From contig CAZSSJ010000002.1 in the NCBI GenBank assembly GCA_964609775.1, positions 19,260 to 83,259 on the forward strand: DNA of 64,000 bases, given 5' to 3'. The position numbers and the translations under genes are program-made. The notes beneath the pieces are model-generated. The model saw nothing but the letters and a program-made list of their open reading frames with translations. It was not told the origin of the DNA and ran no database searches. This document shows positions 1 to 64,000 of the stretch, in pieces. Source of the DNA: an uncultured Gammaproteobacteria bacterium (lineage in GTDB: Bacteria > Patescibacteriota > Microgenomatia > JAMCZE01). Numbering within the stretch: position 1 is the first letter of the stretch; the number at the start of each line of letters is the position of its first letter.

Positions 1-2
1 GG

Positions 3-395
3 GACGTTATCGAACATTTTACCGACCCGGTTTCGGAAATTACAAAAGTTTATCGCACCCTAAAAAAGGGCGGAGTTTTCGCTTTTTCCACCGTCGACCC
101 TGAGAGTCTAACGGCTAAAATTAGGGGGAGTAAGTGGCCCTGGTATATGGAAATGCACCGAGTCTTATTAAGCCGGCCGGTCATTGAACGCTATCTTCGA
201 CAGTCGGGATTTAAAACAGTCTTTTTTAGGTCACATTGGCGTTTTTTTTCGTTAGGTTATGCTGCCACCAGGTGGGAAACTATCAGTCCCACACTTGCTC
301 GAATTTTGACCAGCGCAGTTAAGATTATGCACCTACAGAAAGTCTTAGTGCCGTTTTATGCTAACGATCTCTACGACTGCTATGCGTTTAAGTAG
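3..395 (+). CDS. class I SAM-dependent methyltransferase, C-terminal fragment (N-terminus lies upstream of the window)
   Basis: Frame 3 is open from nt 3 to the stop at 395. The translation DVIEHFTDPVSEITKVYRTLKKGGVFAFSTV matches the VLEHxxDP post-motif-II segment of Methyltransf_11/23-type methyltransferases. Confidence 0.55.
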   Translation, partial: DVIEHFTDPVSEITKVYRTLKKGGVFAFSTVDPESLTAKIRGSKWPWYMEMHRVLLSRPVIERYLRQSGFKTVFFRSHWRFFSLGYAATRWETISPTLARILTSAVKIMHLQKVLVPFYANDLYDCYAFK

Positions 396-1947
396 CCACC
401 AGCCAAAGCCACTGTCTCTAATTATCCTGGTAACCGTTCTCCTTGCGGCCTTCTTCCTTCGCACCTGGCCGACTCTGAGTGACACCACCCATTTTTCCTT
501 TGATCAGGGCCTGGACATGATCATGGCCAAACTGTTGATCGTCGATCACCAGATCAACTTAATCAGTCGCCACAGTGGACTTCAGGGCGTCTTGATGGGC
601 CCCCTCTGGACTTATTTTCTGGCCACCCCTTTTGCCCTTTCAGGTGGTCACCCCTCCGGCAACGTCATCTTCCTGTCTGTTTTTAATCTGGTCACCTCTG
701 TTCTGGCAACTGTGCTGGTCGGCCGGAAATTCGGCTTGACTGCCGGAGTTGTTACCGGACTTTTTTTTCTGTTCTCACCCTCCTTCATCACCGGTTCTCA
801 AGTAGTCCTTAGTCCTTATCCTCTAATACCCTTATTTATTTTTTTCCCCCTACTTGCCCACGAAACCCTAGTTAACAAAAGCAGTCGTTTCGCCTGGCTT
901 CTCATGCTGCTCTTGGGACTATACTTTCAATTCGAAGTCGGCTTTGCCATTTTTGCCCTTCTCGCTTTTGTTGTCCTTTTTGTTTTTTTCCACTCGTGGT
1001 GGCTTTTTAAAAAGCGGTCATTCTGGGCAGGCTGTGGGCTTTTTGTCTTGACATTTTTGCCCCAGATCCTTTTTGACCTTCGCCACCAATTTCTGATAAC
1101 CAGCGGTTTGTTAGCCTACTTTACTGGCAGTAATACTAGTCTTTACCAGAAGTCAGCTCCACTCATCATTCGCCTCGCTCAGCGATTATATTCATTCTAT
1201 GAAGACGCGACCGCAATGGCATTTTTTGGCCATTGGTCGGTGAATATTGCTCTTCTTCTTCTGGTGGTTTCCGGCTGGATAGTCGCTCTAAAGCATGACG
1301 CAAAAACCCATCGGAAATTTTTGCAAATGATCCTTTTGACATTGGCGTCTTTTTTTATCGGTTTTACCCTTTATCCTGGTCCGATTTGGGGTTGGTATCG
1401 AATTGGCCTACCGGCAATCTACATCTTTCTTGTTTCCATACCAACTGGCGTCCTTTGGCAGAGAATGTATCGTCTTCGGCCGTTAATTCTGATCGTTCTA
1501 ATCGCACTATTTTTGACTGGCGTCAAACCCTGGACTCTCTGGCACCTATATAAAAATCCAGGTGTTGGCGGAGTGGGGACACTCAATAATCAAAAAAAAG
1601 TCATCGACTACGTTTATTCTCAGGCAGAGGGAAAGCCGTTCAACTATCTCGTCTATACCCCGCCGGTCTATGACTACATCTGGCAATATGACTTTTGGTG
1701 GTACGGAAGACAAAAATATGGCTATCTTCCGACAAATTGGCAAATGAGTGTGCCCCTATTGGGAATCGGGGAACAATCCAAACCTCCTGCCACCAAAGAA
1801 CCTTTCTTTCTCATTATTGAGCCAAATACCGACCACCCCGACGAATCCGTCAATTGGAAGAAGACTTTAAAACTAGAGCCAGCAGATTCAAAAGCTACTC
1901 TTCCCGGAGGAATTATCGTCGAAAGTCGGCAAGGCGACAATTTATGA
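382..1947 (+). CDS. polytopic membrane protein, GT-C-like putative glycosyltransferase (family unassigned)
   Basis: Long ORF with at least 10 hydrophobic helices and an acidic first-loop motif, FDQGLDM. A C-terminal soluble domain follows. Start is ATG 382 or ATG 358, both overlapping the upstream stop. The stop at 1947 overlaps the next start as ATGA. Confidence 0.5.
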   Translation: MRLSSHQPKPLSLIILVTVLLAAFFLRTWPTLSDTTHFSFDQGLDMIMAKLLIVDHQINLISRHSGLQGVLMGPLWTYFLATPFALSGGHPSGNVIFLSVFNLVTSVLATVLVGRKFGLTAGVVTGLFFLFSPSFITGSQVVLSPYPLIPLFIFFPLLAHETLVNKSSRFAWLLMLLLGLYFQFEVGFAIFALLAFVVLFVFFHSWWLFKKRSFWAGCGLFVLTFLPQILFDLRHQFLITSGLLAYFTGSNTSLYQKSAPLIIRLAQRLYSFYEDATAMAFFGHWSVNIALLLLVVSGWIVALKHDAKTHRKFLQMILLTLASFFIGFTLYPGPIWGWYRIGLPAIYIFLVSIPTGVLWQRMYRLRPLILIVLIALFLTGVKPWTLWHLYKNPGVGGVGTLNNQKKVIDYVYSQAEGKPFNYLVYTPPVYDYIWQYDFWWYGRQKYGYLPTNWQMSVPLLGIGEQSKPPATKEPFFLIIEPNTDHPDESVNWKKTLKLEPADSKATLPGGIIVESRQGDNL

Positions 1948-4010
1948 TCGGTGACTTCCTGCCACTGCAAACAAATCTTTTACCCTATTGGTTTTTTCCC
2001 TGGAACACTAATTCCTGGTCAGGCTTTACTCCCTTTATTTTCCACAAGGAACTATTAGCTATCGACGCTCTGCGCCAGATTTTTGTCTGGAAAGAATTTG
2101 CTTTTTCCCAAATCAGACTAGGTGGGTGGCCGCTCTGGAATCCCTACAGTTTTTCCGGTCAGCCGCTTTTGGCCAATTTCCAATCCTCGGTTTTCTATCC
2201 GTTGTCTTGGTTTTTTATGTTTCTGCCGCCCATGATTGCCTGGGCGGCTTATGTTTTTAGTCAGCCGCTCCTTTTAGTCACTTTTATGTTCTTCTGGATG
2301 CGACCAAAAGTGGGTGCCGTTGCCGCCCTTTTTGCCGCCCTCGCCCTTGCAACGGCCAGTTTTTTTGCCACCCGCTATTTCTGGGGAGTCTACGTTCATT
2401 CGCTGTTATGGATTCCTCTGGGGTTAGGCCTGATTGACCGCTACAAAGAAGCCAAAATCAAAACATCATCTTTCGTCGCCTCTTTTTCCCTGGTTTGTGT
2501 CTTAACGGTTCTGGGTGGTTATCCTCAGTTTGGCTTGTACGCCATTGCCCTTTTGGGAGCGTACTATTTGTATATTTTTGGCAAAAAGCGCCTGCTCCTC
2601 TTTCTCCTTTCCCTGATTTTGGCCTTGTTAATTTCCGCCGTCCAGTTAATCCCAACAGCCGAACTATACCGCTATTCGCTTCGTGAGGGAACTGCCTCAG
2701 CCCGGACCTTTAGCGATTCCCTCTTGTCTCCGAAATACCTTGCTACCATAGTTTACCCCGACATGTTTGGCAGTCCGGCAGTTAATGACTACACTGGAGG
2801 CAAAGACTACTCTGGTGTCAACGGCTATTTTGGCGTCGTCCCCTTTCTTCTGGCTTCGGGTGCTGCTATTTTCTTACGAAGGGACAGACAAGTTAGGTTT
2901 TGGATCGCCGTTGGAGCATTGGGGCTACTTCTTGCCTACGACAATCCTTTTGCTCGGCTACCTCAGGTGTTGCCCTTGCCCATCATAAGCAGCGGGAATG
3001 CGTGGCACAACCTTTTCTTTTTTCAGTTTGCCGGTGTCGTATTAGCCACAATTCTACTTACCAGGTTACCAAAGAGAGCCATTCTCATCTGTCTCCTGTT
3101 GACAACCTTCTTAGGCTTCTATTATTCACTGAAAGTGTCACCCTTCGGACAGACCAAATATTTTTATCCTCCCCACCCTCTTCTTTCTTGGCTAAGGCAA
3201 AATGCTGGCCTAGATCGGTTTTATGGTTATCGCAGTTCCCACTTTCTTTCTAATCTTTCCACCTACTATCGCATCTATAGTCCCGAGGGCTATGACAGTC
3301 TTTGGCCGTCTTGGTACGGAGAGTTACTTTCCTCCGCTGACAGAGGTAAAGTTCCTCCGGAAGTAAATCGGGCGGATGTCTCCGTGACTGATTGGGACAC
3401 TTCCTACCGGCGTAAATTGCTAAATCTTCTGGGGGTCAAATATTTTTTAGACAAATCTGATAAACCCGGCGGCGACCAAGGTCCAAACCTGGCCAAGTAC
3501 CCGGCCGGGCAATTTGTCTTAAGGAAACAATGGGGAGAAGTGTCCATCTATGAAAACAAAGAGGCCTTGCCGAGAGCTTTTTTGGCAGACGGCGTCATCT
3601 CTGCCCCAAAATCGGAAGTCATCGAGAAAATCTATTCTTTGCCCTCGCTTCGGACCATCATCTTGGATTCACCACCCGGCCTGGGGTCAAAAAAACTGAC
3701 CACCGGATCAGCGAGTATTAAAAAATATCTTCCCAATGAGGTAATCGTGACCACCAATTCCCCTGGTAATTCCCTCCTCTTTTTATCCGATACCTACTTC
3801 CCCGGTTGGGATGCTTTCGTAGACGGCCACAAAGCAAAAATCCTTCGGGCTGACTATGCCTTTCGGGCAGTCCCTGTTCCTCCCGGAAAAAATGAAGTAA
3901 GATTCATATATCAACCAAAATCATTTTTTCTTGGGATTTCTATGAGTTTATTAGGGAGCGCGATCTGGCTATGGCTGTTGTTAAAAAATTTTTTCAAGAA
4001 AACTGGCTAG
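1944..4010 (+). CDS. YfhO-family membrane protein (paralog 1 of 4), putative lipid-linked-glycan transferase
   Basis: N-terminal motif FPWNTNSWSGF...WPLWNPYSFSGQPLLANFQSSVFYP is typical of the YfhO family. The C-terminal module is LFLSDTYFPGWDAFVDGHKAKILRADYAFRAVPVPPGKNEVRFIYQP. ATGA overlap with the upstream gene. Confidence 0.8.
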   Translation: MIGDFLPLQTNLLPYWFFPWNTNSWSGFTPFIFHKELLAIDALRQIFVWKEFAFSQIRLGGWPLWNPYSFSGQPLLANFQSSVFYPLSWFFMFLPPMIAWAAYVFSQPLLLVTFMFFWMRPKVGAVAALFAALALATASFFATRYFWGVYVHSLLWIPLGLGLIDRYKEAKIKTSSFVASFSLVCVLTVLGGYPQFGLYAIALLGAYYLYIFGKKRLLLFLLSLILALLISAVQLIPTAELYRYSLREGTASARTFSDSLLSPKYLATIVYPDMFGSPAVNDYTGGKDYSGVNGYFGVVPFLLASGAAIFLRRDRQVRFWIAVGALGLLLAYDNPFARLPQVLPLPIISSGNAWHNLFFFQFAGVVLATILLTRLPKRAILICLLLTTFLGFYYSLKVSPFGQTKYFYPPHPLLSWLRQNAGLDRFYGYRSSHFLSNLSTYYRIYSPEGYDSLWPSWYGELLSSADRGKVPPEVNRADVSVTDWDTSYRRKLLNLLGVKYFLDKSDKPGGDQGPNLAKYPAGQFVLRKQWGEVSIYENKEALPRAFLADGVISAPKSEVIEKIYSLPSLRTIILDSPPGLGSKKLTTGSASIKKYLPNEVIVTTNSPGNSLLFLSDTYFPGWDAFVDGHKAKILRADYAFRAVPVPPGKNEVRFIYQPKSFFLGISMSLLGSAIWLWLLLKNFFKKTG

Positions 4011-6325
4011 TCATCTTTGCTCTGGGTGTCTCCAATCTTGTTTCTTTTTGGCAATTCTACCTTAAGGGTTTGTTACCCTTTCCCGGGGACCTTCTAGTTT
4101 CCTTTTTCTTTCCTTGGAACTCTGGAGGGTTTGTGGGCTTTGATTCCTGGACCACCCACAAGGAATACATCGCCTCCGACGCTCTCCGTGCCCTTTTCCC
4201 CTGGAAGGTCGAAGTCATCCGTCAATTCTTAAGCGGCAATTTTCCTTTGTGGAACCCCTTCAACTTTGCTGGTACACCGCTTCTGGCTGATTTCCAGTCC
4301 GGAGCCTTTTTTCCCACTAATCTTCTTTACGCCTTTCTGCCTCCTCTCACCGTCTGGATTCTCCAAGTGCTAGTTCTCTTGAGTCTGTTTGCCTTTTTTT
4401 CCTATCTGTTCCTGCGTGCCCTCAAACTCTCACCACTTGCCAGTGCTTTTGGAGCTGTTGTTTTGTCGAATTTACCCTATTTGGTCAACTGGCACGAGAT
4501 CCTCGTCGTGACGCAAAGTGCCCTCTTCTTGCCTCTGGATTTGTACCTACTTGAGAAATTTGCTCAAACAAAAAAAACTATTTATCTTTTTTTTCTGCCC
4601 CTTTTTTTGGCCTTCGCAATTTTTGCTGGCCATCCCCAGACAATCATTATGGTCTTCTTTCTCATCGGAAGTTATGCTCTTTTCCGCCGCTTGTCTTTGG
4701 GCAGAATTTTCCTAATTTTCGTAATCTCACTTCTTTTGGGTGCTGTCCAGTTGTTGCCGTCCTGGCAGTTTTATGAATTCTCGGCCCGGGAAGCAGGAGA
4801 CACGGCTAAACTTTTCCTTGACCACCTCTTCCCGTGGCGAAACGTAATAACCGCCCTAGCTCCGGATTTCTTTGGCAATCCGGTGACCGGAAACTTTTGG
4901 GGGTGGGATTATCACAACTCTCTTGCTTATATTGGTGTGACCGCTTTGTTCCTGGCCCTGTTTTCGTTCTTTTGGCAGTCCAGGAGAAGAGAGGTTGGCT
5001 TTTTTGCCCTGCTGGCACTTATTGGCTTGTTGCTGGCCACCTCTCCACTGGCCAACATTTTTCTCTTCTTTAAAATCCCGATTCTCTCCACCGGCATTGC
5101 CGCCAGGAATATTTTTTTCTGGCAGTTTTCTTTGGGAGTTCTCTCCGCTTTTGGTTTGGACTATCTCCTAAATAAGGTCCGACAAAGCAGGTCTCGGTGG
5201 CATTTTGCCCCCCTAATATTTCTTCTAGTTTTATATCTACTGCTTTGGGTTGTTGTCCTCACAAGCTCTTCCCCGGAGTTTCTTATAAGTCGCCATAATC
5301 TGATTCTCCCCACGGCCATCTTTATCCTGACAGCCATCCTGATTCTCGGCGTCATTGTCCAGCCAAAAATAGGAAAATATCTTCTCTTTGTGCTTTTAGC
5401 ATTGGCAATCTTTGAACAGGGGCGCTATTTTAATAAAATCGAACCCTTCGCTAGCCCCGCCTTTGTCTTTCCCGACCACCCGGTCCTGACTTTTTTGCAG
5501 GAAAATGCCGGAACCAACCGCTTTATCGGAGCAGGGACAGCCAAAATTGATAGCAACTTTGCCACCTACTACCGCATTTTTGACCCCCAGGGCTATGACC
5601 CACTCTATCTTCTTCGCTATGGCCAGCTGCTCGCGGCCTCAAAAAATGGCGGTAAAAAAGCGCCTGTCATCTCCCGGGCTGATGCGATGATCGCCAATTT
5701 GGACCGAAATGATGGCTTTAAAGACCGCTTACTCGATATTTTGGGAGTCAAATACGTCCTCGATAATGAAAATATGTCTGTCGCCAGAGACTGGGAACCG
5801 GGGACTCTTGAGACTGCAAACAACCGCCATCTGCTTGTTTGGCAGCAAGAGAACAAGTGGAAAATTTACGAGCGACAAACCGCCCTCCCCCGAACCTTTT
5901 TGGCCGGAAGCTATGAAGTTGCCTCCTCTGATGAGGCAATTTTGGCACGTCTCTTTGATCCAGACTTTGCTGCTCAAGACAAAATTATCTTGGAAAAAGA
6001 TCCCGGTTTTCCAATCACCAATCAAGGCTCTGCCGAGGCAGTAATCACTCATTATTCTCCCAATACCGTCACGATTCAGACCCGTTCCGACCACCCTCGG
6101 CTGCTTTTTCTTTCGGATAATTACTATCACGGTTGGCTAGCAACCCTTGACGGCCAAAAGGCGGAGATTTTTCGGGCTAACTACACTTTTCGCGCCGTTG
6201 CCGCCCCTTCCGGATCGCACGTGGTGGAATTTAGATATAGTCCGGAGTCATTTCGCCTTGGACTAGTTGTCAGCGTTCTGGGTTTGCTGCTATGGCTAAA
6301 ATTTTTGCGACCAACAAGAAGCTAA
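3971..6325 (+). CDS. YfhO-family membrane protein (paralog 2)
   Basis: Motif LLPFPGDLLVSFFFPWNSGGF...WNPFNFAGTPLLADFQSGAFFP and C-terminal YYHGWLATLDGQKAEIFRANYTFRAV. Overlaps the upstream gene by 40 nt. Confidence 0.8.
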   Translation: MAVVKKFFQENWLVIFALGVSNLVSFWQFYLKGLLPFPGDLLVSFFFPWNSGGFVGFDSWTTHKEYIASDALRALFPWKVEVIRQFLSGNFPLWNPFNFAGTPLLADFQSGAFFPTNLLYAFLPPLTVWILQVLVLLSLFAFFSYLFLRALKLSPLASAFGAVVLSNLPYLVNWHEILVVTQSALFLPLDLYLLEKFAQTKKTIYLFFLPLFLAFAIFAGHPQTIIMVFFLIGSYALFRRLSLGRIFLIFVISLLLGAVQLLPSWQFYEFSAREAGDTAKLFLDHLFPWRNVITALAPDFFGNPVTGNFWGWDYHNSLAYIGVTALFLALFSFFWQSRRREVGFFALLALIGLLLATSPLANIFLFFKIPILSTGIAARNIFFWQFSLGVLSAFGLDYLLNKVRQSRSRWHFAPLIFLLVLYLLLWVVVLTSSSPEFLISRHNLILPTAIFILTAILILGVIVQPKIGKYLLFVLLALAIFEQGRYFNKIEPFASPAFVFPDHPVLTFLQENAGTNRFIGAGTAKIDSNFATYYRIFDPQGYDPLYLLRYGQLLAASKNGGKKAPVISRADAMIANLDRNDGFKDRLLDILGVKYVLDNENMSVARDWEPGTLETANNRHLLVWQQENKWKIYERQTALPRTFLAGSYEVASSDEAILARLFDPDFAAQDKIILEKDPGFPITNQGSAEAVITHYSPNTVTIQTRSDHPRLLFLSDNYYHGWLATLDGQKAEIFRANYTFRAVAAPSGSHVVEFRYSPESFRLGLVVSVLGLLLWLKFLRPTRS

Positions 6326-8616
6326 TTCTGGTTTTCCTGTGCCTGTTAGCGGCCAATGTTGCAATTTTCTGGCAGTTCTATTTTCGTGGACTTTTGCCCT
6401 TTCCCGGCGATCTACTGGTGTCATTTTTCTTTCCCTGGAACTCTGGCGGCTTTGCCAATTTTGATCAGTGGACCACTCACAAAGAAGTCATCGCCGCCGA
6501 TGTCATTCGGCAAATGTATCCTTGGAAAGCCCTCCTAGTCAACGCCGTAAAGAACGGCACCTGGCCTCTGTGGAACCCCTACAATTTTTCTGGAACTCCG
6601 CTTCTGGCTAATCTTCAGTCATCCGTTTTCTTTCCGGCCAATGTTGTTTTTCTCTTTTTGCCCCGGCTTGTTTCCTGGATCAGTCTCGTCATTTTTCTCC
6701 CCCTCATTTTTTCCATTTTTTGCTATCTCTTTTTACGCTCTTTAAACATTAGCCGGCTCGCCAGTCTCCTCGGAGCAATCATCCTGTCAAATATTTCTTA
6801 TTTGCTCGTCTGGTCAGAGCAATTGGTCTTTATTCAAAGTGTTCTTTTCCTGCCACTCTCCCTGTTGCTAATTAATTATTATTCAGTTTCAAAAAAACCA
6901 CTTCTTCTCCTCCTTTTGCCCCTAACCTTATCTTTTGCCGTTTTTGGCGGTCACATCCAAACAGTTGTCTATGTTTGTGTTGTGGTAACTTTATATGCCC
7001 TTTTCCGCCGCCTGCCAATCAAATACCTTTTTATCATCGCTCTTTCGACCATAGGCCTGTCATCACTACAACTTCTTCCTTCTCTCGAACTGTATCTCTA
7101 TTCAGCTCGCGAGGGAAATGCCTCTGCCCAGTTGTTTCTTGAATCTGTCCTTCCGATCCAAAATCTCGCCACCATTCTTGCTCCGGATTTCTTCGGCAAC
7201 CCCGCCACCGGCAATTTTTTCGGCTCTGACTATGGCAATAATCAGGTCTATTTCGGAGTATTGGCAGCATTTTTTTCCGTCGTTGGACTTTATTACGGAC
7301 TGAAGGGAAAAAAGAGTTTGACGCTTTTTTTTGCTCTCGTTGGCCTAGGAGGTCTGGTGTTTTCTCTAGATCCTTTTGCTCGCTTGTTTCTTGTTTTTAA
7401 AATCCCGGTTCTTTCTTCAGCGGTCGCTGCCCGAGGAATTTTCATTTTTCAATTTTGTTTTGCCGTCGTGGCCGCTTTGGGAATTGATCAATTTCTGGCA
7501 AACACAAGGAAACGAGCAATAATTACTATTTTTTTCCTCTTTCTCGGCTTCTACCTGCTCCTATATTTTTCCACCAAGTTAATTCCCAATCACGCCACTA
7601 TTGCTCAAAAGAACCTAGTTCTGCCCTTGCTGGTCCTACTTTCCACTGGTGTGACCGCCTTTCTCTCCCGTTTTCGAAGGCAAGCAGCCGTTGTTCTCAT
7701 TCTAATTGCCACTTTGGAATATGCTTATTTTTTCAACAAATTTGCCCCCTTCGCCAGGAGAGAGTTTGTCTTTCCTGGGCATCCGGTTTTCAATTTTTTG
7801 ACGACGCGGGCGGAAGTTGACCGGTTTTACGGCTTCGGGACAGCCTATGTTGACAATAATTTTGCCTCCTACTACCGCGTCTTTTCCGCCGAGGGCTATG
7901 ACTCGCTATATATCAAGCGCTATGGTGAACTTCTCGCCTCCACCAAAAACGGCCAACTTCCCCCAGATGTTCCCCGTTCTGACGCCCTCTTTACAAGTCA
8001 AGACAACGTCTTCCGTAACCGGCTCTTTGATCTTTTAGGCGTCAAGTATATCCTTGATAAAAATGATAATCCCCAGTCAAATTGGGAACCGGAGAATGAC
8101 AAATTCCCCGAGGAGCGCTATAAGCTTGTCTGGCAGAAACTGAAATGGAAAGCCTATGAGAGAAAAACCGCCTTGCCTCGGGTATTTCTCGCCGATTCAT
8201 TCCTCGTTACCAATTCCGACCAGCTGATATTGTCAAAAATGTTTGACCCCCGATTCGATCTGGCAGCCACCGTGATCCTTGAAAAGAACCCCCCTTGGGA
8301 ACTTGCTCCGGGAGGGAAAAGTGAGGCAAAAATGAGCAACTACCGGGAAAACATGGTTGTCATTGAGACACAAGCTGACAAACCCAAAGCACTTTTCTTA
8401 TCAGATACCTACTACCCCGGTTGGAAAGCTACTCTTGATGGAAAACCAATAGATATCTATCGAGCCGATTATATTTTTAGATCCGTCATGGTTCCGTCTG
8501 GAAAACATACTGTCATTTTTAACTACGATCCTGAAACTTTTAAATTTGGGCTTGCCCTTTCAGGATTATCAGCCGCTCTTCTCTTGATAACCATCTTGCG
8601 AAAATCGCATCCATGA
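6292..8616 (+). CDS. YfhO-family membrane protein (paralog 3)
   Basis: The N-terminal 50 aa are almost identical to paralog 2: LLPFPGDLLVSFFFPWNSGGFANFDQWTTHKE. C-terminal YYPGWKATLDGKPIDIYRADYIFRSVMVPSGKHTV. Confidence 0.8.
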   Translation: MAKIFATNKKLILVFLCLLAANVAIFWQFYFRGLLPFPGDLLVSFFFPWNSGGFANFDQWTTHKEVIAADVIRQMYPWKALLVNAVKNGTWPLWNPYNFSGTPLLANLQSSVFFPANVVFLFLPRLVSWISLVIFLPLIFSIFCYLFLRSLNISRLASLLGAIILSNISYLLVWSEQLVFIQSVLFLPLSLLLINYYSVSKKPLLLLLLPLTLSFAVFGGHIQTVVYVCVVVTLYALFRRLPIKYLFIIALSTIGLSSLQLLPSLELYLYSAREGNASAQLFLESVLPIQNLATILAPDFFGNPATGNFFGSDYGNNQVYFGVLAAFFSVVGLYYGLKGKKSLTLFFALVGLGGLVFSLDPFARLFLVFKIPVLSSAVAARGIFIFQFCFAVVAALGIDQFLANTRKRAIITIFFLFLGFYLLLYFSTKLIPNHATIAQKNLVLPLLVLLSTGVTAFLSRFRRQAAVVLILIATLEYAYFFNKFAPFARREFVFPGHPVFNFLTTRAEVDRFYGFGTAYVDNNFASYYRVFSAEGYDSLYIKRYGELLASTKNGQLPPDVPRSDALFTSQDNVFRNRLFDLLGVKYILDKNDNPQSNWEPENDKFPEERYKLVWQKLKWKAYERKTALPRVFLADSFLVTNSDQLILSKMFDPRFDLAATVILEKNPPWELAPGGKSEAKMSNYRENMVVIETQADKPKALFLSDTYYPGWKATLDGKPIDIYRADYIFRSVMVPSGKHTVIFNYDPETFKFGLALSGLSAALLLITILRKSHP

Positions 8617-10103
8617 CCAAAAATACTTTCTTTTTTCTCATTATCCTCCTCCTCCTGCTCATCCCCATTGTCGTCCCTCTTGTCCAGCCCGGTTTCTTTG
8701 TCTCTGATGATGGCGACTGGATGGTTATCAGGCTATCCGCTTTCCACGAAACCCTCAAAACCGGCCAGTTCCCGGTTCGCTTTTTAGAAAGGCTCAATCA
8801 TGGCTACGGCTACCCGGTGACTGACTTTCTTTATCCTCTACCTTTCTATTTGGGAGAAATAATCCATCTCCTGGGCTTCAATTTTGTCGATTCAGTAAAA
8901 ATTCTTTTTGGCATGAGTTTTCTTCTCGGGGCTTTTTCCATGTTTTTCTACGCCAAAGATAAGTGGGGGAATCAGATAGGAATTATTGCTGCCGTTTTTT
9001 ACACTTATTTTCCCTACCGAATTTTTGACGTCTACAAACGTGGCTCGCTGGGAGAATCAGTCGCTTTTGTCTTTATCCCTCTGGTCTTTCTTTTTTATGA
9101 CCGCTTAGTCACCACCAAAAATCTAATATATCTTTCGTTTGGCGCTCTAGCCACAGCAGCCATGATAACCTCTCACAATACCGTTGCTTTTCTTACGTTA
9201 CTTGTCCTCATCGCATATATAACTACTAATCTTTTCTCAAAGACCGAAAAAAAATGGCTAATACTGTCCTCTATGTCTTATCTTGGTCTCTCTTTGACTC
9301 TTTCCGCCTTTTTTGTTATTCCGGCCCTTGTTGACCTCCAGTTCACTAAGACAAGGTTAATCACAATTTCTGATCCAACACGGTTCTTTCTTTCGTTAGA
9401 CAATCTTTTAAGTCTAGCCGGCATCCCAATAATGTTGATCACCGGTGCAGCCATACACCTAATTCGTAAGGGATCACGCGGGGTGGTATTTTGGACAGCT
9501 ATATCAATAGTCTCAATCCTGATGGCCATGTCCGTTTCTGATGTCCTTTGGGCAAATCTATCGTCACTTTCTAAACTAGTCCAATTTCCTTGGCGCTTTC
9601 TTTCGATTACGGCTCTAGCCGGAGCAATCTTAACCGGATTTTTGTTAAGCCACTACAGAATCAAGATATTATTCCCCCTCCTCATAATCTTGCCTGTCAT
9701 TTTCTCAGGAATATTGACACTAAAAATAGACAGAACTTTTCACCCAGAAAGCTATTACACTACCAACGACGACAGCACTACTGTCAAGAACGAATATATG
9801 CCCATTTGGGTAAAAAAAGACCCCACCAACCTTCCTAAGGAAAAAATTGCCTGGATAGACTCAAATCTTGTTCGAGTCAACACTGTATACTTCCCCGGTT
9901 GGGCAGCCTATGTCAATGGGCAAGAAAGGGAAATAATCTACCAGGACGATGGCCTAATCAAATTCGCTGCCCGACCAGACGACAAAATTGAACTTCGCTT
10001 TGAAGAAACTCCACTGCGGGCGGAAGCTAACCTTGTCACCATTTTGGGAATCTTCCTGGCCTTGGCTTTAATACTTTTGCCCCCCAAAAGTCAAATCACA
10101 TGA
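8613..10103 (+). CDS. YfhO-related polytopic membrane protein (H-D...H...R / GQFP-RW family, possibly PTPS-related type), paralog A
   Basis: Motif FVSDDGDWMVIRLSAFHETLKTGQFPVRF...GYGYPVTDFLYPLPFYLGE, with more than 10 TM helices. The C-terminal YFPGWAAYVNGQERE module is shared with YfhO proteins. ATGA overlap upstream. Confidence 0.6.
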   Translation: MTKNTFFFLIILLLLLIPIVVPLVQPGFFVSDDGDWMVIRLSAFHETLKTGQFPVRFLERLNHGYGYPVTDFLYPLPFYLGEIIHLLGFNFVDSVKILFGMSFLLGAFSMFFYAKDKWGNQIGIIAAVFYTYFPYRIFDVYKRGSLGESVAFVFIPLVFLFYDRLVTTKNLIYLSFGALATAAMITSHNTVAFLTLLVLIAYITTNLFSKTEKKWLILSSMSYLGLSLTLSAFFVIPALVDLQFTKTRLITISDPTRFFLSLDNLLSLAGIPIMLITGAAIHLIRKGSRGVVFWTAISIVSILMAMSVSDVLWANLSSLSKLVQFPWRFLSITALAGAILTGFLLSHYRIKILFPLLIILPVIFSGILTLKIDRTFHPESYYTTNDDSTTVKNEYMPIWVKKDPTNLPKEKIAWIDSNLVRVNTVYFPGWAAYVNGQEREIIYQDDGLIKFAARPDDKIELRFEETPLRAEANLVTILGIFLALALILLPPKSQIT

Positions 10104-11749
10104 CAGGGAAAATTGTCATGCTAATTCTTGCCTCAATCATTCTGCTAGGATTTCTTGTCCGCCTATACAGACTTGGCAATATTCCTAACGGCTTTTTCTT
10201 TGACGAAGCCACCATTTCCTACCAGGCATATAGTTTACTCCAGACGGGTAAAGATACCTGGGGAACTGACTTTCCTTTATTGTCATTTAGAGATTATGGA
10301 GAGTACATTTTGCCAATCGGCGTTTATGGTCAAATTCCTAGTCTATTAATTGGAGGGCTAAATGTCTTATCTGCTCGGTTTCCCCATGCTATTTTGGGAA
10401 TACTTAGTGTCCCATTAGTATATTTTTTAGCCAAAGAACTGTTTAAGAACACTAAAATTTCTCTTTTATCTTCATTTTTACTAACAATATCACCTCTTTC
10501 AATTGGTTGGACACGTTTTGTGTTCGAAGGTAATTTCGGGACAGTCCTTTTCTTGAGTGGGACACTTCTTTTCGCCAGGTCTTTAAAAAAGCCCCGACTT
10601 CTACCCTGGTCAATCCTTTCTTTTGGTCTGTCAGCCCTTTCCTATCACATATTTTTAATCCTCACTCCACTTTACTTTTGCCTGCTCTCTCTCCTGAATC
10701 GAAAATCCCCAAGTCTGATTGGACACATAAGACCCATAACTCTCATCATCGTTGTTTTCTTCCTCGCCTGGATCCTGGCTGCTATCGCCTCAGGCGCTGG
10801 TCGGCAGCGCTTTTCCCAAGCCTCAACTCTTCTTACACCTCAAAAAATTGACAACCTCAACCATCAAATTGGCTACTGTTCAAACCAAATGTCTCTCACC
10901 CTGTGCAAAGTATTTCTAAATAAGCCAGTCTTAGCAGCGACCAGCTACCTGGAAAACTACCTCGCCCACTTTTCGCCGGTCTTTTTAGGATTTGACGGGA
11001 CATTCCTTCGCCAAAATGTCTTGCCCAAGTCGGGAATACTTTTACCTGTGGAAATGGTCGGCTTTTTCGTGGGATTATTTTTTCTTGTCAGATCACCTAC
11101 TTCTTTAGCGAGCCGGATTTTATTACCGATAATCCTGATCTATCCCGTGGCTAATAGCTTCACTGGTCTGGGAGAAATCAGCCGGATTGCCTTTGCCAGC
11201 CCCTTTCTCTCGCTTGTCGCCGCCTATGGTTTGGTGCGAATCACCCAAACTTTCCGGGTGTTTAAGCCCCCGCTTTTTCTGGCTATTCTTTACAGCGTTG
11301 TCAGTTTCCTCATCACTTATTTTCTAATCTTCCCCAAAACTAACGCCTACTACACCAATTTTGGCTACGACAAAGTATTTTCTTGGGTGCGGGCCAATCA
11401 GTCTAAATATGACCGGATTTTTATCTCCCGCAACTATGCCGGTTCCGTTCCCTACATTTCTGCCCAATTTTTCCTGCCCATTGATCCGCAGATGTTTCAA
11501 AGGGGTCAAGTGGAGAGAAAAAAATCGCCTGAGGGTTATTATCAGATTGAATCCGTTGACCAGAAATTTCGATTTTTTCAAAATTTACACTCTGAAGCTC
11601 TTAAGCCAAATGATTTTGTTGTCGCCACCCCTGAGGACATTCAATCTTATGCGCTAACGCCGAAATTTACTATAATTGATCCCACGGGGAGAAAACTGCT
11701 CCTTGGCGTTGAAGCAAATGAAATTTTGGCAAAAACTGCTGTCCCTTAG
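10100..11749 (+). CDS. GT39 / PMT_2 / ArnT-like glycosyltransferase family membrane protein (paralog 1)
   Basis: N-terminal signature LRLYRLGNIPNGFFFDEATISYQAYSLLQTGKD matches the LRLYRL...P..L..DE...GYNAYS hallmark of the family. Polytopic. ATGA overlap upstream. Confidence 0.8.
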   Translation: MTGKIVMLILASIILLGFLVRLYRLGNIPNGFFFDEATISYQAYSLLQTGKDTWGTDFPLLSFRDYGEYILPIGVYGQIPSLLIGGLNVLSARFPHAILGILSVPLVYFLAKELFKNTKISLLSSFLLTISPLSIGWTRFVFEGNFGTVLFLSGTLLFARSLKKPRLLPWSILSFGLSALSYHIFLILTPLYFCLLSLLNRKSPSLIGHIRPITLIIVVFFLAWILAAIASGAGRQRFSQASTLLTPQKIDNLNHQIGYCSNQMSLTLCKVFLNKPVLAATSYLENYLAHFSPVFLGFDGTFLRQNVLPKSGILLPVEMVGFFVGLFFLVRSPTSLASRILLPIILIYPVANSFTGLGEISRIAFASPFLSLVAAYGLVRITQTFRVFKPPLFLAILYSVVSFLITYFLIFPKTNAYYTNFGYDKVFSWVRANQSKYDRIFISRNYAGSVPYISAQFFLPIDPQMFQRGQVERKKSPEGYYQIESVDQKFRFFQNLHSEALKPNDFVVATPEDIQSYALTPKFTIIDPTGRKLLLGVEANEILAKTAVP

Positions 11750-13454
11750 CCCTCTTGTTGTTCTCTTTATCGCCTCATTTTGGTCCTGGAAGCCGCTTCT
11801 GGCCTCCGGCTTTTTTACAATTCATGACAACCAGCAGATCGCCCGGCTGTTTGAATTAAATAAAGCTCTTCTTGCTGGTCAGTTTCCCGTTCGCTGGGTG
11901 CCGGATCTGGGTTTTAGCTTTGGCTACCCGCTCTTTAATTTCTATCCGCCCCTGATTTATTATCTCGGCGAACTCTTTCATCTGTTGCTCGGGACAGGAT
12001 TCATTGACTCAATTAAGATAGTTTGGTTCGTCGCCCTGGTGGGATCGGGGATTGCCATGTACTTCTTGGCGAAAGAGTACTTTGGCAGAGCAGGAGGACT
12101 CGTTGCCGCGATGTTTTATGTTTACGCTCCCTACCACGCCGTCGACGCCTACGTCCGCGGGTCTTTGGCCGAACTTTTTTCTTTTGTTTGGCTCCCCCTC
12201 ATCCTGCTGGCATTGTATAAAATTGTGACTTTGCCAATAAGCTACGATCGTTGGATTTTGGCAAGCGGTATTCTCCTTGGCCTGCTGATGATCACCCACA
12301 ACCTCATTTTTCTCCCTTTTGTGGGAATATCAGCCCTTTGGTATTTTGCTCTAGTATTAATTTATCGCCGTAACGAACCGGTCCGTTATACTTTATACTT
12401 TATACTTTATACAGCCCTTTGTTTCGCTCTATCAGCCTTTTTCTGGCTGCCGGCGCTGGCTGAAAAACAATTCACCCTCGTTGACCAACTCCTGATTAAG
12501 AATCTGGCTTCCTACCAAATCCATTTTGTCTGCCCGCAGCAGTTATGGAACAGTCCCTGGGGTTTTGGCGGTTCGACTGCAGGTTGTCTTGATGGCCTGT
12601 CATTCAAACTCGGCAAGCTGCACATCTTGGCAGCCATAGCCTCTTTCGGGGCTGTCGCCTACCTCTGGCTTAAAGCTCACAAAAAGCTAGCGTTAGTAAT
12701 TCTTATATCTTATTTCTTATTTTTTATATCCCTGTTCATGACTACTGACTATTCAAAAATTTTGTGGGACAATTTTCCCCCTCTTTGGTACCTTCAGTTC
12801 CCCTGGCGTTTTCTGGAATTTGCCACCCTTTTTGCCGCGCTAATTGCGGGGAGTATCTTGGCGTTGGTCAAAAATATCCCCCTTAAAATATTGGTTACCA
12901 TAACGCTAATTTCGGCAATTCTCTACATCGAAGCTAAAAACTTCGTTCCCCAAACCCACCTCTTCACTGACACAGACGACCAAGAAACTTCTGATGAGCA
13001 AATTAAGTGGGTCATCAGTTCAACTTCGTTTGAGTATCTCCCAAAAGAAGTTGCCACTAGAGTCACAGACCTCGGGACCGTTTGGGTCGATATTGATCGA
13101 TCAAAAATTCCCCCCCGAAAGTATCAAGTTCTCTCCGGAAACTTGCAAAGCACCGAGGAAATATTTCTTCCCCATCGTTTCAAACTCACTGGCCAATTTA
13201 CAAACGAGACGACAATTCAAATTAATGTGGCAAACTTTCCCGGGTGGGAAGTGTGGCTCGATGGTTCCGAAGCACGCATCAGGGATAACAATGCCTATAA
13301 ATTGATCACTATCAATGTCCCCCCAGGAAACCATACACTAACTGGGCAATTTACCAATACCTGGCCGAGGTCCCTAGGTAACACCATTTCCATCATTGCA
13401 CTCATCGCGTTAGCCCTTTACTTTGGAAAATATGGAATTAGAAGAAGTTCTTAA
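11718..13454 (+). CDS. YfhO-related polytopic membrane protein (H-D...H...R / GQFP-RW family), paralog B
   Basis: FTIHDNQQIARLFELNKALLAGQFPVRWVPDLGFSFGYPLFNFYPPLIYYLGE is the same motif as 8613..10103 and 37536..39206. C-terminal NFPGWEVWLDGSEARI. An alternative upstream start exists at 11676. Confidence 0.6.
   Translation: MKFWQKLLSLSPLVVLFIASFWSWKPLLASGFFTIHDNQQIARLFELNKALLAGQFPVRWVPDLGFSFGYPLFNFYPPLIYYLGELFHLLLGTGFIDSIKIVWFVALVGSGIAMYFLAKEYFGRAGGLVAAMFYVYAPYHAVDAYVRGSLAELFSFVWLPLILLALYKIVTLPISYDRWILASGILLGLLMITHNLIFLPFVGISALWYFALVLIYRRNEPVRYTLYFILYTALCFALSAFFWLPALAEKQFTLVDQLLIKNLASYQIHFVCPQQLWNSPWGFGGSTAGCLDGLSFKLGKLHILAAIASFGAVAYLWLKAHKKLALVILISYFLFFISLFMTTDYSKILWDNFPPLWYLQFPWRFLEFATLFAALIAGSILALVKNIPLKILVTITLISAILYIEAKNFVPQTHLFTDTDDQETSDEQIKWVISSTSFEYLPKEVATRVTDLGTVWVDIDRSKIPPRKYQVLSGNLQSTEEIFLPHRFKLTGQFTNETTIQINVANFPGWEVWLDGSEARIRDNNAYKLITINVPPGNHTLTGQFTNTWPRSLGNTISIIALIALALYFGKYGIRRSS
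12386..12412. repeat. 7-bp tandem repeat (ttatact) x3.9 inside a membrane-protein CDS
   Basis: Read directly: ttatact ttatact ttatact ttatac. Encodes RYTLYFILYT. Confidence 0.9.
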
Positions 13455-14877
13455 TCGGACCGTAAAAAGCGTCATCGCGCTGACGAGCCGCAGCGTTGTC
13501 TTGCTGCTGATTCAGGCCGTGGCTTATTCTCTTCTCATCGCTTTTCTGGGAGCCCAGGAGATCGGCATTTTTATTGTCGTCTCGGCAATTTTGCGCGTCT
13601 TCACTTTCTTTACCGATTTGGGATTGGGCGCCGCCCTCATCCAGAAAAAAGAAAATTTAGACCAGGATGACCTGCGCTCTGCCTTTACTATTCAAACCGC
13701 ACTGGTCCTCATAATTATCGCCGTTGCCTTTGCGCTCACCCCGCTTGTCAGATCCTATGCCAATTTGGACCCGGCCGGAGTTTTTCTTTACCAGGTTCTC
13801 GCCTTCACTTTGCTCATTTCTTCCTTAAAAATGATCCCCTCGATTCTTCTGGAGAGGCAGCTGCGCTTTGAAAAACAAATCATTCCCCAAATCGTCGAGG
13901 CATTGGTATTCAACAGCTTGGTGGTCATTCTGGCGGCCAAACATTTTGGTGTCGCCTCCTATTCATGGGCCATTCTAGTTTCCTCTCTCGCCGGATTGCC
14001 CGTCTACTACCTAATTTCGCCGTGGAGAATTTCCCTGGGATTGTCGAAAGATGTGGCCAAACACCTCATTCGCTATGGCCTCCCTTTCCAAGGCAAGAGT
14101 GTCCTGGCGATAATAAAAGATGATCTTCTGGTCTTCTTTCTTTCCGGAATTGTTGGCACCGCCGGAATTGGCTACTGGGGGACGGCGCAAAAATTTGCCT
14201 ATTATCCCTTCCGTCTGCTCGTCGACACTCTCACTAAAGTCACTTTTCCCGCTTATTCGCGAATTCAACTGGAAAAAGAAGCCTTAAGAATTGGTATAGA
14301 AAAATCGCTACTTGCCGTCAGCCTCCTGCTCTTTCCGGTGCTCACCTTAATCGCCGTGCTGGCCCACAATCTTGTTTATTTAATCCCCAAATATCAAAAG
14401 TGGGAGCCGTCACTGCCTTCTCTCTATTTCCTCTGTGCGGGGGCGGCCGTCTCTGCCTTGTCAAACATTTTGGTGAACGCCCTTGACGCTACCGGACACG
14501 TCAAAACAACTCTGGGGTTGATGGTAATGTGGATAGTATTAACCTGGGTTGGAACTTTGGTCCTCGTAGCCAAGTTTGGTTTTACCGGAATAGCTATGGC
14601 CTCGTTCGTGGTCGCTCTCACCATTATTCTTACCATCTACTTGGTTAAACGGGTTGTCAATTTTCGCTTTTTGGGAAGTATCTTCAAGCCATTTTTGGGT
14701 TCCCTACTTATGGGGCTTTCGGTGTTTGCCCTCATTCAAGTTCTGCCAATCTCCTTCCCGGCTCTTCTTCTTGAAGGTATTGCTGGTGCTATAATTTATT
14801 TGGGTGCGATGTATCTGCTCGCCCGCAAGGAACTATTAGCGGATCTGAGAATCGTCATCAAAACTTTCAGAAAATGA
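13423..14877 (+). CDS. Wzx-like oligosaccharide flippase (polysaccharide biosynthesis protein family, MOP superfamily)
   Basis: N-terminus NRTVKSVIALTSRSVVLLLIQAVAYSLLIAFLGAQEIGIF...LGLGAALIQ matches the Polysacc_synt family. About 12-14 TM helices. Confidence 0.75.
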   Translation: MENMELEEVLNRTVKSVIALTSRSVVLLLIQAVAYSLLIAFLGAQEIGIFIVVSAILRVFTFFTDLGLGAALIQKKENLDQDDLRSAFTIQTALVLIIIAVAFALTPLVRSYANLDPAGVFLYQVLAFTLLISSLKMIPSILLERQLRFEKQIIPQIVEALVFNSLVVILAAKHFGVASYSWAILVSSLAGLPVYYLISPWRISLGLSKDVAKHLIRYGLPFQGKSVLAIIKDDLLVFFLSGIVGTAGIGYWGTAQKFAYYPFRLLVDTLTKVTFPAYSRIQLEKEALRIGIEKSLLAVSLLLFPVLTLIAVLAHNLVYLIPKYQKWEPSLPSLYFLCAGAAVSALSNILVNALDATGHVKTTLGLMVMWIVLTWVGTLVLVAKFGFTGIAMASFVVALTIILTIYLVKRVVNFRFLGSIFKPFLGSLLMGLSVFALIQVLPISFPALLLEGIAGAIIYLGAMYLLARKELLADLRIVIKTFRK

Positions 14878-15767
14878 CAACAATTTCCTTCGCAATTGCG
14901 ACTCGTAATGAGGCTGATGACATTAAAGATTGCCTCGAATCGATCAAATGGGCTGATGAAATCGTCATTTTTGACGAAAAATCAATCGACAAAACGGTTG
15001 AGGTCGCCAAAAAATATACTTCTAAAATTTTCCTCATTGACCACGATCCGATGTTTCACCGCACTAAGCAAAAGGCAATCGATAAATGTGCCAGTGATTG
15101 GATTTTTCAAATTGACGCTGACGAAAGAGTCAGCCCCGACCTAAAAGATGAAATTCTCCAGACAATTAGTGGCGTCTCGTCGCTTCCCGGTTACCAACTC
15201 CCCCGCAAAAGCAGGATTTTTGGCAAATGGATGGAACACACCGGTTGGTACCCCGACTATCAGGTCAAGCTTTTCCAAAAGGGCAAGGGTCACTATCCCT
15301 GTCAGTCAGTTCACGAAATGATAACTATCGACGGTCAAATGGGAACTTTAACAAACGATCTTCTGCACGAACACTATTCCACTCTTGACTGGTATTTGAA
15401 TCGCCGGTTCGAATACACCAAAAACGACGCCGAAAACATCATCGCCCGCGGGGAAAAAATTGTTTGGTCAGATGCGATTAAATTCCCCGCCGACGAGTTC
15501 TTTAAACGATTTTTCTTTTGGCAAGGCTACAAAGACGGTCTGCATGGCTTAGTCCTCTCACTTTTGATGGCCTTTGACCGCTTAATCGTTTTTGCCCGCC
15601 TCTGGGAGCACCAAAAATTTTGGCAACATGACAGTGCTGATTTTCGAGGGGAAGTCATACACAAGACAAAAAAGGTGGCGCATGACTGGCACCATTGGCT
15701 GTCGCAAACTGCCACCAAACCCCACGAGAAAATCTTGCATAAGCTGAAAGCAAAATTTAATTTCTAA
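14874..15767 (+). CDS. family 2 glycosyltransferase, WaaE/KdtX-like (paralog 1 of 3)
   Basis: ATRNEADDIKDCLESIKWADEIVIFD...DWIFQIDADERVS. NE and DxD-type motifs. ATGA overlap upstream. Confidence 0.75.
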   Translation: MTTISFAIATRNEADDIKDCLESIKWADEIVIFDEKSIDKTVEVAKKYTSKIFLIDHDPMFHRTKQKAIDKCASDWIFQIDADERVSPDLKDEILQTISGVSSLPGYQLPRKSRIFGKWMEHTGWYPDYQVKLFQKGKGHYPCQSVHEMITIDGQMGTLTNDLLHEHYSTLDWYLNRRFEYTKNDAENIIARGEKIVWSDAIKFPADEFFKRFFFWQGYKDGLHGLVLSLLMAFDRLIVFARLWEHQKFWQHDSADFRGEVIHKTKKVAHDWHHWLSQTATKPHEKILHKLKAKFNF

Positions 15768-15770
15768 TCT

Positions 15771-16700
15771 ATGGAAAAAACTGAACTCTCAATTGCCACC
15801 ATTCTCCATAACGAGGAGGCGAACGTTGTCGAACTCCACCGGAGATTAAGCACGGTCCTAAAAACCCTCAATAAAACCCATGAAATTATTTTGGTAGATG
15901 ATGGCAGCACTGACAGGACACTTGATAAACTCAAGACGCTTCGCCAAAAGGACAGATCCATCAAAATCATCTCTCTCTCGCGAAACTTCGGTATCGAGGC
16001 CGCCGCCACTGCCGCCCTAGATCACACCAGCGGAGAAATGGTTGTTCTCATGGACGGCGACCTTCAGGACGCCCCGGAATTCATTCCCTCACTCCTGAAT
16101 AAAATTGGACAGGGCTACGACGTCGTCTACGCCCAGCACCCAAAGAGAAAAGACACCCTCGTGAAGCAAGCACTTTTTGGTAGCTTTTATCGGCTGATGG
16201 ACAAACTGGCCGACTATAAATTTCCCGTTGACGTGGGTCATTTTTCCGTGATGAGACGGCCGGTTGTCGACGTGTTGACGCAAATGACGGAAAGAAATCG
16301 GTTTATTGCCGGACTTCGGGCTTGGGTGGGCTTCAAACAAACAGGAATCCTGTATGAAAAACAGGCCAGGTTTGCCGGCAAACCACCACAAACATTTAAA
16401 AAGTTGCTCAAAATGGGCTTTGATGCTTTGTTTTCTTTCTCGTACATCCCACTTCGAGTTGCAACATTAATGGGTCTATTGGTCGCTATTGGAACAATTA
16501 TTGTGATCATTAACGTTTTGTATCAAAAATTCGTCGTCAACACTGCTATTATCGGATGGGCTGGACCCATGCTCTCAATATTGATCATCGGAGGTGTGCA
16601 ACTTTTCATTCTCGGCATAATCGGGGAATATTTAGCCAGAATCTATGATGAAGTCAAAAGGCGTCCCTACTATATCGTCTCTGAGAAAATTGGTTTCTAA
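15771..16700 (+). CDS. family 2 glycosyltransferase, polyprenol-phosphate sugar synthase type (GtrB/ArnC/DPM1-like) with C-terminal TM helices
   Basis: IILVDDGSTDRT...MDGDLQDAPE, and two C-terminal TM helices (LMGLLVAIGTIIVIINVLY / ILIIGGVQLFILGIIGEYL). This arrangement is typical of GtrB/ArnC. Confidence 0.8.
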   Translation: MEKTELSIATILHNEEANVVELHRRLSTVLKTLNKTHEIILVDDGSTDRTLDKLKTLRQKDRSIKIISLSRNFGIEAAATAALDHTSGEMVVLMDGDLQDAPEFIPSLLNKIGQGYDVVYAQHPKRKDTLVKQALFGSFYRLMDKLADYKFPVDVGHFSVMRRPVVDVLTQMTERNRFIAGLRAWVGFKQTGILYEKQARFAGKPPQTFKKLLKMGFDALFSFSYIPLRVATLMGLLVAIGTIIVIINVLYQKFVVNTAIIGWAGPMLSILIIGGVQLFILGIIGEYLARIYDEVKRRPYYIVSEKIGF

Positions 16701-18378
16701 CGGGAGAGAGTTTGTCCCGCCGCTTGCCCCGGCAATATTCTTCACCCTGGTAGTCATCTACCTTCAGGGGGCAACAATTTTCCCCAGTGGTTTGTTTGAC
16801 AAAAGTGGCAACCTCATTTTCTATAATGATGTCCTCTTCCATGACAGCAATGTCCATCTTTCTTTAACGGGTGAACTCCTTCACCGTTTCCCCCCCACCA
16901 ATTTTGCTGCTTCCGGCGTACCTCTCAAAAACTATCATTATCTCTTTGACGTCTTTCTCGCCGTCATGCATAAATTAACGGCAATATCGGTTCTCGATCT
17001 TTATTTTCGCCTTGTCCCCGTAATTTTATCTTCTCTTTTATGTTTAGTCATTTATCAGTCTCTGATGGTCTTAACGAAAAAGCGTTGGGCCTGCGCTTTA
17101 GGGATCTTCTTTACGATTCTGGCAACCAGTTGGGGACCGCAGACGCCCTTCGTTAAAGACATCCTTGGCGCTTCGCCAGTGACCCCGGCCAGCAATCTTT
17201 TTATGACCGACCAGCTGCTAAGTATGCTTGTCAATCCCCAGGGTCAATTGTCCTTGATCGTCTTCCTCACTCTTTTTCTCTTGCTCCATCACTACGAACA
17301 CACAAAAAGAACTATCACGCTAGTTCTTTTTGCTTTGCTCCTGGGACTGTCGTTTGGGATCAAAGCCTATGGGGGAATCGTCTTTGCCCCAGCGGCAATC
17401 TTTAGTGCCGTCTACTTTATCATCCGCACCAGAGATCCAAAACCACTCCTCGCTGTCCTTTTTGGCTTTGCGATTATGGCTTCGTGGGTTGCCCTTACGA
17501 TTGATAGAGGCGTCGCCGGTTTGCAATTCGCCCCCTTCTGGCTGCTGGATCACATGATGACTGACCTGGATAAGCTCAACGAACCCCGTTTCTTGCTCCT
17601 CAAAGAACACTACACCCAGATGAGTAATTGGGCTCGTTTGTTTGTTCTAAATCTCTTTTCTCTAGCAATCTATGTCTTCGGCAGTTTGGGTTTGCGTCTC
17701 TTCGGTCTACTGGGCGTCATTTGGCTCATCAAGCAAAAGATGTCATCTCCCTCGCTCTTCTTTTTAATCACTGCCGCGGCGATCTCTTTTACCGTCCCTG
17801 TCCTTTTCAACCAATCGAAAAAAGCCTACGACACCGTCCAGTTTACCCCATACTTCACCCTCTTCATGGGCTTGATGTTCTCCGTAACCGTGTTTATCTT
17901 CCTAAAACATCTCCGGAAGCGCCGCATATTCAAAGCGATTTTTGCCGTGTCTGTTGTCACCTTAGTCATCCTTTTAAATCTCAGCGAAATTTCCATCCGA
18001 TTTCGACCAAGAGAAGAGAAAATAGTCATCCCTAACACCACACTCGAGGCGACTGAGTATGTCAGAACCGAAACCCCACCAAACGCCATTTTTCTGCTCG
18101 CTCCGACGGAGTTTAATCGCAGCTACCTCATCTTTTCCTCCTTGACACAAAGGCGGACGGCTTTTTCCGGACTGGATTTTGCCTACCAAGTGGGGCAGGA
18201 CACCCAACGCCTACGCACCCAGTGGGAGAGCTATTTTGCCGACGGGAAAGTGCCAGCTGACGTTGACTATCTATTTATTCCCGCCCCGGAAGAGGACGAT
18301 TTTGTTAGAATTAAAGAAAACTCCCGCTTCGTCACCGTCTTTGACAACAGCGCGGTAAAAATTCTTAAAAAAAGTTGA
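16645..18378 (+). CDS. polytopic membrane protein with C-terminal soluble domain, GT-C-like (unassigned)
   Basis: More than 10 hydrophobic helices. The start is uncertain: ATG 16645 overlaps the upstream gene by 56 nt, and TTG 16687 is an alternative. Stop overlaps the next gene as ATGA. Confidence 0.5.
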   Translation: MMKSKGVPTISSLRKLVSNGREFVPPLAPAIFFTLVVIYLQGATIFPSGLFDKSGNLIFYNDVLFHDSNVHLSLTGELLHRFPPTNFAASGVPLKNYHYLFDVFLAVMHKLTAISVLDLYFRLVPVILSSLLCLVIYQSLMVLTKKRWACALGIFFTILATSWGPQTPFVKDILGASPVTPASNLFMTDQLLSMLVNPQGQLSLIVFLTLFLLLHHYEHTKRTITLVLFALLLGLSFGIKAYGGIVFAPAAIFSAVYFIIRTRDPKPLLAVLFGFAIMASWVALTIDRGVAGLQFAPFWLLDHMMTDLDKLNEPRFLLLKEHYTQMSNWARLFVLNLFSLAIYVFGSLGLRLFGLLGVIWLIKQKMSSPSLFFLITAAAISFTVPVLFNQSKKAYDTVQFTPYFTLFMGLMFSVTVFIFLKHLRKRRIFKAIFAVSVVTLVILLNLSEISIRFRPREEKIVIPNTTLEATEYVRTETPPNAIFLLAPTEFNRSYLIFSSLTQRRTAFSGLDFAYQVGQDTQRLRTQWESYFADGKVPADVDYLFIPAPEEDDFVRIKENSRFVTVFDNSAVKILKKS

Positions 18379-19187
18379 CTATGGTTTCAGCTATTGTTTT
18401 TATATTTTGGCCCGAAGAGGAAGATCATTTTGAAGTCTGCTTAAAAACTTTGTCATGGGTTGATGAAATTATCGTCATTGATAATGGGGCTTCAAAGAAA
18501 ACATCTAACCTTGCCAAAAAATATCATGGTCGAATTATTAAAACTGATTCAAAAAGTTTTGCCCAAAGACATAATCTTGGTGCAAATGAAGCAAAAGGGG
18601 ACTGGCTATTATTTATCGACGCCGATGAACGGATATCCAAGGATCTTCAGCAAGAGATTGCCCGAGAAATTGTTCACCCGACAGCTGACGCCTACGAGTT
18701 AAACAGAATCAATTTTTATCTTGGTAAGAAGGTTCGGTTTGGAGACCGATACCCAGACTACGTTGCTAGATTGTTTTATAAAACAAAACTTAAAGAATGG
18801 ACCGGTGATATCCATGAATCTTCGGTTGTGAGTGGCACAACGGGTCGACTGTCAGCTCCTCTATATCACCTAACTCACCGTGACATATTTTTGATGATAG
18901 ATAAAACAAAAAACTATGCTGAGATTGAAGCCAAACTCAGACTGGAATCTCACCATCCACCGGTTGTTGGTTGGCGTCTGGTGCGAGTTTTTCTGACCGA
19001 ACTCTATAATCGCATCATTAAACTTCAAGGTTTCAGGCAGGGGACAGAGGGTTGGATTGACGGCCTCTTTCAAGCCTTTTCCCTGTTTATCGTCTATGCC
19101 CGACTTTGGGAAAAGCAAAGAAAGCCTGATTTAGAAGAAACCTACCGGCAACTTGACCAAAAAATTTTGACGGGAGAAGAACTATAA
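18375..19187 (+). CDS. family 2 glycosyltransferase, WaaE/KdtX-like (paralog 2)
   Basis: LSWVDEIIVIDNGASKKT...GDWLLFIDADERIS. Confidence 0.75.
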   Translation: MTMVSAIVFIFWPEEEDHFEVCLKTLSWVDEIIVIDNGASKKTSNLAKKYHGRIIKTDSKSFAQRHNLGANEAKGDWLLFIDADERISKDLQQEIAREIVHPTADAYELNRINFYLGKKVRFGDRYPDYVARLFYKTKLKEWTGDIHESSVVSGTTGRLSAPLYHLTHRDIFLMIDKTKNYAEIEAKLRLESHHPPVVGWRLVRVFLTELYNRIIKLQGFRQGTEGWIDGLFQAFSLFIVYARLWEKQRKPDLEETYRQLDQKILTGEEL

Positions 19188-19273
19188 TCATCATCTTCGA
19201 ATTTGCAACAGTTTTGATGATTAATACACATCGAAATGCGGTGAACGCATAATATTTACCTTATGATGGGTAT
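19188..19273 (+). promoter_or_regulatory. AT-rich 86-nt intergenic spacer, possible internal promoter
   Basis: One of the few non-coding gaps in the plus-strand array. It is AT-rich, with a CATAAT / TAATAT -10-like element roughly 20-30 nt upstream of ATG 19274. No clear -35. Confidence 0.2.
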
Positions 19274-20350
19274 ATGAAAGTTGGCATCTATAGCCCCTAT
19301 TTGGACACTTTGGGTGGGGGAGAGCGCTACATTTTGACCGCTGCAGAATTTTTCCTCCACAGAAAAGATAGTGTCGACATTTTCTGGGATAAGGACAGCG
19401 ACTTGCAAGATATGGCCGCCCGTTTCGGACTTGATCTGAAAGGTGCCAAGTTTGTCTCCAATCTTTTTTCCGGAAACTTCAGTTTTTGGCAAAGACTTAG
19501 AAAAAGTTACCGATACGACTTAATTCTGGTTCTCTCGGACGGTAGCATCCCTTTGACGCTGGCAAAGAAAAACTTCATCCATCTTCAAGTCCCATTTCAA
19601 AAATCCAACCGGCCAAAAATAGTCAACCGCCTTAAGCTACTGACATATAAAGCCGTCCTCTGCAATTCATATTTCACTAAAAAGATTATCGATCAGACCT
19701 ATGGCATAACCAGTAGTGTTCTCTATCCGCCTGTTGATGTTAACCGTTTCCAGCCGGGGAAAAAAGAAAAAGTGATTCTTTCGGTGGGTCGCTTCTTTGC
19801 AGCCAGGCACCTGCACAATTTTGCCCCAAAAAAGCACCAAGAAATGATTAGCGCCTTTGAGGAGCTAATTGATTCCGGTCTTAAAGACTGGAAACTTCGC
19901 TTGCTAGGAGCCAATTCTCCCGATCAGCAAAGTTCCCTTGAGCAGTTAAAAAAAATTGCCCAAAACTACCCGATTGAAATTTCGTCCAACGTTGACTATG
20001 AAGATTTAAAGACCAGCTTCGCCCAGGCCTCTATATATTGGCACGCCGCCGGTTTTGGTGAGGATCTGGATAAACACCCAGAAAGAGCCGAGCACTTCGG
20101 CATTACCACTGTTGAAGCGATGGCCTCGGGCGCTGTCCCGGTTGTCTTTGCCGGCGGCGGCCAAAAGGAGATCATTCAGGACTCGGTCAATGGTTTGTTT
20201 TGGCAAACCCCAGGCGAGCTTCAGACCAAAACTATTCAACTCATCAAAAATCAATCTCTAACACGGAAACTAGCTGAAAAAGCCCTCATCAGGTCACGCG
20301 ATTTTAGTAAGCAAAAATTTTTCCGTTCTTTGGAAGACCTCTTGAAATGA
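19274..20350 (+). CDS. GT4 family glycosyltransferase
   Basis: C-terminal E-x7-E motif EHFGITTVEAMASGAVPV. GT-B fold pattern. Confidence 0.8.
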   Translation: MKVGIYSPYLDTLGGGERYILTAAEFFLHRKDSVDIFWDKDSDLQDMAARFGLDLKGAKFVSNLFSGNFSFWQRLRKSYRYDLILVLSDGSIPLTLAKKNFIHLQVPFQKSNRPKIVNRLKLLTYKAVLCNSYFTKKIIDQTYGITSSVLYPPVDVNRFQPGKKEKVILSVGRFFAARHLHNFAPKKHQEMISAFEELIDSGLKDWKLRLLGANSPDQQSSLEQLKKIAQNYPIEISSNVDYEDLKTSFAQASIYWHAAGFGEDLDKHPERAEHFGITTVEAMASGAVPVVFAGGGQKEIIQDSVNGLFWQTPGELQTKTIQLIKNQSLTRKLAEKALIRSRDFSKQKFFRSLEDLLK

Positions 20351-22557
20351 GAAAAAAAATATTTTTCCTTCCGTTGATATTTCTTATCGTTTTTGCGGCT
20401 CTTTTTTATTCTCCCCTAATTTTAGAAAAAAAACTTCCCATTCCGGCGGACACCATCGTCGGTCTGTATCACCCCTGGCGGGACTATTTTTCTAAAAATT
20501 ATCCAAACGGAATTCCCTTCAAAAACTTTCAAATCACCGACTCCGTCCGGCAACAATATCCTTGGCGAAGCCTGTCAATTGATCTGATCAAAAGGGGAGA
20601 GGTGCCAAGGTGGAACCCCTATTCGTTTTCGGGCACTCCCCTGCTGGGGAATTTTCAATCAGCTGTATTCTATCCCCTCAACATCCTCTACCTCTTGGTG
20701 AGCGATTTTGCTTCTGTTTGGGCCATCCAGGTGGTCTTGCAAACAGTTTTGGGTGGAATTTTTATGTGGGCCTATCTCCACAATCTGAAGCTAAAACCTC
20801 AAGCGCAAGTTCTGGGAACCTTGGCCTGGGTCGGCAGCGGATTTTTTATCGCCTGGCTGGAGTGGAACACGGTCGTTCATGTGGCCATCTATTTACCGCT
20901 GGTTCTACTCACTATCGATGAAATCATTCTGGAAAAACATTCCCCCCCAAAAAGCATTTTTTGGCCTTTTGTCTTTGTGGGCGCTTTAGTCAGTAGTTTC
21001 TTTGCTGGATATCTGCAGCCGTTCTTTTATGTCTTTATAACCAGCTTGGTTTATCTGTCAGCCAGAGTGTGGCAGACGAAGAAGTTTCAAAAGCTCCTGC
21101 TGTTTTCAATTCTGTACGTCCTTTTCTTTATCATTAGTCTTCCTCAACTGATCCCGACCTTAAGTTTCATAAATTTGTCCGCCCGCGACGTTGACCAGGC
21201 AAATTGGACTCGGCCCGACTGGTTCCTCCCTTGGCAAAACTTAATTCAGCTCGTTGCTCCCGATTTTTTTGGCAATCCGGCGACTCTCAATTATTTCGGC
21301 GTTTGGAACTATCAGGAGTTTGTCAGTTTCATTGGCACCGCACCACTTGTTTTCGCCCTGGCAGCCCTTTTTATGCGCCGCGATAAAAAGACGCTTTTTT
21401 GGGGAGCTCTTTTGACCTTGACCTTAGTCTTCGCCTTACCCACGCCAATTGCCAGGTTGCCGTACGTTTTAAAATTGCCCTTTCTCTCAACTGCCCAACC
21501 ATCAAGAATAATAATGCTGGTAGACTTTGCCCTGGCGATCCTGGCCGCACTTGGCCTGGATCACTATTTGCGAAAATCCCCGCGCGCTCCTTTGGGCAGT
21601 ACCTTAATTGTTGTTTCGGCCCTGGCTCTTCTACTTATCTTTACTTATAAGTCAGGCCTGCTGGTCAGTCAGAGAAATCTCATTTTACCCCTGGTAATAA
21701 CCGTCGTCGTTTTCTTCCTCCTTTCCGTCGTCCATTTGGTCAAAAAAACTAAATCCGTCATCGTCCTGGCAATTCTCATCCTTACCTTATTTGACTTGCT
21801 TCGTTTTGCGACAAAGTTTGAACCGTTTTCGCCCAGAGAATATCTTTACCCTTCAACAAAAATACTTTCTTTTCTTGAGGGCAAAGCAAAAGAAGAAGTC
21901 TTTCGAGTGGCTGCCCTGGACGATCGCATTTTGCCCTCAAATTTTAATGTTGCTTATAAAATTCAGATGGCCGCTGGCTACGATCCACTTTATTCAAAAC
22001 GCTACGGACAATTTATCGCCTCACTTGAGCGGGGAAAGCCCGACATCTCCCCGCCTTGGGGATTTAACAGAATTATTACCCCCAAACTTGTCGGCAGTCA
22101 CCTTTACGGCCTTTTAAACACCAAGTATGTCCTCTCTTTTGTTGATTTTCCTCAGTTCAAACTTCTTGCTAAAGAAGGGGACACCTATCTATTTGAATAC
22201 CCGGACGCTCTTCCCCGGGCCTTTTTTGTTTCCCGGACGATAAATGCCATCAGCGGTAATGAAGCCATAAGCAAAATATATTCTTCGGACTTTGATTCCC
22301 GAAACAGTGCCGTGGTAGAAAACTTCCGCACCGCTGCCTTTACGACCGGACAGGCAAAGATAACTTCCTATACGGAAAATACTGTCGTGCTTCAAACGCA
22401 AAATACCTCTGAGGGCTTCCTAGTGCTGCTGGACGCCTATTATCCTGATTGGCATGCCACTGTTGATAGTGTTCCTACTCAGATCTATATTACAAACTAT
22501 ATTTTCAGGGGCATAAAAGTGCCACGCGGGAATCATCTCGTGAAATTTCAAATATGA
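20347..22557 (+). CDS. YfhO-family membrane protein (paralog 4)
   Basis: YHPWRDYF...YPWRSLSIDLIKRGEVPRWNPYSFSGTPLLGNFQSAVFYP. C-terminal YYPDWHATVDSVPTQIYITNYIFRGIKVPRGNH. ATGA overlap upstream. Confidence 0.8.
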   Translation: MRKKIFFLPLIFLIVFAALFYSPLILEKKLPIPADTIVGLYHPWRDYFSKNYPNGIPFKNFQITDSVRQQYPWRSLSIDLIKRGEVPRWNPYSFSGTPLLGNFQSAVFYPLNILYLLVSDFASVWAIQVVLQTVLGGIFMWAYLHNLKLKPQAQVLGTLAWVGSGFFIAWLEWNTVVHVAIYLPLVLLTIDEIILEKHSPPKSIFWPFVFVGALVSSFFAGYLQPFFYVFITSLVYLSARVWQTKKFQKLLLFSILYVLFFIISLPQLIPTLSFINLSARDVDQANWTRPDWFLPWQNLIQLVAPDFFGNPATLNYFGVWNYQEFVSFIGTAPLVFALAALFMRRDKKTLFWGALLTLTLVFALPTPIARLPYVLKLPFLSTAQPSRIIMLVDFALAILAALGLDHYLRKSPRAPLGSTLIVVSALALLLIFTYKSGLLVSQRNLILPLVITVVVFFLLSVVHLVKKTKSVIVLAILILTLFDLLRFATKFEPFSPREYLYPSTKILSFLEGKAKEEVFRVAALDDRILPSNFNVAYKIQMAAGYDPLYSKRYGQFIASLERGKPDISPPWGFNRIITPKLVGSHLYGLLNTKYVLSFVDFPQFKLLAKEGDTYLFEYPDALPRAFFVSRTINAISGNEAISKIYSSDFDSRNSAVVENFRTAAFTTGQAKITSYTENTVVLQTQNTSEGFLVLLDAYYPDWHATVDSVPTQIYITNYIFRGIKVPRGNHLVKFQI

Positions 22558-23237
22558 AACTTTCCATCATCGTCCCAGCATATAACGAAGAAAAAACCAT
22601 TACTAAAGTCATCGATAAGTTATTGCGACTAAAAATCCGTGGTTGGCACAAAGACGTAATTGTCGTTGACGATGCTTCAACCGATCAAACACTCCAGCTT
22701 TTAAAAAACTACCGGGGAAAAATTACCCTCATCCATCACTTAGCCAACCGCGGAAAAACGGCGGCCATAAGGACTGCTGTTCGTCAGACAAGCGGTGATT
22801 ACATCATCATTCAGGATGCCGATCTCGAGTATGATCCCAAGGATATTCCCCTTCTGATTCGCGCTCTCGGTGATAGTAAAGACGCAGTTGTCTTTGGCTC
22901 CCGATTTGCAACGTCAAAGTATGTCGACACTGTCTTTGGTCACAAATTCGGCAACAAGTTGCTGACTCTTCTGGCAAATTTGCTCTACAGGTCAGACATT
23001 TCAGACATGGAAACTTGTTACAAACTCATTCCGGGTCCATTTCTTCGAAGCATCACCCTACAATCTGACCGTTTTGGTTTTGAACCGGAAATTACGGCCA
23101 AGGTGCTTCGAAGTGGGAGAAAAATCAAGGAAGTGCCTATTTCCTATGTCAAAAGATCAGTCACCGAAGGAAAGAGTATCCGTTGGTGGCGCGACGGCTG
23201 GGCCACGGTAGCCATACTGATTCGCTATCGTTTATGA
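22554..23237 (+). CDS. family 2 glycosyltransferase, DPM1-like polyprenol-phosphate sugar synthase (soluble type)
   Basis: IIVPAYNEE...VVDDASTD...IIIQDADLEYDP. Confidence 0.8.
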   Translation: MKLSIIVPAYNEEKTITKVIDKLLRLKIRGWHKDVIVVDDASTDQTLQLLKNYRGKITLIHHLANRGKTAAIRTAVRQTSGDYIIIQDADLEYDPKDIPLLIRALGDSKDAVVFGSRFATSKYVDTVFGHKFGNKLLTLLANLLYRSDISDMETCYKLIPGPFLRSITLQSDRFGFEPEITAKVLRSGRKIKEVPISYVKRSVTEGKSIRWWRDGWATVAILIRYRL

Positions 23238-24859
23238 AATTTCTAATCCTCTTTCTTATTGTAATCCTGGCCTTTTTACTTCGCTTCTATCAGCTCTCAA
23301 CAAATCCCCCGGGCCTCAATCTCGACGAAGTGGCCATCGGTTACAATGCCTACTCTATTCTCCGTACTGGCAGAGACGAGTATGGCAAATTTCTCCCGAT
23401 TGTTTTTCGCTCCCACGACGACTACAAACCACCCCTATACATTTATTTAACCGCGCCTTCAATCGCCGTCTTTGGGGTCAATGAGTTCGCCGTTCGGTTT
23501 CCCGCCGCGCTTTTTGGGACCCTGTCAGTGCTGGCAGTATTTTTTCTCAGCCGGCAACTTTTTTCTTCCTCTAAATTAGCCTTGCTGTCTTCTTATTTTT
23601 TGGCGATTTCCCCCTGGCACTTGCAATTCACCCGAGCGGCATTTGAAACTGGCGTGACGGTTTTTGCCACCGCCGTTGGGGTTTTCTTGTTCCTTCGCGG
23701 GCTAACGAAAAAGAGTTCCGCCTCCCTCATCCTCGCCAGCCTCGCCTTTGGATTGGAACTCTATCTCTACCAGGCTGCCAAGGTTTTTATTCCTCTTCTT
23801 GTCATCGCTCTTCTGGCTCTCAACCTTCAGAAAATTATCAACCAGAAGAAAAGAGTCCTTGTTTTCGTCTTCATTTTTGCAACTTTCTTCCTTCCCGTTG
23901 CCTTCCTTTCCACAACCCGCGCGGGCCAACTTCGCTTCCAAGGAACGAGTATTTTCAAAGAGTATCTCCCATATGCCCATGCTCAGTCCTGGAGAGAAGC
24001 CGATCAACTCTCCGGGAGTACTTTTGCCGCCTCTCTTTTCCATCCACGCTTTTTAACTTACCTTCCCTCAGTCATTTCCGGATACCTGTCCCACTATGAC
24101 CTCACCTTTCTCTTTGTCGGTGATCACGGCCCGCCGAATAATTATGTCCCTGGAGCGGTTGGTCTTCTGTATCCCTGGGAGATCCTCGCGGTCATTCCTG
24201 GCTTGTATTTTCTTGCCCGACGTTTTCGCCCCGCCTCGCTAGTCGTCTTTGCTTGGTTTCTTCTGGCTCCCTTGCCGGCTTCCGTGACCTCCGGCGTCCC
24301 TAGTGCCACCCGCACCGCACTCAGTCTTCCTATCTATCAGATCATCACCGCGCTTGCCATTGTTGTGTTGTTAAATATCATCAGGAACCATTCACGCTTC
24401 TGGGCAAACGCTTCTTCCTTGGCCTTTTTGCTTCTGACTGTCCCCATCGTCACCTATTACCTGCATATGATGTTTTTCCATGCCCCTCGGGACTATTCAG
24501 ACATTTGGTTTTATGGCTATAAAAACGTCGTTGCCGAGACGGCTCGCCTTGCTCCAAACTATCGTCGGGTGGTTGTTTCCACGGCGCTAAAACAACCCCA
24601 GAATTTTTTCGCTTTCTTTTTACGCTATGATCCCTTGACCTACCTGCGTGTTGACGGGGGAACCGTTTCTGGCGGTTTTAAGGAAAACCGAAATCACTTC
24701 GCTAAGTTCAACTTCACTTCCTCTGATTGGGAGACGCTTCTCAAAGAGAAGTCACTCTTATTTGTGGGTTTGGTAGATGACTTTCCTGATAGCATTACCC
24801 CCATTAAGACGTTTCACTATCTTAATGGCAAGCCGTCAGTTATGATAGTGGGAACGTAA
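23234..24859 (+). CDS. GT39 / PMT_2-like glycosyltransferase family membrane protein (paralog 2)
   Basis: LRFYQLSTNPPGLNLDEVAIGYNAYSILRTGRDEYGKFLPIVFRSHDDYKPPLYIY. ATGA overlap upstream. Confidence 0.8.
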   Translation: MKFLILFLIVILAFLLRFYQLSTNPPGLNLDEVAIGYNAYSILRTGRDEYGKFLPIVFRSHDDYKPPLYIYLTAPSIAVFGVNEFAVRFPAALFGTLSVLAVFFLSRQLFSSSKLALLSSYFLAISPWHLQFTRAAFETGVTVFATAVGVFLFLRGLTKKSSASLILASLAFGLELYLYQAAKVFIPLLVIALLALNLQKIINQKKRVLVFVFIFATFFLPVAFLSTTRAGQLRFQGTSIFKEYLPYAHAQSWREADQLSGSTFAASLFHPRFLTYLPSVISGYLSHYDLTFLFVGDHGPPNNYVPGAVGLLYPWEILAVIPGLYFLARRFRPASLVVFAWFLLAPLPASVTSGVPSATRTALSLPIYQIITALAIVVLLNIIRNHSRFWANASSLAFLLLTVPIVTYYLHMMFFHAPRDYSDIWFYGYKNVVAETARLAPNYRRVVVSTALKQPQNFFAFFLRYDPLTYLRVDGGTVSGGFKENRNHFAKFNFTSSDWETLLKEKSLLFVGLVDDFPDSITPIKTFHYLNGKPSVMIVGT

Positions 24860-24866
24860 GACACCC

Positions 24867-26402
24867 ATGGCCCGAGCAAGCTCCATCGTTTTACTGTTAG
24901 TAGTTATTCTGGCGAGCCTCTTGCGGTTGTATCGGATACAGACCAACCCGCCCTCACTCTATCGGGACGAAGTTTCGATCGGCTACAATGCCTATTCGAT
25001 CATCAGCACCGGCAAAGACGAGTGGGCAGCGGCCTTCCCGCAAACCTTTAAATCGTTCGGTGATTATAAATTGCCTTTGTATATCTATCTCGTGGCCGGA
25101 CTGGAAAAATTTCTTGGGCCGACTGAACTGGCCGTCCGCCTGCCCTCAGCACTTGCCGGCATTCTTTCTGTGGTAGTGATGTTCTTTTTAATGACTGAGA
25201 TAAAACTGTTGGTGTTAAAGCACTACCCCGACTTTAAATTTCTCCGCGGCTACACTCTAGCGCTTCTTTCGGCCTTGCTGTTGTCAATTTCCCCCTGGCA
25301 CCTCCAGTTCTCCAGGGCCGGCTTCGAAGCCGGTCTTGGTCTTCTGTTTTTGACGGCTTCGCTGGTCTTTTTTTTACTCTCGCTGCGAAAAAGCAGTCAC
25401 TTTTTCCTTCCCGCCGTCATTTCTGCTGTCGGGTGCTTTTACAGCTATCACAGCGCCGCTTTTGTCCTTCCCTTTCTCGCTCTCGCCGCCATAGCGATCT
25501 TTTTTCGCCCAGTCTTTTCCCGGGGGAAAATTGTTCTTGTTGGGCTCATCCTCGGAGCCGTCCTTTTAATGCCTTACCTTCCCCAATATTTCTCTGCCGG
25601 AACAAATCGAGTCGCTTTCACCGGTATTTCCGTTGTTAACCAGAAAGGGGACGTGCTTTCTAACTTTGTCCAAAATTACGTGGCCAACTTTTCCTTTGAC
25701 TATCTCTTTTTCAAGGGCGACCAGGAAGGCCGGCACTCCGTCAAGAAGCTCGGGGAACTCTATCTTTGGCAATTCCCGGCCGTTTTGGCCGGAATTTATT
25801 TTCTCCTTCGCTTCCGTTCAAAGGCCAGTGTTCTTCTCTTTGTCTGGCTGCTTGTCAGCGCCCTCCCCGTCGCCCTCACCCGCGTCTCCCCCCACGCCCT
25901 AAGAAACCTCATGGCCGTTTTTCCCTGGCAAGCCGTCTCGGCCTTCGGCCTCCTCTATGTTTTGCGCAAAACAAGAGCCGCCGGGGGCTTTATCTTTGCC
26001 ATAATCTTTGTTTATGCCCTGGTAACCTATCTTCACCAATACTACGTCCACTATCCCGTCTCCTATGCCGCCGATTGGCAAGATGGTCAAAAACAAGCAG
26101 TCACCTTCCTAAAACAGGTGGAAAAGAACTACTCCGAAATCTTTCTGACCAAAGATCTCTACCCTATATATTTAAAGTTCTTTTTGCCCTACCCTCCGCA
26201 GAAACTTCAAGAAAGCAGCCACAACGAAAGCCAATTGGGCAAATATAAATACCTAACTCCCGCCCAAGCCCCAAAGAAAGAATTTCCCGACCGGACTTCT
26301 CTGATGATTGCTCCTTCCTGGATGGGCTCCGATGTCATGCGAGCTCTCCCGTCGATTAAAATGACTAACGGTGATGTTGCCTTTCGCGTCTATGAATTTT
26401 AA
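24867..26402 (+). CDS. GT39 / PMT_2-like glycosyltransferase family membrane protein (paralog 3)
   Basis: LRLYRIQTNPPSLYRDEVSIGYNAYSIISTGKDEW. Confidence 0.8.
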   Translation: MARASSIVLLLVVILASLLRLYRIQTNPPSLYRDEVSIGYNAYSIISTGKDEWAAAFPQTFKSFGDYKLPLYIYLVAGLEKFLGPTELAVRLPSALAGILSVVVMFFLMTEIKLLVLKHYPDFKFLRGYTLALLSALLLSISPWHLQFSRAGFEAGLGLLFLTASLVFFLLSLRKSSHFFLPAVISAVGCFYSYHSAAFVLPFLALAAIAIFFRPVFSRGKIVLVGLILGAVLLMPYLPQYFSAGTNRVAFTGISVVNQKGDVLSNFVQNYVANFSFDYLFFKGDQEGRHSVKKLGELYLWQFPAVLAGIYFLLRFRSKASVLLFVWLLVSALPVALTRVSPHALRNLMAVFPWQAVSAFGLLYVLRKTRAAGGFIFAIIFVYALVTYLHQYYVHYPVSYAADWQDGQKQAVTFLKQVEKNYSEIFLTKDLYPIYLKFFLPYPPQKLQESSHNESQLGKYKYLTPAQAPKKEFPDRTSLMIAPSWMGSDVMRALPSIKMTNGDVAFRVYEF

Positions 26403-26820
26403 CTTTCTCTGCACTAAGGACTGGATCCTCGGCGATGTTCCCCTTCAGCTCTGGGAAGCAACCACCGCCGATGGTCCCACCGCGAACGCTTTGCTGACTC
26501 GGTTTCTCCATAATAAGCCGATGTTTTATTTGGACAATTTTCTCCGCTGCTATCTGTCCTATCTTTCGGCAGACTTTTTGGTCAAAGCCTTCTCTCTCTT
26601 AGGATTAGGACTTTTCATTTTCGGAGTCTACCAAGCCATCCGACAGCGAAGAAAATGGCTGTTAAGCATTGTTCTAATGACCCCGTTGTTCCCCCTTTTT
26701 CAATTTCCCGCGGCTAACTTAGCCCAGGGAGTTCTTCTTTATGGTTCACAATTAGCCCTGATCTTGTTTGGTCTCCAACAACTCATTAAAATTCTAATAC
26801 AAAAATTCCGTGCGCCTTAA
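26371..26820 (+). CDS. small hypothetical membrane protein (about 3 TM)
   Basis: 149-aa ORF that fills the only otherwise unexplained approximately 400-nt gap in the GT39 array. It has three hydrophobic segments. There is no homology evidence. An alternative start is at 26392. Confidence 0.35.
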   Translation: MMLPFASMNFNFLCTKDWILGDVPLQLWEATTADGPTANALLTRFLHNKPMFYLDNFLRCYLSYLSADFLVKAFSLLGLGLFIFGVYQAIRQRRKWLLSIVLMTPLFPLFQFPAANLAQGVLLYGSQLALILFGLQQLIKILIQKFRAP

Positions 26821-28399
26821 GCTACTTTTAATCAGCATAGTTCTCTTAGCCGCCATTCTCCGGCTCTATCGTTTGGCCAATGCCCCCCCCAGTCTCTACT
26901 GGGACGAAGCCTCAATTGGCTATAACGCCTACAGTATTGCCCAAACACTTCGCGACGAGCACGGCGAATTTTTGCCTCTGACGCGTTTCATCGCTTTTGG
27001 TGACTATAAACCACCGGGCTACATCTACGCTGCTGCTCTCTCCGTTAAGCTTTTTGGGCCAACGGAGTTTGTAGTCCGTCTACCCTCCGCTGCAGCAGGA
27101 ACTCTTTTGGTTCTCGTCAGTTTTTATCTCGCCCGAATGCTTACAGGAAACGCCAAACTAGGCCTGGTGACGGCCGCGCTTTTGGCTGTTTCTCCCTGGG
27201 CCCTCCAATTTTCCCGGGGCGCTTTCGAAGCCAATTTAGCCACTTTGTTTTCCTCTGCCGGACTCTACTTTTTTGTCCGAACCATTCGCACAAAAACACT
27301 TGCTTCGGGCATCTCTAGTGCCGTTTTTTTCGCGCTTTCCCTGTACACTTTTAATTCCCACCGCGTCTTTGTCCCAGCAGTCATTGGTGCTCTGGGTCTA
27401 ATTTACTTTCGGGAGATTTGGCGCAGCAGGGGACAATGGTTAGTTTTTTTGTTAGCTCTACTTCTTCTGCTTGCTCCCCTAATCCCTCATCTGCTTTCCC
27501 GCGAGGGACAGCTTCGCTTCTATGAAGTTACTTGGCTAAACGATCTCGCCCCCATTGAACTTTCTAATTCGCGGACGGCTGTCGACGGTAACACCTGGTG
27601 GTCAGGATTAATCCACAACCGGCGGATCATTTTTTCCCAAGAGTTTCTGAAGCACTACACCGACCATTTCCGGGCTGAATTTTTGTTCTTCTCCGGGGAC
27701 GTCAATCCCCGGCTGTCGATCCAAACTGTCGGCGAAATGTACTGGCTGGATCTACCACTCCTCTTGATTGGAGTCTTCATCTTGGTCAAAAAGCGCCGCC
27801 GGGCCGCTCTTGTTCTCCTCGCCTGGGTTGTCCTTTCTCCTGTCCCCGCCGCCACCGCCCGCGAAACCCCCCACGCCCTACGCATCCTCCACATCCTGCC
27901 CTCATTGCAAATCGTCGCTGCCTTTGGCCTTTTGACCTTTTGGAAACTAGATTCCTTTAAAAAAATCCGTCTGCTTCTCGTCCCCATTTATGGTCTTTTT
28001 ATCATCATGTATCTTCATGACTATTACGTTCACTACCCGAAATTCTATTCCTCCGACTGGCAGTACGGCTATAAAGAAATGGTAGGTTTTGTTTCTTCAC
28101 TCCAGGACAAGTACGACCACATCAGTGTTACTGACACTTTGGGCAGACCCTACATCTATCTACTGTTCTATCAAAAATACCCCCCCGAAAAATACTGGGC
28201 AAACCGTCAGGTACGCCGCGATTGGTATGGCTTTTGGTACGTCGACGGCTTTGACAAATATACATTTGGAGGTCCGTTGCCTCCTGGCCGTTCGCTCATC
28301 GTTTCCGGTCCGCAGCCAATTCCCGGCAATTGGCAGCTCCTGAAGTCCGTCACTGACCCGCAAGGAAACACCGTCTTTCAAATAAGCGAAAAGGACTAA
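26810..28399 (+). CDS. GT39 / PMT_2-like glycosyltransferase family membrane protein (paralog 4)
   Basis: GTG start. LRLYRLANAPPSLYWDEASIGYNAYSIAQTLRDEHGEFLPL. Confidence 0.8.
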   Translation: MRLKLLLISIVLLAAILRLYRLANAPPSLYWDEASIGYNAYSIAQTLRDEHGEFLPLTRFIAFGDYKPPGYIYAAALSVKLFGPTEFVVRLPSAAAGTLLVLVSFYLARMLTGNAKLGLVTAALLAVSPWALQFSRGAFEANLATLFSSAGLYFFVRTIRTKTLASGISSAVFFALSLYTFNSHRVFVPAVIGALGLIYFREIWRSRGQWLVFLLALLLLLAPLIPHLLSREGQLRFYEVTWLNDLAPIELSNSRTAVDGNTWWSGLIHNRRIIFSQEFLKHYTDHFRAEFLFFSGDVNPRLSIQTVGEMYWLDLPLLLIGVFILVKKRRRAALVLLAWVVLSPVPAATARETPHALRILHILPSLQIVAAFGLLTFWKLDSFKKIRLLLVPIYGLFIIMYLHDYYVHYPKFYSSDWQYGYKEMVGFVSSLQDKYDHISVTDTLGRPYIYLLFYQKYPPEKYWANRQVRRDWYGFWYVDGFDKYTFGGPLPPGRSLIVSGPQPIPGNWQLLKSVTDPQGNTVFQISEKD

Positions 28400-29778
28400 T
28401 GACCAGATTTCTTTTGACTGTCAGTTTTGTCATTTTGACTCTCCTCTCTTGGGTCCTTCTGTTGCGTGACGAGCAAGCAATCACCGCCTTGGGTGACTTC
28501 TCTTTGCATTTGGGAACAACCCTAACCTCCTTTCGTCAAACCCTGCTTCATTATGGCCTCAACAGCCTCGTCAGCCTCCTTTTTGCCATGTGTGTCATCA
28601 TTGCTTTTGGGGCATACTTTCAAGCCTTGCGTCAAAAAATTTCTTTAAACCAAGCGTTGCTTTTCTCCGCCATCTTTCCGGCCATTGTCTTTTTCTCCTA
28701 CCCCGCTTTGTCTACGGACATCTTTGACTATATCCTTTCTGACCGTCTCGCCGTAATTTTTGGCGCCAATGTCTGGACAACGCCCCCCTCGGCTTTGATT
28801 CCTCCCGCCGATCCCTACTTTCAACTCACCAGTTGGGGATCCCAAGTAAATCCCTATGGTCCACTCAATCAGTTTTTCTATTTGCTTGCCGGGCTGGCCT
28901 CGATGAATAATTTCTGGCTAAGCTTAGCTGCCCATAAACTCTTGCCTTTAACTTTTCTTTTGGCTTCTTTAGTTGTCGTCTCTAAAACGTTACAAAAATA
29001 TTATCCTCAGTCACAAAGTCAAGGCATCATCCTTCTCTTTTGGAATCCTCTGTTCATTCTAGAAACAGCCGGTTCCGGCCATAATGATATCTTGTGGATC
29101 TTTTTTGCCCTAGCCGCTATCTATTTTTGGCTGGGAAAAAAATTTTTTATTTCCGGCTTGCTTTTAGCTCTAGCCGTCCAGGTCAAATTCATTCCCGTCA
29201 TCCTCTTTATATTCTTGCTGGCCTCGTTAACAAGCAAGGAACGGCAAGGTGCTTTGCAATTTGCCGGTGCCTTTATAACAGTAAACATCCTGGCCTTTTT
29301 ATACTTAGGCTCAGCGGTGTTTCCCTTTCTAACTAGGCTGGTTCTGGGAGCAAGCATCTATTGGCAATCGCTGCCACAACTTGTCCATCCTCTCTACGGC
29401 CAGGAGAAAATCTTCTTCACCACCTCCTTCTTACTATTATTAACGTCCGCTCTTATCCTTGTTCTCAAACAACGAATTACTCCGCTGCTGGGATACGTAG
29501 TGGTCATGTTCTTCTACCTACTCCTCCTGACCTCCGTCTATTGGAACTGGTACATCCTCTGGATCCTCTTCCTAATCCCTTTTCTGGGCAAAACCCGTTT
29601 GACTCGTCCGATCCTCATCTTTTCTGCCACCTCCCTTCTTGCCTACCCGCTCTATTGGCTGTCGCTCCGCTTTGGTTTCGGCAGTCTCTCCTGGCAGGTT
29701 ATAATATATCTGTTTATTGCTTTGCCCCCACTGGCAAGCTTTTTCCATGAGAAAATTATTCGACGACCACAAGACTGA
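28399..29778 (+). CDS. GT-C-like polytopic membrane protein, possibly GT87/DUF2029-type polyprenol-P-mannose-dependent mannosyltransferase
   Basis: About 11 TM helices. Motifs DIFDYILSDR, NPYGPL and ETAGSGHND. TAATG overlap with the upstream stop. Confidence 0.5.
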   Translation: MTRFLLTVSFVILTLLSWVLLLRDEQAITALGDFSLHLGTTLTSFRQTLLHYGLNSLVSLLFAMCVIIAFGAYFQALRQKISLNQALLFSAIFPAIVFFSYPALSTDIFDYILSDRLAVIFGANVWTTPPSALIPPADPYFQLTSWGSQVNPYGPLNQFFYLLAGLASMNNFWLSLAAHKLLPLTFLLASLVVVSKTLQKYYPQSQSQGIILLFWNPLFILETAGSGHNDILWIFFALAAIYFWLGKKFFISGLLLALAVQVKFIPVILFIFLLASLTSKERQGALQFAGAFITVNILAFLYLGSAVFPFLTRLVLGASIYWQSLPQLVHPLYGQEKIFFTTSFLLLLTSALILVLKQRITPLLGYVVVMFFYLLLLTSVYWNWYILWILFLIPFLGKTRLTRPILIFSATSLLAYPLYWLSLRFGFGSLSWQVIIYLFIALPPLASFFHEKIIRRPQD

Positions 29779-31252
29779 CCTTCTTGTTTTTGGGGGATTA
29801 ATTCTTGCCTACTTTCTCACCCGGCTTCCCCGCTTGGATCTCATCCCAATCTTCACTGACGAGGCCATCTATCTTCGCTGGAGTCAGATCATGGCCTATG
29901 ATGCCTCGCTGCGCTATCTGCCTCTGGTCGACGGTAAACCACCACTTTTTATGTGGGCTACCTCTATTGTTCTTAAACTGTTTCCGAGTCTTGACCCACT
30001 GCTTTCTCTCAGATTAACTTCGGTCGGGGGTGGCCTCTTTTCCATGGCCGGGATAATTTTTACCTCGTATGTGTTTTTTCGCAATAAACGCATTTCTTTG
30101 CTGGCGGCCTTGCTCTATCTTGTCGTCCCCTTCACATTTTTTTATGACCGCTTTGGTTTGGCCGATAGCCTTTTGGCCGCCTTTGGAGTCTGGAGTCTTG
30201 GGTTGGGGGCTTTGCTTGTCCAGTCGATCCGCCTTGACGTGGCACTGATACTTGGGACGGCGATTGGCTTAGGACTTTTGACGAAAACCCCGGCGCTATT
30301 TTTCCTCGTCACTTTGCCGTTGCAACTCCTCCTCTTTAATTTCAAAACCAGTGGATGGAAGATTCGACTTGTGAAGTTATTTCTCCTGTTTTTATTGGTC
30401 GTAATAATTTCCCAAGCCATCTTTTCGATCCTTCGGCTTTTCCCCTTGTTTCATATGATTTCTCAAAAAAACTTGGAATTTATCGTTACTCCGGCAGAAT
30501 TTCTCGCCCGGCCCTTCGAATTCTTTTTTAACAATCTCAAAACATTGCTCACCTGGGAAGTTGGCTACCTCACTGCCCCTGTCGCTTTGACCATCGCTTT
30601 TGCCTTTCTTAGAGGCCAGGCCGTTAAGCAAAATCTCATTCTGGCAGCCATCTTTCTCATCCATCTGCTTTATATGTCCACCTTTAACAAATCAATTTTT
30701 CCCCGTTTCTTGCTCACTTTCACTCCGGGCTTGTTGGTTTTGGCGGCCGTCGGGCTTGACCAAATGTCAACTCGTCTTCGTCCGTCATTACTCGTCTTGG
30801 TCTTTGTCCTCGTCCTGGCGCTCCCAGTTTATACCGATTTCAAACTTCTAACCGATCCTCCGACTGCTCCAATTCCCGATGGCGATTCCAAGCAGTACAT
30901 CAACGCCTGGCCGGCCGGCTATGGAGTCAAGGAAATTCGCCAGTTTTTGGCCCGGGAAAGTAGCCAATATCCAAAAGTGACTATCGGCACCGAAGGCACC
31001 TTCGGGCTTATGCCCTATGCCCTGCAGCTCTATCAAAAAGACTACCCTAATGTCGAAATCAAAGACTATTGGCCCTTGGGAGAGACAGTGCCGGCAGCAT
31101 TATTGGAAGCCTCGGCCAACCACCCCACCTACTTCATTATCTACCAGCGGCCAGATGTGCCCCCGAACTGGAAGCTGCGTTTGGTCGCCTCCTTCCAGCA
31201 AGGACGAAGTAATGACTATCTCCGACTCTATCAGATTTTACCCGAAGATTGA
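29747..31252 (+). CDS. GT39/ArnT-like glycosyltransferase family membrane protein (divergent paralog 5)
   Basis: LTRLPRLDLIPIFTDEAIYLRWSQIMAY...DGKPPLFMW. An alternative upstream start exists at 29717. Confidence 0.65.
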   Translation: MRKLFDDHKTDLLVFGGLILAYFLTRLPRLDLIPIFTDEAIYLRWSQIMAYDASLRYLPLVDGKPPLFMWATSIVLKLFPSLDPLLSLRLTSVGGGLFSMAGIIFTSYVFFRNKRISLLAALLYLVVPFTFFYDRFGLADSLLAAFGVWSLGLGALLVQSIRLDVALILGTAIGLGLLTKTPALFFLVTLPLQLLLFNFKTSGWKIRLVKLFLLFLLVVIISQAIFSILRLFPLFHMISQKNLEFIVTPAEFLARPFEFFFNNLKTLLTWEVGYLTAPVALTIAFAFLRGQAVKQNLILAAIFLIHLLYMSTFNKSIFPRFLLTFTPGLLVLAAVGLDQMSTRLRPSLLVLVFVLVLALPVYTDFKLLTDPPTAPIPDGDSKQYINAWPAGYGVKEIRQFLARESSQYPKVTIGTEGTFGLMPYALQLYQKDYPNVEIKDYWPLGETVPAALLEASANHPTYFIIYQRPDVPPNWKLRLVASFQQGRSNDYLRLYQILPED

Positions 31253-31257
31253 AAGTT

Positions 31258-32910
31258 ATGACCCGCAAGATCTGGATCATCCTCCTGAGCATTGTCCTTC
31301 TGGGTGCTTTCCTTCGTTTTTACCTGCTTGGCAAAATCCCTGCCAGTCTTGACTGGGATGAAGCCTCCATCGGCGACAATGCCTATTCACTTTTAAAAAC
31401 CAGCAGCGATGAATACGGTAACCGCTTCCCGCTCTCCATTCGCTCTTTCAACGACTACAAGCCCCCCCTCTATGTCTATGCCACTATTCCCAGCATTGCC
31501 CTTTTTGGCAAGAATGAATTTGCCATCCGTTTCCCTTCCGCTTTCGTCGGTACCCTTTCAATTTTAGCAACTTTTCTGCTGATTCAACAACTTCTCAACT
31601 TCCGAAGGGAGAAAAATTCATTGCATTATTGCATTATTGCATTATTGATTTCTTTCCTCTTGGCCGTCTCTCCCTGGCACATCCAGTTTAGCCGGCTCGC
31701 CTTTGAAGCCAATCTCGCCCTCTTTTTTAGTCTCTGCGGGTGGCTGTTCCTCACTAAATTCATCTCCCAGGGGAGATGGTGGCCCATTATTCCATCGACA
31801 CTAAGCTACGTGCTTGCCCTCTATAGTTATCACAGCGCCCGCCTGGTAGTTCCTCTTTTTCTTTTAGGAATCGGATTCTACTATCACCGAATATTATTTG
31901 CCCGGATTAAAACGGTCCTTGTTGGCCTGGGTCTTGCTATAGTCCTCCTCCTGCCTTTAGCCCTGTCCACACTTCAGACGACAAGCCTGCAAGCCCGCTG
32001 GGGCGAGGTGAGCATTTTTTCTTCAGCGGGACTGCGCGATACCGTCAAAGTCACCCTCGACGCCCAGCAAGAATATTGGCGGCAAGACAAGCTCCAGGGC
32101 GATCGCCTGGCCCGGCTGATCCACACTAAATTTATCTCCTACAGCCGACTGCTGGCCAAAAACTACCTCGACCACTTCAATTTCAGTTTTCTTTTCCTTG
32201 AAGCCGATGGCAACGGTCGGCACCACGCTCCGGGGATGGGCCTTCTCTATCTTGTTGAGGCGCCGTTCCTCCTCTATGGAGGCTATCTGCTTCTTAGGAG
32301 GCGCCCGACCTACTCATTTTTTCTTGTGTGGGCTTTTCTCGTCGCCCCCTCGGCTGCCAGCCTGACTGCTGATACCCCCCACGCCGTCCGCTCCCTATCC
32401 TTCCTCCCCAGCTTTCAAATCATCACCGCCTTCGGCCTTTACAGTCTGTTGTCAAAAGTCAAAACTCTTTTCCGAGGGCCACTGCTACTTTTGATCAGTC
32501 TTCTTTTCCTGGCTAATTTTTACTACTTTTTCCACCAATATTTTGTCCATTTCGGAATCGAGCACGCTTCTTCTTTTCAATACGGCTACAAGGAGATGGT
32601 CGCCAAAGTCCGCGCCCTAAGTGGAGAATTTGACCAGATCTATGTCACTGTGAAATATGACCAACCCTACATCTATTTTCTTTTCTATGGCCACTCCGAT
32701 CCCAGAATAAAAAATGACGGGACCTTCCAACTAAGCTTTGATAAATACCGTTTTGTCAATTGGGGAGAACTGACAAACGAGCAAAAATCTAATTTGAGCC
32801 CGAAAATCTTGGCCGTCCACGCCCCCGATGACTTTTTTAGCCCCCATGTCATTCTTGACAAGATCTATTACCCGGACGGGAAAGTTGTTTTCGTCCTCAG
32901 CCACATGTGA
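31258..32910 (+). CDS. GT39 / PMT_2-like glycosyltransferase family membrane protein (paralog 6)
   Basis: LRFYLLGKIPASLDWDEASIGDNAYSLLKTSSDEYGNRFPLSIRSFNDYKPPLYVY. Contains an 8-bp tandem repeat at 31621..31648. An alternative TTG start is at 31249. Confidence 0.8.
   Translation: MTRKIWIILLSIVLLGAFLRFYLLGKIPASLDWDEASIGDNAYSLLKTSSDEYGNRFPLSIRSFNDYKPPLYVYATIPSIALFGKNEFAIRFPSAFVGTLSILATFLLIQQLLNFRREKNSLHYCIIALLISFLLAVSPWHIQFSRLAFEANLALFFSLCGWLFLTKFISQGRWWPIIPSTLSYVLALYSYHSARLVVPLFLLGIGFYYHRILFARIKTVLVGLGLAIVLLLPLALSTLQTTSLQARWGEVSIFSSAGLRDTVKVTLDAQQEYWRQDKLQGDRLARLIHTKFISYSRLLAKNYLDHFNFSFLFLEADGNGRHHAPGMGLLYLVEAPFLLYGGYLLLRRRPTYSFFLVWAFLVAPSAASLTADTPHAVRSLSFLPSFQIITAFGLYSLLSKVKTLFRGPLLLLISLLFLANFYYFFHQYFVHFGIEHASSFQYGYKEMVAKVRALSGEFDQIYVTVKYDQPYIYFLFYGHSDPRIKNDGTFQLSFDKYRFVNWGELTNEQKSNLSPKILAVHAPDDFFSPHVILDKIYYPDGKVVFVLSHM
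31621..31648. repeat. 8-bp tandem repeat (ttgcatta) x3.5 inside the GT39 paralog 6 CDS
   Basis: Read directly: ttgcatta ttgcatta ttgcatta ttga. Encodes LHYCIIALL. Confidence 0.9.
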
Positions 32911-34478
32911 CTAGGAAAGTAGTTTTTTTCTTAATCATCGTTCTTGCCGCCCTGCTGCGCCTGGCCTATCTGGCAGGAGCCCCCCCGAGTCTCAATTGGG
33001 ACGAGGTCTCGGTCGGTTGGAACGCCTATTCTCTTTTAACAACCAGCCGTGACGAATATGGCCAGTCCTTTCCTCTCTCCATTCGCTCCTTCAACGACTA
33101 TAAACCTCCCCTCTACACCTACGCGACCGCTGCCGCCATGGCTCTTCTTGGCAAAACTGAGATTGCCGTCCGGTTGCCTTCCGCTCTGGCCGGCCTTTTA
33201 ACGGTGGTTTTAATTTTTTTCCTTGGTCGAGTGAGCGGGCTGGGTGGCAAAGCGAACTTCCGTTTTGCCTATCTCTCCGCTTTCCTTCTGTCCGTCTCCC
33301 CCTGGCACATCCAGCTTAGCCGTATTGCCTTTGAAGCCAGTCTGGCCCTCTTTTTTTTCCTCTTTGGACTGGCCTTGATACTTTTCTATTTCCGTCACCC
33401 CACCACAAAGCTGCTGGCCATCCTCAGCGCTACCGGTTTTGTTCTGTCAACTTACGCTCACCATAGTGTCAAGATATTTCTACCGTTGTTTACCCTCCTC
33501 TTTGCTGCGGCTTACCGTCAACAAATTACTAAAAACTGGCCCAAACTACTTCCTGCCCTTGTCATTGGCGCGATCCTTCTTCTACCTCTAGGAAGAAACA
33601 TGCTCTACACCTCTGGTCAAGCCACCCGGGCACTTACGGTGAGCATTTTCGCCCCGGAAAACCAATTTCATTTCCAGGGAAAATCAACGCTGCAAGTTTT
33701 GACGGAAAACTATCTGTCTCATCTTGATCCCGCCTTCTTGTTCTTTGGCCGGGGTGACAATCCCCGGCATCACGCCCCAGATACAGGTGTTGTCCTCCTC
33801 TGGACTGCCCCCTTTATCATTCTTGGTCTAATTTACCTCATCAGACACCGACCAAAATATCTCGCGCTGCTCCTAATTTGGTTTGTCCTATCGCCCGTCC
33901 CGGCGATTCTCTCCATCGACAATCCCCACGCCAGCCGCTCCTTTCTCAGCCTCCCCATCTACGTTTTTCTCACTGCGCTGGGAATACTGTTTCTTGCCAA
34001 GCGAAGAGCGCTTGCCGCTTTGGGCATAGGGTTGCTGTTGGTGTTTAATCTGCTCTATTTCTTCCATCAATACTTTAGCGATCTGTCGATAAGAGATGCC
34101 CCGGCTTGGCAGTATGGTTATAAACAGCTTGTCGAACGCCTCGACTCTGTCTCTTCTAGTCGCTACCGGAAAATTTATGTCTCCACTGCCTATGACCAAC
34201 CCTACATTTATTTTCTTTTCTATGGCCACTCCGACCCATGGATAAAAAATGACGGCAGTTTTTCCCAAGCGTTGGGAAAAATCTCTTTTGTCAACTTTAA
34301 AAATTGGAGGCAATCCGATTGGGACGCCCTTGACGCTGACGATCTATTAGTTCTAACTTCAACTGATCCCCAAGATGGCTTAACAATCATTGAGGAGATA
34401 AACTATCCCGATAGTCAGGTTGCTTTTCGAATTACTCAACCAATCTCACGCCATGGCGTAATTTTGATTACACCCTAG
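32907..34478 (+). CDS. GT39 / PMT_2-like glycosyltransferase family membrane protein (paralog 7)
   Basis: GTGA overlap start. LRLAYLAGAPPSLNWDEVSVGWNAYSLLTTSRDEYGQSFPLSIRSFNDYKPPLYTY. Confidence 0.8.
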   Translation: MTRKVVFFLIIVLAALLRLAYLAGAPPSLNWDEVSVGWNAYSLLTTSRDEYGQSFPLSIRSFNDYKPPLYTYATAAAMALLGKTEIAVRLPSALAGLLTVVLIFFLGRVSGLGGKANFRFAYLSAFLLSVSPWHIQLSRIAFEASLALFFFLFGLALILFYFRHPTTKLLAILSATGFVLSTYAHHSVKIFLPLFTLLFAAAYRQQITKNWPKLLPALVIGAILLLPLGRNMLYTSGQATRALTVSIFAPENQFHFQGKSTLQVLTENYLSHLDPAFLFFGRGDNPRHHAPDTGVVLLWTAPFIILGLIYLIRHRPKYLALLLIWFVLSPVPAILSIDNPHASRSFLSLPIYVFLTALGILFLAKRRALAALGIGLLLVFNLLYFFHQYFSDLSIRDAPAWQYGYKQLVERLDSVSSSRYRKIYVSTAYDQPYIYFLFYGHSDPWIKNDGSFSQALGKISFVNFKNWRQSDWDALDADDLLVLTSTDPQDGLTIIEEINYPDSQVAFRITQPISRHGVILITP

Positions 34479-35122
34479 ACACCGAAGTATTTTCGAAACT
34501 GTTCATCATTTTCAATCCTTTCAGCCAGAATTAATCGGACCTCGCCATTAATTCCCAGGAAACTTCGGAGAAACTCGACTTGAGTCTCGCAAGGATAGGC
34601 ATGAATATAGACACTTTCCTGAAGTGGATAAAAGCCTGCGCTCCGAAGAATCCGTTGAAATCTGTCTCTGATTGACTTTTTGCTACTTTTTATATCGTAG
34701 AAAACGAGCCACCATTTATGATCCCATTTTGACGGTGGATCAATTTTCACCGATTCGATCGCAAACTGAAGAACTTTTGTTTTCCCCTTTTCCGTGATTT
34801 TGACAGTTTGGTAGTCTCCCATACCCTCGGTCTCAATTATTTTTTCCCTTTGTAAACGTCTAATTGTGTTTTGTAAATAGCGGCGGTTAAACAATTTCCA
34901 GTCATCCCAATCAGACCTATCTGGTTGAAAGAAAGTGAGCAGGCGAGTGCTTCGGGGTGAGGCGATGGCTAAAGCCAGACTAGAACCCGCTGCTAGAAGC
35001 AAGAGCACTTTTTTAATTTTTTCGTTACGCTCTCGGGCTTTGCTAGTGACCAGTTGTTTTAAGAGAAAATCACTCAGCTCTTTAGGTAGATCATGGGGAA
35101 GTGTCTCAGAACGGTTATCCAT
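34475..35122 (-). CDS. PaaX-family-like winged-helix transcriptional regulator (hypothetical)
   Basis: Middle segment IRRLQREKIIETEGMGDYQTVKITEKGKTKV is wHTH-like. The C-terminal KWDHKWWLVFYDIKSSKKSIRDRFQRILRSAGFYPLQESVY parallels PaaX (W-D-G-KWLLLLSEGLDKS...KKQLIWQGFGAL). This is the only minus-strand gene in the middle 60 kb. Its stop shares the CTAG with the convergent upstream gene. Confidence 0.5.
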   Translation of the reverse strand: MDNRSETLPHDLPKELSDFLLKQLVTSKARERNEKIKKVLLLLAAGSSLALAIASPRSTRLLTFFQPDRSDWDDWKLFNRRYLQNTIRRLQREKIIETEGMGDYQTVKITEKGKTKVLQFAIESVKIDPPSKWDHKWWLVFYDIKSSKKSIRDRFQRILRSAGFYPLQESVYIHAYPCETQVEFLRSFLGINGEVRLILAERIENDEQFRKYFGV

Positions 35123-35294
35123 AAGATGAATATAGCACCAAACCTACGCCATGGCGTTTTAATGATGATAACCGATTTTGTTAAACAATTAAAAGTTTTT
35201 AATCAAATCGGGGGAATTGAATTATTAAACTTCATGAATGCCTTTATGAATGTCATTTCCAAGCAGGTGAAATTCCAGAGCGTTCTGGAGAATT

Positions 35295-35316
35295 TTGACC
35301 AGATACTGTGTTAGAA
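35295..35316 (+). promoter_or_regulatory. candidate extended -10 promoter (TGtTAGAAT) for the downstream plus-strand operon, possibly a leaderless transcript
   Basis: TTGACC (35295-35300) and TGtTAGAAT (35308-35316) lie 9 nt upstream of ATG 35326 in a 203-nt AT-rich divergent intergenic region. The -35 spacing is too short, so only the extended -10 is credible. Confidence 0.25.
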
Positions 35317-35325
35317 TCTTAATAT

Positions 35326-36075
35326 ATGTCTAGCAAAAAGCCTAAAGTAATTGTCGTCATGCCGGCATACCACGCCGAAAAAACAATTGAAAAAACCTTT
35401 GCCGAAGTGCCGAAAGGTTTGGTCAATGAGATCATCCTTGTTGACGATGCCGGCGGCGACAAAACCATCGCTATTGCCAAAAAACTGGGAATCACTGTCT
35501 ATCAGCACTCTCACAATTTAGGTTATGGCGGCAACCAGAAAACTTGCTATTGGGAAGCCCTCAAAAGAAATCCCGACGTGGTCGTCATGCTCCATCCCGA
35601 CTATCAATATAATGGCAGCAAGATTAAAGGTCTGGTCGATCCAATTTTAAACGGTGACTATGACATGATGTTCGGCAGCCGAATCAAAAGTCGGGGCATG
35701 GCCCTGACCGGGGGAATGCCCAAGTCAAAATATTTTTCCAACCGCCTCTTCACCCTGTTTGCTAATATTCTCCTTGGCGAGAATCTCTCCGAGTACCTAA
35801 GCGGGCTTCGAGCCTACAGTCGGAAGTGCTTGGAAAGTGTGCCCTACCAAAGATTTTCTGACGACTTTGCTTTTGATCAACAGTTCACCGTTTCCGCCAT
35901 TGCCAAAAATCTTCGTATTGGCGAAATTCCCATCCCGACACGCTATCATGTCGAGCAACACACCCTTCCTTTAATTAGTTTTCGAGGAGTCAAATTTGTT
36001 GTCGAAAGTTACTGGATCATCTTTCTCTATCTTCTCCGAAAAGCAAATGTGTATAAAAGCAAAATTTTCGACTGA
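35326..36075 (+). CDS. family 2 glycosyltransferase, DPM1-like polyprenol-phosphate sugar synthase
   Basis: VVMPAYHAEKTI...LVDDAGGDKT...DMMFGSR. One C-terminal hydrophobic segment. Confidence 0.8.
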   Translation: MSSKKPKVIVVMPAYHAEKTIEKTFAEVPKGLVNEIILVDDAGGDKTIAIAKKLGITVYQHSHNLGYGGNQKTCYWEALKRNPDVVVMLHPDYQYNGSKIKGLVDPILNGDYDMMFGSRIKSRGMALTGGMPKSKYFSNRLFTLFANILLGENLSEYLSGLRAYSRKCLESVPYQRFSDDFAFDQQFTVSAIAKNLRIGEIPIPTRYHVEQHTLPLISFRGVKFVVESYWIIFLYLLRKANVYKSKIFD

Positions 36076-36081
36076 TCGTTT

Positions 36082-37539
36082 ATGTGGACGAAATTTTCCT
36101 CAGCAGCCTTGTTAATTTTGCTCATCTCCACCTCTCTTCATTTTTACGGCCGATCCTTCACCAACTTTTTCTTCCAGGACGATTTTTTCAATATCACCCT
36201 GTCTCAAAGTCAAAGCATTATTCAATCTTTTAACATTTTTTCTAAGCCGATACTTGACTTCTATTTCTTCCGACCGCTGACGACCCAGCTTTTTTGGGGC
36301 GTGACTTTTCCCGTCTTCGGGTGGAATGTCGCTCCATATCACCTAATCGTATCAATATTTTTTGCCATAAACATATTTTTCATCTATTGGCTATCAACGC
36401 TCCTGACAGACAAAAAGCCCATCGCTCTCTTAACCACATTCCTGTACGCCTTCTCCGCCACGCATTTCCATCGTCTGTTTTTTCTGTCACAGTTCCAAGA
36501 GATCGGCCTGACTACTTTTGTTCTACTGACAATAATATCCTATATTAAAAACAGCAAGCTTTCTTTAGTCTTTTTCATTCTCGCTTTGACAAGCAAGGAA
36601 ACTGCCGTTGTCACTCCAATCTTCCTCCTCGTCTTCAGTGTCCTATCAAGTCGCAAACAATACCGGCTTCTAGCACTGCATTTTCTAATCCTGGGAGTCT
36701 ACTTATTTCTTCGTTTCACCTTTTTTGGTTTTGCCTCTGGGGGCCCGTACACCTACGATTTTAATCCACTCCACGTCATCAATAACTATGTTTGGTACGG
36801 CCTTTGGGCCTTGGGCATCCCGGAGTCTTTCGTCAATTTGAAACTGTTTTTTGTCAACAGATATGATGATCTGGGACAGTGGCAATCGTTCTCGTTTATT
36901 AATCCCGATATATTCACTGCTTTTGGAATCTGGGGCGGGCCAATTATTCTTGTCTTCGCACTTTTGTTGTTAACTCTAATTCTAGCCCTAAACAAAAAAA
37001 ACTGGACCCATTTCTTCCGTCGAGAAAGCATTTTCGCCTCCATGATATTTATCATCTTCCTTTTGCCAGTTGCCTTCTTTCCTTTCCATAAATTTGCCTA
37101 CAGCTTAACACTTCCGGCCATAGGCCTGTCTCTGTTTCTGGCCAACCTACTTATCAATTTTTCTCTGCGTTTCCAAATCTTGTCCCTTGTCTTCTTCATT
37201 GCCCTCTCCTTTTTTACGACTCAATACAATGTTTCCGAGCACTGGGCAGTCAAGAAGGCGATAGTAGCCAAATTGGCTTGGGAATATTTCCGTCAAAACC
37301 ACCCGGAAAACATCACTGCGGACAACATTTATTTTCGAAATACTGACGCGCCCTATTGCTCGATTCTGAAAAATAAATTTAAACCCTCGCAGGAAGTGGC
37401 CTATGGTCTCGGCGGAGCCGATAGCCTCAGGCTTCTCTACAACAACCCAGAGTTGAAAGTTTATTTTGAAGACTTTGACGACAATCATCATTTGATGGCC
37501 GATTCTTTGATGATCGATTCTCGGCAGTTTTTGCCATGA
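36082..37539 (+). CDS. GT-C-like polytopic membrane protein (ArnT/PMT-like topology, family unassigned)
   Basis: About 12 TM helices. Acidic motif FFQDDFFNI after TM1. Confidence 0.5.
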   Translation: MWTKFSSAALLILLISTSLHFYGRSFTNFFFQDDFFNITLSQSQSIIQSFNIFSKPILDFYFFRPLTTQLFWGVTFPVFGWNVAPYHLIVSIFFAINIFFIYWLSTLLTDKKPIALLTTFLYAFSATHFHRLFFLSQFQEIGLTTFVLLTIISYIKNSKLSLVFFILALTSKETAVVTPIFLLVFSVLSSRKQYRLLALHFLILGVYLFLRFTFFGFASGGPYTYDFNPLHVINNYVWYGLWALGIPESFVNLKLFFVNRYDDLGQWQSFSFINPDIFTAFGIWGGPIILVFALLLLTLILALNKKNWTHFFRRESIFASMIFIIFLLPVAFFPFHKFAYSLTLPAIGLSLFLANLLINFSLRFQILSLVFFIALSFFTTQYNVSEHWAVKKAIVAKLAWEYFRQNHPENITADNIYFRNTDAPYCSILKNKFKPSQEVAYGLGGADSLRLLYNNPELKVYFEDFDDNHHLMADSLMIDSRQFLP

Positions 37540-39206
37540 AAGCCAACACCTTAGCGATCGTTATCATTATTTTCTTAGGGCTTTTTGCCATTCAGGCGCT
37601 CTTCACCCCCGGCTTCTACACGAGCCACGACGGCGCCACCCACGCTGCCCGGATTGCCAACTACTTCCTTGCCCTTGCAGACCACCAGTTTCCCCCCAGG
37701 TGGGCTCCGCTTCTTAATGGCGGGATGGGCTCGCCGATTTTTGTTTACATCTATCCCTTGCCCTATTTTCTCGGCGCGTTAGTTCACGCCATTGGGCTAT
37801 CTTTTACCGACAGTTTTAAAGCCATCCTTGGTCTGGCCTACATTGCTTCCGGAATAACTTTTTATATTTGGATGCGCAAACACTTTGCGGTCTGGTCTTC
37901 TCTTGCAGCGGCAGCAGTTTATCTGTTTGCTCCCTATCGCTTTTCCCTGTTGTTTGTTCGGGCTGCTTTTGCCGAAAGTATTGCCTACACTTTTGTTCCC
38001 CTGGTTTTTTTATCTATCGACCAAATGTTTTCCTCTAAAAATACGCGAAGATCAATTGCCTTCGGAGCAATGTCCACCAACCTTTTGCTACTGTCTCATA
38101 ATCTGGTAGCCTTCATCTTCTTGCCATTAGCCTTTTTGTATTCATTAGTCCTTTTCTGTCAAAGCAAAAAACTGTCAGCACTAATCAACTATTTTCTTTG
38201 CACCATCTTTGGATTTTTAATCTCTGCCTTTATCTACGTCCCGGACTTTCTAGAAAAAAAATACATCCGCTTTGACGAATTGATTAGTTATTATCAGAAT
38301 CACTTCGTCTATTTTTGGCAGTTCCTCCGCTCACCCTGGGACTATGGCTTTTCTTTCCTTGGTCCAGCTGACGCCATGAGTTTTCAAATCGGACTCGGCC
38401 AGCTTCTTGTACTGATTTTCTCACTGGTAATCTTGATCAGAATAATTATCTTCAAGAAGAAAGATAAACACTTCGCCAAGCTGATTTTCTTTTTAACCCT
38501 TTTTGCCGCTGCGGTGCTCTTAATGCTCGAAAGTCCCTTGAGTCGAATCCTCTGGAAAAACATTCCGGGACTCTCAACGATTGACTACCCCTGGCGGCTT
38601 TTGGGCATCACCACCTTTTCTCTGGCTGCTGTTTCAGGCGTTGTCGTCGACCAAAGTGGAAAAAGACTGAAAACGCTCCTGGCGACTGTCATTATTCTCG
38701 GAGTGCTCATTGCCAATCGCCACCATTTGCGCATTAATCAGCAAGTTTTCCTTCCTGATTCCCAATTTCTTTCCTACAGTGGTTCCGCGACCCATCTTGG
38801 CGAGTTTACCCCTGTCACTCGCGCCAGCTCAAAATTCATTCCTTTCCCCGACACCATCCAGGTCGTTTCCGGAAAAGCCACCATCGTCAAGCAAACAGAA
38901 AAGTCTGCAGGTAAAAAGTACCTCATCAATGCCTCGGAAAAGACCAAAATTCGCCTCAACACCCTCTATTTTCCCGGATGGCAAATTGCTCTTGATGGTA
39001 AAGTTCTGCGTTTGGAGACCGATTTCCAAATCACCGGGGACACCAATTTGAAAACTGACGTTGACCAGAGCGGACTTATATACGTCGACGTCTCTAAAGG
39101 TAAGCACGTGTTGACGGCTAAGTTCGCGGAAACTCCGGTGCGCCAGATAGCCGATTTCATGTCTCTCGGGTCGTTTGTTGTAGTATTAATCTTGCTTGTT
39201 ATCTAA
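37536..39206 (+). CDS. YfhO-related polytopic membrane protein (H-D...H...R / GQFP-RW family), paralog C
   Basis: FYTSHDGATHAARIANYFLALADHQFPPRWAPLLNGGMGSPIFVYIYPLPYFLG. C-terminal LYFPGWQIALDGKVLRLETDF. ATGA overlap upstream. Confidence 0.6.
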   Translation: MKANTLAIVIIIFLGLFAIQALFTPGFYTSHDGATHAARIANYFLALADHQFPPRWAPLLNGGMGSPIFVYIYPLPYFLGALVHAIGLSFTDSFKAILGLAYIASGITFYIWMRKHFAVWSSLAAAAVYLFAPYRFSLLFVRAAFAESIAYTFVPLVFLSIDQMFSSKNTRRSIAFGAMSTNLLLLSHNLVAFIFLPLAFLYSLVLFCQSKKLSALINYFLCTIFGFLISAFIYVPDFLEKKYIRFDELISYYQNHFVYFWQFLRSPWDYGFSFLGPADAMSFQIGLGQLLVLIFSLVILIRIIIFKKKDKHFAKLIFFLTLFAAAVLLMLESPLSRILWKNIPGLSTIDYPWRLLGITTFSLAAVSGVVVDQSGKRLKTLLATVIILGVLIANRHHLRINQQVFLPDSQFLSYSGSATHLGEFTPVTRASSKFIPFPDTIQVVSGKATIVKQTEKSAGKKYLINASEKTKIRLNTLYFPGWQIALDGKVLRLETDFQITGDTNLKTDVDQSGLIYVDVSKGKHVLTAKFAETPVRQIADFMSLGSFVVVLILLVI

Positions 39207-39212
39207 CAACCA

Positions 39213-39971
39213 ATGAAACTTTCCGTTGTCCTGGCCACTTTCAACGAGGAACAAAATATTGATCGCTGCCTCAAAGCCGTTTTCAAATGGGCTGACGAAA
39301 TTGTCGTTGTTGACGGTCGTTCCACTGACAAAACCATCGCTATTGCCCGAAAGTTCAAAGCCAGGATCATCGTCACAGATAATCCTCCGATGTTCCACAT
39401 CAATAAACAAAAAGCCATCGACGCGGCGAAAGGTGATTGGGTTTTGCAACTGGACGCTGATGAAGTTGTCACTCCCGAGCTTAAGAAAGAAATTGATTTC
39501 ACAATGAATAGTGATCCCGATGAAAATGGTTTTTGGATTCCCAGAAAAAATTACTTCCTTGGTAAGTTTCTGACTAAAGGGGGGGCCTATCCCGACTACA
39601 CTCTGCGCCTCTATCGCCGGACTAAAGGCCGCCTTCCTTGTAGGAGCGTTCATGAGCAAGCAGTCGTTGAAGGTAAGATCGGCTATCTAAAAAATCCCAT
39701 TTTGCACTATGCCGACCCCACTTTTGGCCGCTACATTGAAAGATTCAACCGCTACACTGATCTAGCCGCTCACAATGTTACCGGAGGCCTGCTGACAAAT
39801 CTTTTGTGGAAACCGCTTTTTGACCCTCTGCAAGGTTTTTTGCTCATCTACTTTCGTCACTTGGGCTTTCTCGACGGCTTTCCAGGATTTATCTGGGCCC
39901 TCTTTTCCGCCCTCAATTTTCCGATTGCATACTTTAAATCAATTGACATCAAAGAGGGGAGAGTGACCTAA
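39213..39971 (+). CDS. family 2 glycosyltransferase, WaaE/KdtX-like (paralog 3)
   Basis: LATFNEEQNIDRCLKAVFKWADEIVVVDGRSTDKT...GDWVLQLDADEVVT. Confidence 0.75.
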   Translation: MKLSVVLATFNEEQNIDRCLKAVFKWADEIVVVDGRSTDKTIAIARKFKARIIVTDNPPMFHINKQKAIDAAKGDWVLQLDADEVVTPELKKEIDFTMNSDPDENGFWIPRKNYFLGKFLTKGGAYPDYTLRLYRRTKGRLPCRSVHEQAVVEGKIGYLKNPILHYADPTFGRYIERFNRYTDLAAHNVTGGLLTNLLWKPLFDPLQGFLLIYFRHLGFLDGFPGFIWALFSALNFPIAYFKSIDIKEGRVT

Positions 39972-39972
39972 C

Positions 39973-41022
39973 TTGCGCCTTGGTTTTGTCCGGCCACCGA
40001 ATGCGGGGAATTTGATAAGAGGTGTCGGTACTTACGCTGATCACTTATATATTGCCTTGCAGAATGCTGGGGTGGGGGTGCATTGGCTTTCCCCGACATA
40101 CCCGGTGCTAAACGCCAGTAATTTCGACCTGATCCATTATCCCTATTTTGACCTCTTCTTTCTGACACAACCAATAACACTAGGTAAGTCAGTTATCACT
40201 GTTCATGATTTGACACCCTTAGTTCTTCCGAAATATTTCCCTGCAGGACCAAGAGGCCATCTTAAGTGGCAAGTCCAGAAAAATATCCTCCGAACTTCTT
40301 CGGCCGTCATCACCGTTTCCCAGGCTTCTAAAAAAGACATTGTCAACATAACTGGTTTGAAACCAGAAAAAATAATAGTTACTTACGAAGCAGCAGGCGA
40401 AAGTTTCCGGAAGCTAACCAGCTTGGCCCAGCTAAAGACCGTTAAAAATAAATTGGCCTTACCTGAAAAGTTTCTGCTTTATGTTGGTGACGTCAACGCC
40501 AATAAAAATATTCCCATGTTGCTTGAGGCCTTTGCGCAGTTTAAAAAAACTTCTCTCGGGGGAACCTTTTCCCTCGTGCTTGCCGGTGGAGCTTTCTTTA
40601 AAAAAGATCTTTTAGAGACAGAAAATATCCGGAGGTTGATCGAAGAGCTCAAGATTAAAAACGCCGTCATCCTTCCCGGTTTCGTGGAAACAAGCGACCT
40701 CGTCGGCCTCTATAATCTCGCCTCCGCCTACATTCAACCATCGCTCTATGAAGGTTTTGGTCTGCCGGTCTTGGAAGCCATGGCTTGCGGCACTCCGGTG
40801 ATCTGCGGACGAAACAGCAGCCTTCCTGAAGTGGCCGGGGACGCTGCTATCTATACAGACGTGACTAACGTAGCTGAATTTGCCCACACTATTACCTCGG
40901 TGGTCAGCTCTCCCAGGGATAAGTACACGCCAAAATGTCTTGCTCAGGCGGCCAAATTCAGCTGGGATAAAACCGCCAAGGAAACAATCGCTGTCTATGA
41001 GAAAGTTCTTAAAAACAAATAG
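39973..41022 (+). CDS. GT4 family glycosyltransferase
   Basis: TTG start 2 nt after the upstream stop. EGFGLPVLEAMACGTPVICGRNSSLPEV. Confidence 0.8.
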   Translation: MRLGFVRPPNAGNLIRGVGTYADHLYIALQNAGVGVHWLSPTYPVLNASNFDLIHYPYFDLFFLTQPITLGKSVITVHDLTPLVLPKYFPAGPRGHLKWQVQKNILRTSSAVITVSQASKKDIVNITGLKPEKIIVTYEAAGESFRKLTSLAQLKTVKNKLALPEKFLLYVGDVNANKNIPMLLEAFAQFKKTSLGGTFSLVLAGGAFFKKDLLETENIRRLIEELKIKNAVILPGFVETSDLVGLYNLASAYIQPSLYEGFGLPVLEAMACGTPVICGRNSSLPEVAGDAAIYTDVTNVAEFAHTITSVVSSPRDKYTPKCLAQAAKFSWDKTAKETIAVYEKVLKNK

Positions 41023-42100
41023 CTTTGTCATCACCGTCTTTGTCATTTGGCGCCTGGCGATGTTTCTCCTTGGCCTGCCGGGGTTTTCCATCCTGACCTT
41101 CAAAGCCAGCTTCCCCAAAATTGACGAGATGCTCATCGCCTCTGGCTTTCCTCAGTGGCTGTGGCAGTGGGGAAACTTCGACGGCGTGCACTATCTGGAC
41201 ATTGCCCAAAACGGCTATCACGGCTCTGGGCTCCAGGTCTTTTTCCCCGTCTTTCCGCTCCTGATAAAACTGGGCAGTTTCCTTACCGGCAACTACTTTC
41301 TCTCCGGTCTGGTGATCTCCAATTTGGCCATTTTGCTTGCGGGCATAACTTTATTTCAGCTTGTCAGCCGTGACTTCGACAACAAAACAGCCCGTTGGGC
41401 GGTCATCTTTTTGTTCGCCTTTCCCACTTCATTTTTCTTCGGCAGCGTCTATACCGAGTCGCTCTTTCTTCTTTTTCTCTTGCTCACTTTTCTCAAAACC
41501 GGCTGGCTTTCCGGGCTTTTCTCTTTTCTTGCCGGTGGAACCAGGTTAGTCGGAGCTTTTCTTACTCCGGTGCTGGTCGCTTTTCGACCAAGAAACTGGT
41601 GGGGGATTCTTGCTGGAGGCGGCATCGGACTTTATATCTCCTACTTAACACTAACTTTCGGCAATCCGTTCTATTTTCTAACCGGCCAAGGAGCCTTCAA
41701 AAACGCCAGGGCCAATTCTCTTGAGTCCTTAGTCCTTCCTCCGCAAGTGCTTTACCGTTACATCAAAATCTTAACCACCGCGAGTCCTGCCCACTATGAC
41801 TATTGGATTGCCGCACTCGAGTTGGCTGCTTTCATCTTTGGCCTCATCATAGTGCTTTACTTAACACTCAGGAAAAAAATGCCCGCTCCCTACCTCATTT
41901 TTTCCTTCCTGGCGCTTCTCCTCCCTAGCTTTTCCGGCACTCTGTCATCCATGCCCCGCTATCTATTGTCAATTTTCCCGATCTTTATCGGTTTAGCTAT
42001 AATCAAAAATAACTCTGTTAAAGTTGGCATCGTGACGCTTTTTACACTATTATTAGCCGCATTGACAATCCTTTTTACCCGAGGCTACTGGGTCAGTTGA
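40997..42100 (+). CDS. GT-C mannosyltransferase-like membrane protein, PIG-V (GT76)-like
   Basis: WGNFDGVHYLDIAQNGYHGSGLQVFFPVFP matches the W-D-x-x-H-[FY]-L-x-IA-x-x-GY...FFP-x-FP signature of PIG-V-type mannosyltransferases. About 9 TM helices. An alternative upstream start exists at 40880. Confidence 0.55.
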   Translation: MRKFLKTNSFVITVFVIWRLAMFLLGLPGFSILTFKASFPKIDEMLIASGFPQWLWQWGNFDGVHYLDIAQNGYHGSGLQVFFPVFPLLIKLGSFLTGNYFLSGLVISNLAILLAGITLFQLVSRDFDNKTARWAVIFLFAFPTSFFFGSVYTESLFLLFLLLTFLKTGWLSGLFSFLAGGTRLVGAFLTPVLVAFRPRNWWGILAGGGIGLYISYLTLTFGNPFYFLTGQGAFKNARANSLESLVLPPQVLYRYIKILTTASPAHYDYWIAALELAAFIFGLIIVLYLTLRKKMPAPYLIFSFLALLLPSFSGTLSSMPRYLLSIFPIFIGLAIIKNNSVKVGIVTLFTLLLAALTILFTRGYWVS

Positions 42101-42103
42101 CAC

Positions 42104-42784
42104 GTGCCAAAAATCCTAGTTGTCATCCCTGCTTTTAATGAACAAGCTACCTTGCTCTCCGTCCTATCCGACGTGTTAAAGAACATCCCGGCTGATGTAC
42201 TTGTCGTCAACGACGGGTCTTCTGATTCGACTAAAGATATAGCGCTTAAAAACAATGTCTTTGTGGTCTCCCACGTCGCCAACCGCGGTCTTGGCGCGGC
42301 CTTGGGAACCGGTTTTGAGTTTGCCAGGAAAAGAGATTATGACATTTTGGTCACTTTCGACGCGGATGGTCAACACACTTCGAAAGACGCCTTAAAACTC
42401 ATCCGGACAATCGACAAGGGGAGAGCAGATGTGGCTATCGGCAGCCGGCTTTTGACCAAAACTGCGATGCCTTTGGATCGAAAAGTGCTCAACTATCTGA
42501 GCGACCTGTTAACCTATATTTTCTATGGTGTCTGGACAACAGACTCCCAGTCCGGTCTGCGGGCTTTTAATAAGGAGGCAATTTCAGAAATTAAAATTAT
42601 GACTGACCGCATGGAGGTCAGCAGTGAATTTTTTAGAGAGATAAAACGCAATCATTTAACTTTTAAAGAAGTCGCCATTCAGGCAATCTACACTGATTAT
42701 AGTTTGTCAAAAGGCCAGGACAAAAAGGGTAATTGGAATGCTTTGTCGATTGGAGTTAAAATGCTCTTAAGGCTTTTTTCCTAA
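42104..42784 (+). CDS. family 2 glycosyltransferase, DPM1-like polyprenol-phosphate sugar synthase
   Basis: GTG start. VVIPAFNEQATL...VVNDGSSDST...VTFDADGQH. Confidence 0.8.
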   Translation: MPKILVVIPAFNEQATLLSVLSDVLKNIPADVLVVNDGSSDSTKDIALKNNVFVVSHVANRGLGAALGTGFEFARKRDYDILVTFDADGQHTSKDALKLIRTIDKGRADVAIGSRLLTKTAMPLDRKVLNYLSDLLTYIFYGVWTTDSQSGLRAFNKEAISEIKIMTDRMEVSSEFFREIKRNHLTFKEVAIQAIYTDYSLSKGQDKKGNWNALSIGVKMLLRLFS

Positions 42785-43129
42785 GTGACACTAATTCAAT
42801 TGCTACTATCGATCTTTCTGCTCTTTGCTCTCAGCCGGGTGATATTGCGCTTCCGTGGCGGCCAACTCTCACCCTTAGAATTCGCCTTTTGGTCGATCCT
42901 CTTCGTGGCAGCAATTTTTGGAATTTTTCTCCCCGAGCAAACGTCGCAACTGGCTAAAATATTAGGAATTGGTCGAGGAGCAGACCTGGTCGTTTATGTC
43001 TCAATTGTAATCATTTTCTACCTTGTTTTTAGACTCTATATTATGATCGAGAATCTCCGTCACGAAATAACCGAGATTGTCAGAAAAATAGCTCTGGAAA
43101 ATGTCATCAAATCGAAAACAAAAAAGTAA
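42785..43129 (+). CDS. small 3-4 TM membrane protein, DUF2304-like (frequent partner of DPM1-like GT2)
   Basis: GTG start immediately after the upstream stop. GIGRGADLVVYVSIVIIFYLVFRLY motif. 114 aa. Confidence 0.5.
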   Translation: MTLIQLLLSIFLLFALSRVILRFRGGQLSPLEFAFWSILFVAAIFGIFLPEQTSQLAKILGIGRGADLVVYVSIVIIFYLVFRLYIMIENLRHEITEIVRKIALENVIKSKTKK

Positions 43130-44235
43130 TGAAAATTTTGTGGATCACTGAGTTTTTCCCCGCAACTTCGGCCGGAGAAATAACGGGGGGAGTTGAAGCG
43201 CGCTGTTTTTATGTCAGCCGATACCTTAAAAAGAGGGGAGTAGAACTAGAAGTCATTACCCGTCCCACCGGAGGAGAAACATGGTATCATGCTTCCCTCT
43301 CTTCAATCCCCAATAGGATCCTTTTTACCCTCAAAGCGATCATTAAAGGACTTGGAACTGACTTTGATCTGGTCGAGGGCTCGAACTCCGCCACCTATCC
43401 AGTTGCTGCCCTTTTGGGACTCCTTAAAAGAAAGCCAATCGTTTTTTGGTACCCCGACGTCTTCCAAGGAAGTTGGGTCGCCAAAGTGGGTTTAGTGGGC
43501 ATTCTTGGTAATATCTCAGACTGGATACTTTTCAAGATGCCAAACGTTCACTACATTGCCATCAGCCAGACAACGAAGCGTAAGCTCATGTCTAAGGGCG
43601 TAAGCGAGCTTAAAATTACCGTTATCTATTGTGGCATTGAACCAAAGGAGATATCCGCAATTAAAACTAATGGTCAGAAGACCACCCTCTCAGCCGTCAG
43701 CCGCTTAGTTGCCTATAAACACCTCGACGAGTTGATTAAAGCCGGGCAAATTCTCGTCCAAAAGCATCCCGACCTCAGCGTTAGCATTATTGGCCAAGGG
43801 CCGGAGGAACAAAAGTTAAAAAACCTGGCCAAAAGAATCGGGGTGGCAAAAAATATCAATTTTTTGGGATTTGTTAAAGACCACAAAGACGTTCTCGGAG
43901 TGGTCAATAAGTCCCAAGTTTTTGTGCACCCCTCGACTGTAGAAGGCTTTGGCATTGCTTTAATGGAGGCGGCAGCGCTGGGCGTTCCCTATGTTGCCGC
44001 TCGTCTTCCTATAGTCACGGAAGTGACTCGGACTGGCCAAGGAGGACTGCTGTTTGCAGCCGGAAATCACCACGATTTAGCTTCGAAAATTGACCAGCTC
44101 TTAACCTCTCGAAAGTTATATTTAACCAAGGCCAAACAAGCTGCTGCCCTCGCCGCCCACTACTCTTGGCATGAAGCCGCAAAGCAAACAGAGCGTCTTT
44201 ACAGGAAACGTGTCCAGAACAAAGCGATAGCATGA
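43129..44235 (+). CDS. GT4 family glycosyltransferase
   Basis: EGFGIALMEAAALGVPYVAARLPIVTEV. Confidence 0.8.
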   Translation: MKILWITEFFPATSAGEITGGVEARCFYVSRYLKKRGVELEVITRPTGGETWYHASLSSIPNRILFTLKAIIKGLGTDFDLVEGSNSATYPVAALLGLLKRKPIVFWYPDVFQGSWVAKVGLVGILGNISDWILFKMPNVHYIAISQTTKRKLMSKGVSELKITVIYCGIEPKEISAIKTNGQKTTLSAVSRLVAYKHLDELIKAGQILVQKHPDLSVSIIGQGPEEQKLKNLAKRIGVAKNINFLGFVKDHKDVLGVVNKSQVFVHPSTVEGFGIALMEAAALGVPYVAARLPIVTEVTRTGQGGLLFAAGNHHDLASKIDQLLTSRKLYLTKAKQAAALAAHYSWHEAAKQTERLYRKRVQNKAIA

Positions 44236-45302
44236 AAGTGGATACGGATATGAAAATAGTAATTCTCACTGATGCTTGGACACCAATTTGGGGCGGTGGC
44301 CAAAAACATATTTGGGAGGTTTCTAAACGTTTAACTACTAATTACGATTGTCAAATAGATATTCTAGTCCCCAATCTTGTCAACGACGGTAAAACTCACC
44401 CGGATGAGGAAAAGTATTTTTCTGACAAATTGGTTATTCGCCGGTTGGGCAAGCCATTCGTTTTTCCTGATATCTTTGGCCGGAGTTTGTTTCTCCTCTT
44501 CTGCTTATCTTGGCCACTGACCCACGATTATGACATCATCCACGCCCACGCCTATCAATTTGTCCTCTTCCCGTTGTTAAGACTACTTCGTCCTCGCACT
44601 AAGCTTGTCTACACTCTCCACGGCGCCGGGGTCAACTTGCTCGGTGGCGCAGTCCTAAACACCTTCAAAATTCCCAAGTTAATCTGGGAGTTTTTTGTTC
44701 ATCACTTCCCTTATGATCTGTTGACGACAGTTGCCAAAAGCACCATCATCGCTCCTGTAGCTGCCAAAAAACTGGCCGTTGTCCCTAACGGTGTCGATAC
44801 CACATTGTTCGATAAGTTTAAGGAGCATAAGGATCCCCACAAGTTTAAGATTCTTTGGGTGGGGAGAATTGCCGATCCCGTCAAGGGCGTCAAGTATCTT
44901 GAGGAAGCAGTGGAGGAAATACAGCGCACTGATCCTAGAGTCAAGCTATCTTTAGTCACAAACAAATTTGGGGACGATTTGATAAAAGAATATAAATCAA
45001 GTGACTTGTTCGTTTTGCCATCCCTATCAGAAGGGCTACCATTAACTCTTCTTGAGGCGATGGCCGCCAAATTGCCCGTTGTGGTCACCGATGTTGGTGA
45101 TTGTAAAATGATTGTCAACTCAGCCCATTGCGGTGAAGTCGTCCCGCCAGCAAGCTCTTCTTCACTCGCGGCCGCAATCTTCAGAATGATTGACAGCAAG
45201 GATCGTCAAAAACTCGGTCTAAACGGTTACAATTTTGTCAAGGGGCACTACCTTTGGGACGAAATCGCCTCGAAGATCTACAGGGCATATCAAAATGTTT
45301 AA
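44232..45302 (+). CDS. GT4 family glycosyltransferase
   Basis: LPSLSEGLPLTLLEAMAAKLPVVVTDVGD. ATGA overlap upstream. An alternative start is at 44250. Confidence 0.8.
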   Translation: MKVDTDMKIVILTDAWTPIWGGGQKHIWEVSKRLTTNYDCQIDILVPNLVNDGKTHPDEEKYFSDKLVIRRLGKPFVFPDIFGRSLFLLFCLSWPLTHDYDIIHAHAYQFVLFPLLRLLRPRTKLVYTLHGAGVNLLGGAVLNTFKIPKLIWEFFVHHFPYDLLTTVAKSTIIAPVAAKKLAVVPNGVDTTLFDKFKEHKDPHKFKILWVGRIADPVKGVKYLEEAVEEIQRTDPRVKLSLVTNKFGDDLIKEYKSSDLFVLPSLSEGLPLTLLEAMAAKLPVVVTDVGDCKMIVNSAHCGEVVPPASSSSLAAAIFRMIDSKDRQKLGLNGYNFVKGHYLWDEIASKIYRAYQNV

Positions 45303-46365
45303 AATTTTCTCGGCCGGCCTTGCCATTATTTTGATTCTTTTTGGTCTTCCCAACCTGGAATCCAAAAACATTACCAAAGCCAAACTGCTCATTGCCGACG
45401 TTTCTAAGGAGCCAGAACTCGAAACCTACACAACGGATATGAAAGCCTATCTACGAACTTATTACCAACTTAGGGCGGGCAAACCATATTATGAATCTCT
45501 TGGCAAGTCAGTCGTTGGTGATGCCACCAGAGACAATCTTCCCGGTGAAATCTGGGGTTGGAAACTACCGTTTATTTTTTATTTTTGGTCACTTTTACCA
45601 GGACCATCGGGAGTAGGTGTCTATGTCATTTTTATTTTTCTTCTCAGCGCCACCCTTTTTGCAAGTTTTAAGCTTTCCCAAAGAATAATTGGCAAATATG
45701 CACTTTTCTCTCCCTATCTTTTGGTTGGTTATTTTATTTTGCCATTGACAGAAATAACCATATTTCAGGTAGAATGGTGGGCCGTCTGCTTTTTCATCAT
45801 CGCCCTTGCGTTTTTGGTTTATGACAGAAAACTTTTTGCTGGAATGTTCTTTATGACTTCAATTTTCACTCGTGAACTTTTTGTCTTCCACCTAGCGATG
45901 CTCGCCCTTGTGTGTTTCCTTCTTCGAAGACGCCGCTATTTGTTGCCTCTTGTCATTCCACCCATACTCCTTATTCTCTTCTATTCATTCTATCACTTAG
46001 GCCAGGTCTATAGGTTCGAAAATTTCGGCCCGCTGACCACCTGGTGGCGCCAAGGCATCGATCGGGGCTGGCACCTTGTTAGACCAACGTTGAGTTTTTC
46101 CTCGCAGAACTATTTTTTCTTTTTTCTTCATCCTTTCAGGTTCTTTCTGCTCTTTGCTACAATTGGCCTACTAAGTCTTCTTATCAAAAATAAAGACAAG
46201 CTGTTGCCACTTTTGGCCCTTTTCTCCTTCCTGCCTTTTTTCTTGTTTATTTTTTTCTTCGGCATCCAAACAAAATGGCAGGATTACTGGGGAATATATT
46301 ATTTGCCGCTAGCCATTATTTTCGCACCAACCATTTTAACTTTGTTTCCCTATGCCAAAAAATGA
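45295..46365 (+). CDS. polytopic membrane protein, unknown function (possible GT-C-like)
   Basis: About 10 hydrophobic helices and no recognisable motif. The ORF extends upstream to 45235. Confidence 0.45.
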   Translation: MFKIFSAGLAIILILFGLPNLESKNITKAKLLIADVSKEPELETYTTDMKAYLRTYYQLRAGKPYYESLGKSVVGDATRDNLPGEIWGWKLPFIFYFWSLLPGPSGVGVYVIFIFLLSATLFASFKLSQRIIGKYALFSPYLLVGYFILPLTEITIFQVEWWAVCFFIIALAFLVYDRKLFAGMFFMTSIFTRELFVFHLAMLALVCFLLRRRRYLLPLVIPPILLILFYSFYHLGQVYRFENFGPLTTWWRQGIDRGWHLVRPTLSFSSQNYFFFFLHPFRFFLLFATIGLLSLLIKNKDKLLPLLALFSFLPFFLFIFFFGIQTKWQDYWGIYYLPLAIIFAPTILTLFPYAKK

Positions 46366-47593
46366 CTTTGCCCCACTTTTTTTAATACTTCTTTCATCAA
46401 TAATGCTTCTATATCAAGTGGCTAAGCCGTTTTGGGGCCATCATGATTTTAATAATGCTTTCTACGGCAACATGGCTCGAAATCTTGTCAGATTTTCAAT
46501 TCTTGATACCAAGCTGGCACAGGTGACCAGTTCTGGAAGACCTTCGGTGTCTGATTTTTCCTTCCATACCCATCACCCCCCATTGCTCATCTGGGCCCTG
46601 GGGGTGTCATATCTACTATTCGGGGTCACGGAATTGTCTACTCGTCTAGTTCCGATTGCCTTTTCCGTCGGCACACTTTTTACTTTTTATATGTTGATAA
46701 AAAAAACCGTCAACTCAAAAACCGCCGTCATTGCCTCCTTCTTTTGGATCGTTACCCCGCTCTATATCTATTTTGGCAAGATGGCCGTTCAGGAAATTCC
46801 GGTGCTGTTTTTCGTCTTGCTCGGACTGTATTCATATGCCGCAGGAAAGGTCAAACTCCTCTATTTTTCCACCTTCTTGGCCGCTCTTTCCGGCTGGCCG
46901 GGCTACTATTTAATCCCCACAATTTGGCTCTGGTCACTACTTCGGACTGGCAAAATCGCTAAAAACATAACTGCTTTGCCAATTGTCGCCATCGGTGTTT
47001 TTGCTTTCCATCTTTTCCAAAACCATGTCGTGACCGGCAGCACCATCGGCGGGGGATTCCTCAACTCTTTCGTCCTGCGAAGCTCTGACATTCCCCTTTT
47101 CGAATACGCAAGAAAGGAACTCAGTTGGATCTTGGCCTATTTTACAAAACCGTTCGTCACACTCGCCGCCGGAGGTTTAATCATCAGCCTTATCCATAGA
47201 AAAGCGTTAATTTTGGTTCTTTTTTTCTTCGGAATCCTTCATCTGATTTTTTTTCGCCAGGCAGCTTTTCGCCACGACTATCTGATTTATTATCTTCTCC
47301 CTGCCGTCTCACTGGGGGCAGCGCTCTTTTTAACCCACATGATAAGAAATAAATTCTTCCTTACTTCCACCACTCTTTTGATCATCGCCTTTTCACTGTC
47401 CCTGAGCTTTCGGTTCACCGGTGCCCTTCAGGGAAGCAATTATGGTCGAATCGCCGTGCAGGCCGGCAAAAACATCGCCACCAAAACCTCTCCGAACGAA
47501 AGGGTAACGCTAATAAATAAAGAAATATATAATAATTTCGACTGGCAGGTCAGATTCTACGCTGATCGCAACGTCACCATTATCCCTGAATGA
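46352..47593 (+). CDS. GT39/ArnT-like glycosyltransferase family membrane protein (divergent paralog 8)
   Basis: FWGHHDFNNAFYGNMARNL...PPLLIWALGVSYLLFG. ArnT-like architecture. Confidence 0.6.
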   Translation: MPKNDFAPLFLILLSSIMLLYQVAKPFWGHHDFNNAFYGNMARNLVRFSILDTKLAQVTSSGRPSVSDFSFHTHHPPLLIWALGVSYLLFGVTELSTRLVPIAFSVGTLFTFYMLIKKTVNSKTAVIASFFWIVTPLYIYFGKMAVQEIPVLFFVLLGLYSYAAGKVKLLYFSTFLAALSGWPGYYLIPTIWLWSLLRTGKIAKNITALPIVAIGVFAFHLFQNHVVTGSTIGGGFLNSFVLRSSDIPLFEYARKELSWILAYFTKPFVTLAAGGLIISLIHRKALILVLFFFGILHLIFFRQAAFRHDYLIYYLLPAVSLGAALFLTHMIRNKFFLTSTTLLIIAFSLSLSFRFTGALQGSNYGRIAVQAGKNIATKTSPNERVTLINKEIYNNFDWQVRFYADRNVTIIPE

Positions 47594-48354
47594 AAGCTGA
47601 TATCACCGTTTTGATGAGCGTGTACAACAACGAACGAACCGTTGGCAAGAGCATAGAAAGTATCCTGTGGCAAACCTATCCGCACTTTGTTTTTGTCATT
47701 ATTAATGACGGTTCGACTGACAATTCATCAAGCCAGATAAGGAAATTCAGTGACAAAAGAATAGTATATATAGACAAAAATAAAAATCTGGGCCTCACCA
47801 GAAGGCTTAACGAGCAACTGGATAATGTAAGTACTCATTATGTCGCTCGAATGGATGCCGATGACATTAGCCGTCCAGACCGCCTGGAGAAACAGCACAA
47901 CTTTATGACCACTCACCAAAGCTACGGGGCCGTCGGCAGCAATTTTAAAAGAGTCAATGCCCAAGGAAGTCTTCTGTGGGAAAGTGATTTCCCTCTTTCC
48001 TCAAAAGACATCAGGCAAAGAATTCTTTTGAAAAATCCCTTCAAGCACTCGATTCTCTTTTTTCGAACGGAAATTCTTAAAACATTGGGGGGATACAACG
48101 AAAAGTTTAAATATAGCCAGGACTACGACCTAATGCTCCGTCTGACTGCCAAATATCCTGTCGCCAATCTAAAGGAATGCTTACTCGTTGACAATCACCT
48201 TGACTCTGCCCTTTCCCAAACCCACCGTTTTGACCAAGCCAAATTTGCCACCTTGGCCCAAATAAATGCTCTCAGGCGGGGAGACTATCCGCTCTTTCAA
48301 AGCGTTTTCTTGTTTCGTTCTTTGGGGTATCTTTTTAAATCATGGTTAAGTTAG
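47590..48354 (+). CDS. family 2 glycosyltransferase (WcaA-like)
   Basis: ITVLMSVYNNERTVGKSIESILWQTY...IINDGSTDNS...ARMDADDIS. Confidence 0.8.
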   Translation: MKADITVLMSVYNNERTVGKSIESILWQTYPHFVFVIINDGSTDNSSSQIRKFSDKRIVYIDKNKNLGLTRRLNEQLDNVSTHYVARMDADDISRPDRLEKQHNFMTTHQSYGAVGSNFKRVNAQGSLLWESDFPLSSKDIRQRILLKNPFKHSILFFRTEILKTLGGYNEKFKYSQDYDLMLRLTAKYPVANLKECLLVDNHLDSALSQTHRFDQAKFATLAQINALRRGDYPLFQSVFLFRSLGYLFKSWLS

Positions 48355-49349
48355 TCAATTACGAACTTGAGTCCATTCCCGTCCCCTTTCGCCTCTCCTG
48401 GGGCAAACTGGGCTATTCCCGGCATGTCTATGTGACTGTCGAAAACGAAAAGGGGGCAAAGGGTCGGGGCGAAGGGGTGCTGTACAAAACCACGCATCTA
48501 GAACTACTGCCATATCTTGAGAATAGATTTACTCTCGATTTGGAGAGACTAGCCGCCTTCGAACCAGCGCTTGCCTTTGCCGTAGACACCGCTCATCTTG
48601 ACCTAAAAGGGAAAATTTTAGTCGTGCCGCCTAACCCCTCTGTCGTTCGCGAAATCTTTATGGAAGACCAGGATCTGGAACAATCTGTCAAAGAGATAGC
48701 AACTCAACACACAAGCGCGATTAAACTAAAAGTCGGGGCGGGAGTAGAGAATGACAAAAAGACCCTTGTTCAGGTTCACCACCTCACCAAGGGCAAGATC
48801 AAAATTCACCTCGACGCCAATCGGGCATATAATTTAAAAGACGCCTTAGAGTTGGCCAGTTTTGCCAGCGCTAGGGGAGTGACTCTTTTTGAGGAACCGG
48901 TCTCTGGAGGCTTTCCTATCGTCGGAGAATTTAAACGGGCATCCAATCTGCCGGTGATGCTTGATGAAAGCATCCAGTCTGCGGCCGATCTGGAAAGTGC
49001 CATTAGAGAAAAATGCTTCGACATCCTAAATATTAAACTCAGCCGGCTGGGCGGTATAACCTTAGCCCAAAGGTACGTTCAGCGCTGCACTCAAGCCGGG
49101 CTAAGAATCTATCTTGGCTGTAGTGAAGAGCTAGAAACGGGCACCCGAGCAATTTTCACTTTGGCAAAATCAACAAAAAATCTTTATGCGGTTGAGGGGC
49201 TGGGCTTCGAAAGATTAGCCGGTCGGGAGGGCTTCCACTACAGTCTTGGAGAAGGTAGTCGGCGACTCTTTTTACTCAAAGAGTTTTCTGGTCTTTGGGC
49301 CACCAGAATTGAAAATTGCCTTAATTACACACTAGCGAAGATAAGGTAA
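48342..49349 (+). CDS. enolase-superfamily enzyme, MR/MLE family (dipeptide-epimerase / OSBS-like)
   Basis: K-x-K (AIKLKVG), HLDANRAYN (Asp), LFEEPV (Glu), MLDESI (Asp) and DILNIKLSRLGG (Lys) are the canonical MLE-subgroup catalytic set. Confidence 0.75.
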   Translation: MVKLVNYELESIPVPFRLSWGKLGYSRHVYVTVENEKGAKGRGEGVLYKTTHLELLPYLENRFTLDLERLAAFEPALAFAVDTAHLDLKGKILVVPPNPSVVREIFMEDQDLEQSVKEIATQHTSAIKLKVGAGVENDKKTLVQVHHLTKGKIKIHLDANRAYNLKDALELASFASARGVTLFEEPVSGGFPIVGEFKRASNLPVMLDESIQSAADLESAIREKCFDILNIKLSRLGGITLAQRYVQRCTQAGLRIYLGCSEELETGTRAIFTLAKSTKNLYAVEGLGFERLAGREGFHYSLGEGSRRLFLLKEFSGLWATRIENCLNYTLAKIR

Positions 49350-49355
49350 AAACCT

Positions 49356-50591
49356 ATGCGCATCTGTTCGCCACAACTAGGGATTTCTCCGGACTCAAAT
49401 CTTGGCGGCGAGGTCCACGATCGCGAAATGCTCAAATCCCTAGCAGACTTGGGGGTGGAGATCGACATCATTCTTCCTTTTGGAAAGAAGCACGAAGCTC
49501 ACAAAAATTGGCACTTTTATTATTTACTAACCCCAATAGTCTTTCCGCCAATAGTTTTCAACGCTCTAGTCTTACCCCATCTCTTTTGGATTTACTTTCG
49601 GCATAAATTCAATATTCTCCGCGTCCATTCTCCCTACTTCGTCGGGCTAGGAGCTTTGATTTTCAAATTGGTTTTTCCACGGATTTTAGTCATTGCCCAC
49701 TATCACCATTTTGAAGGCAATAAGGTTTATAATTTGATAGATAGCATTATCGCCAACAAGTTCGATTTAATCGTCACTGCTAGCAATGTGACTAAAAGCA
49801 AGTTAATAAACAAATTTGGCGTTTTGGAATCTAAAATTGCAATCATTCCCTACGGAGTATCTGCTAGCTTTGCTCCGCAAATTGTCGACCAACAAATTAT
49901 TCTTGAACCTGCGAATACCTCGTTGCTCTGCAGCGAGGATGAGCAGGCTCCAAGAAGAAACTCCGAGCCCAAGATACCTCGTCAGCCCTTCAGGTCTGAG
50001 CCTCAGGGTCGAAGACTTGCTGCGATGAGTTTCATTTCCAAGTATAAACTTCATGGAAAGAAACCGCTTCTTTATATTGGTCAGTTAATCAGTCGCAAAA
50101 ACATCCCCTTTCTACTTCAAGTAGTAAAGGCGCTACCTGAAGAATATATACTTTTGATCGCCGGTGATGGGCCATTAAAAAATCAACTACAAGACATGGT
50201 AAGGTCCTTACAACTAGATAACCGGGTGACATTTTGCGGTCATATTTCAGAAGAAGAAAAGCCGAAAATGATTTCCCTTGCCGATTTTTTTCTTTTTTCT
50301 TCAAGCAATGAAGGATTCGGACTATCAGTGTTAGAAGCAATGGCCTGCGGCAAAATTGTTATTGCCGCAAAACTTCCCGTCTTTCAACAGTTTATTGACA
50401 CCGGCAGAAACGGATTTCTTTTGGATCTTGATTCCCAGCGATGGGTGAAGACTATTTTATCTTTGGACCATAAACCACAGACCAAACGGTCTTTAGAAAA
50501 AAACGCCAGACAAAGTGCAAAAAAATTTAGCTGGAACAACTTTGCCAAAACCTATCTTCGTCGAGTAAATCATTCATTTCCTAGCCTATGA
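49356..50591 (+). CDS. GT4 family glycosyltransferase with low-complexity charged insertion
   Basis: EGFGLSVLEAMACGKIVIAAKLPVFQQF. Inserted segment SEDEQAPRRNSEPKIPRQPFRSEPQGRRLAA. Confidence 0.8.
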   Translation: MRICSPQLGISPDSNLGGEVHDREMLKSLADLGVEIDIILPFGKKHEAHKNWHFYYLLTPIVFPPIVFNALVLPHLFWIYFRHKFNILRVHSPYFVGLGALIFKLVFPRILVIAHYHHFEGNKVYNLIDSIIANKFDLIVTASNVTKSKLINKFGVLESKIAIIPYGVSASFAPQIVDQQIILEPANTSLLCSEDEQAPRRNSEPKIPRQPFRSEPQGRRLAAMSFISKYKLHGKKPLLYIGQLISRKNIPFLLQVVKALPEEYILLIAGDGPLKNQLQDMVRSLQLDNRVTFCGHISEEEKPKMISLADFFLFSSSNEGFGLSVLEAMACGKIVIAAKLPVFQQFIDTGRNGFLLDLDSQRWVKTILSLDHKPQTKRSLEKNARQSAKKFSWNNFAKTYLRRVNHSFPSL

Positions 50592-51367
50592 CAGTCACCA
50601 AGCTTTCTATAGTGCTACTTAAAAAATTGCGGCAAGCAACTCCACTTGCAGCAAAGCTCGTTTTTCTAACAGGGAAATCAACGCAAGCCCTTCACCCGAA
50701 GCACCTCGTCGAAATCGAAAAGCCTTGGTATCTTGATTATCTTTCAAAGAACGATATTGTTCTCGACCTCGGCTGTGGCAACGGTCAAAATTCCCTCAAG
50801 GCAGCCAAGAAGGCCAAACATGTATACGGACTCGACACAAACCAGGCCAGTCTTAATCAAGGAAGATCCTTCGCTAGTCGACACAAGATCACTAATATTA
50901 CCTTCTCATTTCATGATTTGAACAACAAGCTGCTCTACCCCGACCAACGTTTCGACCGAGTACTATTCCTGGATGTCCTAGAACACCTAGGGACCGCCAG
51001 TCGCCAGCAGATAATGGGCGAAATTCACCGGATTCTGAGAACCGATGGCCTGCTGCTCCTAGCCGTCCCTAATAGTCAAACATCTTGGAAAAAGACGCAA
51101 AGGTCTGTAAGCGTGGACTCATTTACCGATCCAGACCATAAAATTGAATATTCGCTTGACGGGATCAAAAAATTTTGTAGTAAATGTAAGTTTAAACAAT
51201 TAAATATTAGTGGTATTACTTATGACAGCCCTTATGCTCCCTTAATTGACATTGCTGGAGGATTTTCACTGCAGCTGTATAAAAAGCTATCACTTTGGAA
51301 AAAAAATAAGATGAAAGGTGGCTTAACTGAAAGTATCGGTTTCAGATTAGTTTGTCAAAAAATGTAG
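50588..51367 (+). CDS. class I SAM-dependent methyltransferase
   Basis: Motif I VLDLGCGNGQNS, motif II RVLFLDVLEHL. ATGA overlap. Confidence 0.8.
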   Translation: MTVTKLSIVLLKKLRQATPLAAKLVFLTGKSTQALHPKHLVEIEKPWYLDYLSKNDIVLDLGCGNGQNSLKAAKKAKHVYGLDTNQASLNQGRSFASRHKITNITFSFHDLNNKLLYPDQRFDRVLFLDVLEHLGTASRQQIMGEIHRILRTDGLLLLAVPNSQTSWKKTQRSVSVDSFTDPDHKIEYSLDGIKKFCSKCKFKQLNISGITYDSPYAPLIDIAGGFSLQLYKKLSLWKKNKMKGGLTESIGFRLVCQKM

Positions 51368-51379
51368 CGCCATCTGATA

Positions 51380-52555
51380 ATGAAAATCGCATATATCGTA
51401 GACTATCTACCAAACTTAGATTCCAGGACAGATTTCAGTGGAGCAGAGGTCAGTGTCCAGCTGTTAGCGGCGGGTTTAAAAAAACACGGGGTCGAGATCA
51501 AGTTAGTTTCACCTGCCCAAGGTTTATATTCTTCACGAGGAAAAGTCTTTCCCTCTTTGCTGACAACAAATATTTTCTGGTTTTTTCTTTCCACTTTAAT
51601 AATTATCAGAAGCCTTCAGAGGGAAGAGATTGACTTGATTCACGCTCAGGGAAAGAACTCCCTAGTAGGAGCTTACTTGAGTAGTCTTTTTTTTAAAAAG
51701 CAACTTTTAGTTACCGTTAGGGACTATCGAGCCCTTTGTGACTTGGGTATGTGTTTTCTTCGGGGCAAGAAACACTGTACTTTCAAAAACTACTTTCAGC
51801 AGGACATTCCGTTTTTCGTCAGAAAATACAAGAAACAGACAGTTTTAAGATATCTCTATGCCTATCTTGTCGGGCTATACCAATATCCTCTTCGCCTTCT
51901 TTATCGTCATATTCTAAAAAAAGCTAATAAAGTCGTTTGTATCAGCATTGCCCAACAGAAGTTATACAATACATTTGGCATTGATAACACAATAGTAATT
52001 TATAACCCAGTGACTTTTGAAAAAGTCCACTATCAAAAGAAAAAACAATTATTTTTCGGCGGCAGATACACACTTGGCAAAGGAAAGGAAATTTTAAAAA
52101 TCATCCTTCCAAAATTCTTTCAACTTTATCCAGATTGGGAACTTATCTTTGCTGGTCGTGACAAGCTGGATATCGAACATCGAAACATCAGAACCCTTGG
52201 CCAATTGCCTTACAAGAGCTATCTAAGGTCAGTCGGGGAGTCATCCCTAGCGCTTGTTCCCTCTGTCTGGCCGGAGCCCTTCGGAAGGGCAGCGCTGGAC
52301 GCAATCTCTGTTGGGACACCGGTAGTTGCGACAAATGCTGGCGCCCTATCTGAAATAGTAGTTAGTGGCCGCTACGGAACCGTAAGTCAACCAAATACGC
52401 AAAGTTATTGGCAAGCCCTCCAAGAGGGAATGGCAAAAAGGAGCGGTCTTTCTGAACAGATCAAAAAAGACACCGAAAAATTGATCAAAAAATTTCAGGT
52501 CGATCCAGTTCAAGATCACCTCAGACTATATGAATCGTCACTACACAAATCTTGA
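51380..52555 (+). CDS. GT4 family glycosyltransferase
   Basis: VPSVWPEPFGRAALDAISVGTPVVATNAGALSEIV. Confidence 0.8.
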   Translation: MKIAYIVDYLPNLDSRTDFSGAEVSVQLLAAGLKKHGVEIKLVSPAQGLYSSRGKVFPSLLTTNIFWFFLSTLIIIRSLQREEIDLIHAQGKNSLVGAYLSSLFFKKQLLVTVRDYRALCDLGMCFLRGKKHCTFKNYFQQDIPFFVRKYKKQTVLRYLYAYLVGLYQYPLRLLYRHILKKANKVVCISIAQQKLYNTFGIDNTIVIYNPVTFEKVHYQKKKQLFFGGRYTLGKGKEILKIILPKFFQLYPDWELIFAGRDKLDIEHRNIRTLGQLPYKSYLRSVGESSLALVPSVWPEPFGRAALDAISVGTPVVATNAGALSEIVVSGRYGTVSQPNTQSYWQALQEGMAKRSGLSEQIKKDTEKLIKKFQVDPVQDHLRLYESSLHKS

Positions 52556-53150
52556 CTATCTATCGCGCTCGCGATGGGCTAGCTTTTACGTCCAAATTAA
52601 AGAAACCGTCAATCCCAAACCTGCCAACGTACTTGAAATCTGTAAGGGTTTCGGGCTCTTGTCTTTTGTCGTCAGAGGCATAGGAACAGACATTAAAACT
52701 TTAGATGTTGACCCTAAATTAAAGCCCGATTTTATTGGAGACGTACGTAGAATTCCCCTCAAAGCCAATTCTTTCGACGTTGTCACTTGTTTTCAAGTTC
52801 TTGAGCATCTTCCTTTTTCCGATTTCAAAATTGCCCTTTTGCAAATGAAACGAGTAAGTAAAAAATATATTCTTCTCTTTCTACCTGAACCCTATAGCAC
52901 CTTTGTCTATTTTGGCGCCAAGTTGATCCCGTTCATTCCTAAGCTTGAATTATTCCGAAAATTTGCTATGTCTGACCGATTTTTTCCGAAATTCGGGCTG
53001 AACAGTCCTCATTATTGGGAAATTGGAAGAAAAGGTGTTTCCTACCAAAAAGTTGAAAAATGTATCACAGCGTGCCAATTAAAAATTATTAAATCCTTTT
53101 ATCCGAAAGAAAACTTATATCACCACGTTTTCGTTTTGTCTAAATTATGA
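52530..53150 (+). CDS. class I SAM-dependent methyltransferase (Methyltransf_11/23-like)
   Basis: VLEICKGFG...FDVVTCFQVLEHLPF. Confidence 0.6.
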   Translation: MNRHYTNLDYLSRSRWASFYVQIKETVNPKPANVLEICKGFGLLSFVVRGIGTDIKTLDVDPKLKPDFIGDVRRIPLKANSFDVVTCFQVLEHLPFSDFKIALLQMKRVSKKYILLFLPEPYSTFVYFGAKLIPFIPKLELFRKFAMSDRFFPKFGLNSPHYWEIGRKGVSYQKVEKCITACQLKIIKSFYPKENLYHHVFVLSKL

Positions 53151-54190
53151 CACTTGGAATTCTTTTGCCGATGGGGAGCAGCCTTGAAGACATGGAGCTT
53201 CATGGCCAAAAGGAACGTTTCCAAAAATACTACCTCAATGTCTATAGACAGAGCTTTGAAAAAGTTATTGTCTTTAGCTATAAGGACTCTCCCCTTCATC
53301 GCTACTTCTATTCCCTAGCTCTCCCGTTAGTCAAGCGCAAAGATTTCACCACATGCGACGTCTTCCGATGCTTTCATTTAAGTTCCACGCCCCCGGCCAT
53401 TGTCGGGAAAATTCTATTTAACAAAAAGTTCGTCTTCAATTACAACTATGATTATAAAAAATGGGCGGTTATCGAAAAAAAACCCTTCCTGGTTCCATTG
53501 ATTCAACTTTTAGAGCAGGTAAGTTTTAGGTTGGCAAACCATATTTTTGTCGCCGACGAAAGAATGGCCGAATTTGCCAGAACGCTCAGAAGTGCAACAA
53601 AAATTACGAACATCCCCAACGGCGTGGACGTCACCATCTTTAGGCCAGCATTGCATAACAAAAAAAACAGCCAAAAAGTTATCCTTTCTGTAGGTCGGCT
53701 AGAAGAGCAAAAAAACTATGGGCAGCTTATCGCTGCCGTTGCCAACATTAGCCCAAAACCACATTTAATCATCATTGGTCGGGGAGCTTTAAAGGAGACT
53801 TTAGTTAGGCAAGCAGGTCGATTGGCAGTGGATATGACAATTATTGATGTGGTCCCCCACCTAGAGTTGCCAAAATATTATCAATCTGCTGATGTTTATG
53901 TTCAACCCTCCTTAGCGGAGGCTCCGGTAAAAACTCTTCTCGAAGCAATGAGCTGCCAATGTGCTTGTGTAGGGACCAGGGTTCCTGGCATTTCGGGAGT
54001 CTTAGAAGATGGAAAAAATGGATTGCTAGCCTCCTTAGAAACGAAAGATCTTCAGAAAAAGATTCAACAGGTTTTAAATAATCCAAAAACGGCAAAAAAA
54101 CTAGGGGAGCAAGCCAGAGTGACAATCATCAACCGCTTCAATATCAAAAAAATGATTAACAAAGAAATCTCCATTCTGAAAAGCATATGA
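53147..54190 (+). CDS. GT4 family glycosyltransferase
   Basis: SVGRLEEQKN...YVQPSLAEAPVKTLLEAMSCQCACVGTRVPG. ATGA overlap. Confidence 0.75.
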   Translation: MTLGILLPMGSSLEDMELHGQKERFQKYYLNVYRQSFEKVIVFSYKDSPLHRYFYSLALPLVKRKDFTTCDVFRCFHLSSTPPAIVGKILFNKKFVFNYNYDYKKWAVIEKKPFLVPLIQLLEQVSFRLANHIFVADERMAEFARTLRSATKITNIPNGVDVTIFRPALHNKKNSQKVILSVGRLEEQKNYGQLIAAVANISPKPHLIIIGRGALKETLVRQAGRLAVDMTIIDVVPHLELPKYYQSADVYVQPSLAEAPVKTLLEAMSCQCACVGTRVPGISGVLEDGKNGLLASLETKDLQKKIQQVLNNPKTAKKLGEQARVTIINRFNIKKMINKEISILKSI

Positions 54191-55242
54191 CAGTCTGCTA
54201 TTTTGGCTACTACCGACCCTTTCATTCTAGAAATCGCAACCTCATACTTGGTTTACGGAGAAATGGTGTTAACGTAATTGAATGCAATGCTGTAGTGCCG
54301 TTTATTCAAGGAAGATACTTTTGTCTTCTTGCAAAATACTTCCGCTATGGCACAGGGGCGGATGTGATTATTGTTGGTTTTCCTGGGCACACAGATGTGC
54401 CCCTTGCCTGGGCTTTAGCGAAAATTTTTCACCGAAAGTTAGTTTTTGACGCTTTTACTTCTATGTATTTAAACCTTGTGTATGACCGCCAGGATGTTGC
54501 TCAACATTCTTTGAAGGCTTTAGTCTACTGGCTAGTCGACTGGTTAAGTTGCCTGCTATCAGATAAAGTTCTGGTCGATACTTCCGATAACCAACAATAT
54601 TTTGCTAAAGAGTTTTCTGTTAAGGTGGATAAAATTGCCTGTATTCCTGTATGTTTTGACGAAAGTATTTTTAAACCGCAAAAAGCGATTAATGGTGATA
54701 GTTGTATCGTCGGTTGGCACGGCACTTTCCTCCCGCTTCAGGGGGTGGAGACTATTATCGCAGCAGCGCAAAAACTTAAGAACGTGAATATAAATTTTCG
54801 CCTTTTAGGCTACGGGCGAGAGAAAGACATGAGTGTTAAATTAGTAAAAAAGAAGGGCTTGAAAAATATTTATTTTTTTGATCGAGTAAATTACCAACGC
54901 CTGCCAGATTTTATCAGTGGCTGTGATATTTATCTTGGAGGACCGTTTGGCCAGAATTTAAAGGCCAACATGGTTATACCAAATAAGGTAGTAGAGGCAA
55001 TGGCCATGGGCAAGCCGGTAATTTGTGCTGACACACCTGCCATGCGGCGAGCTTTTGTTTCGGGAAAAGAAGTTTTGTTAACAACACAAAGTAATCAGCT
55101 TGCTTTAGCTAGGGCGATAATAAGTCTGAAGGAAAGCCCCAAGCTACGCGAAACCCTGGGTCATAACGCACTAAGGGCTGCTTCTTTCTATACTAGCAAG
55201 AATATTGGTCGCTTATTACTTCAAAAAATCGCCCAGCTATAA
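54187..55242 (+). CDS. GT4/GT1-fold glycosyltransferase
   Basis: WHGTFLPLQGVETII...NKVVEAMAMGKPVICADTPAMR. ATGA overlap. Confidence 0.7.
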   Translation: MTVCYFGYYRPFHSRNRNLILGLRRNGVNVIECNAVVPFIQGRYFCLLAKYFRYGTGADVIIVGFPGHTDVPLAWALAKIFHRKLVFDAFTSMYLNLVYDRQDVAQHSLKALVYWLVDWLSCLLSDKVLVDTSDNQQYFAKEFSVKVDKIACIPVCFDESIFKPQKAINGDSCIVGWHGTFLPLQGVETIIAAAQKLKNVNINFRLLGYGREKDMSVKLVKKKGLKNIYFFDRVNYQRLPDFISGCDIYLGGPFGQNLKANMVIPNKVVEAMAMGKPVICADTPAMRRAFVSGKEVLLTTQSNQLALARAIISLKESPKLRETLGHNALRAASFYTSKNIGRLLLQKIAQL

Positions 55243-55256
55243 TATACTTTCTAAAG

Positions 55257-56462
55257 ATGCGTAAGATAGGTTATCTAGAGGGGTTAAGAGGCATCGCTGC
55301 GTTCATTGTCGTCCTTAATCATTTTGCCGTATCCTTTTTCCCGGCATTGTATAACGGAAAGATAACCCAGGCTCATACCTTATCCTGGCTAGAATCGGCT
55401 ATCGCTAGTAGCCCTATTAATTTTTTTTATAATGGCAACTTTGCCGTCGCTGTTTTCTTTGTTCTTAGCGGCTTTGTCCTCTCATACAACTATTTCAAAA
55501 CTCTACGTGTAGAGGTAATTGTGTCCGGAGCAATTAAACGATATTTCCGGCTAGTGATTCCGGTTGCCTTTACTGTCCTGTTGGCCTACTTATTCATGAA
55601 ATTTTCATTTTTCTTTAACAAACAGGCCGGAGAGATAAGTTATTCGACTTGGTGGCTATCAAGATATTGGGAATTTGATACCAATCTAATAGATGTTTTA
55701 AATACCGCATTTATTAGAGTGCTCTTTTTTGGTGATGTTAGATTTAATCACATATTGTGGACGATGCGTTATGAGTTTTTTGGATCCATAATTGTATTCA
55801 CGACGTTATTTATCTTTCGACAAAGAAGGTATCGATATGCGGCTTATATCATTCTTAGTTTATGGTTTTTAAGGTCATACTATCTTCCATTTATCCTTGG
55901 TTTGGTTCTCTCCGACCTATATAGTCTTAAAAGATACACAGTTAAACTAAATAAAGATTTAAAAAGAATTTGTCTTCTATTGCTGGGATTTGTTGGTTTA
56001 TATTTAAGTTCCTGTCCCAGTGGAGCCCCAATAAGAAATACAATCTATGCCCCCTTGTTTATCTTGGATCGTTATCCCTACACCTTTTATCACATCTTAG
56101 GGGCTTTAATGCTCATGATTACTCTTTTAAATTGGACAGCGCTGCAAAACTTATTTTCAAACAGACTATTTATCTTTTTGGGCAGAATATCGTTTTCTAT
56201 GTATTTGCTTCATTTGATAGTGATTGGTTCCTTATCCAGTCTACTGTTAATTATTTTGACTCACTATTTTACCTATCCTGTTGCAGCTATGCTCGTCTTT
56301 GTGATATCGATGCCGGTCTTAGTATTTACCTCCTATTTAATGTACGTGCTGGTGGATAGTAAGGGTACCATCCTATCTAAAATTATTTGTCGTTGGCTCA
56401 CTGGGTCAATCAGGCGGCAACAATTCGCCAACCAGTTTGTCCTTGGTGGCAAAAAATCATAA
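55257..56462 (+). CDS. acyltransferase family 3 (OatA-like) membrane O-acyltransferase
   Basis: MRKIGYLEGLRGIAAFIVVLNHF... About 10 TM helices. Acyl_transf_3 signature. Confidence 0.85.
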   Translation: MRKIGYLEGLRGIAAFIVVLNHFAVSFFPALYNGKITQAHTLSWLESAIASSPINFFYNGNFAVAVFFVLSGFVLSYNYFKTLRVEVIVSGAIKRYFRLVIPVAFTVLLAYLFMKFSFFFNKQAGEISYSTWWLSRYWEFDTNLIDVLNTAFIRVLFFGDVRFNHILWTMRYEFFGSIIVFTTLFIFRQRRYRYAAYIILSLWFLRSYYLPFILGLVLSDLYSLKRYTVKLNKDLKRICLLLLGFVGLYLSSCPSGAPIRNTIYAPLFILDRYPYTFYHILGALMLMITLLNWTALQNLFSNRLFIFLGRISFSMYLLHLIVIGSLSSLLLIILTHYFTYPVAAMLVFVISMPVLVFTSYLMYVLVDSKGTILSKIICRWLTGSIRRQQFANQFVLGGKKS

Positions 56463-56471
56463 AATAGATTT

Positions 56472-57284
56472 ATGGAAATAATCATTCGACCAAAAAGTGT
56501 CTTCAATCTAGATTTTAAAGAAATCTGGCATTATCGCGAACTTTTTTACGTCTTTGCCTGGCGAGATATTAAAGTCCGTTATAAACAAACAGTTTTAGGC
56601 ATCTCGTGGGCTCTTTTTCAACCTCTAGTTACGACTGGAATATTTAGCATTTTTTTTGGAAAAATTGCCAAAATCCCTTCTGACCATATCCCATACCCGT
56701 TATTTGTTCTTACTGGATTGGTTTTTTGGAGCTTTTTTTCAAATAGTGTTACGGCGGCAAGTCAAAGCATGGTCGCCAGTGAAAACATCATCAAAAAAGT
56801 CTACTTTCCACGCCTGATTATTCCACTTTCCTCAATTGTGACAGCCGGGCTTGACTTTCTAATTTCCTTTTTGATGCTATTACTAGTAATGGTTTACTAC
56901 CGGTATTTTCCTCAATTTACCAGCCTGCTAGTTCTCCCAGTGTTGTTGCTTACTTTAATTCTCACTGCTGGGGGAATCGGTTTATTTACATCAGCGATTA
57001 ATGTCAAATATCGCGATGTCAGATATATCCTGCCGTTTTTCATCCAAATTGGGCTCTTCGTTACTCCCATTATCTATCCAATAAGTGTTATCTTGGACTA
57101 CCGTAAATGGCTTCTGATTCTCAATCCTCTGACCTCAGTAATCGAAACAGCGCGTGCCCTCTATTCGGGCAAACCAATAAATTATTTTCTCATCTCTTTA
57201 GGCTTTGCGATTTCGGTCGTCATATTTTCTCTCGGCCTTTACTATTTTCGCAAGACCGAAGCTTTCTTTGCTGACGTCGCTTAG
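56472..57284 (+). CDS. wzm: ABC-2 type polysaccharide exporter permease (Wzm/TagG-like)
   Basis: FKEIWHYRELFYVFAWRDIKVRYKQTVLGISWALFQPL. Six TM helices. Confidence 0.9.
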   Translation: MEIIIRPKSVFNLDFKEIWHYRELFYVFAWRDIKVRYKQTVLGISWALFQPLVTTGIFSIFFGKIAKIPSDHIPYPLFVLTGLVFWSFFSNSVTAASQSMVASENIIKKVYFPRLIIPLSSIVTAGLDFLISFLMLLLVMVYYRYFPQFTSLLVLPVLLLTLILTAGGIGLFTSAINVKYRDVRYILPFFIQIGLFVTPIIYPISVILDYRKWLLILNPLTSVIETARALYSGKPINYFLISLGFAISVVIFSLGLYYFRKTEAFFADVA

Positions 57285-57293
57285 ACTTTTGCT

Positions 57294-58574
57294 ATGGACA
57301 ATATTATTGAAGTCAGTGATCTATCTAAAAAGTACCGTCTCGGCCAAGAACAGCGCTATTACACGCTACGGGACAGCATTGCGTCTTTGTCTTCGCTTCC
57401 CAAACAGCTTTGGGGGGTGTGGGGAAATTTTAGCGAAATTCTTGAAAAAAATGAATTTTGGGCTCTTAAAGACGTTTCTTTTTCGGTCAAACGAGGCGAA
57501 GTTGTTGGAGTCATCGGGAAAAACGGTGCTGGTAAAAGCACTCTGCTTAAAATTCTGTCTCGCATCACTCCTCCAACCTATGGTCAAGCTCGACTGCGTG
57601 GTCGTGTAGCTAGCCTTCTGGAGGTTGGAACTGGTTTTAACCAGGAATTAACAGGCCGCGAAAATATCTTTCTCAACGGTGCTATCTTAGGCATGAGCCG
57701 CCAAGAGGTAAGAAGAAAATTCGACGAGATAGTCGCTTTTGCCGAAGTCGAAAGGTTCATCGACACGCCAGTGAAACGTTATTCTTCAGGGATGTATTTG
57801 CGCCTTGCCTTTGCCGTCGCCGCCCATTTGGAACCAGAAATACTTCTGGTTGACGAAGTCCTTTCCGTTGGTGATGCCCAATTTCAAGAAAAGAGTTTGG
57901 GAAAAATGCGCGAAATTACCCAGCAGGAAGGCAGGACAATAATATTTGTCAGTCACAACATGGGTGCAATTAACGCTCTTTGCAACCGGTGTTTATTGCT
58001 TGAACAAGGGCAGACTGTCGCTTTCGGCGAAACCGCCGAGGTCGTCACCAAATACTTATCGTCGAAAAGAAAATCAGTCAACAATATTTGGAAGATTCCG
58101 AAAAAACCGTCCGTCCCATTTTATGTTTCTAAAATGTGGTTAACTGACGAAAACGGGAAAGCTATTTCTCAAATAGAGATGGGAGAAAATGTTAACCTCA
58201 ATCTAGAAGCTAAAATTACTCAGGAAATCAGGGATGGAGTCCTTGCCGCTCTCGTCGCTACGGAAGGATCACCGCTTCTTTATATCTATGATACTGACAA
58301 CTCCCCAGAACTGCGTCGGAAGCGTCGGGTAGGTAAATATTTTGAACAGGTTCTCCTGCCCACATCCATATTTAAAGAAGGCGACTACACGATCAGTATA
58401 ATGATCGGCCACGGACAAGATAATCTCACCGACCAAAACTGTGAAATTTCCTTCAAGATCGTTAACACCAAAAGGGATTTGACACACCTCAGTTTCCGTA
58501 AAAACAGACTAGGATTTCTTTATCAGGAAACCCACTGGGAGGTGCGCCAACTTGGACGTCAAAAAGAGTACTAA
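57294..58574 (+). CDS. wzt: ABC polysaccharide exporter ATP-binding protein (Wzt/TagH-like) with C-terminal carbohydrate-binding domain
   Basis: Walker A GKNGAGKSTLLK, signature YSSGMYLRLAFA, Walker B LLVDEVLSVGD. An extra approximately 180-aa C-terminal beta-rich domain resembles Wzt_C. Confidence 0.9.
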   Translation: MDNIIEVSDLSKKYRLGQEQRYYTLRDSIASLSSLPKQLWGVWGNFSEILEKNEFWALKDVSFSVKRGEVVGVIGKNGAGKSTLLKILSRITPPTYGQARLRGRVASLLEVGTGFNQELTGRENIFLNGAILGMSRQEVRRKFDEIVAFAEVERFIDTPVKRYSSGMYLRLAFAVAAHLEPEILLVDEVLSVGDAQFQEKSLGKMREITQQEGRTIIFVSHNMGAINALCNRCLLLEQGQTVAFGETAEVVTKYLSSKRKSVNNIWKIPKKPSVPFYVSKMWLTDENGKAISQIEMGENVNLNLEAKITQEIRDGVLAALVATEGSPLLYIYDTDNSPELRRKRRVGKYFEQVLLPTSIFKEGDYTISIMIGHGQDNLTDQNCEISFKIVNTKRDLTHLSFRKNRLGFLYQETHWEVRQLGRQKEY

Positions 58575-59520
58575 CCACCTTGTCCGGTACTTAGACAGGG
58601 CCTTTGGAGTCAGATCAGTTTTTCCTCTAAACCCGGTCAGAAAAAGGGCCAGAAAGGAACTTCTTAGACGGCTATCATCCGGAATTTATAAATTCCAGGA
58701 GATAAATTGTCCCTCCTGTGCCAGTCATAGATTTACAATCTTGGCTAAACAGGACATGTACGCCCTGCCGCATCTTGTGGTCATTTGCCTCTGTTGCTCG
58801 CTGGTTTATACGCGACAAAGATTGACGGAAAAATCTTTGTCAAACTTTTATCAAAATCTCTACCAGCAGTTAGACCGGGGTAGGGATTTGCCAAAAGAAG
58901 AATATTTCCGTTTAGAATCTAAAAAAGGACAAGACATTTTCCACTATATGTTCAATAACTCTTTGCTACCTCCTAAAAACACACTCATTGTTGAAATTGG
59001 TTGTGGTGTTGGAGGCGTACTTTATCCATTCCGAAAGTACGGTTATGAGATAATAGGTTGCGATTTCAATCAAGACTATATCAATTTTGGCATCACCACC
59101 CGCGGTCTTAATCTAAAAGCTGGAGGATTGAAAGAGATATCAAAAGTCCTCTTTAAAAGCAAAAAGAAAGTAGGTCTAGTCATTTATGAACAAGTATTTG
59201 AACATCTACCTGACCCCAAAAAAGAATTAACACAACTTAAAAAAATTATGACATCAAACACTTTACTCTATCTTGGCGTTCCAGGAATTAAAAATATTCG
59301 TCATCACTACCAGGAAAATTTTCGTGCATTCCTTCAATTTCCCCATTTGACCTATTTTGAACTGTCAACTCTTAAATCTCTGCTTGCTAGTCAGGGATTT
59401 CAATTATTAAAGGGGACTGAGAGAATTAGAGGAGTTTTTAAACTGGGTCAGAAAAGAAATATCCTCCTCACCAACCCGGATGGGATTATAACCTATATTC
59501 AAAATTTGAAATTTATCTAA
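58552..59520 (+). CDS. class I SAM-dependent methyltransferase with N-terminal zinc-ribbon (CxxC...CxxC)
   Basis: CPSCASH...CLCCS, then motif I IVEIGCGVGGVL and IYEQVFEHLPDP. Confidence 0.75.
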   Translation: MDVKKSTNHLVRYLDRAFGVRSVFPLNPVRKRARKELLRRLSSGIYKFQEINCPSCASHRFTILAKQDMYALPHLVVICLCCSLVYTRQRLTEKSLSNFYQNLYQQLDRGRDLPKEEYFRLESKKGQDIFHYMFNNSLLPPKNTLIVEIGCGVGGVLYPFRKYGYEIIGCDFNQDYINFGITTRGLNLKAGGLKEISKVLFKSKKKVGLVIYEQVFEHLPDPKKELTQLKKIMTSNTLLYLGVPGIKNIRHHYQENFRAFLQFPHLTYFELSTLKSLLASQGFQLLKGTERIRGVFKLGQKRNILLTNPDGIITYIQNLKFI

Positions 59521-59532
59521 TTTGCCATCCCT

Positions 59533-60258
59533 ATGGCTTTGGAAAAGCAAGACCTAACGCTGCTCCTTAGATTAAGAAAACAATATCCCGAAGGAAAAAA
59601 TCTGTGTATTTTAGGCGATTGCACTTTTCATTTTACCGATGAAACACTCAATCGAAAGTGTGGAATTAAATTTAAAGGGCAAGCAAAACAGACGACTTTA
59701 AAGTCTTTTAGCCAAGCCTATGGCTTCGAAACAGCGGTGACTATAGATATTGACGGCAATCCAACCCTTAAATTCGATTTACAAAAGAAGCTCCCTCGGA
59801 ATTTGATCGGAAAATTTGATTGGGTTATTGATGCTGGCACGTTATTCTGGTGTTTTGATATTGCCGGGATTTGGGAAAATATCCTCCTGCTTCTTAAGCC
59901 TCACGGTTGTGTGTTTCACATTGATGCCTTAACCGGCTATTTTGGCCGGGGTTATTATTCTTTGCATCCACGGTTGTTTAGCGATTTCTATAGCCAGAAT
60001 GGCCTAAAAATTATTACGTTCGCTTACCGTCTCAGGCCACCATCCCTTAATATTATCGAAAAAAGGTTCCGGAGACTTGAGTGGCAACCTTTTCCGCCAA
60101 GCCACATGTTTTTAAAAAATGCGGATAAATTTAATATGGAATTTTCTGATAAAAACACCACGGACCCGTCAATTGTGCCAAATGATGCCGTTTTGGCCTG
60201 TTTCGCGGTAAGGGCGAAAAAAGTGCCTTTCCAAACCGTTTTACCGTCAAATATTTAA
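59533..60258 (+). CDS. hypothetical protein (possible degenerate methyltransferase fold)
   Basis: ORF with good coding appearance. LCILGDCTF...DWVIDAGTLFW pattern loosely resembles the MTase motif I/post-I region. No firm assignment. Confidence 0.4.
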   Translation: MALEKQDLTLLLRLRKQYPEGKNLCILGDCTFHFTDETLNRKCGIKFKGQAKQTTLKSFSQAYGFETAVTIDIDGNPTLKFDLQKKLPRNLIGKFDWVIDAGTLFWCFDIAGIWENILLLLKPHGCVFHIDALTGYFGRGYYSLHPRLFSDFYSQNGLKIITFAYRLRPPSLNIIEKRFRRLEWQPFPPSHMFLKNADKFNMEFSDKNTTDPSIVPNDAVLACFAVRAKKVPFQTVLPSNI

Positions 60259-60276
60259 TTACTTGAGTTAATACCT

Positions 60277-60915
60277 GTGCCAAATAACGCCGATATTCTT
60301 ATTGTTGTAGCTCACCCGGACGACGAGTCCTTATGGTTTGGCGAAGGAATTCACCAGCTGGTAGCTAGGGGCAAAAATATAATTGTCCTTTGCCTCTCAG
60401 GTGGATCAAATCCAATCCGAAGCGCCGAATTTAAAAAAGCCTGCTTAAGACTCAAAGTTAAAGGCAAGATGCTGAACAATCCTGATCGAGGGATGCCGCG
60501 TTTGCAGACTAGCCCAAGTGACCTAGATTTGGTCGATTGGCATCCCGAATATGTGATAACTCATGCACCGTGGGGAAATGAACGACATCATCCCCACCAC
60601 CAACAGTGCTTTCAAATCTCCCGGTCATGGGCTTTAAAAGGGGGAATTCCGTTTGGTTATTTCTCGGAAAAAAAACCTCTCATTCTGAATCCTTTAATAG
60701 AAACGATCGAGTTTTCAGTCAACCGTCCGAGGAAAAACGCCCTTTTGTCCATCTATGATTCAGAAATTTCCGGACTTCGCGACTACGAAGCCTACCACCA
60801 CGACAAGGAATATCTAATTATCGAGCGAAAATATTTTTCCCGCATTTCCAAGATATTCACTAGGCTTTGCCAAACCTTAAGTTCTATTTTCGAATCGCGA
60901 GGACCACGAACGTGA
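60277..60915 (+). CDS. PIG-L/LmbE-family N-acetylglucosaminyl deacetylase
   Basis: GTG start. ILIVVAHPDDESLWFG is the AHPDDE zinc-binding motif. HPHHQQ appears downstream. Confidence 0.8.
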   Translation: MPNNADILIVVAHPDDESLWFGEGIHQLVARGKNIIVLCLSGGSNPIRSAEFKKACLRLKVKGKMLNNPDRGMPRLQTSPSDLDLVDWHPEYVITHAPWGNERHHPHHQQCFQISRSWALKGGIPFGYFSEKKPLILNPLIETIEFSVNRPRKNALLSIYDSEISGLRDYEAYHHDKEYLIIERKYFSRISKIFTRLCQTLSSIFESRGPRT

Positions 60916-60966
60916 GTTCGAGGCGTTGCGAGAGAAAAGAAACTGGCGAAGCCAAAACGAAAGAGA

Positions 60967-60986
60967 CCTCGGGCGTAAGCCCGAGG
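60967..60986 (+). terminator. GC-rich hairpin (8-bp stem CCTCGGGC/GCCCGAGG with GTAA tetraloop) in a 96-nt intergenic spacer. Possible terminator or RNA structural element.
   Basis: Perfect inverted repeat cctcgggc-gtaa-gcccgagg. The downstream U-tract is weak (aguuuc), so intrinsic-terminator status is uncertain. Confidence 0.3.
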
Positions 60987-61011
60987 AGTTTCATACAATT
61001 AAAATAATCAG

Positions 61012-62154
61012 ATGCCGTGCATATTAAAAAAACTGGCAAGGAAAAGTCCGGGTATAGTCACTTTTACTCATAACGAAGCCCTATATGGTTTACCGGCGAG
61101 ATCGCGTAAGGTTAAAAACTACATTACCCAAACCTCTGGGAAAAGATGGATTTATGGCGTTCATCTTCAGGGCAGCTTGAAACATCTGAAGGAGTGGCCA
61201 CTTGAGCCCTGGCAAGCATTCATTTCTTGGTCGAACCCAAAGTCCCCATTTCTGTCAAATGTCCCCACCGAAAAACTAATTGATATTAATCACATTAATC
61301 TTCTACCCGAATTTGGGTTTACCCCACGCCCTAAGATTTGGGACATCATCATTATTTCTCGGCCATCAAAAATTAAAAGAATTCAGGAATCAGTTTTCAT
61401 CATTAAAAAATTAATGTTGAAAAGACCTGAGTTAAAAACAATTTTTATCGTTCCAACTCCCAGTCGGCAAGCCAAAGACATTGACCGGAGTTTTTTTGAA
61501 TTGCCCAAAAGGTTATTTTCTACTAAAGAGATGAAAAATACATCATTTATTGTTTCACCGACTGAAAGTTTCGGAAATTTTCCCGTTTCCTCAGAACTAA
61601 TATCAAAATTGATTTCACAGTCAAAATTTTTACTGTTAACTTCTCACCGTGAAGGTGGGCCACGGGCGATTGGCGAAGCGCTTCTGGCGGGAACACCCTG
61701 CATTATATCTAAAAATTTAGACACGGGAATCGTGGGCGTTTTTGACAATAAAAATACTCTCACAATCGACGACAATATCGATCTAGCCACGCAGCAAATT
61801 AATCAAGGCTTGCAAAATTACTCTTCATTTAAAATTGATGATAAAAAAATCTGCCGCTTTTTCAGTGAGCGGCATAATAAGCCAATATTTAAAGCCAAAT
61901 TATCAAAACTACTAACACAAATGAGTTACCAGGTGGCGGGAGAATGGTATCTTGAAGATTTGTCTTTTCGGCTCTGCGGTCACGGTCGAAAATTCAGTTT
62001 TCAATCCCTGGACGACGACCGACAATTCTTTTTTTGGTTTGATAAGATTACTTCAGTAAATCCATATGATGAAGATGGTCTGATTTATCACCCCGAATCA
62101 TTATCAGACTATGCTCTTCGGAAACTAAAAAGGTTATGGCAGACAAGACGCTGA
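61012..62154 (+). CDS. GT4-like (GT-B fold) glycosyltransferase, divergent
   Basis: C-terminal SHREGGPRAIGEALLAGTPCIISKNLDTGIV aligns with the GT4 E-x7-E region. The N-terminal half is unassigned. Confidence 0.6.
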   Translation: MPCILKKLARKSPGIVTFTHNEALYGLPARSRKVKNYITQTSGKRWIYGVHLQGSLKHLKEWPLEPWQAFISWSNPKSPFLSNVPTEKLIDINHINLLPEFGFTPRPKIWDIIIISRPSKIKRIQESVFIIKKLMLKRPELKTIFIVPTPSRQAKDIDRSFFELPKRLFSTKEMKNTSFIVSPTESFGNFPVSSELISKLISQSKFLLLTSHREGGPRAIGEALLAGTPCIISKNLDTGIVGVFDNKNTLTIDDNIDLATQQINQGLQNYSSFKIDDKKICRFFSERHNKPIFKAKLSKLLTQMSYQVAGEWYLEDLSFRLCGHGRKFSFQSLDDDRQFFFWFDKITSVNPYDEDGLIYHPESLSDYALRKLKRLWQTRR

Positions 62155-63015
62155 TATTTTTTCTCCTCATGATTCCTGGCACCCTGCTCCTCGGAATCAA
62201 TGACGTTCTTGCTCGAAAGATTCTTCGTTCCGGGGTGGCCGACAGTCTTCTTGTGGGGCTAATGTTCTTGGCCTCGGGAGTTCTTGGCCTTGCCCTTTTA
62301 TCTCTTTTTGGTCTTCCGGAAATAAAAAATGGCTTTTGGCTGGTTTTTTCGGGAACTGTAATTCTCAATGTTTTTGGTCAGGTGGCTTGGTACCGAGCCT
62401 TCAAACTCGAGAGGTATCTTTACTTTCTCCACTGTGCCTCTTGACCCCGCCCCTCGTCATTTTCACCGGCTCCTCCTTCTTCACGAACAGCCAACACTTG
62501 CCGGTGTCAGCGGGATCCTGATTACCACACTGGGTTTGTTAGTCCTCCTCCAGCCGGATCTTTTATCAACAGAGCTAAAAATAAAAGCTGTTGTCTTGAG
62601 AAAAGGCGTGGTCTACGGCATTATCGGCGCCATCCTATTTTCCTTTTCTTTTCCCTTGGACAAAATCACCATATCAAAACCTTCAGGTCTCGTTTTGGCA
62701 GCTGGAATGAGTACGGCCGTCGGTCTAACGACCCTTCTCTACAGCCTTGTGACGAGCAGTGGACAGCGTGCTAATCCTCATCTTCTCATCAAAGAAAAAA
62801 CCCTCATATTTCTAATCATCACTATCTTTGCTGGCACCGTGCTCGTTTCCCAAGCCCTCCTCTACGCTCCCGTGGCCAACGCCGCCAGTGTTAAAAGGCT
62901 CTGGTCCCTCTGGGCTGTGATCTTGGGCGGGAAGTTTCTCCACGAGAGTCACATCAAAGAAAAAATTATTGCCACAGTCATTATGGCCTTGGGGATTTTT
63001 CTGCTCTCAGTTTAG
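62136..63015 (+). pseudogene. EamA/DMT-family transporter disrupted by two -1 frameshifts (near 62425 and 62480)
   Basis: Frame A (62136..62444) encodes TM1-3, ending ...GQVAWYRAFKLE. Frame C encodes VSLLSPLCLLTPPLVIFTGSSFF (TM4). Frame B (62368..63015) continues with HEQPTLAGVSGILITTLGLLVLL and a second EamA half. Together the three frames rebuild a canonical 10-TM EamA protein. Confidence 0.5.
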
Positions 63016-63588
63016 GGGTAGGGAAGTTGGGTCAACTCTTTTAGCCTGAAGTAATAAATTACAAAAATCTCGTACCGCGCCGCTACCAGCCTCCCGTGAT
63101 GCTGTGAAATGGGCGATGTCCTTGATAATCTTCTCCGCTCCGGCAGGGCAAGCCGCCAGACCGACCTTTTTCATCACTGGGTAATCGCCCAAATCATCGC
63201 CCATAAACGCACATTCATCCCAAGCAAGACCCAGTTTTTTCAGCCAATTTCCAACGACCTTGACTTTCCCTTCTCCCGCCGCCTGGACAAAAACGTCTAC
63301 TTTAGGCCACTTGCCGGATTTAGCCGAAGGCAAACTGTTTAATTTTTCAGCGAATTTTGGCAAGAAATTGTCGCCCGTTGCAGTGACAAAGCAGATTCTC
63401 AGGCCTATCCCGCGCAGAAGCGAAATCCCCTGGCCATCAACATGGCTTCTAACGCGTTGGACTTCACCCTTTTCGGAGTCAAACCAGACGGTCGCCGAAA
63501 AAAGGACCCCGAGCGACCCAAAGCCGGCCGCTTTAATTTTTTTAGCTTGAGCTAGAACCTTACTCTTTTGTGTCTTTCTTTTTACCAT
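63007..63588 (-). CDS. KdsC/YrbI-family HAD (IIIA) sugar-phosphate phosphatase homolog with non-canonical motif I
   Basis: GDDLGDYPVMKKVGLAACPAGA and GSGAVRDFCNLLL match KdsC (GDDLIDWPVMEKVGL / GGRGAVREVCDLLL). Motif III Lys is present. The nucleophile motif DVDGVL is replaced by GSLGVL. Confidence 0.7.
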   Translation of the reverse strand: MVKRKTQKSKVLAQAKKIKAAGFGSLGVLFSATVWFDSEKGEVQRVRSHVDGQGISLLRGIGLRICFVTATGDNFLPKFAEKLNSLPSAKSGKWPKVDVFVQAAGEGKVKVVGNWLKKLGLAWDECAFMGDDLGDYPVMKKVGLAACPAGAEKIIKDIAHFTASREAGSGAVRDFCNLLLQAKRVDPTSLPLN

Positions 63589-64000
63589 TGTTAAGTTGTT
63601 TTTTTAAAAAGCTTTCGGCTAAAGACCAGTCGGCCGGTTCGTCAATGTCAATCGCCTTTTCTTCCGGCATGACATAGACACCAATTTTACCACCCAAGCG
63701 ATTTTTATAAGTCTCTAAGACTTCTTTCTTCGTCAGGTAAAACGCCCCATTTTCATTGACCACGCCTTCAAATTCCTGTCGTCTGGGACGATGCAAGTAG
63801 TCATAGTTTAGCGGCTTGCCGTCTAGTGTCCAGTAGAACTTTTTGTACAGTATTCCAGTTAGCATTGAATCCCAGCCATTTTCAAAGAACAATTCAATCG
63901 CCTGGTCCAAATCCTCGCTGGTCGTAAATGGCGATGTGGCCTGAATCAGATTTAAAACGTTAAAATCCTTTATGAGTGTCGCAAAATGGAGCATTACCGA
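63560..64000 (-). CDS. acylneuraminate / nonulosonate cytidylyltransferase family (NeuA/KdsB-like), C-terminal part (N-terminus beyond window end)
   Basis: ATSPFTTSEDLDQAI...NYDYLHRPRRQEFEGVVNENGAFYLTKKEVL...GGKIGVYVMPEEKAIDIDEPADWSLAE fits the CTP_transf_3 C-terminal pattern. Overlaps the KdsC-like gene by 29 nt. Confidence 0.7.
   Translation of the reverse strand, partial: SVMLHFATLIKDFNVLNLIQATSPFTTSEDLDQAIELFFENGWDSMLTGILYKKFYWTLDGKPLNYDYLHRPRRQEFEGVVNENGAFYLTKKEVLETYKNRLGGKIGVYVMPEEKAIDIDEPADWSLAESFLKKQLNNGKKKDTKE

Follow-up and report, generated by a model that had tools for sequence, protein, structure and literature searches.

A ~75-kb array with ~27 GT-C membrane glycosyltransferase genes, a probable cell-envelope glycan island, in a Microgenomates group bacterium

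Microgenomates group bacterium GW2011_GWA1_48_10, an ultra-small groundwater member of the CPR, carries a same-strand gene array of ~75 kb that encodes ~27 GT-C membrane glycosyltransferases, 21 of them within the 64,000-nucleotide stretch of DNA analysed here (the window; Table 1). We consider it probable that the array is a cell-envelope glycan island, working as a multi-component system for transmembrane glycosylation that is greatly expanded and acts on a putative acceptor. It represents a known route of cell-surface decoration, here on an unusually large scale and in an uncharacterised form; in line with the initial annotation, which regarded such an organisation as not previously characterised, no paper describing such an array was found in the literature searched, a search limited in coverage. 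The earlier interpretation as a whole was partly supported, and its enzymology was supported.

Between positions 1 and 63,588, 55 of the 57 called genes lie on the + strand, which bears out the proposed same-strand cluster. Only g23 and g51 are on the - strand, and g23, the sole such gene inside the array, divides it into two co-directional blocks. Packing was operon-like, with 99% coding density and 52 same-strand neighbour pairs, of which 30 overlapped and 16 were spaced by 0–15 nt; all 21 window GT-C genes were intact and tightly packed. The array was real but larger than the ~60 kb first proposed, since with its ~27 GT-C genes it begins 11.8 kb upstream of the window, at a boundary at TrmD. 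This upstream extension holds six further GT-C genes, two further polyprenol-phosphate-sugar-synthase-type GT2s and a GtrA flippase; upstream u3 is a GT87/MptA_B-family GT-C. Because the same contig was recovered in at least 16 independent assemblies (each >50 kb), the array is not an assembly artefact.

The expected count of about 21 GT-C-like genes in the window was matched exactly: 21 large polytopic proteins, each with 6–13 predicted membrane helices, were GT-C-type or GT-C-like by Pfam (17), paralogy (1) or AlphaFold models (2), the last of them, g33, being only probable. The Pfam matches were divided among PMT_2 (nine: g1, g6, g16, g17, g18, g20, g21, g22 and g34), YfhO (four: g2, g3, g4 and g14), PTPS_related (two: g5 and g26, with g7 as a paralogue at 1e-50 by BLASTP), GT87/MptA_B (g19) and PIG-V (g29). 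PMT_2-type genes numbered nine rather than the eight given before. PMT_2 scores of g1, g17 and g21 were under the gathering score, and these proteins were tied to clear members by BLASTP (1e-21 to 1e-98). The PTPS and YfhO groups matched each other in hhalign (97.4%). Identity between GT-C paralogues did not exceed 47%, and by this measure they are old, neither recent duplicates nor decaying copies. A conserved acidic motif followed the first membrane helix directly in every paralogue group. Within PMT_2 it read DE (group A) or D-Q (full-length members of group B), in PTPS_related it was D33, and in the families of g25, g11 and g33 it was D33 D34, D67 and D68, respectively.

Table 1. Features of the window, with position, strand and supporting evidence.
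Feature	Position	Strand	Evidence or remark
u8, SAM-methyltransferase 3' end, 297 aa	1..395	+	start 498 nt upstream of window; Pfam Methyltransf_23/31/11
g1, PMT_2-like GT-C group B, 521 aa, ~10 TM helices	382..1947	+	PMT_2 18 bits (below cut-off); BLASTP to u4 2e-21
g2, YfhO-family GT-C	1944..4010	+	PF09586 67 bits; g3/g4 paralogue
g3, YfhO-family GT-C	3971..6325	+	PF09586 71 bits
g4, YfhO-family GT-C	6292..8616	+	PF09586 95 bits; 47% identity to g3
g5, PTPS_related (PF10131) GT-C-like membrane protein	8613..10103	+	43.6 bits
g6, PMT_2/PMT GT-C group A	10100..11749	+	Pfam; DE motif after TM1
g7, PTPS_related-like GT-C	11718..13454	+	BLASTP to g5 and g26 1e-50; no Pfam match of its own, precomputed weak PF10131 match
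Heptanucleotide repeat TTATACT x3.9, perfect, inside g7	12386..12412	+	
g8, Wzx/MOP-type flippase	13432..14877	+	Polysacc_synt_3 161 bits; MOP flippase 123 bits
g9, generic GT2	14874..15767	+	DADE motif; single C-terminal hydrophobic segment
g10, GtrB/ArnC/PgfS-type polyprenol-phosphate sugar synthase	15771..16700	+	two C-terminal TM helices; DGDLQ
g11, GT-C-fold protein, CPR-restricted family without Pfam model	16645..18378	+	predicted structure
g12, generic GT2	18381..19187	+	
g13, GT4 (GT-B) glycosyltransferase	19274..20350	+	
g14, YfhO-family GT-C	20374..22557	+	PF09586 79 bits
g15, short Dpm1/AglJ-like GT2, putative polyprenol-phosphate hexose synthase	22554..23237	+	DADLE
g16, PMT_2/PMT GT-C group A	23234..24859	+	58.6 bits
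g17, PMT_2-like GT-C group A	24867..26402	+	22.8 bits; BLASTP to g18 5e-80
Small hydrophobic protein, 142 aa, no family	26392..26820	+	position kept in relative L021
g18, PMT_2/PMT GT-C group A	26810..28399	+	61.3 bits
g19, GT87/MptA_B-family GT-C	28399..29778	+	PF09594 30.4 bits; precomputed PF26314 match
g20, PMT_2 GT-C without close paralogue	29747..31252	+	41.8 bits; hhalign to group A 96%
g21, PMT_2-like GT-C group A	31258..32910	+	Pfam and BLASTP
8-nt repeat ATTGCATT x3.5, perfect, inside g21	31620-31647		
g22, PMT_2/PMT GT-C group A	32907..34478	+	Pfam
Palindrome ACGCCATGGCGT, 12 bp, perfect, copy 1	34448..34459	.	just past g23 3' end; also repeat D14
g23, PaaX_M/Cas2-like-domain regulator	34475..35122	-	PF20803 62.8 bits
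Palindrome ACGCCATGGCGT, copy 2	35146..35157	.	24 nt upstream of g23 start, divergent promoter region
g24, short Dpm1/AglJ-like GT2, weakest of the four	35326..36075	+	AglJ 70 bits; Dol-P-hexose transferase 53 bits
g25, divergent PMT_2-like GT-C	36082..37539	+	hhalign to group A 96.4%; AF2 pLDDT 89.3
g26, PTPS_related GT-C-like protein	37536..39206	+	52.9 bits
g27, generic GT2	39213..39971	+	
g28, GT4	39973..41022	+	
g29, PIG-V/Mannosyl_trans2-like GT-C	40997..42100	+	PF04188 32.6 bits
g30, PpgS/GacI-like polyprenol-phosphate sugar synthase	42104..42784	+	DADGQ; PpgS 147 bits full length; 5MLZ 2.6e-10
DUF2304 small membrane protein, 114 aa, GacJ/WpsB/Rv3632 family	42785..43129	+	PF10066 75.7 bits
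g31 and g32, two GT4 glycosyltransferases	43129..45302	+	
g33, 8-TM membrane protein	45295..46365	+	hhalign to g25 family 86-91%, ~125 columns
g34, PMT_2/PMT GT-C	46403..47593	+	33.4 bits; hhalign to group A 99.4%
g35, EpsE-like generic GT2	47590..48354	+	
g36, enolase-superfamily (MR_MLE) enzyme	48342..49349	+	
g37-g42: GT4, methyltransferase, GT4, methyltransferase, GT4, GT4	49356..55242	+	cytoplasmic chain building/modification
g43, Acyl_transf_3 membrane acyltransferase	55257..56462	+	
g44, Wzm-type ABC-2 permease	56472..57284	+	PF01061 69.8 bits
g45, Wzt-type ABC ATPase with C-terminal extension	57294..58574	+	ABC_tran 78 bits
g46 methyltransferase; g47, no assigned function, 241 aa; g48 PIG-L-family de-N-acetylase	58756..60915	+	
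g49, GT4-like glycosyltransferase	61012..62154	+	
Two adjoining EamA-type membrane genes, 102 aa and 193 aa	62136..63015	+	
g51, KdsC/Kdn-9-P-phosphatase-like HAD hydrolase	63007..63588	-	

Among the 21 candidates, g11, g25 and g33 lacked a Pfam match. High-confidence AlphaFold models of g11 and g25 matched GT-C enzymes only, and on these predictions both are GT-C proteins. The best 13 Foldseek matches of g25 were GT-C without exception, and an invariant DD follows its TM1; g11 has an OST-like architecture without the WWDxG motif. Pfam and PDB searches with g33 gave no match, and its profile similarity to the g25 family makes it a probable GT-C; its own family has an invariant Asp. That the large membrane proteins might be transporters was rejected, as family and fold evidence identified them as GT-C-type, and neither these comparisons nor those of the GT2s gave an outcome that would refute the original assignment.

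Eight GT2s were present in the window. Four of these (g10, g15, g24 and g30), the same number of polyprenol-phosphate-sugar synthases as initially annotated, matched such enzymes over their full length with uneven support, and the other four were generic. Similarity is strong for g10 and g30 as GtrB/ArnC/DPMS/PpgS-like polyprenol-phosphate sugar synthases (g10: PDB 5EKP, GtrB, 8e-78 over the full length; ArnC 1e-43; PgfS 249 bits), moderate for assigning g15 to this type (AglJ 113 bits; PDB 5MLZ, DPMS, 8e-17 over residues 1–205) and weaker for g24, which is without a strict DxDxQ motif; that motif is present in g10, g30 and v1. None of the GT2 matches reached an NCBIfam curated cut-off, so sugar specificity is not assignable. 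The whole island encodes up to seven GT-A/GT2 enzymes of the GtrB/ArnC/DPMS/PpgS type and two kinds of flippase; the GtrA type lies shortly upstream of the window, and the Wzx type is g8. By analogy with the role of the GacJ/WpsB/Rv3632 family (bioRxiv 10.1101/180810, PMC10821137), the DUF2304 protein is a putative activator of g30. The palindrome flanking g23 occurred twice against 0.03 matches expected, and its second copy is a candidate operator.

The earlier contrast with conventional O-antigen or capsule loci held for the left two thirds but not for 43–63 kb, which is a conventional ABC-transporter-dependent glycan locus with eight GT4s, three or four methyltransferases, an acyltransferase and Wzm/Wzt; the C-terminal extension of g45 matched Wzt_C weakly (24 bits, under the 30.4 cut-off). 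Most simply, this locus would supply the acceptor polymer. At its right edge, the EamA-type pair could be one gene that has been split, or else encode a transporter or flippase, and g51 opens a nonulosonic-acid gene set running past the window end. The window, together with 20 kb upstream and 10 kb downstream, contained no recognisable initiating phosphoglycosyl transferase (WecA/Bac_transf type), LCP ligase, Wzy or ligase, and thus our model leaves the start and anchoring of the ABC-exported polymer unaccounted for.

Other readings of the array were weighed against decoration of an exported polymer. It is unlikely, in our judgement, that the GT-C enzymes serve mainly in O-glycosylation of S-layer, pilin or other secreted proteins from polyprenol-phosphate sugars, as do actinobacterial Pmt, Caldicellulosiruptor GT39 and streptococcal Pgf, beside an unrelated ABC arm. 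Of the 27 GT-C genes, 15 encode PMT_2/PMT-like proteins that retain the loop-1 DE or D-Q motif, but PMT_2 also includes ArnT and GtlB, which modify lipid A and teichoic acid (PMC8035078), so membership is no sign of a protein acceptor, and the YfhO, GT87 and PIG-V relatives characterised to date use glycopolymers or glycolipids. The top NCBIfam match of g10 is PgfS, from the protein O-glycosylation locus of S. mutans, the closest structural matches of g11 are protein oligosaccharyltransferases, and sortase, LTD-domain, RTX-repeat and CAP-domain proteins are encoded immediately upstream of the array; all three favour protein acceptors. However, two GT-C genes, g33 and g34, sit among the GT4 genes of the polymer arm, an arrangement that speaks for a single system.

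A pathway resembling LM/LAM, in which successive GT-C enzymes would elongate and branch a membrane-anchored glycolipid almost entirely on the outer face, is suggested by the GT87/MptA_B-family g19 and u3, the PIG-V-like g29, the many GT-C genes beside few obvious cytoplasmic initiators, and a PpgS plus DUF2304 pair that corresponds to the M. tuberculosis Rv3631/Rv3632 module; PIM-like lipids have also been proposed for Saccharibacteria from GT87 and Dol-P-Man genes (PMC6031116). We regard it as quite improbable, since the window and the flanks read yielded no PimA/PimB-type annotation or phosphatidylinositol-related gene, the LM/LAM mannosyltransferase families account for only two or three of the 27 GT-C genes, and Wzx and the Wzm/Wzt exporter point to undecaprenyl-linked polymers. 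Several observations bear on whether there is a single system at all. GT-C complement varied between related genomes (one YfhO gene vs three; g9–g11 missing in L008; an additional PMT_2 gene in L007), the g7 repeat was one unit shorter in one assembly, shifting the reading frame, and GC content was lower in the ABC-transporter arm, as might be seen in a hypervariable island of independent GT2/GT-C modules with several acceptors and many redundant or decaying genes. Against this, which we consider very improbable, all GT-C genes of the window keep their acidic motifs in two tightly packed blocks, the paralogues are old, and core gene order, the subject of a proposed synteny check, was kept in four other genomes at 42–67% identity. 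The variable complement, the differing copy number of the 7-nt repeat and the divergence of the paralogues lend only indirect support to the earlier notion of a combinatorial transferase set.

Given the conventional Wzm/Wzt locus in the right-hand 20 kb, we favour a GT-C system decorating an exported polymer, and possibly proteins. In this model, GT2s at the inner membrane face would charge polyprenol phosphate with single sugars taken from nucleotide sugars, flippases would carry the lipid-linked sugars to the outer face, and each GT-C would pass its sugar, in one specific linkage, onto an extracellular acceptor, most economically the polymer that the GT4 arm makes and Wzm/Wzt exports; some PMT_2 enzymes may additionally or instead glycosylate surface proteins. 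As 27 GT-C enzymes far exceed the need of any single characterised polymer, several acceptors are likely and a single-pathway picture may be too simple. The conserved sub-module g8–g13 (Wzx, GT2, GtrB-like, g11-type GT-C, GT2 and GT4) probably assembles a short oligosaccharide on polyprenol monophosphate, and g11 would transfer this product en bloc once it has been flipped, resembling the lactococcal WpsA-J pathway or archaeal AglJ/AglB. GT-C decoration of an exported polymer has parallels in the streptococcal group A carbohydrate (GacI/J/K/L) and the lactococcal rhamnan/pellicle, and characterised precedents have been described (PMC8035078, bioRxiv 10.1101/180810, PMC10821137).

Extending the analysis upstream and scanning every protein with Pfam placed the window within an array of ~75 kb, which on its domain content is predicted to hold about 27 GT-C-type genes and at most seven candidate lipid-phosphate sugar synthases. 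Between window positions 1 and 63,588, 57 genes were called, all on the plus strand except two, and coding density in the window was 99%. Gene packing was operon-like, with 30 overlaps and 16 gaps of 0–15 nt among the 52 same-strand neighbour pairs. The scan delimited two arms that overlap by a few kb, namely a left (GT-C) arm from position 1 to ~47.6 kb, in which large polytopic proteins predominated (see table), and a right (ABC) arm at ~43–63 kb. Scattered among the polytopic genes of the left arm were eight GT2s, four GT4s, the Wzx/MOP flippase g8 and a DUF2304 protein. The right arm contained eight GT4s, three or four SAM-methyltransferases, an Acyl_transf_3 protein, an enolase-superfamily enzyme and a PIG-L deacetylase, together with an exporter composed of Wzm (ABC2_membrane) and Wzt (ABC_tran with a C-terminal extension), and resembles a standard glycan locus of the ABC-transporter-dependent type. 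Exact look-ups traced the window to contig UY21_C0001 (140,054 bp) of Microgenomates group bacterium GW2011_GWA1_48_10, a member of the Patescibacteria (CPR), and the names of samples and runs suggest an origin in Rifle aquifer groundwater. An assembly chimera was excluded, as the same contig was recovered (>50 kb) in at least 16 independent assemblies. No tRNA and no Rfam family was found in the window. A promoter and terminator consensus scan of 34–44 kb gave an uninformative 19 matches relative to 12 expected.

Features of the array and its flanks (window positions unless another compared locus or assembly, denoted L and a number, is named; g, window genes; u, array genes upstream of the window)
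Feature	Genes	Position	Description
PMT_2/PMT, left arm	g1, g6, g16, g17, g18, g20, g21, g22, g34		Pfam match
YfhO, left arm	g2, g3, g4, g14		Pfam match
PTPS_related, left arm	g5, g26		Pfam match
GT87/MptA_B, left arm	g19		Pfam match
PIG-V, left arm	g29		Pfam match
Other polytopic proteins, left arm	g7, g11, g25, g33		No Pfam match
Array start, first and second genes			Two 248-aa GT2s, AglJ/ArnC/PpgS type; DGDLQ motif in one
Array start, next gene		9.9 kb upstream of window	GtrA_DPMS_TM flippase, 53 bits
Array start	u1		PMT_2
Array start	u2		Dol-P-hexose-transferase-like GT2
Array start	u3		MptA_B family
Array start	u4 to u7		PMT_2
Array start, last upstream gene			Methyltransferase
Heptanucleotide repeat, perfect	inside g7 (11718–13454)	12386–12412; L002 13760–13792	(TTATACT) x3.9
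g11 family member	g11	16645–18378	39-member family, CPR only, no Pfam domain
Hydrophobic protein		26392–26820	142 aa, between two PMT_2 genes
Counterpart in related genome		L021 20617–21048	143 aa, matching position
Octanucleotide repeat, perfect	inside g21 (PMT_2-type GT-C)	31620–31647	(ATTGCATT) x3.5
Palindrome, 12 bp, perfect	flanking minus-strand g23	34448–34459 and 35146–35157	ACGCCATGGCGT
EamA-type ORFs		62136–63015	102 aa and 193 aa, overlapping
Nonulosonic-acid gene set		63007–64000; L014 11996–17532
Surface/secreted candidates		L017 1–6300	12–20 kb upstream

The left end of the array was located 11.8 kb upstream of the window, next to a divergently oriented trmD. Past trmD we found an RmlA-like nucleotidyltransferase and then several likely surface proteins. 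Surface or secreted candidates in this flank included a sortase, an LTD-domain protein, an RTX-repeat protein, a peptidase M73 protein (camelysin/TasA-like) and a CAP-domain protein, and this cluster just outside the array possibly supplies acceptors for protein glycosylation. Downstream, the nonulosonic-acid set comprised the KdsC/Kdn-9-P-phosphatase-like g51, a PseF-like cytidylyltransferase, a PhyH dioxygenase and NeuB (300 bits; 630 aa, fused to an AP_endonuc_2 domain), and was followed by a Crp-type regulator. These assignments suggest that a sialic-acid-like sugar is present in the glycan. Near the right end of the window, two overlapping EamA-type ORFs were called where a single DMT transporter of ~300 aa would be expected; these may be the fragments of one split gene, or may jointly encode a small flippase pair of the ArnE/ArnF kind.

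Six to 13 membrane helices were predicted in each of the 21 GT-C candidates of the window, and Pfam assigned GT-C families to 17 window genes, with PF02366 matched by g6, g16, g18, g22 and g34. Paralogues were grouped by all-against-all BLASTP. The four YfhO proteins shared 30–47% mutual identity, and the three proteins of the PTPS_related group, which included g7 (E of about 1e-50 to g5 and g26), shared 26–30%; the PTPS_related and YfhO groups were matched to each other at 97.4% by hhalign. PMT_2 proteins fell into group A (g6, g16, g17, g18, g21 and g22, with 27–41% identity; g34 and u7 were more distant) and group B (g1 and the upstream u1, u4, u5 and u6), and g19 paired with u3. This grouping linked the PMT_2 matches below the Pfam cut-off (g1, g17 and g21) to clear members. 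An acidic residue or pair was found in every GT-C group directly after TM1, the site of the catalytic Asp in GT-C enzymes, and in group A the invariant D48 E49 of loop 1 constituted the GT39/PMT Asp-Glu motif. Recent gene amplification was excluded by a paralogue identity of 47% at most, and long direct repeats found in the window reflect nothing more than DNA-level conservation between paralogues. The small hydrophobic protein located between two PMT_2 genes belonged to no family and had a counterpart of similar length at the matching site of a related genome, and may function as an accessory subunit.

Searches of PDB sequences gave nothing meaningful for profiles of the g11, g25 and g33 families and PMT_2 group A or for the YfhO protein g4, so that fold comparison was needed for GT-C assignment. 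The g25 family consisted of about 49 proteins found in CPR only, some of which matched PF13231, and its profile aligned with the window PMT_2 profile at 96.4% probability (hhalign). When the AlphaFold model of g25 (pLDDT 89.3) was compared with the PDB in Foldseek, the top 13 matches were without exception GT-C enzymes, each at a probability of 1.00 (PglB, AglB, STT3, ArnT and Pmt4), and g25 is thus predicted to have a GT-C fold. The model of g11 (pLDDT 89.2, pTM 0.89) likewise gave GT-C proteins for all of its top 29 Foldseek matches, with AglB and STT3 nearest and an AglB-like C-terminal globular domain included. The initial annotation had regarded the large membrane proteins as GT-C-like, and the g11 and g25 models bore this out for these two proteins by matching GT-C enzymes and not transporters; a transporter identity for the unassigned membrane proteins was rejected, transporters appearing in Foldseek at probabilities of ≤0.2 only. 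For the 338-member g33 family no Pfam or PDB match was obtained (42 of the 43 members scanned had no Pfam match), and its alignment with the g25 family, at 86–91% probability over about 125 columns only, makes GT-C membership of g33 probable.

The nearest folds might indicate that g11 is an oligosaccharyltransferase of the STT3/AglB/PglB type. This assignment was dropped, as the WWDxG (WWDYG-type) motif was absent from g11 and 27 aligned relatives. Comparison of the g11 family with a small profile of window PMT_2 proteins was not significant (3.6%, hhalign). The g11-family gene was always flanked on one side by a GtrB-like GT2 and on the other by a GT2/GT4 pair, with a Wzx gene upstream.

Four GT2s were candidates for the synthesis of polyprenol-phosphate sugars. 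The best supported, g10, aligned over its full length with Synechocystis GtrB (5EKP; E = 8e-78) and also matched ArnC (1e-43) and PgfS (249 bits); with two C-terminal TM helices and a DGDLQ motif, it is clearly a predicted GtrB/ArnC-type enzyme. In g30, a PpgS match of 147 bits covered the full length and DADGQ occurred at residue 86, while a DUF2304 gene (75.7 bits) began 1 nt past the stop codon, so that g30 (DxDxQ) and its DUF2304 neighbour have the make-up of a GacI/GacJ (WpsA/WpsB, PpgS/Rv3632) module. The DUF2304 family comprises GacJ, WpsB and Rv3632, which bind and stimulate GacI, WpsA and PpgS, respectively (bioRxiv 10.1101/180810; PMC10821137). Weaker candidate members of this synthase type were g15, for which DPMS (5MLZ) was the best PDB match (8e-17, entire catalytic domain) and AglJ scored 113 bits, and g24 (AglJ 70 bits; Dol-P-hexose transferase 53 bits). 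The remaining g9, g12, g27 and g35 were generic GT2s, and no GT2 match reached an NCBIfam curated cut-off. The four polyprenol-phosphate-sugar synthases claimed for the window in the initial annotation therefore remain the best-supported count on PDB, NCBIfam and motif matches. Flippases encoded with the array were g8 (Wzx/MOP) in the window and the upstream GtrA_DPMS_TM protein. GT-C genes far outnumbered synthases, which means that donors must be shared.

In the right arm, the core of a Wzm/Wzt pathway was present (g44, PF01061, 69.8 bits; g45, PF00005, 78 bits), with eight GT4 genes nearby. The C-terminal extension of g45 scored 24.1 bits against Wzt_C, under the cut-off of 30.4, and the methyltransferases of this arm are potential chain cappers. 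No initiating phosphoglycosyl transferase was matched (PF00953 or PF02397) among all window proteins and the Pfam lists of the flanks, and the gene for this enzyme may lie in another part of the genome. With respect to a Wzy-dependent locus, Wzx was present but no Wzy_C or O-antigen-polymerase match was obtained by Pfam among window proteins; a divergent polymerase is possible among the unassigned membrane proteins. No LCP ligase was found in the window or the flanks read. GC content was 0.39–0.42 in the ABC-transporter arm (50000–62000) and 0.43–0.51 in the GT-C arm; such a drop is commonly seen in variable or horizontally exchanged polysaccharide loci.

Gene order was conserved among relatives. 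In MAG DBS2-5.bin62 the order methyltransferase, g1, three YfhO genes, two PTPS genes, Wzx, GT2, GtrB, g11-like, GT2 and GT4 was kept, with 43–67% protein identity, and the core of Wzx, GT2, GtrB-like, g11-like, GT2, GT4 and YfhO was retained in GCA_027371575.1 and GCA_023380635.1, the g11-like protein of the latter being 42% identical to g11. Core order was thus kept at 42–67% identity while the GT-C complement varied. Of the loci compared, L007 had one extra PMT_2 gene and was missing g6, L008 had a single YfhO gene instead of three and was missing g9–g11, and L022 had a PMT_2 gene run unlike that of the array. Such differences are consistent with a surface glycan that has diversified from lineage to lineage.

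Two GT-C-type genes contained perfect non-triplet repeats. In g7, the ENA assembly ERZ27254754 had exactly one heptamer unit fewer with identical flanks, and the gene was frameshifted into ORFs of 256 and 238 aa; the longer allele was present in the window and in assemblies L001 and L004, giving one variant among the four sequences read. This difference in copy number may reflect slipped-strand phase variation or an assembly error. The g21 repeat had the same copy number in L019, the sole other assembly read directly, where no variant was seen, and g21 was called intact (550 aa) in other assemblies covering it. Scans of metagenome contigs (repeat flanks with a variable gap; exact 36-mer) gave 0 matches. 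In pathogens such as Haemophilus, phase variation classically acts on non-triplet repeats in surface glycosyltransferase genes (PMC2651432), and we found no description of phase variation in the CPR radiation. The g7 frameshift hints at phase variation and is a lead rather than a result. Separately, the palindrome ACGCCATGGCGT occurred exactly twice in 64 kb relative to 0.03 copies expected by chance, and one copy was 24 nt upstream of the start codon of g23, which encodes a PaaX_M/Cas2-like regulator; the palindrome is a candidate operator and may act either in autoregulation or in controlling the block downstream.

Multi-component transmembrane glycosylation is defined by a GT-A that makes a C55-P-sugar (linked to the membrane itself, or soluble and paired with a small membrane protein), a flippase of the GtrA or Wzx type, and a GT-C with an acidic loop motif (PMC8035078). 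All three parts (GT-A synthase, flippase and GT-C with an acidic motif) were identified in the array. By analogy, the GT4, methyltransferase and acyltransferase arm would make a polymer exported by Wzm/Wzt; Dpm1/GtrB-like GT2s would load polyprenol phosphate with several different sugars; GtrA and Wzx would flip these lipid-linked donors; and each GT-C would contribute its own specific residue or linkage on the extracellular side. The g8–g13 module would build an oligosaccharide linked to lipid monophosphate, which g11 would transfer en bloc. Of this scheme, the analysis establishes the families, folds, motifs and conserved gene order; which donors are used, in what sequence the steps run and what serves as acceptor is inferred.

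Modification of a single polymer is a weak picture in that 27 GT-C enzymes exceed its plausible need. Protein O-glycosylation is a live alternative or additional target, for which the 15 PMT_2-type genes, the PgfS-like g10, the OST-like g11 and the nearby surface-protein genes argue, although the PMT_2 Pfam family also includes modifiers of lipid A and teichoic acid (PMC8035078). A LAM-like lipoglycan is likewise a live alternative or additional target. The boldest combination of these observations, that a highly complex surface glycan of this CPR lineage is mostly built outside the cell by an assembly line of ~27 GT-C enzymes with en bloc transfer by g11 and phase variation of GT-C genes, we consider unlikely in its entirety. 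In that combination g11 would represent an unrecognised, CPR-restricted, OST-like GT-C family that receives its oligosaccharide from the conserved Wzx/GtrB/GT2/GT4 module, and slipped-strand switching would affect single GT-C genes such as g7 and g21. If true, populations of ultra-small episymbionts would carry a switchable, combinatorial glycan coat serving host attachment or phage evasion.

CPR (Patescibacteria) account for a large share of bacterial diversity and have very little biosynthetic capacity, with genomes of about 1 Mb; their presumed lifestyle is one of attachment to other cells. The ~75-kb array occupied more than half of a 140-kb contig and probably represents several per cent of the genome. 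If this much DNA is spent on ~27 outer-face glycosyltransferases, the surface glycan is probably central to the lifestyle of the organism, with potential roles in attachment, in recognising a host or in defence against phages. Several uncharacterised GT-C families (those of g11, g25 and g33, and the PTPS_related group) are moreover available here as a compact and conserved set, and heterologous pairing of donor and transferase is feasible because likely donor synthases adjoin GT-C genes.

Among known systems, GtrA/GtrB/GtrC, CsbB/GtcA/YfhO and GtlA/GtcA/GtlB share with the array a GT-A synthase, a GtrA or Wzx flippase and a GT-C with an acidic loop, and the YfhO and PMT_2 families of the Firmicutes systems are the same as those found here (PMC8035078). 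In the organisms characterised, such systems comprise one to three GT-A/GT-C pairs, whose genes are often not clustered (PMC8035078), whereas ~27 GT-C genes and at most seven synthases were found in a single array in a CPR host. In S. pyogenes, GacI/GacJ make GlcNAc-P-Und, the Wzx-type GacK flips it and the GT-C GacL adds the sugar to polyrhamnose exported by GacD/E (bioRxiv 10.1101/180810). The group A carbohydrate locus (GacA–L) thus resembles the array in its cytoplasmic glycosyltransferases, ABC export, GT2 with DUF2304 activator, Wzx flippase and GT-C (bioRxiv 10.1101/180810). It differs in having one GT-C and one side-chain sugar, compared to ~27 GT-C enzymes in the array, and in its rhamnan genes (RgpA/B/F type), which were not identified in the array. 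The GacO/WecA-type initiator likewise had no counterpart in the regions read.

The lactococcal cwps locus is about 25–30 kb long and has 2–3 GT-C genes. In Lactococcus, assembly of an oligosaccharide on C55-monophosphate is initiated by WpsA/WpsB with a GacI-like GT2, GT2- and GT4-type enzymes extend it, Wzx flips it, and GT-C enzymes polymerise it and transfer it to an ABC-exported rhamnan (PMC10821137). The composition of g8–g13 matched this dual-chain Rha-CWPS module (WpsA/B, WpsC–F, WpsG and WpsH/J plus CsdAB/CD/EF; PMC10821137). The CPR-only g11 is unrelated in sequence to WpsH/J, and its en bloc transfer would be an analogous activity.

To our knowledge, mycobacteria are the only well-studied case of many GT-C enzymes building an envelope glycan. 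Around 15–20 such enzymes build a large glycan outside the membrane from polyprenol-P sugars, and the genes encoding them are spread across a 4.4-Mb genome. Common to the array and to the mycobacterial set are the GT87/MptA_B family and the PpgS–DUF2304 pair (the latter comprising PimE, MptA–C, EmbA–C, AftA–D and PpgS/Rv3632/Rv3779), but most array families (YfhO, PTPS_related and the g11 family) are not mycobacterial and no Emb- or Aft-type families were detected in the array. With the archaeal Agl pathway (AglJ, AglD, AglR, AglS and AglB), the short GT2s of the array shared best or good scores on AglJ and Dol-P-hexose transferase models, and both glycans would be carried on a lipid monophosphate; AglB was the nearest fold to g11, C-terminal globular domain included, but contains the oligosaccharyltransferase-defining motif that g11 and its 27 aligned relatives lack. 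Within CPR, multiple dolichol-phosphate mannosyltransferase genes were reported in Peribacteria (PMC4736985), and for a saccharibacterium the genes mentioned were GT87 and Dol-P-Man (PMC6031116); searches of open-access literature yielded no account of a CPR supercluster of GT-C genes. The kind of system encoded here is already known, and it is the scale, the clustering and the host that are new.

Follow-up and report, generated by a model that had tools for sequence, protein, structure and literature searches.

The 64-kb stretch of DNA analysed here (the window), which derives from an uncultured groundwater Microgenomates (CPR) bacterium, encodes four anciently diverged paralogs of the YfhO family of GT-C glycosyltransferases, P1 to P4, which represent at least three orthologous groups and are organised in two separately conserved modules, P1-P2-P3 and GT4-P4-GT2. 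Family membership, fold, duplication age, selection pattern and synteny of the paralogs are reported below as observed, and the explanation that best accounts for them jointly, with a probability of roughly 0.8, is that the two modules of ancient YfhO paralogs would transfer lipid-linked sugars outside the membrane, and that the peptide block common to P2 and P3 is a conserved loop under purifying selection.

The paralogs are located within a very large envelope-glycosylation gene array, which also contains an ABC exporter of the Wzm/Wzt type along with numerous GT4 and GT2 genes. The start codon of P1 overlaps the preceding stop codon (ATGA), P1 and P2 overlap by 40 nt, P2 and P3 by 34 nt, and the start of the GT2 gene at 22554 overlaps the stop of P4. 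The P2 protein is identical to GenBank entry UY21_C0001G0070. A promoter and terminator scan of positions 1..20000 was uninformative: its matches were all intragenic and no more than consensus-level.

Table 1. YfhO-family paralogs, the conserved block in P2 and P3, and associated genes, with positions in the window.
Feature	Position	Strand	Remarks
P1, YfhO-family GT-C paralog, subfamily lacking TM helix 1	1944..4010	+	688 aa; Pfam YfhO 67.6 bits
P2, full-length YfhO-family GT-C glycosyltransferase	3971..6325	+	784 aa; Pfam YfhO 71 bits
P2 residues 26-65, conserved block opening the first extracytoplasmic loop, contains LLPFPGDLLVSFFFPWNSGGF	4046..4165	+	87% identity to P3
P3, full-length YfhO-family GT-C glycosyltransferase	6292..8616	+	774 aa; Pfam YfhO 95 bits
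P3 residues 26-65, equivalent conserved loop block	6367..6486	+	mean column conservation 0.78 in top 30-aa window
Wzx-type (Polysacc_synt) multi-pass protein, candidate flippase	13423..14877	+	Pfam Polysacc_synt_3 160.7 bits
GT2 with hydrophobic C-terminal segment, PgfS / ArnC / CsbB kind	15771..16700	+	full-length alignment to NCBIfam PgfS
GT4 glycosyltransferase, conserved upstream partner of P4-type YfhO genes	19274..20350	+	Pfam Glycos_transf_1
P4, YfhO-family paralog, separate clade	20347..22557	+	736 aa; Pfam YfhO 79 bits
Short GT2, AglJ / DPM1 kind, candidate polyprenyl-phosphate hexose synthase	22554..23237	+	Pfam GT2 115.6 bits
PpgS-like GT2, followed by DUF2304 protein	42104-43129

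Family membership and the shared block of P2 and P3

The original prediction of four YfhO-family genes was confirmed, as all four ORFs exceeded the gathering score of 28.5 bits for the PF09586 YfhO profile (67.6-95 bits), and precomputed annotation likewise assigned their homologues to PF09586. The paralogs thus belong to an ordinary, known family, and they have the GT-C fold: AlphaFold (AF2) models were confident (pLDDT of 93.8 and 93.3, the latter for P1), and their structural matches were exclusively GT-C glycosyltransferases, including an EmbA-EmbB entry and AftD. A PDB sequence search with P3 gave nothing relevant (TEL2 only, E-value about 1), and no solved structure was found for the YfhO clade of P1-P4. 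On the basis of AF2 secondary structure and hydrophobicity, P3 would have 13 helices, with an outer domain at residues 485-747 (about 260 aa) in front of the last helix (748-772), and the layout of P2 is the same. Correspondingly, YfhO of Bacillus subtilis has about 13 TM helices, the last two of which flank a large extracytoplasmic domain (PMC5836110). Deviations from this layout are clade-wide, with helix 1 and helices 11-12 missing in P1, and the last helix missing in P4.

Near-identical N-termini had been claimed for the tandem paralogs, together with an almost identical 50-aa segment in P2 and P3. Such a block does exist in the latter pair, in which it is the window of top identity and far above chance for independent sites, but it is shorter than claimed: residues 33-54 are identical (22/22), as are 30 of the 33 residues at 33-65, and over the full 50 aa (residues 26-75) identity is 39/50, that is, 78% in comparison to 47% for the whole proteins. 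P1 and P4 share only 37% and 22% identity, respectively, with P3 in the block, and the claim is therefore true of P2 and P3 only.

The proposed cause was recent tandem duplication, or gene conversion by which P2 and P3 had become alike at their 5′-ends, and that no other protein segment of the pair is as similar as the block is what one would expect from such an event. However, the excess of similarity is limited to the protein level. The block DNA is just 74% identical between the two genes, compared with 72% in two other conserved blocks, third-position identity in the block (0.47-0.57) is not above that of residues 509-539, and the longest identical nucleotide run, 14 nt, is situated outside the block. 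Codon by codon, many synonymous differences were seen, and identical residues shared their codon at 14 of 28 positions within the block and at 136 of 323 outside it (Fisher p = 0.43). The Nei-Gojobori pS value was 0.74 for the block and 0.76 for the remaining gene, both saturated, when dN was 0.09 and 0.52, respectively. Due to saturation of dS in every paralog pair (pS 0.75-0.79), the dN/dS ratio was abandoned, and pS and dN are given separately. Since synonymous divergence in the block equals that of the remaining gene, recent copying between P2 and P3 is refuted. In addition, unrelated genomes carry this peptide too, as a 21-mer from the block was matched exactly by 8 homologues of other metagenomes, and with two mismatches at most by 31 foreign proteins, and orthologs are nearer to the paralogs than these are to each other (see below). 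Gene conversion is accordingly left with almost no credibility.

The block is instead kept constant by purifying selection. It directly follows helix 1, where the first extracytoplasmic loop begins, and no other 30-aa window is as conserved among 122 homologues. In GT-C enzymes, the first luminal loop carries an essential acidic motif (PMC6801728). Residue 40, within this loop, is Asp in 98 of the 122 homologues and Asn in the other 24, P1 having Asn, and D70 is found without exception in all 122, the four paralogs included; their position and conservation suggest that D40 or D70 may have a catalytic role. The first extracytoplasmic loop is hereby marked as the putative functional core of this YfhO clade, with signatures that are clade-specific and distinct for the P2/P3, P1 and P4 types. 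More generally, when paralogs side by side share a near-identical peptide, this can reflect a conserved catalytic loop and need not signal gene conversion; comparison of synonymous sites settles which of the two applies.

The variable regions of the paralogs had also been expected to map to outer, acceptor-binding loops, which the comparison of P2 and P3 did not support. The two proteins differ most in their transmembrane helices, with an identity of 36%, compared with 50% for the outer domain at the C-terminus and 58% for the extracytoplasmic loops.

Orthologous groups and conserved modules

The duplications are old. Identity to positional orthologs was 51% for P1 (L1a), 52% for P2 (L1b) and 55% for P3 (L1c), compared with 37-47% among P1-P3 within the genome, and over 30 foreign proteins were nearer to P3 than P2 is. 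Orthologs of P2 were 49-72% identical to it. The gene order P1-P2-P3 was found again in assembly GCA_027371575.1, and pairs of a P1-type gene followed by a full-length gene recur in three further loci (L082, L083 and L084). In the neighbour-joining tree, P1 and its ortholog were grouped with 100% bootstrap support, P2 and its orthologs with 78%, and the P4 clade with 100%. The P3 orthogroup received weak support (26-28%), and orthology of P3 therefore relies on synteny and identity ranking. Downstream of the tandem genes, the order of the Wzx-type gene at 13423 is conserved in L001, L002 and L083, and the GT2 gene at 15771 has kept its relative position in L001.

P1 represents a distinct type within the family. 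Its alignment with P3 starts at residue 31 and has a gap over P3 residues 404-457; in this genome, a further stretch of about 68 aa, equivalent to P3 helices 11-12, is missing from P1. Intact orthologs (n = 15, 38-71% identity) all begin at one motif, and in 15/15 intact members of the group, helix 1 is missing and the first loop Asp is replaced by Asn. An N-terminal miscall or frameshift was rejected as the upstream in-frame sequence is hydrophilic, and stop codons are located 0-7 codons upstream in four other loci. Likewise, a pseudogene was rejected on the basis of the 15 intact orthologs with the same start and the confident AF2 model.

Due to the missing helix 1 and the Asn at the first loop acid, P1 may not be catalytic. 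It might then act as a specialised or non-catalytic partner, in a hetero-oligomer with the downstream full-length YfhO protein, as in EmbA-EmbB or Pmt1-Pmt2. Besides the uniform loss in the 15 intact members, this would suit the gene arrangement, as in 5/5 inspected loci the gene immediately behind the P1-type gene is of the full-length P2/P3 type, and the two overlap by about 40-50 nt. However, P1 has kept D70 along with the majority of the other invariant residues, Asn40 is also present in 23/118 full-length homologues outside the window and therefore need not inactivate the enzyme, and locus L002 carries P2 and P3 without any P1-type gene, which together make the partner role possible but rather doubtful.

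A bolder proposal, which we regard as more tentative still, is that the P1 type constitutes a previously undescribed YfhO/GT-C subfamily that has lost TM helix 1 and the first loop Asp and is an obligate hetero-oligomer with the downstream full-length paralog. On a larger scale, the 14-21 GT-C genes of the array might then form an extracytoplasmic assembly line, on which CPR bacteria would build a complex glycan of the envelope, using lipid-phosphate monosaccharides, in the manner of mycobacterial arabinogalactan. The helix-1-less P1 subfamily offers a concrete test case for GT-C function without helix 1 or as paired subunits.

The second module is centred on P4, which belongs to a 15-member clade (100% bootstrap) with the first-loop signature LPIPxDTxVGLYHPWRD...PFKNFxITDxVRQQ. 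Members of this clade all terminate right after the beta domain and have no C-terminal helix. An ortholog of the GT4 gene is located immediately upstream of the P4-type gene in 12/13 loci, and an ortholog of the GT2 gene at 22554 about 1-3 kb downstream in 6/13 loci. The top NCBIfam match of this GT2 protein was AglJ, below the cut-off.

Putative glycosyl transfer and comparison with known systems

In the preferred reading of two ancient YfhO modules, a sugar would first be attached to polyprenyl phosphate by the cytoplasmic GT2 enzymes that the locus encodes. The lipid-linked sugar would then be flipped across the membrane, at whose outer face each YfhO paralog would pass the sugar to an extracytoplasmic acceptor, either the acceptor or the linkage being different for each paralog. 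The predicted multiplicity of glycan decorations is plausible to this extent, as several diverged copies may well correspond to several distinct glycosyl transfers.

Genes that may encode the polyprenyl-phosphate GT2 component of the three-component system were found at 22554, overlapping P4, at 15771, and at 42104 (PpgS-like). The GT2 at 15771, which lies in the gene string of P3, 7 kb further downstream, matched the NCBIfam PgfS model over its full length with 249 bits (cut-off 500) and ArnC with 151 bits, and is a candidate for making the lipid-linked sugar donor of the P1-P3 group. A small flippase of the GtrA family was not found among the scanned ORFs of the window, in which the only flippase candidate was the Wzx-type Polysacc_synt protein at 13423; Wzx-type flippases are an accepted alternative (PMC8035078). 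Precedents for such gene combinations are the operons csbB-yfhO and pgfS-pgfM1-pgfM2 (PMC5836110, PMC12041528).

For the acceptor, teichoic acid had been proposed, and the characterised YfhO proteins of Bacillus, Staphylococcus and Listeria indeed glycosylate LTA or WTA (PMC5836110, PMC8035078). Other YfhO members, however, O-glycosylate proteins (PMC12041528), and the only NCBIfam models matched by the paralogs were PgfM1 and PgfM2. Nothing in the window speaks for teichoic acids, as the TagB/F, LtaS, TagO and LCP families were absent from Pfam scans of the 64 kb, and the host is a CPR bacterium. To our knowledge, no teichoic acid has been reported from CPR bacteria. Decoration of teichoic acids by P1-P4 is consequently improbable.

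[quoted passage not shown] Against this, the matches of the paralogs to PgfM1 and PgfM2 (NF047589, NF047590) reached 19.5-41.6 bits, far under the equivalog cut-offs of 1400 and 1500 bits, and covered only the C-terminal ~70 residues, and the PgfS match was likewise about half of its cut-off. No candidate acceptor protein was identified within the window, and the Wzm/Wzt exporter and numerous GT4 and GT2 genes are typical of polysaccharide assembly. We consider protein O-glycosylation rather unlikely.

Microgenomates hence carry conserved multi-copy YfhO modules within very large GT-C gene arrays, which point to an elaborate surface glycan. We know of no chemical analysis of the envelopes of these organisms, and a literature search on GT-C, YfhO and glycosyltransferases in CPR, Microgenomates and Patescibacteria retrieved no paper on these arrays.

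Among known systems, the CsbB/YfhO system of B. subtilis, S. aureus and Listeria (PF09586) shares with P1-P4 the Pfam family, the GT-C fold, the layout of 13 helices with a large outer domain before the last helix (PMC5836110), and linkage to genes for GT2 polyprenyl-phosphate glycosyltransferases. In contrast, the genes described here are from a CPR host and present in four copies, in a window without teichoic-acid context and without a GtrA-type flippase, P1 and P4 deviate by the loss of helix 1 and of the last helix, respectively, and the outer domain is about 260 aa instead of the 389 aa in B. subtilis. The Streptococcus mutans Pgf operon (PgfS, PgfM1, PgfM2) is similar in encoding several YfhO paralogs together with a PgfS-type GT2, and its three proteins were the best NCBIfam matches, but scores here were far below the equivalog cut-offs, and neither epimerase nor adhesin genes adjoin the paralogs. 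The mycobacterial embCAB genes belong to another GT-C family with no sequence similarity to P1-P3, and encode larger proteins with carbohydrate-binding modules, and the likeness to them is best taken as one of organisation only, not of membership: embCAB comprises three tandem GT-C paralogs, 40-46% identical (PMC7341804) when P1-P3 are 37-47% identical, which use lipid-phosphate sugar donors, act on different acceptors and form heterodimers, as P1-P3 might.

The YfhO genes and their array

The predicted three tandem YfhO-family genes (P1, P2, P3) and fourth copy (P4) were present as ORFs, each scoring 67.6–95 bits in the profile search against Pfam PF09586 (YfhO; gathering score 28.5). In pairwise protein alignments P2 and P3 were 47% identical, while P1 was 37–38% identical to either of them and P4 32–34% identical to the other three. 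Proteins identical to P3, P2 and P1 are found in GenBank as UY21_C0001G0069, UY21_C0001G0070 and UY21_C0001G0071, respectively, from Microgenomates group bacterium GW2011_GWA1_48_10, where they are annotated as hypothetical proteins. This places the window in a CPR (Patescibacteria) genome, in the orientation opposite to that of the deposited 140-kb contig. In related genomes such genes already bear the YfhO label, and the four add new members to a known family.

Features of the window and P1-type genes of related loci
Feature	Position	Strand	Remarks
P1	1944..4010	+	overlaps P2; P1-type
P2	3971..6325	+	overlaps P1 and P3
P3	6292..8616	+	overlaps P2
PTPS_related-type and 592-aa proteins	11676..13454, 8613..10103, 37536..39206		YfhO-outer-domain-like C-terminal motif
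Wzx-type protein	13423	+	Pfam match
GT2	15771..16700	+	full-length alignment to PgfS (249 bits) and ArnC (151 bits), both sub-cut-off
GT4	19274..20350	+	ortholog directly upstream of P4-type gene in 12/13 loci
P4	20347..22557	+	separate from the tandem
Short GT2, AglJ-like	22554..23237	+	ortholog ca. 1–3 kb downstream of P4-type gene in 6/13 loci
PaaX central/Cas2-like domain	34475..35122	-	215 aa, 62.8 bits
PpgS-like GT2	42104..42784	+	147 bits
PpgS-like GT2 and DUF2304 pair	42104..43129		DUF2304 75.7 bits
Enolase superfamily (MR_MLE)	48342..49349		amid glycosyltransferase genes
Wzm/Wzt-type ABC exporter region	56472..60258		Wzt C-terminal domain 24.1 bits (cut-off 30.4)
PIG-L type de-N-acetylase	60277..60915
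P1-type gene, L001	5521..7752
P1-type gene, L082	10001..12067
P1-type gene, L083	10001..12214
P1-type gene, L084	10001..12232

All ORFs of at least 200 aa between 358 and 63015 were on the plus strand but one, and many overlapped their neighbours. The first 47.6 kb (358..47593) contained 14 genes over the Pfam threshold for families of the membrane glycosyltransferase fold GT-C, i.e. four YfhO, six PMT_2, two PTPS_related, one GT87 and one PIG-V, together with three sub-threshold PMT_2 matches and four polytopic membrane proteins without family match (starting at 11676, 16645, 36082 and 45235). Similar GT-C-dense, one-strand arrays were identified in the related loci L001 and L082–L084, and no paper describing arrays of this kind was found in the literature. 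The sole minus-strand gene within the array, encoding the PaaX/Cas2-like protein, which could be a regulator, divides it into two blocks. The terminal motif of the PTPS_related-type and 592-aa proteins (e.g. NVANFPGWEVWLDG vs YYPGWKATLDG in P3) suggests a C-terminal beta domain common to GT-C families of the array.

Three GT2 proteins (at 15771, 22554 and 42104) are candidate lipid-phosphate sugar synthases on sequence grounds. The third is directly followed by a small DUF2304 membrane protein, a pair which we take to resemble GacI/GacJ and Rv3631/Rv3632, whose small member enhances the activity of the lipid-phosphate sugar synthase. GT4, P4-type YfhO and short GT2 (19274..23237) make up a conserved module, seen in loci of both Levy- and Gottesmanbacteria. 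The P4-clade proteins have a loop-1 signature of their own, and all stop right after the beta domain, without the last helix.

Besides many GT4 genes, the 3′ half of the window contains a Wzm/Wzt ABC exporter, methyltransferases and an acyltransferase. The exporter, whose ATPase carries the sub-threshold Wzt domain match, is followed by a methyltransferase and a 241-aa protein without family match, a layout like that of chain-end-capped, ABC-dependent polysaccharide export. The enolase-superfamily gene is unusual in a glycan cluster.

Origin of the conserved P2/P3 block

The near-identity of the P2/P3 block, which opens the first extracytoplasmic loop (loop 1), is real at the protein level, with 22/22 identical residues at 33–54 (GLLPFPGDLLVSFFFPWNSGGF) and 30/33 at 33–65. 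The original prediction of 50 almost identical residues was too strong, as only 39/50 were identical at 26–75, and near-identical N-termini were not common to the paralogs, the block being absent from P1 and P4 (37% and 22% identity to P3 in this region).

Recent tandem duplication or gene conversion, which the same prediction had drawn from this similarity, was ruled out at the DNA level. Nei-Gojobori pS between P2 and P3 was saturated both within the block (0.74) and across the remaining gene (0.76), and different codons were used for 13 of the 22 identical residues. The codon was the same for 14/28 identical residues of the block and for 136/323 in the remainder (Fisher p = 0.43), when a fraction of 0.375 is expected from codon usage alone. 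The longest identical nucleotide run, 14 nt, was outside the block, whose DNA was 74% identical compared with 72% in two other conserved blocks (repeat finder). The exact 21-mer LLPFPGDLLVSFFFPWNSGGF was present in eight homologues from other metagenomes, and in 31 with at most two mismatches. Inside the block dN was 0.09, against 0.52 elsewhere, and no other 30-aa window of the protein was as conserved (mean conservation 0.78, 122 homologues). These values mark the block as a family signature maintained by purifying selection.

More than 30 proteins of other assemblies were nearer to P3 (51–56% identity) than P2 is (47%), and at least seven further foreign proteins were clearly P2-like (49–72%). 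In L001 (GCA_027371575.1) the gene order was that of the window (PMT_2, three YfhO, two PTPS_related, Wzx, GT2, GT2, unknown, GT2, GT4), and the closest match of each paralog was its positional counterpart (P1 51%, P2 52%, P3 55%). The NJ tree grouped P1 with its ortholog (bootstrap 100%) and P2 with two orthologs (78%), placed P4 in a different 15-member clade (100%), and gave no resolved P3 group.

Relatives occurred at no fewer than 578 places in GTDB genomes, and every lineage-named record among these was Microgenomates-type (Levy-, Gottesman-, Chisholm- or Curtissbacteria). At least two YfhO genes within 10 kb either side were found in 40 of 82 loci, and multi-copy YfhO is thus normal in this lineage. 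Many MAG records with CPR-type loci (L005–L079) are titled “uncultured Gammaproteobacteria” or “Pseudomonadales”, names that seem to be placeholders or taxonomic errors.

Topology and the P1 subfamily

On the basis of AlphaFold model helices, hydrophobicity and flanking positive charges, P3 is predicted to have 13 helices with an intracellular N-terminus, a long loop 1 (residues 26–114), and a mainly beta-strand outer domain (485–747) before a final helix (748–772), the same layout as that described for YfhO of B. subtilis (PMC5836110). Loop 1 begins with the block, and the essential acidic motif of GT-C enzymes lies in the first extracytoplasmic loop shortly after helix 1 (PMC6801728). Candidate catalytic residues are D70, invariant in 122/122 homologues, and D40, a position at which 98 of them have Asp and 24 have Asn.

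The outer loops had been expected to be the variable parts, and the opposite was seen: P2–P3 identity was 58% in extracytoplasmic loops and 50% in the outer domain, falling to 39% for the loops on the cytoplasmic side and 36% for the transmembrane helices, with helices 11–13 the least conserved (20–31%). The amphipathic loop-1 helix 66–90, only 32% identical, is therefore a candidate specificity element.

P1 belongs to a distinct, conserved YfhO subfamily. It begins at the loop-1 motif, without helix 1, and lacks ca. 68 residues matching P3 helices 11–12. The search with P1 returned 17 proteins set clearly apart from the rest, with scores dropping from 565 to 424 bits after them. Since 15 of these share the start M-x(1-5)-[IL]PL[PQH]TN..P.W.FPWNT, and in-frame stops lie 0–7 codons upstream of it in four other loci, the absence of helix 1 is real and conserved. 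In all P1-type proteins Asn replaces D40, whereas the D70 equivalent is retained, and the P1 model without helix 1 was confident (pLDDT 93.3). The N-terminal loop of ca. 85 residues would have to reach the outer face without helix 1.

In 5/5 loci examined, two with a pair and three with a triple, the P1-type gene was followed by a full-length P2/P3-type gene with an overlap of ca. 40–50 nt, which suggests a paired or hetero-oligomeric function. In L002, P2 and P3 were present and a P1-type gene was absent. This helix-1-less subfamily with its full-length partner, and the GT-C gene density, most deserve further study.

Comparison with known systems

The GT2 enzymes of the locus would make polyprenyl-phosphate sugars, which the YfhO paralogs may use as outer-face transferases, on the model of CsbB/YfhO and of PgfS/PgfM1/PgfM2 (PMC5836110, PMC8035078, PMC12041528). 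The predicted function, transfer of carrier-bound sugars onto teichoic acids, is right in generic terms only. No teichoic-acid genes were found in the 64-kb window. YfhO members that O-glycosylate Ser/Thr-rich regions of proteins are also known, and PgfM1 is not redundant with PgfM2 (PMC12041528). The closest parallels to the pairing of P1 are EmbA-EmbB, encoded in the same operon as EmbC with 40–46% identity (PMC7341804), and Pmt1-Pmt2.

Follow-up and report, generated by a model that had tools for sequence, protein, structure and literature searches.

Three compact PF10131-type membrane proteins from a Microgenomates glycan-assembly locus are predicted GT-C glycosyltransferases related to YfhO

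The window analysed here is a stretch of DNA of 64,000 nucleotides, and the genes and features discussed below are listed in Table 1. A preliminary description of this DNA had placed three paralogous genes and four YfhO genes in the window. The three open reading frames, which we call PTPS_a, PTPS_b and PTPS_c, are present on the plus strand with the lengths given in the table, and PF09586 was found in all four YfhO proteins. The PTPS_b frame is open from TTG 11676, so that an alternative start is possible. Pairwise identities between the paralogues are 30-33% (33% between PTPS_a and PTPS_b). PTPS_a shows 100% identity with UY21_C0001G0068, a hypothetical protein from Microgenomates bacterium GW2011_GWA1_48_10; the host genome of the three genes is Microgenomates (CPR).

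Table 1 Genes, motifs and modules of the locus, in order of nucleotide position in the window
Feature	Position	Strand	Remarks
YfhO_1 (PF09586)	1854..4010	+	Homologous C-terminal module at nt 3771-3983
YfhO_2 (PF09586)	3971..6325	+	Module at nt 6098-6307
YfhO_3 (PF09586)	6292..8616	+	Module at nt 8386-8598; immediately 5′ of PTPS_a, overlapping
PTPS_a	8613..10103	+	496 aa; predicted compact GT-C glycosyltransferase, PF10131-type
EL1 of PTPS_a (residues 25-90)	8685..8882	+	First extracytoplasmic loop, with the acidic pair, R40 and Q52-F-P-V-R56; putative catalytic and phosphate-binding site
Acidic pair D32-D33, PTPS_a	8706-8711	+	N-terminus of first juxtamembrane helix
Q52-F-P-V-R56, PTPS_a	8766-8780	+	Within EL1
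YTTNDDSTTVKNEYMPIW, PTPS_a residues 382-399	9756..9809	+	Extracytoplasmic, conserved; E394 invariant; between last core TM helix and beta-sandwich
C-terminal module, PTPS_a (residues 418-489)	9864..10079	+	YFPGW...NG... beta-sandwich and terminal TM helix
PTPS_b	11718..13454	+	578 aa from ATG 11718; second family paralogue
HDN motif, PTPS_b	11823-11831	+	
QFPVR, PTPS_b	11880-11894	+	
C-terminal module, PTPS_b	13209-13424	+	
MOP/Wzx-type flippase	13423..14877	+	Directly 3′ of PTPS_b; PF13440, E = 6e-47; NCBIfam MOP flippase, E = 2e-35
GT2, PgfS/CsbB/ArnC type	15771..16700	+	NCBIfam PgfS, E = 5.6e-74 over full length; ArnC, E = 3e-44
YfhO_4 (PF09586)	20347..22557	+	Module at nt 22414-22554; without terminal TM helix, ends just past the beta part
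GT2, AglJ / Dol-P-hexose synthase type	35326..36075	+	NCBIfam TIGR04182, E = 1.8e-19; Dol-P-hexose transferase, E = 1.7e-14
PTPS_c	37536..39206	+	556 aa; third family paralogue
HDG motif, PTPS_c	37626-37634	+	
QFPPR, PTPS_c	37686-37700	+	
C-terminal module, PTPS_c	38943-39197	+	13-residue insertion

The PTPS proteins had been assigned tentatively to the poorly characterised PTPS-related membrane proteins, and the Pfam scan bears this assignment out. The cores of PTPS_a (43.6 bits) and PTPS_c (52.9 bits, E = 2.8e-14) exceed the gathering threshold of PF10131 (26.4 bits). PTPS_b gave no Pfam match above threshold. A PTPS-family HMM built from 120 homologues of PTPS_a matches full-length PTPS_b (E = 2.4e-99) and PTPS_c (E = 2.2e-107); all three paralogues match this independent profile along their full length at E ≤ 1e-99. 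Orthologues of PTPS_b in two loci (L001 and L002) carry PF10131. No NCBIfam model was found for PTPS_a, PTPS_b or PTPS_c. The scan gave no PF09586 match for the full-length proteins, and a YfhO HMM constructed from 120 CPR YfhO proteins matches none of them. Therefore, at the HMM level, the proposed GT-C family distinct from YfhO is real. The PF10131 profile (621 positions) was matched only at positions ~4-343, and isolated PTPS C-terminal fragments gave no PF10131 match even at E ≤ 10. Canonical PF10131 proteins may therefore differ from these paralogues in their C-terminal third, which in the paralogues resembles the C-terminus of YfhO. PF10131 is included in the Pfam GT-C clan CL0111 as a family of unknown function (PMC7801869), and a characterised member was not found in the searchable literature.

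The predicted model of PTPS possesses a GT-C fold with 12 TM helices and an N-in/C-in topology, a multi-TM architecture like that of solved GT-C enzymes. Searches of the PDB by sequence and by profile, in which PTPS_a, YfhO_3 and the family profile served as queries, gave no GT-C structure. In the PTPS_a model, TM1 (residues 3-24) is followed by a helix at residues 34-49. The short loops contain 12 K/R residues on the inside and 2 on the outside. Because of this positive-inside count, EL1 was placed outside. The acidic pair D32-D33 lies 8-9 residues past TM1 in the sequence PGFFVSDDG, on the outer side, at the N-terminus of helix 34-49. This position is equivalent to that of the "...DE[AV]" sequence in the PMT_2 paralogues of the window.

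The distinctive N-terminal motif that had been reported is present in all three paralogues: SDDGDWMVIRL...GQFPVRF...GYGYP...FLYPLPF in PTPS_a, IHDNQQIARL...GQFPVRW...SFGYP...FYPPLIY in PTPS_b and SHDGATHAARI...HQFPPRW...GMGSP...IYPLPY in PTPS_c. The family consensus at the start of the motif is S-D-D-G-x-W-M-V-I-R. D33, R40, P54, R56, G66 and P75 are invariant both among the paralogues and across a family alignment of 108 sequences, and D32 is conserved in at least 90% of the 108. Thus, the Asp and Arg residues of the motif are conserved as claimed. However, the His positions vary: the first His is Asp in PTPS_a and the second is found only in PTPS_c, which does not fit the idea of conserved His ligands. 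In total, 18 residues are invariant in the 108 sequences, and all 18 are located in outer loops or toward the outer ends of TM helices. The extracytoplasmic segment YTTNDDSTTVKNEYMPIW is conserved more strongly than the beta-sandwich in the family conservation map.

The suggestion that the Asp and Arg residues form a metal- or phosphate-binding site is consistent with their extracytoplasmic orientation, as expected for the active site of a GT-C enzyme. Because D32-D33 is at the start of the juxtamembrane helix of EL1, this pair is likely the catalytic base or metal site. Several further basic and polar residues, R40, R56, K96, R143, E148, H188/N189, R328 and E394, are invariant and located at the outer membrane boundary, and are candidates for binding of the donor phosphate and the acceptor.

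A YFPGW...DG module common to the C-termini of the PTPS and YfhO proteins had also been described, and this similarity is well above chance. When the three PTPS C-termini were compared with the four YfhO C-termini by hhalign, the probability was 96.7% (E = 4e-10); with deep, independent profiles of the two families, it increased to 98.7% (E = 1.9e-16, 73 columns). Negative controls (PMT_2 paralogues, the YfhO middle domain and the YfhO core) gave probabilities below 1%. Among the family C-terminal fragments, 18 of 41 matched PF09586 on their own at model positions ~758-826 (best E = 1.6e-7), and that of PTPS_b matched positions 766-823 (E = 0.0017). The reading of the module as a beta-sandwich agrees with both the full-length model and the model of the isolated module (pLDDT 93.1), in which six strands (residues 412-463) are followed by a TM helix (467-488) in PTPS_a. 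The "...VP-G-H" part is degenerate in PTPS_a (ARPDDK). A probable role of the module is to cap or stabilise the enzyme on its outer face, or to assist acceptor binding. The idea of a PEGA/CarboxypepD_reg-type domain was not adopted, as the fragments match no such Pfam family. It is kept as a lead only: the module profile matched 9k1u_D (E = 3e-4), and the 9k1u_D fragment matched CarboxypepD_reg weakly (E = 0.0045, below the cut-off).

In the preliminary description, a single C-terminal domain was taken to have been added to two distinct catalytic membrane cores. If so, a mobile beta-sandwich and TM unit was fused independently to two unrelated or distantly related GT-C cores by domain shuffling. 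At the level of profile-sequence comparison by HMMER, the module is indeed the sole similarity between PTPS and YfhO: YfhO_1 matches the PTPS HMM solely at positions 411-488 (iE = 9.7e-8), and the matches of the PTPS C-terminal fragments to PF09586 are confined to its final ~70 positions. In addition, conservation between the two families is somewhat higher in the module than in the cores. However, profile-profile comparison gave a different picture. The PTPS and YfhO cores align from TM1 onward (98.6%, E = 1.4e-15, 333 columns), and the whole proteins are colinear from end to end (PTPS 2-493 with YfhO 8-773; 99.4%, E = 1.6e-21), with an insertion of ~270 aa ahead of the module in YfhO. The module was absent from the eight PMT_2 paralogues tested by profile, and an HMM of the seven C-termini matched no further ORF in the window, other GT-C types included. 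Moreover, the identity of the module between the families is only ~22%; therefore, no recent exchange has occurred. Domain shuffling is accordingly unlikely.

Because the cores and the whole proteins align colinearly, the shared C-terminus is attributed to common descent of the whole architecture. In other words, PTPS and YfhO are best explained, on profile alignments, as sister families with one inherited architecture, and the CPR PF10131-type proteins and YfhO would derive from a single ancestral form that already included the beta-sandwich/TM module. The PTPS core also aligns, more weakly, with PMT_2 (92%, E = 6e-7, 207 columns). PTPS appears to be closer to YfhO than to PMT_2, but the PMT_2 profile is shallow (eight paralogues) and this comparison is indicative rather than rigorous. 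Because hhalign does not pair D32-D33 with the Asp of the YfhO "PGDL" sequence, the catalytic residues of the two families may not be equivalent.

Given the end-to-end homology, the PTPS proteins could be regarded as truncated or divergent YfhO proteins rather than as a separate family. Several homologues have a precomputed PF09586 match, alone or together with PF10131, and annotations as "YfhO" span more than one family (Durairaj et al. 2023, PMC10584680). The same study in Nature describes "Component 27", a YfhO-like dark family with a median length of 665 aa, which is a precedent for YfhO-annotated or YfhO-like proteins that form separate, undescribed GT-C families. The HMM assignments described above separate the PTPS cores from YfhO, and where PTPS proteins match YfhO HMMs, they do so in the module only. 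The invariant motifs SDDGxWM, GQFPVR, TTVKNEYMP and ETPxR are specific to PTPS and missing from YfhO. PTPS is also ~270 aa shorter than YfhO, in which the module is preceded by two additional TM helices and a large extracytoplasmic domain that PTPS lacks. Furthermore, both types are neighbours in ~90% of loci, as expected of old, functionally distinct paralogues. Thus, we consider it improbable that the PTPS proteins are simply YfhO.

According to the Pfam and NCBIfam annotation, the genes around the PTPS genes all serve glycan assembly. The PgfS/ArnC-like GT2 and the MOP flippase are encoded within 3 kb of PTPS_b, the AglJ/DPM-like GT2 is encoded two genes upstream of PTPS_c, and a PpgS-like GT2 is also present in the locus. 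The PgfS/ArnC-like enzyme is a candidate polyprenyl-phosphate-sugar synthase supplying the donor, and the flippase would flip lipid-linked sugars or glycans. A GtrA-type small flippase was not found among the ORFs scanned. The conservation of this arrangement was examined in 55 related loci with full flanks. The gene order YfhO / PTPS x2 / Wzx / GT2 is kept in ~90% of them: YfhO is present in 50, two or more PTPS genes in 51, Wzx in 48 and PMT_2 in 50, and the co-located GT2 and flippase arrangement is kept in 38-48. The YfhO family has gene partners of the same kind, a CsbB/PgfS-type GT2 and a flippase, and the PTPS genes adjoin the YfhO genes. YfhO-type enzymes with CsbB, PgfS or GtrB partners modify teichoic acids and Ser/Thr-rich proteins (PMC8035078; PMC12041528).

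We propose, with a probability of about 0.75, that PTPS_a, PTPS_b and PTPS_c are GT-C glycosyltransferases of PF10131, a compact sister lineage of YfhO, which act outside the cytoplasm and depend on polyprenyl-phosphate-sugars. Activity, donor and acceptor are deduced by analogy, and the mechanism we infer is modelled on the characterised YfhO-, PMT_2- and ArnT-type three-component systems. The cytoplasmic GT2 enzymes encoded in the locus (PgfS/ArnC-like, AglJ/DPM-like and PpgS-like) would put a sugar on polyprenyl phosphate; these genes indirectly support transfer from such a donor. The lipid-linked sugar would then cross the membrane, and the Wzx/MOP flippase gene adjoins the PTPS pair. At the outer face, the PTPS enzyme would pass the sugar to an extracytoplasmic acceptor; candidates are glycopolymers of the cell surface and proteins. 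The C-terminal beta-sandwich and TM anchor would be an inheritance from the ancestor common with YfhO.

PIG-U is a non-catalytic protein with a GT-C fold in the GPI transamidase. By analogy, the PTPS proteins might have the GT-C fold without being catalytic, and act as scaffolds for the YfhO or PMT_2 enzymes encoded nearby or as subunits that present substrates to them; we regard this as very unlikely. The homologues are named "6-pyruvoyl-tetrahydropterin synthase-related protein" in NCBI, and a pterin-related function would follow from this family name alone. Its probability is negligible: a Pfam scan with a maximum E of 1 gave no PTPS catalytic domain and no family other than PF10131, and the pterin chemistry is effectively ruled out by the 12-TM GT-C fold and by the surrounding glycan-assembly genes. 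Thus, the name of PF10131 misleads toward pterin metabolism, and the glycosyltransferase reading gives the "hypothetical" proteins and PF10131 a structural and mechanistic annotation as predicted GT-C glycosyltransferases. The PTPS proteins are shorter relatives of the YfhO proteins encoded next to them, so the gain is one of annotation and the system itself is of a known kind. Members of the YfhO family include B. subtilis, S. aureus and L. monocytogenes YfhO, S. mutans PgfM1/PgfM2 and S. pyogenes PgtC2. Sequence searches found no solved structure of this class, and the compact scaffold of ~500 aa would be suited to its structural and biochemical study.

The analysis also flags a strongly conserved Microgenomates glycan-assembly operon (GT2, PMT_2, several YfhO, a tandem PTPS pair, GT2 and Wzx). 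In the first 47.6 kb of the window, at least 18 candidate GT-C genes are present. It is possible, although we suggest it only tentatively, that this operon belongs to a GT-C "assembly line" of unusual size, which would work outside the cytoplasm to make an envelope glycopolymer or a heavily glycosylated surface layer of these ultrasmall bacteria, comparable to mycobacterial arabinogalactan/LAM synthesis, and that the PF10131 enzymes are the minimal form of YfhO-class GT-C, for which the beta-sandwich and C-terminal TM clamp is obligatory. Plausibly, cell-surface glycans mediate the episymbiotic lifestyle of CPR bacteria; a link to the present locus is speculation.

The PMT/PMT_2/ArnT-type enzymes (yeast Pmt4, 9e61; ArnT, 5f15; GtlB; GacL) do not possess the YFPGW beta-sandwich/TM module; in its place, PMT enzymes carry MIR domains. 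For mycobacterial AftD (DUF3367, 6wbx), similarity to the module was below significance and no sequence relationship with PTPS was detected; AftD is also far larger (~1,300-1,400 aa) and contains several CBMs.

The three PF10131-type GT-C proteins, termed paralogues a, b and c (PTPS_a, PTPS_b and PTPS_c), share 30-33 % pairwise identity. Their ORFs and the N-terminal pattern common to all three, as given in the preliminary description, were both confirmed. PTPS_a is 100 % identical to 'hypothetical protein UY21_C0001G0068' from Microgenomates group bacterium GW2011_GWA1_48_10. A tentative assignment to the PTPS-related family was borne out, as Pfam assigned PF10131 (PTPS_related; cut-off 26.4 bits) to PTPS_a (43.6 bits) and PTPS_c (52.9 bits), which cover only positions ~4-343 of the 621 in the profile. 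PTPS_b had no PF10131 match in the Pfam scan. An HMM built from 120 PTPS_a homologues matched PTPS_b (E 2.4e-99) and PTPS_c (E 2.2e-107) over the full length, and an HMM of 120 CPR YfhO proteins matched none of the three paralogues. The presence of four YfhO (PF09586) genes, YfhO_1 to YfhO_4, was also verified. The PTPS paralogues are members of a known Pfam family in a known superfamily: PF10131 is placed in the GT-C clan CL0111 with 'function unknown' (PMC7801869), and diverse YfhO-like families have been noted before (Durairaj et al. 2023, PMC10584680). No characterised PF10131 member was found in the literature searched.

Features of the glycan-assembly region (single numbers are start positions)
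Feature	Position	Strand	Remarks
PTPS_a	8613-10103	+	496 aa
PTPS_b	11718-13454	+	578 aa from ATG; frame open from TTG 11676
PTPS_c	37536-39206	+	556 aa
YfhO_1	1854-4010		
YfhO_2	3971		
YfhO_3	6292		
YfhO_4	20347-22557		
PMT_2-like genes	358, 10100, 23183, 24867, 26810, 29717, 31249, 32907, 46352		
GT87-like gene	28399		
PIG-V-like gene	40880		
MOP/Wzx flippase			directly 3' of PTPS_b
PgfS/ArnC-like GT2	15771-16700		PgfS E 5.6e-74, full length
AglJ/Dol-P-hexose-synthase-like GT2s	22554, 35326		
PpgS-like GT2	42104-42784		polyprenyl-phospho-N-acetylgalactosaminyl synthase model, E 4.9e-43
DUF2304 small membrane protein	pair with PpgS-like GT2 within 42104-43129		directly after PpgS-like GT2; E 3.9e-21
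Large ORFs	16645-18378, 36082-37539, 45235-46365		no Pfam match
PaaX central/Cas2-like protein	34475-35122	-	PF20803 E 3e-17; CRISPR_Cas2 E 4e-6

The proposal that the PTPS and YfhO proteins share a C-terminal module (YFPGW...DG) is well supported by hhalign, PF09586 fragment matches and NCBIfam models. In full-length and isolated-module models of PTPS_a, the module comprises six beta-strands (412-463) and a terminal TM helix (467-488); pLDDT of the module model was 93.1. By hhalign, the C-termini of the three PTPS and four YfhO proteins of the window aligned at 96.7 % (E 4e-10), and independent deep profiles at 98.7 % (E 1.9e-16, 73 columns), while the module profile scored <1 % against all controls (PMT_2, YfhO middle domain and YfhO core). 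When used alone, 18 of 41 family C-terminal fragments matched the last ~70 positions of PF09586. The YfhO_3 C-terminus matched those of two NCBIfam models, PgfM1 and PgfM2; therefore, canonical Firmicute YfhO enzymes have the module as well. It was not found in any other ORF of the window. Unlike the six other module-bearing proteins, YfhO_4 has no terminal TM helix: it ends directly after the beta part (...HLVKFQI*), and its stop overlaps the start of the GT2 gene that follows. At PTPS_a 439-481 (window ~9927-10055), the module profile also matched PDB 9k1u_D, with a sequence E of 3e-4 and a Foldseek prob of 0.99 (40 columns). This entry is an 89-aa chain of a Ser/Thr kinase in the structure of the RtkS-PpkA complex. 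The match is a hint of a broader class of extracytoplasmic domains in bacteria that would include the YxPGW...DG...G-H beta-sandwich.

In contrast, the claim that this module is attached to two different cores did not hold. The cores alone aligned at 98.6 % (E 1.4e-15) over 333 columns from TM1, and the full-length family profiles were colinear (99.4 %, E 1.6e-21, PTPS 2-493 versus YfhO 8-773). Across the two families, the module is the sole part detectable at the HMMER level, and for this reason it appeared to sit on different cores. Compared with PTPS, YfhO has a ~270-aa insertion that follows the last core helix common to both and precedes the module. Against the PMT_2 paralogues of the window, the PTPS core aligned at 92 % (E 6e-7, 207 columns) and the YfhO core at 45 %. 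These profile comparisons would place the PTPS core closer to YfhO than to PMT_2, although this is indicative only because the PMT_2 outgroup profile is shallow. The data are most simply read as a sister relationship of two GT-C lineages, PF10131-type proteins and YfhO, which both inherited the whole architecture including the terminal beta-sandwich and TM anchor. The large extracytoplasmic insertion was either gained by YfhO or lost by the PTPS lineage. Overall, the annotation is sound and its interest modest. It gives the CPR branch of PF10131 a confident GT-C model, shows this branch to be a compact YfhO sister with the module common by descent, and adds a conserved operon. YfhO_1 gave a two-domain match to the CPR YfhO HMM without profile positions ~395-462. 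If read from TTG 1854, its ORF opens with an N-terminal extension that is long and basic, and translation therefore probably begins at a more downstream site.

The predicted model of PTPS_a contains 12 TM segments. Short loops carry 12 Lys/Arg on the predicted inside versus 2 outside, and thus the topology is N-in/C-in. With this topology, all 18 residues invariant among 108 aligned family sequences (D33, R40, P54, R56, G66, P75, K96, Y135, R143, E148, H188, N189, P237, W313, P326, R328, E394 and P428; PTPS_a numbering) map either to extracytoplasmic loops or close to the outer ends of TM helices. The His residues of the proposed H-D-x3-H motif are not conserved: PTPS_a has S-D-D-G-D-W there, and the family consensus is S-D-D-G-x-W-M-V-I-R. 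The acidic pair D32-D33 follows TM1 by 8-9 residues, where the first juxtamembrane helix (34-49) begins. The PMT_2-type GT-Cs of the window have a '...DE[AV]' pair at the equivalent position after TM1, and in GT-C enzymes this is where the catalytic Asp/Glu of the first extracytoplasmic loop (EL1) resides. Judged from position and conservation, D32-D33 is a putative counterpart of this residue.

Glycan-assembly genes are densely packed in the window. At least 18 candidate GT-C genes (9 PMT_2-like, 4 YfhO, 3 PTPS, 1 GT87-like and 1 PIG-V-like; some below Pfam cut-offs) are present in the first 47.6 kb of the window. Packed into 358-47593 (~47 kb) and with few exceptions on the + strand, they reach a very high density, which is remarkable in a CPR genome of small size. 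Numerous GT2 and GT4 genes are interspersed among them. The PpgS-like GT2 and DUF2304 pair resembles the mycobacterial PpgS/Rv3632 pair, which feeds a GT-C enzyme. YfhO, GtlB, GacL, PgfM1 and PgtC2 work with a CsbB/GtrB/PgfS-type GT2 and a flippase (PMC8035078; PMC12041528). By analogy, the most likely reaction of the PTPS proteins would be transfer of a monosaccharide to an extracytoplasmic acceptor, with a polyprenyl-phosphate donor. This activity is inferred, as are the donor sugar, the acceptor and what the module does. The three large ORFs are possible additional GT-C enzymes, also divergent, or polymerases. By sequence, the first two seem to be polytopic; the first has a syntenic counterpart in a related locus (L001, 16456-18159), likewise without a Pfam match, and the second sits between a DPM-like GT2 and PTPS_c. 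The PaaX/Cas2-like protein, which may be a regulator, is encoded by the only sizeable minus-strand gene of the cluster, which splits the glycosylation region into two halves.

The order YfhO(n), PTPS, PTPS, (GT2), Wzx, GT2... was repeated in two related genomes. Of the 55 species-representative loci whose 6-kb flanks were complete, YfhO was present at 50, at least two PTPS genes at 51, Wzx at 48 and PMT_2 at 50. A relative is encoded in at least 556 species genomes, and those with informative names are all Microgenomates-type Patescibacteria. The operon is typical of Microgenomates. Many operon-bearing MAGs (L004, L009-L011, L016, L017, L024 and others), which are species representatives from binchicken and SRP co-assemblies, are titled 'uncultured Gammaproteobacteria bacterium', and L015, also with the operon, is titled 'Candidatus Pacearchaeota archaeon'. 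Because synteny in these loci is the same as in Levybacteria loci, these titles are probably placeholders or mis-assignments.
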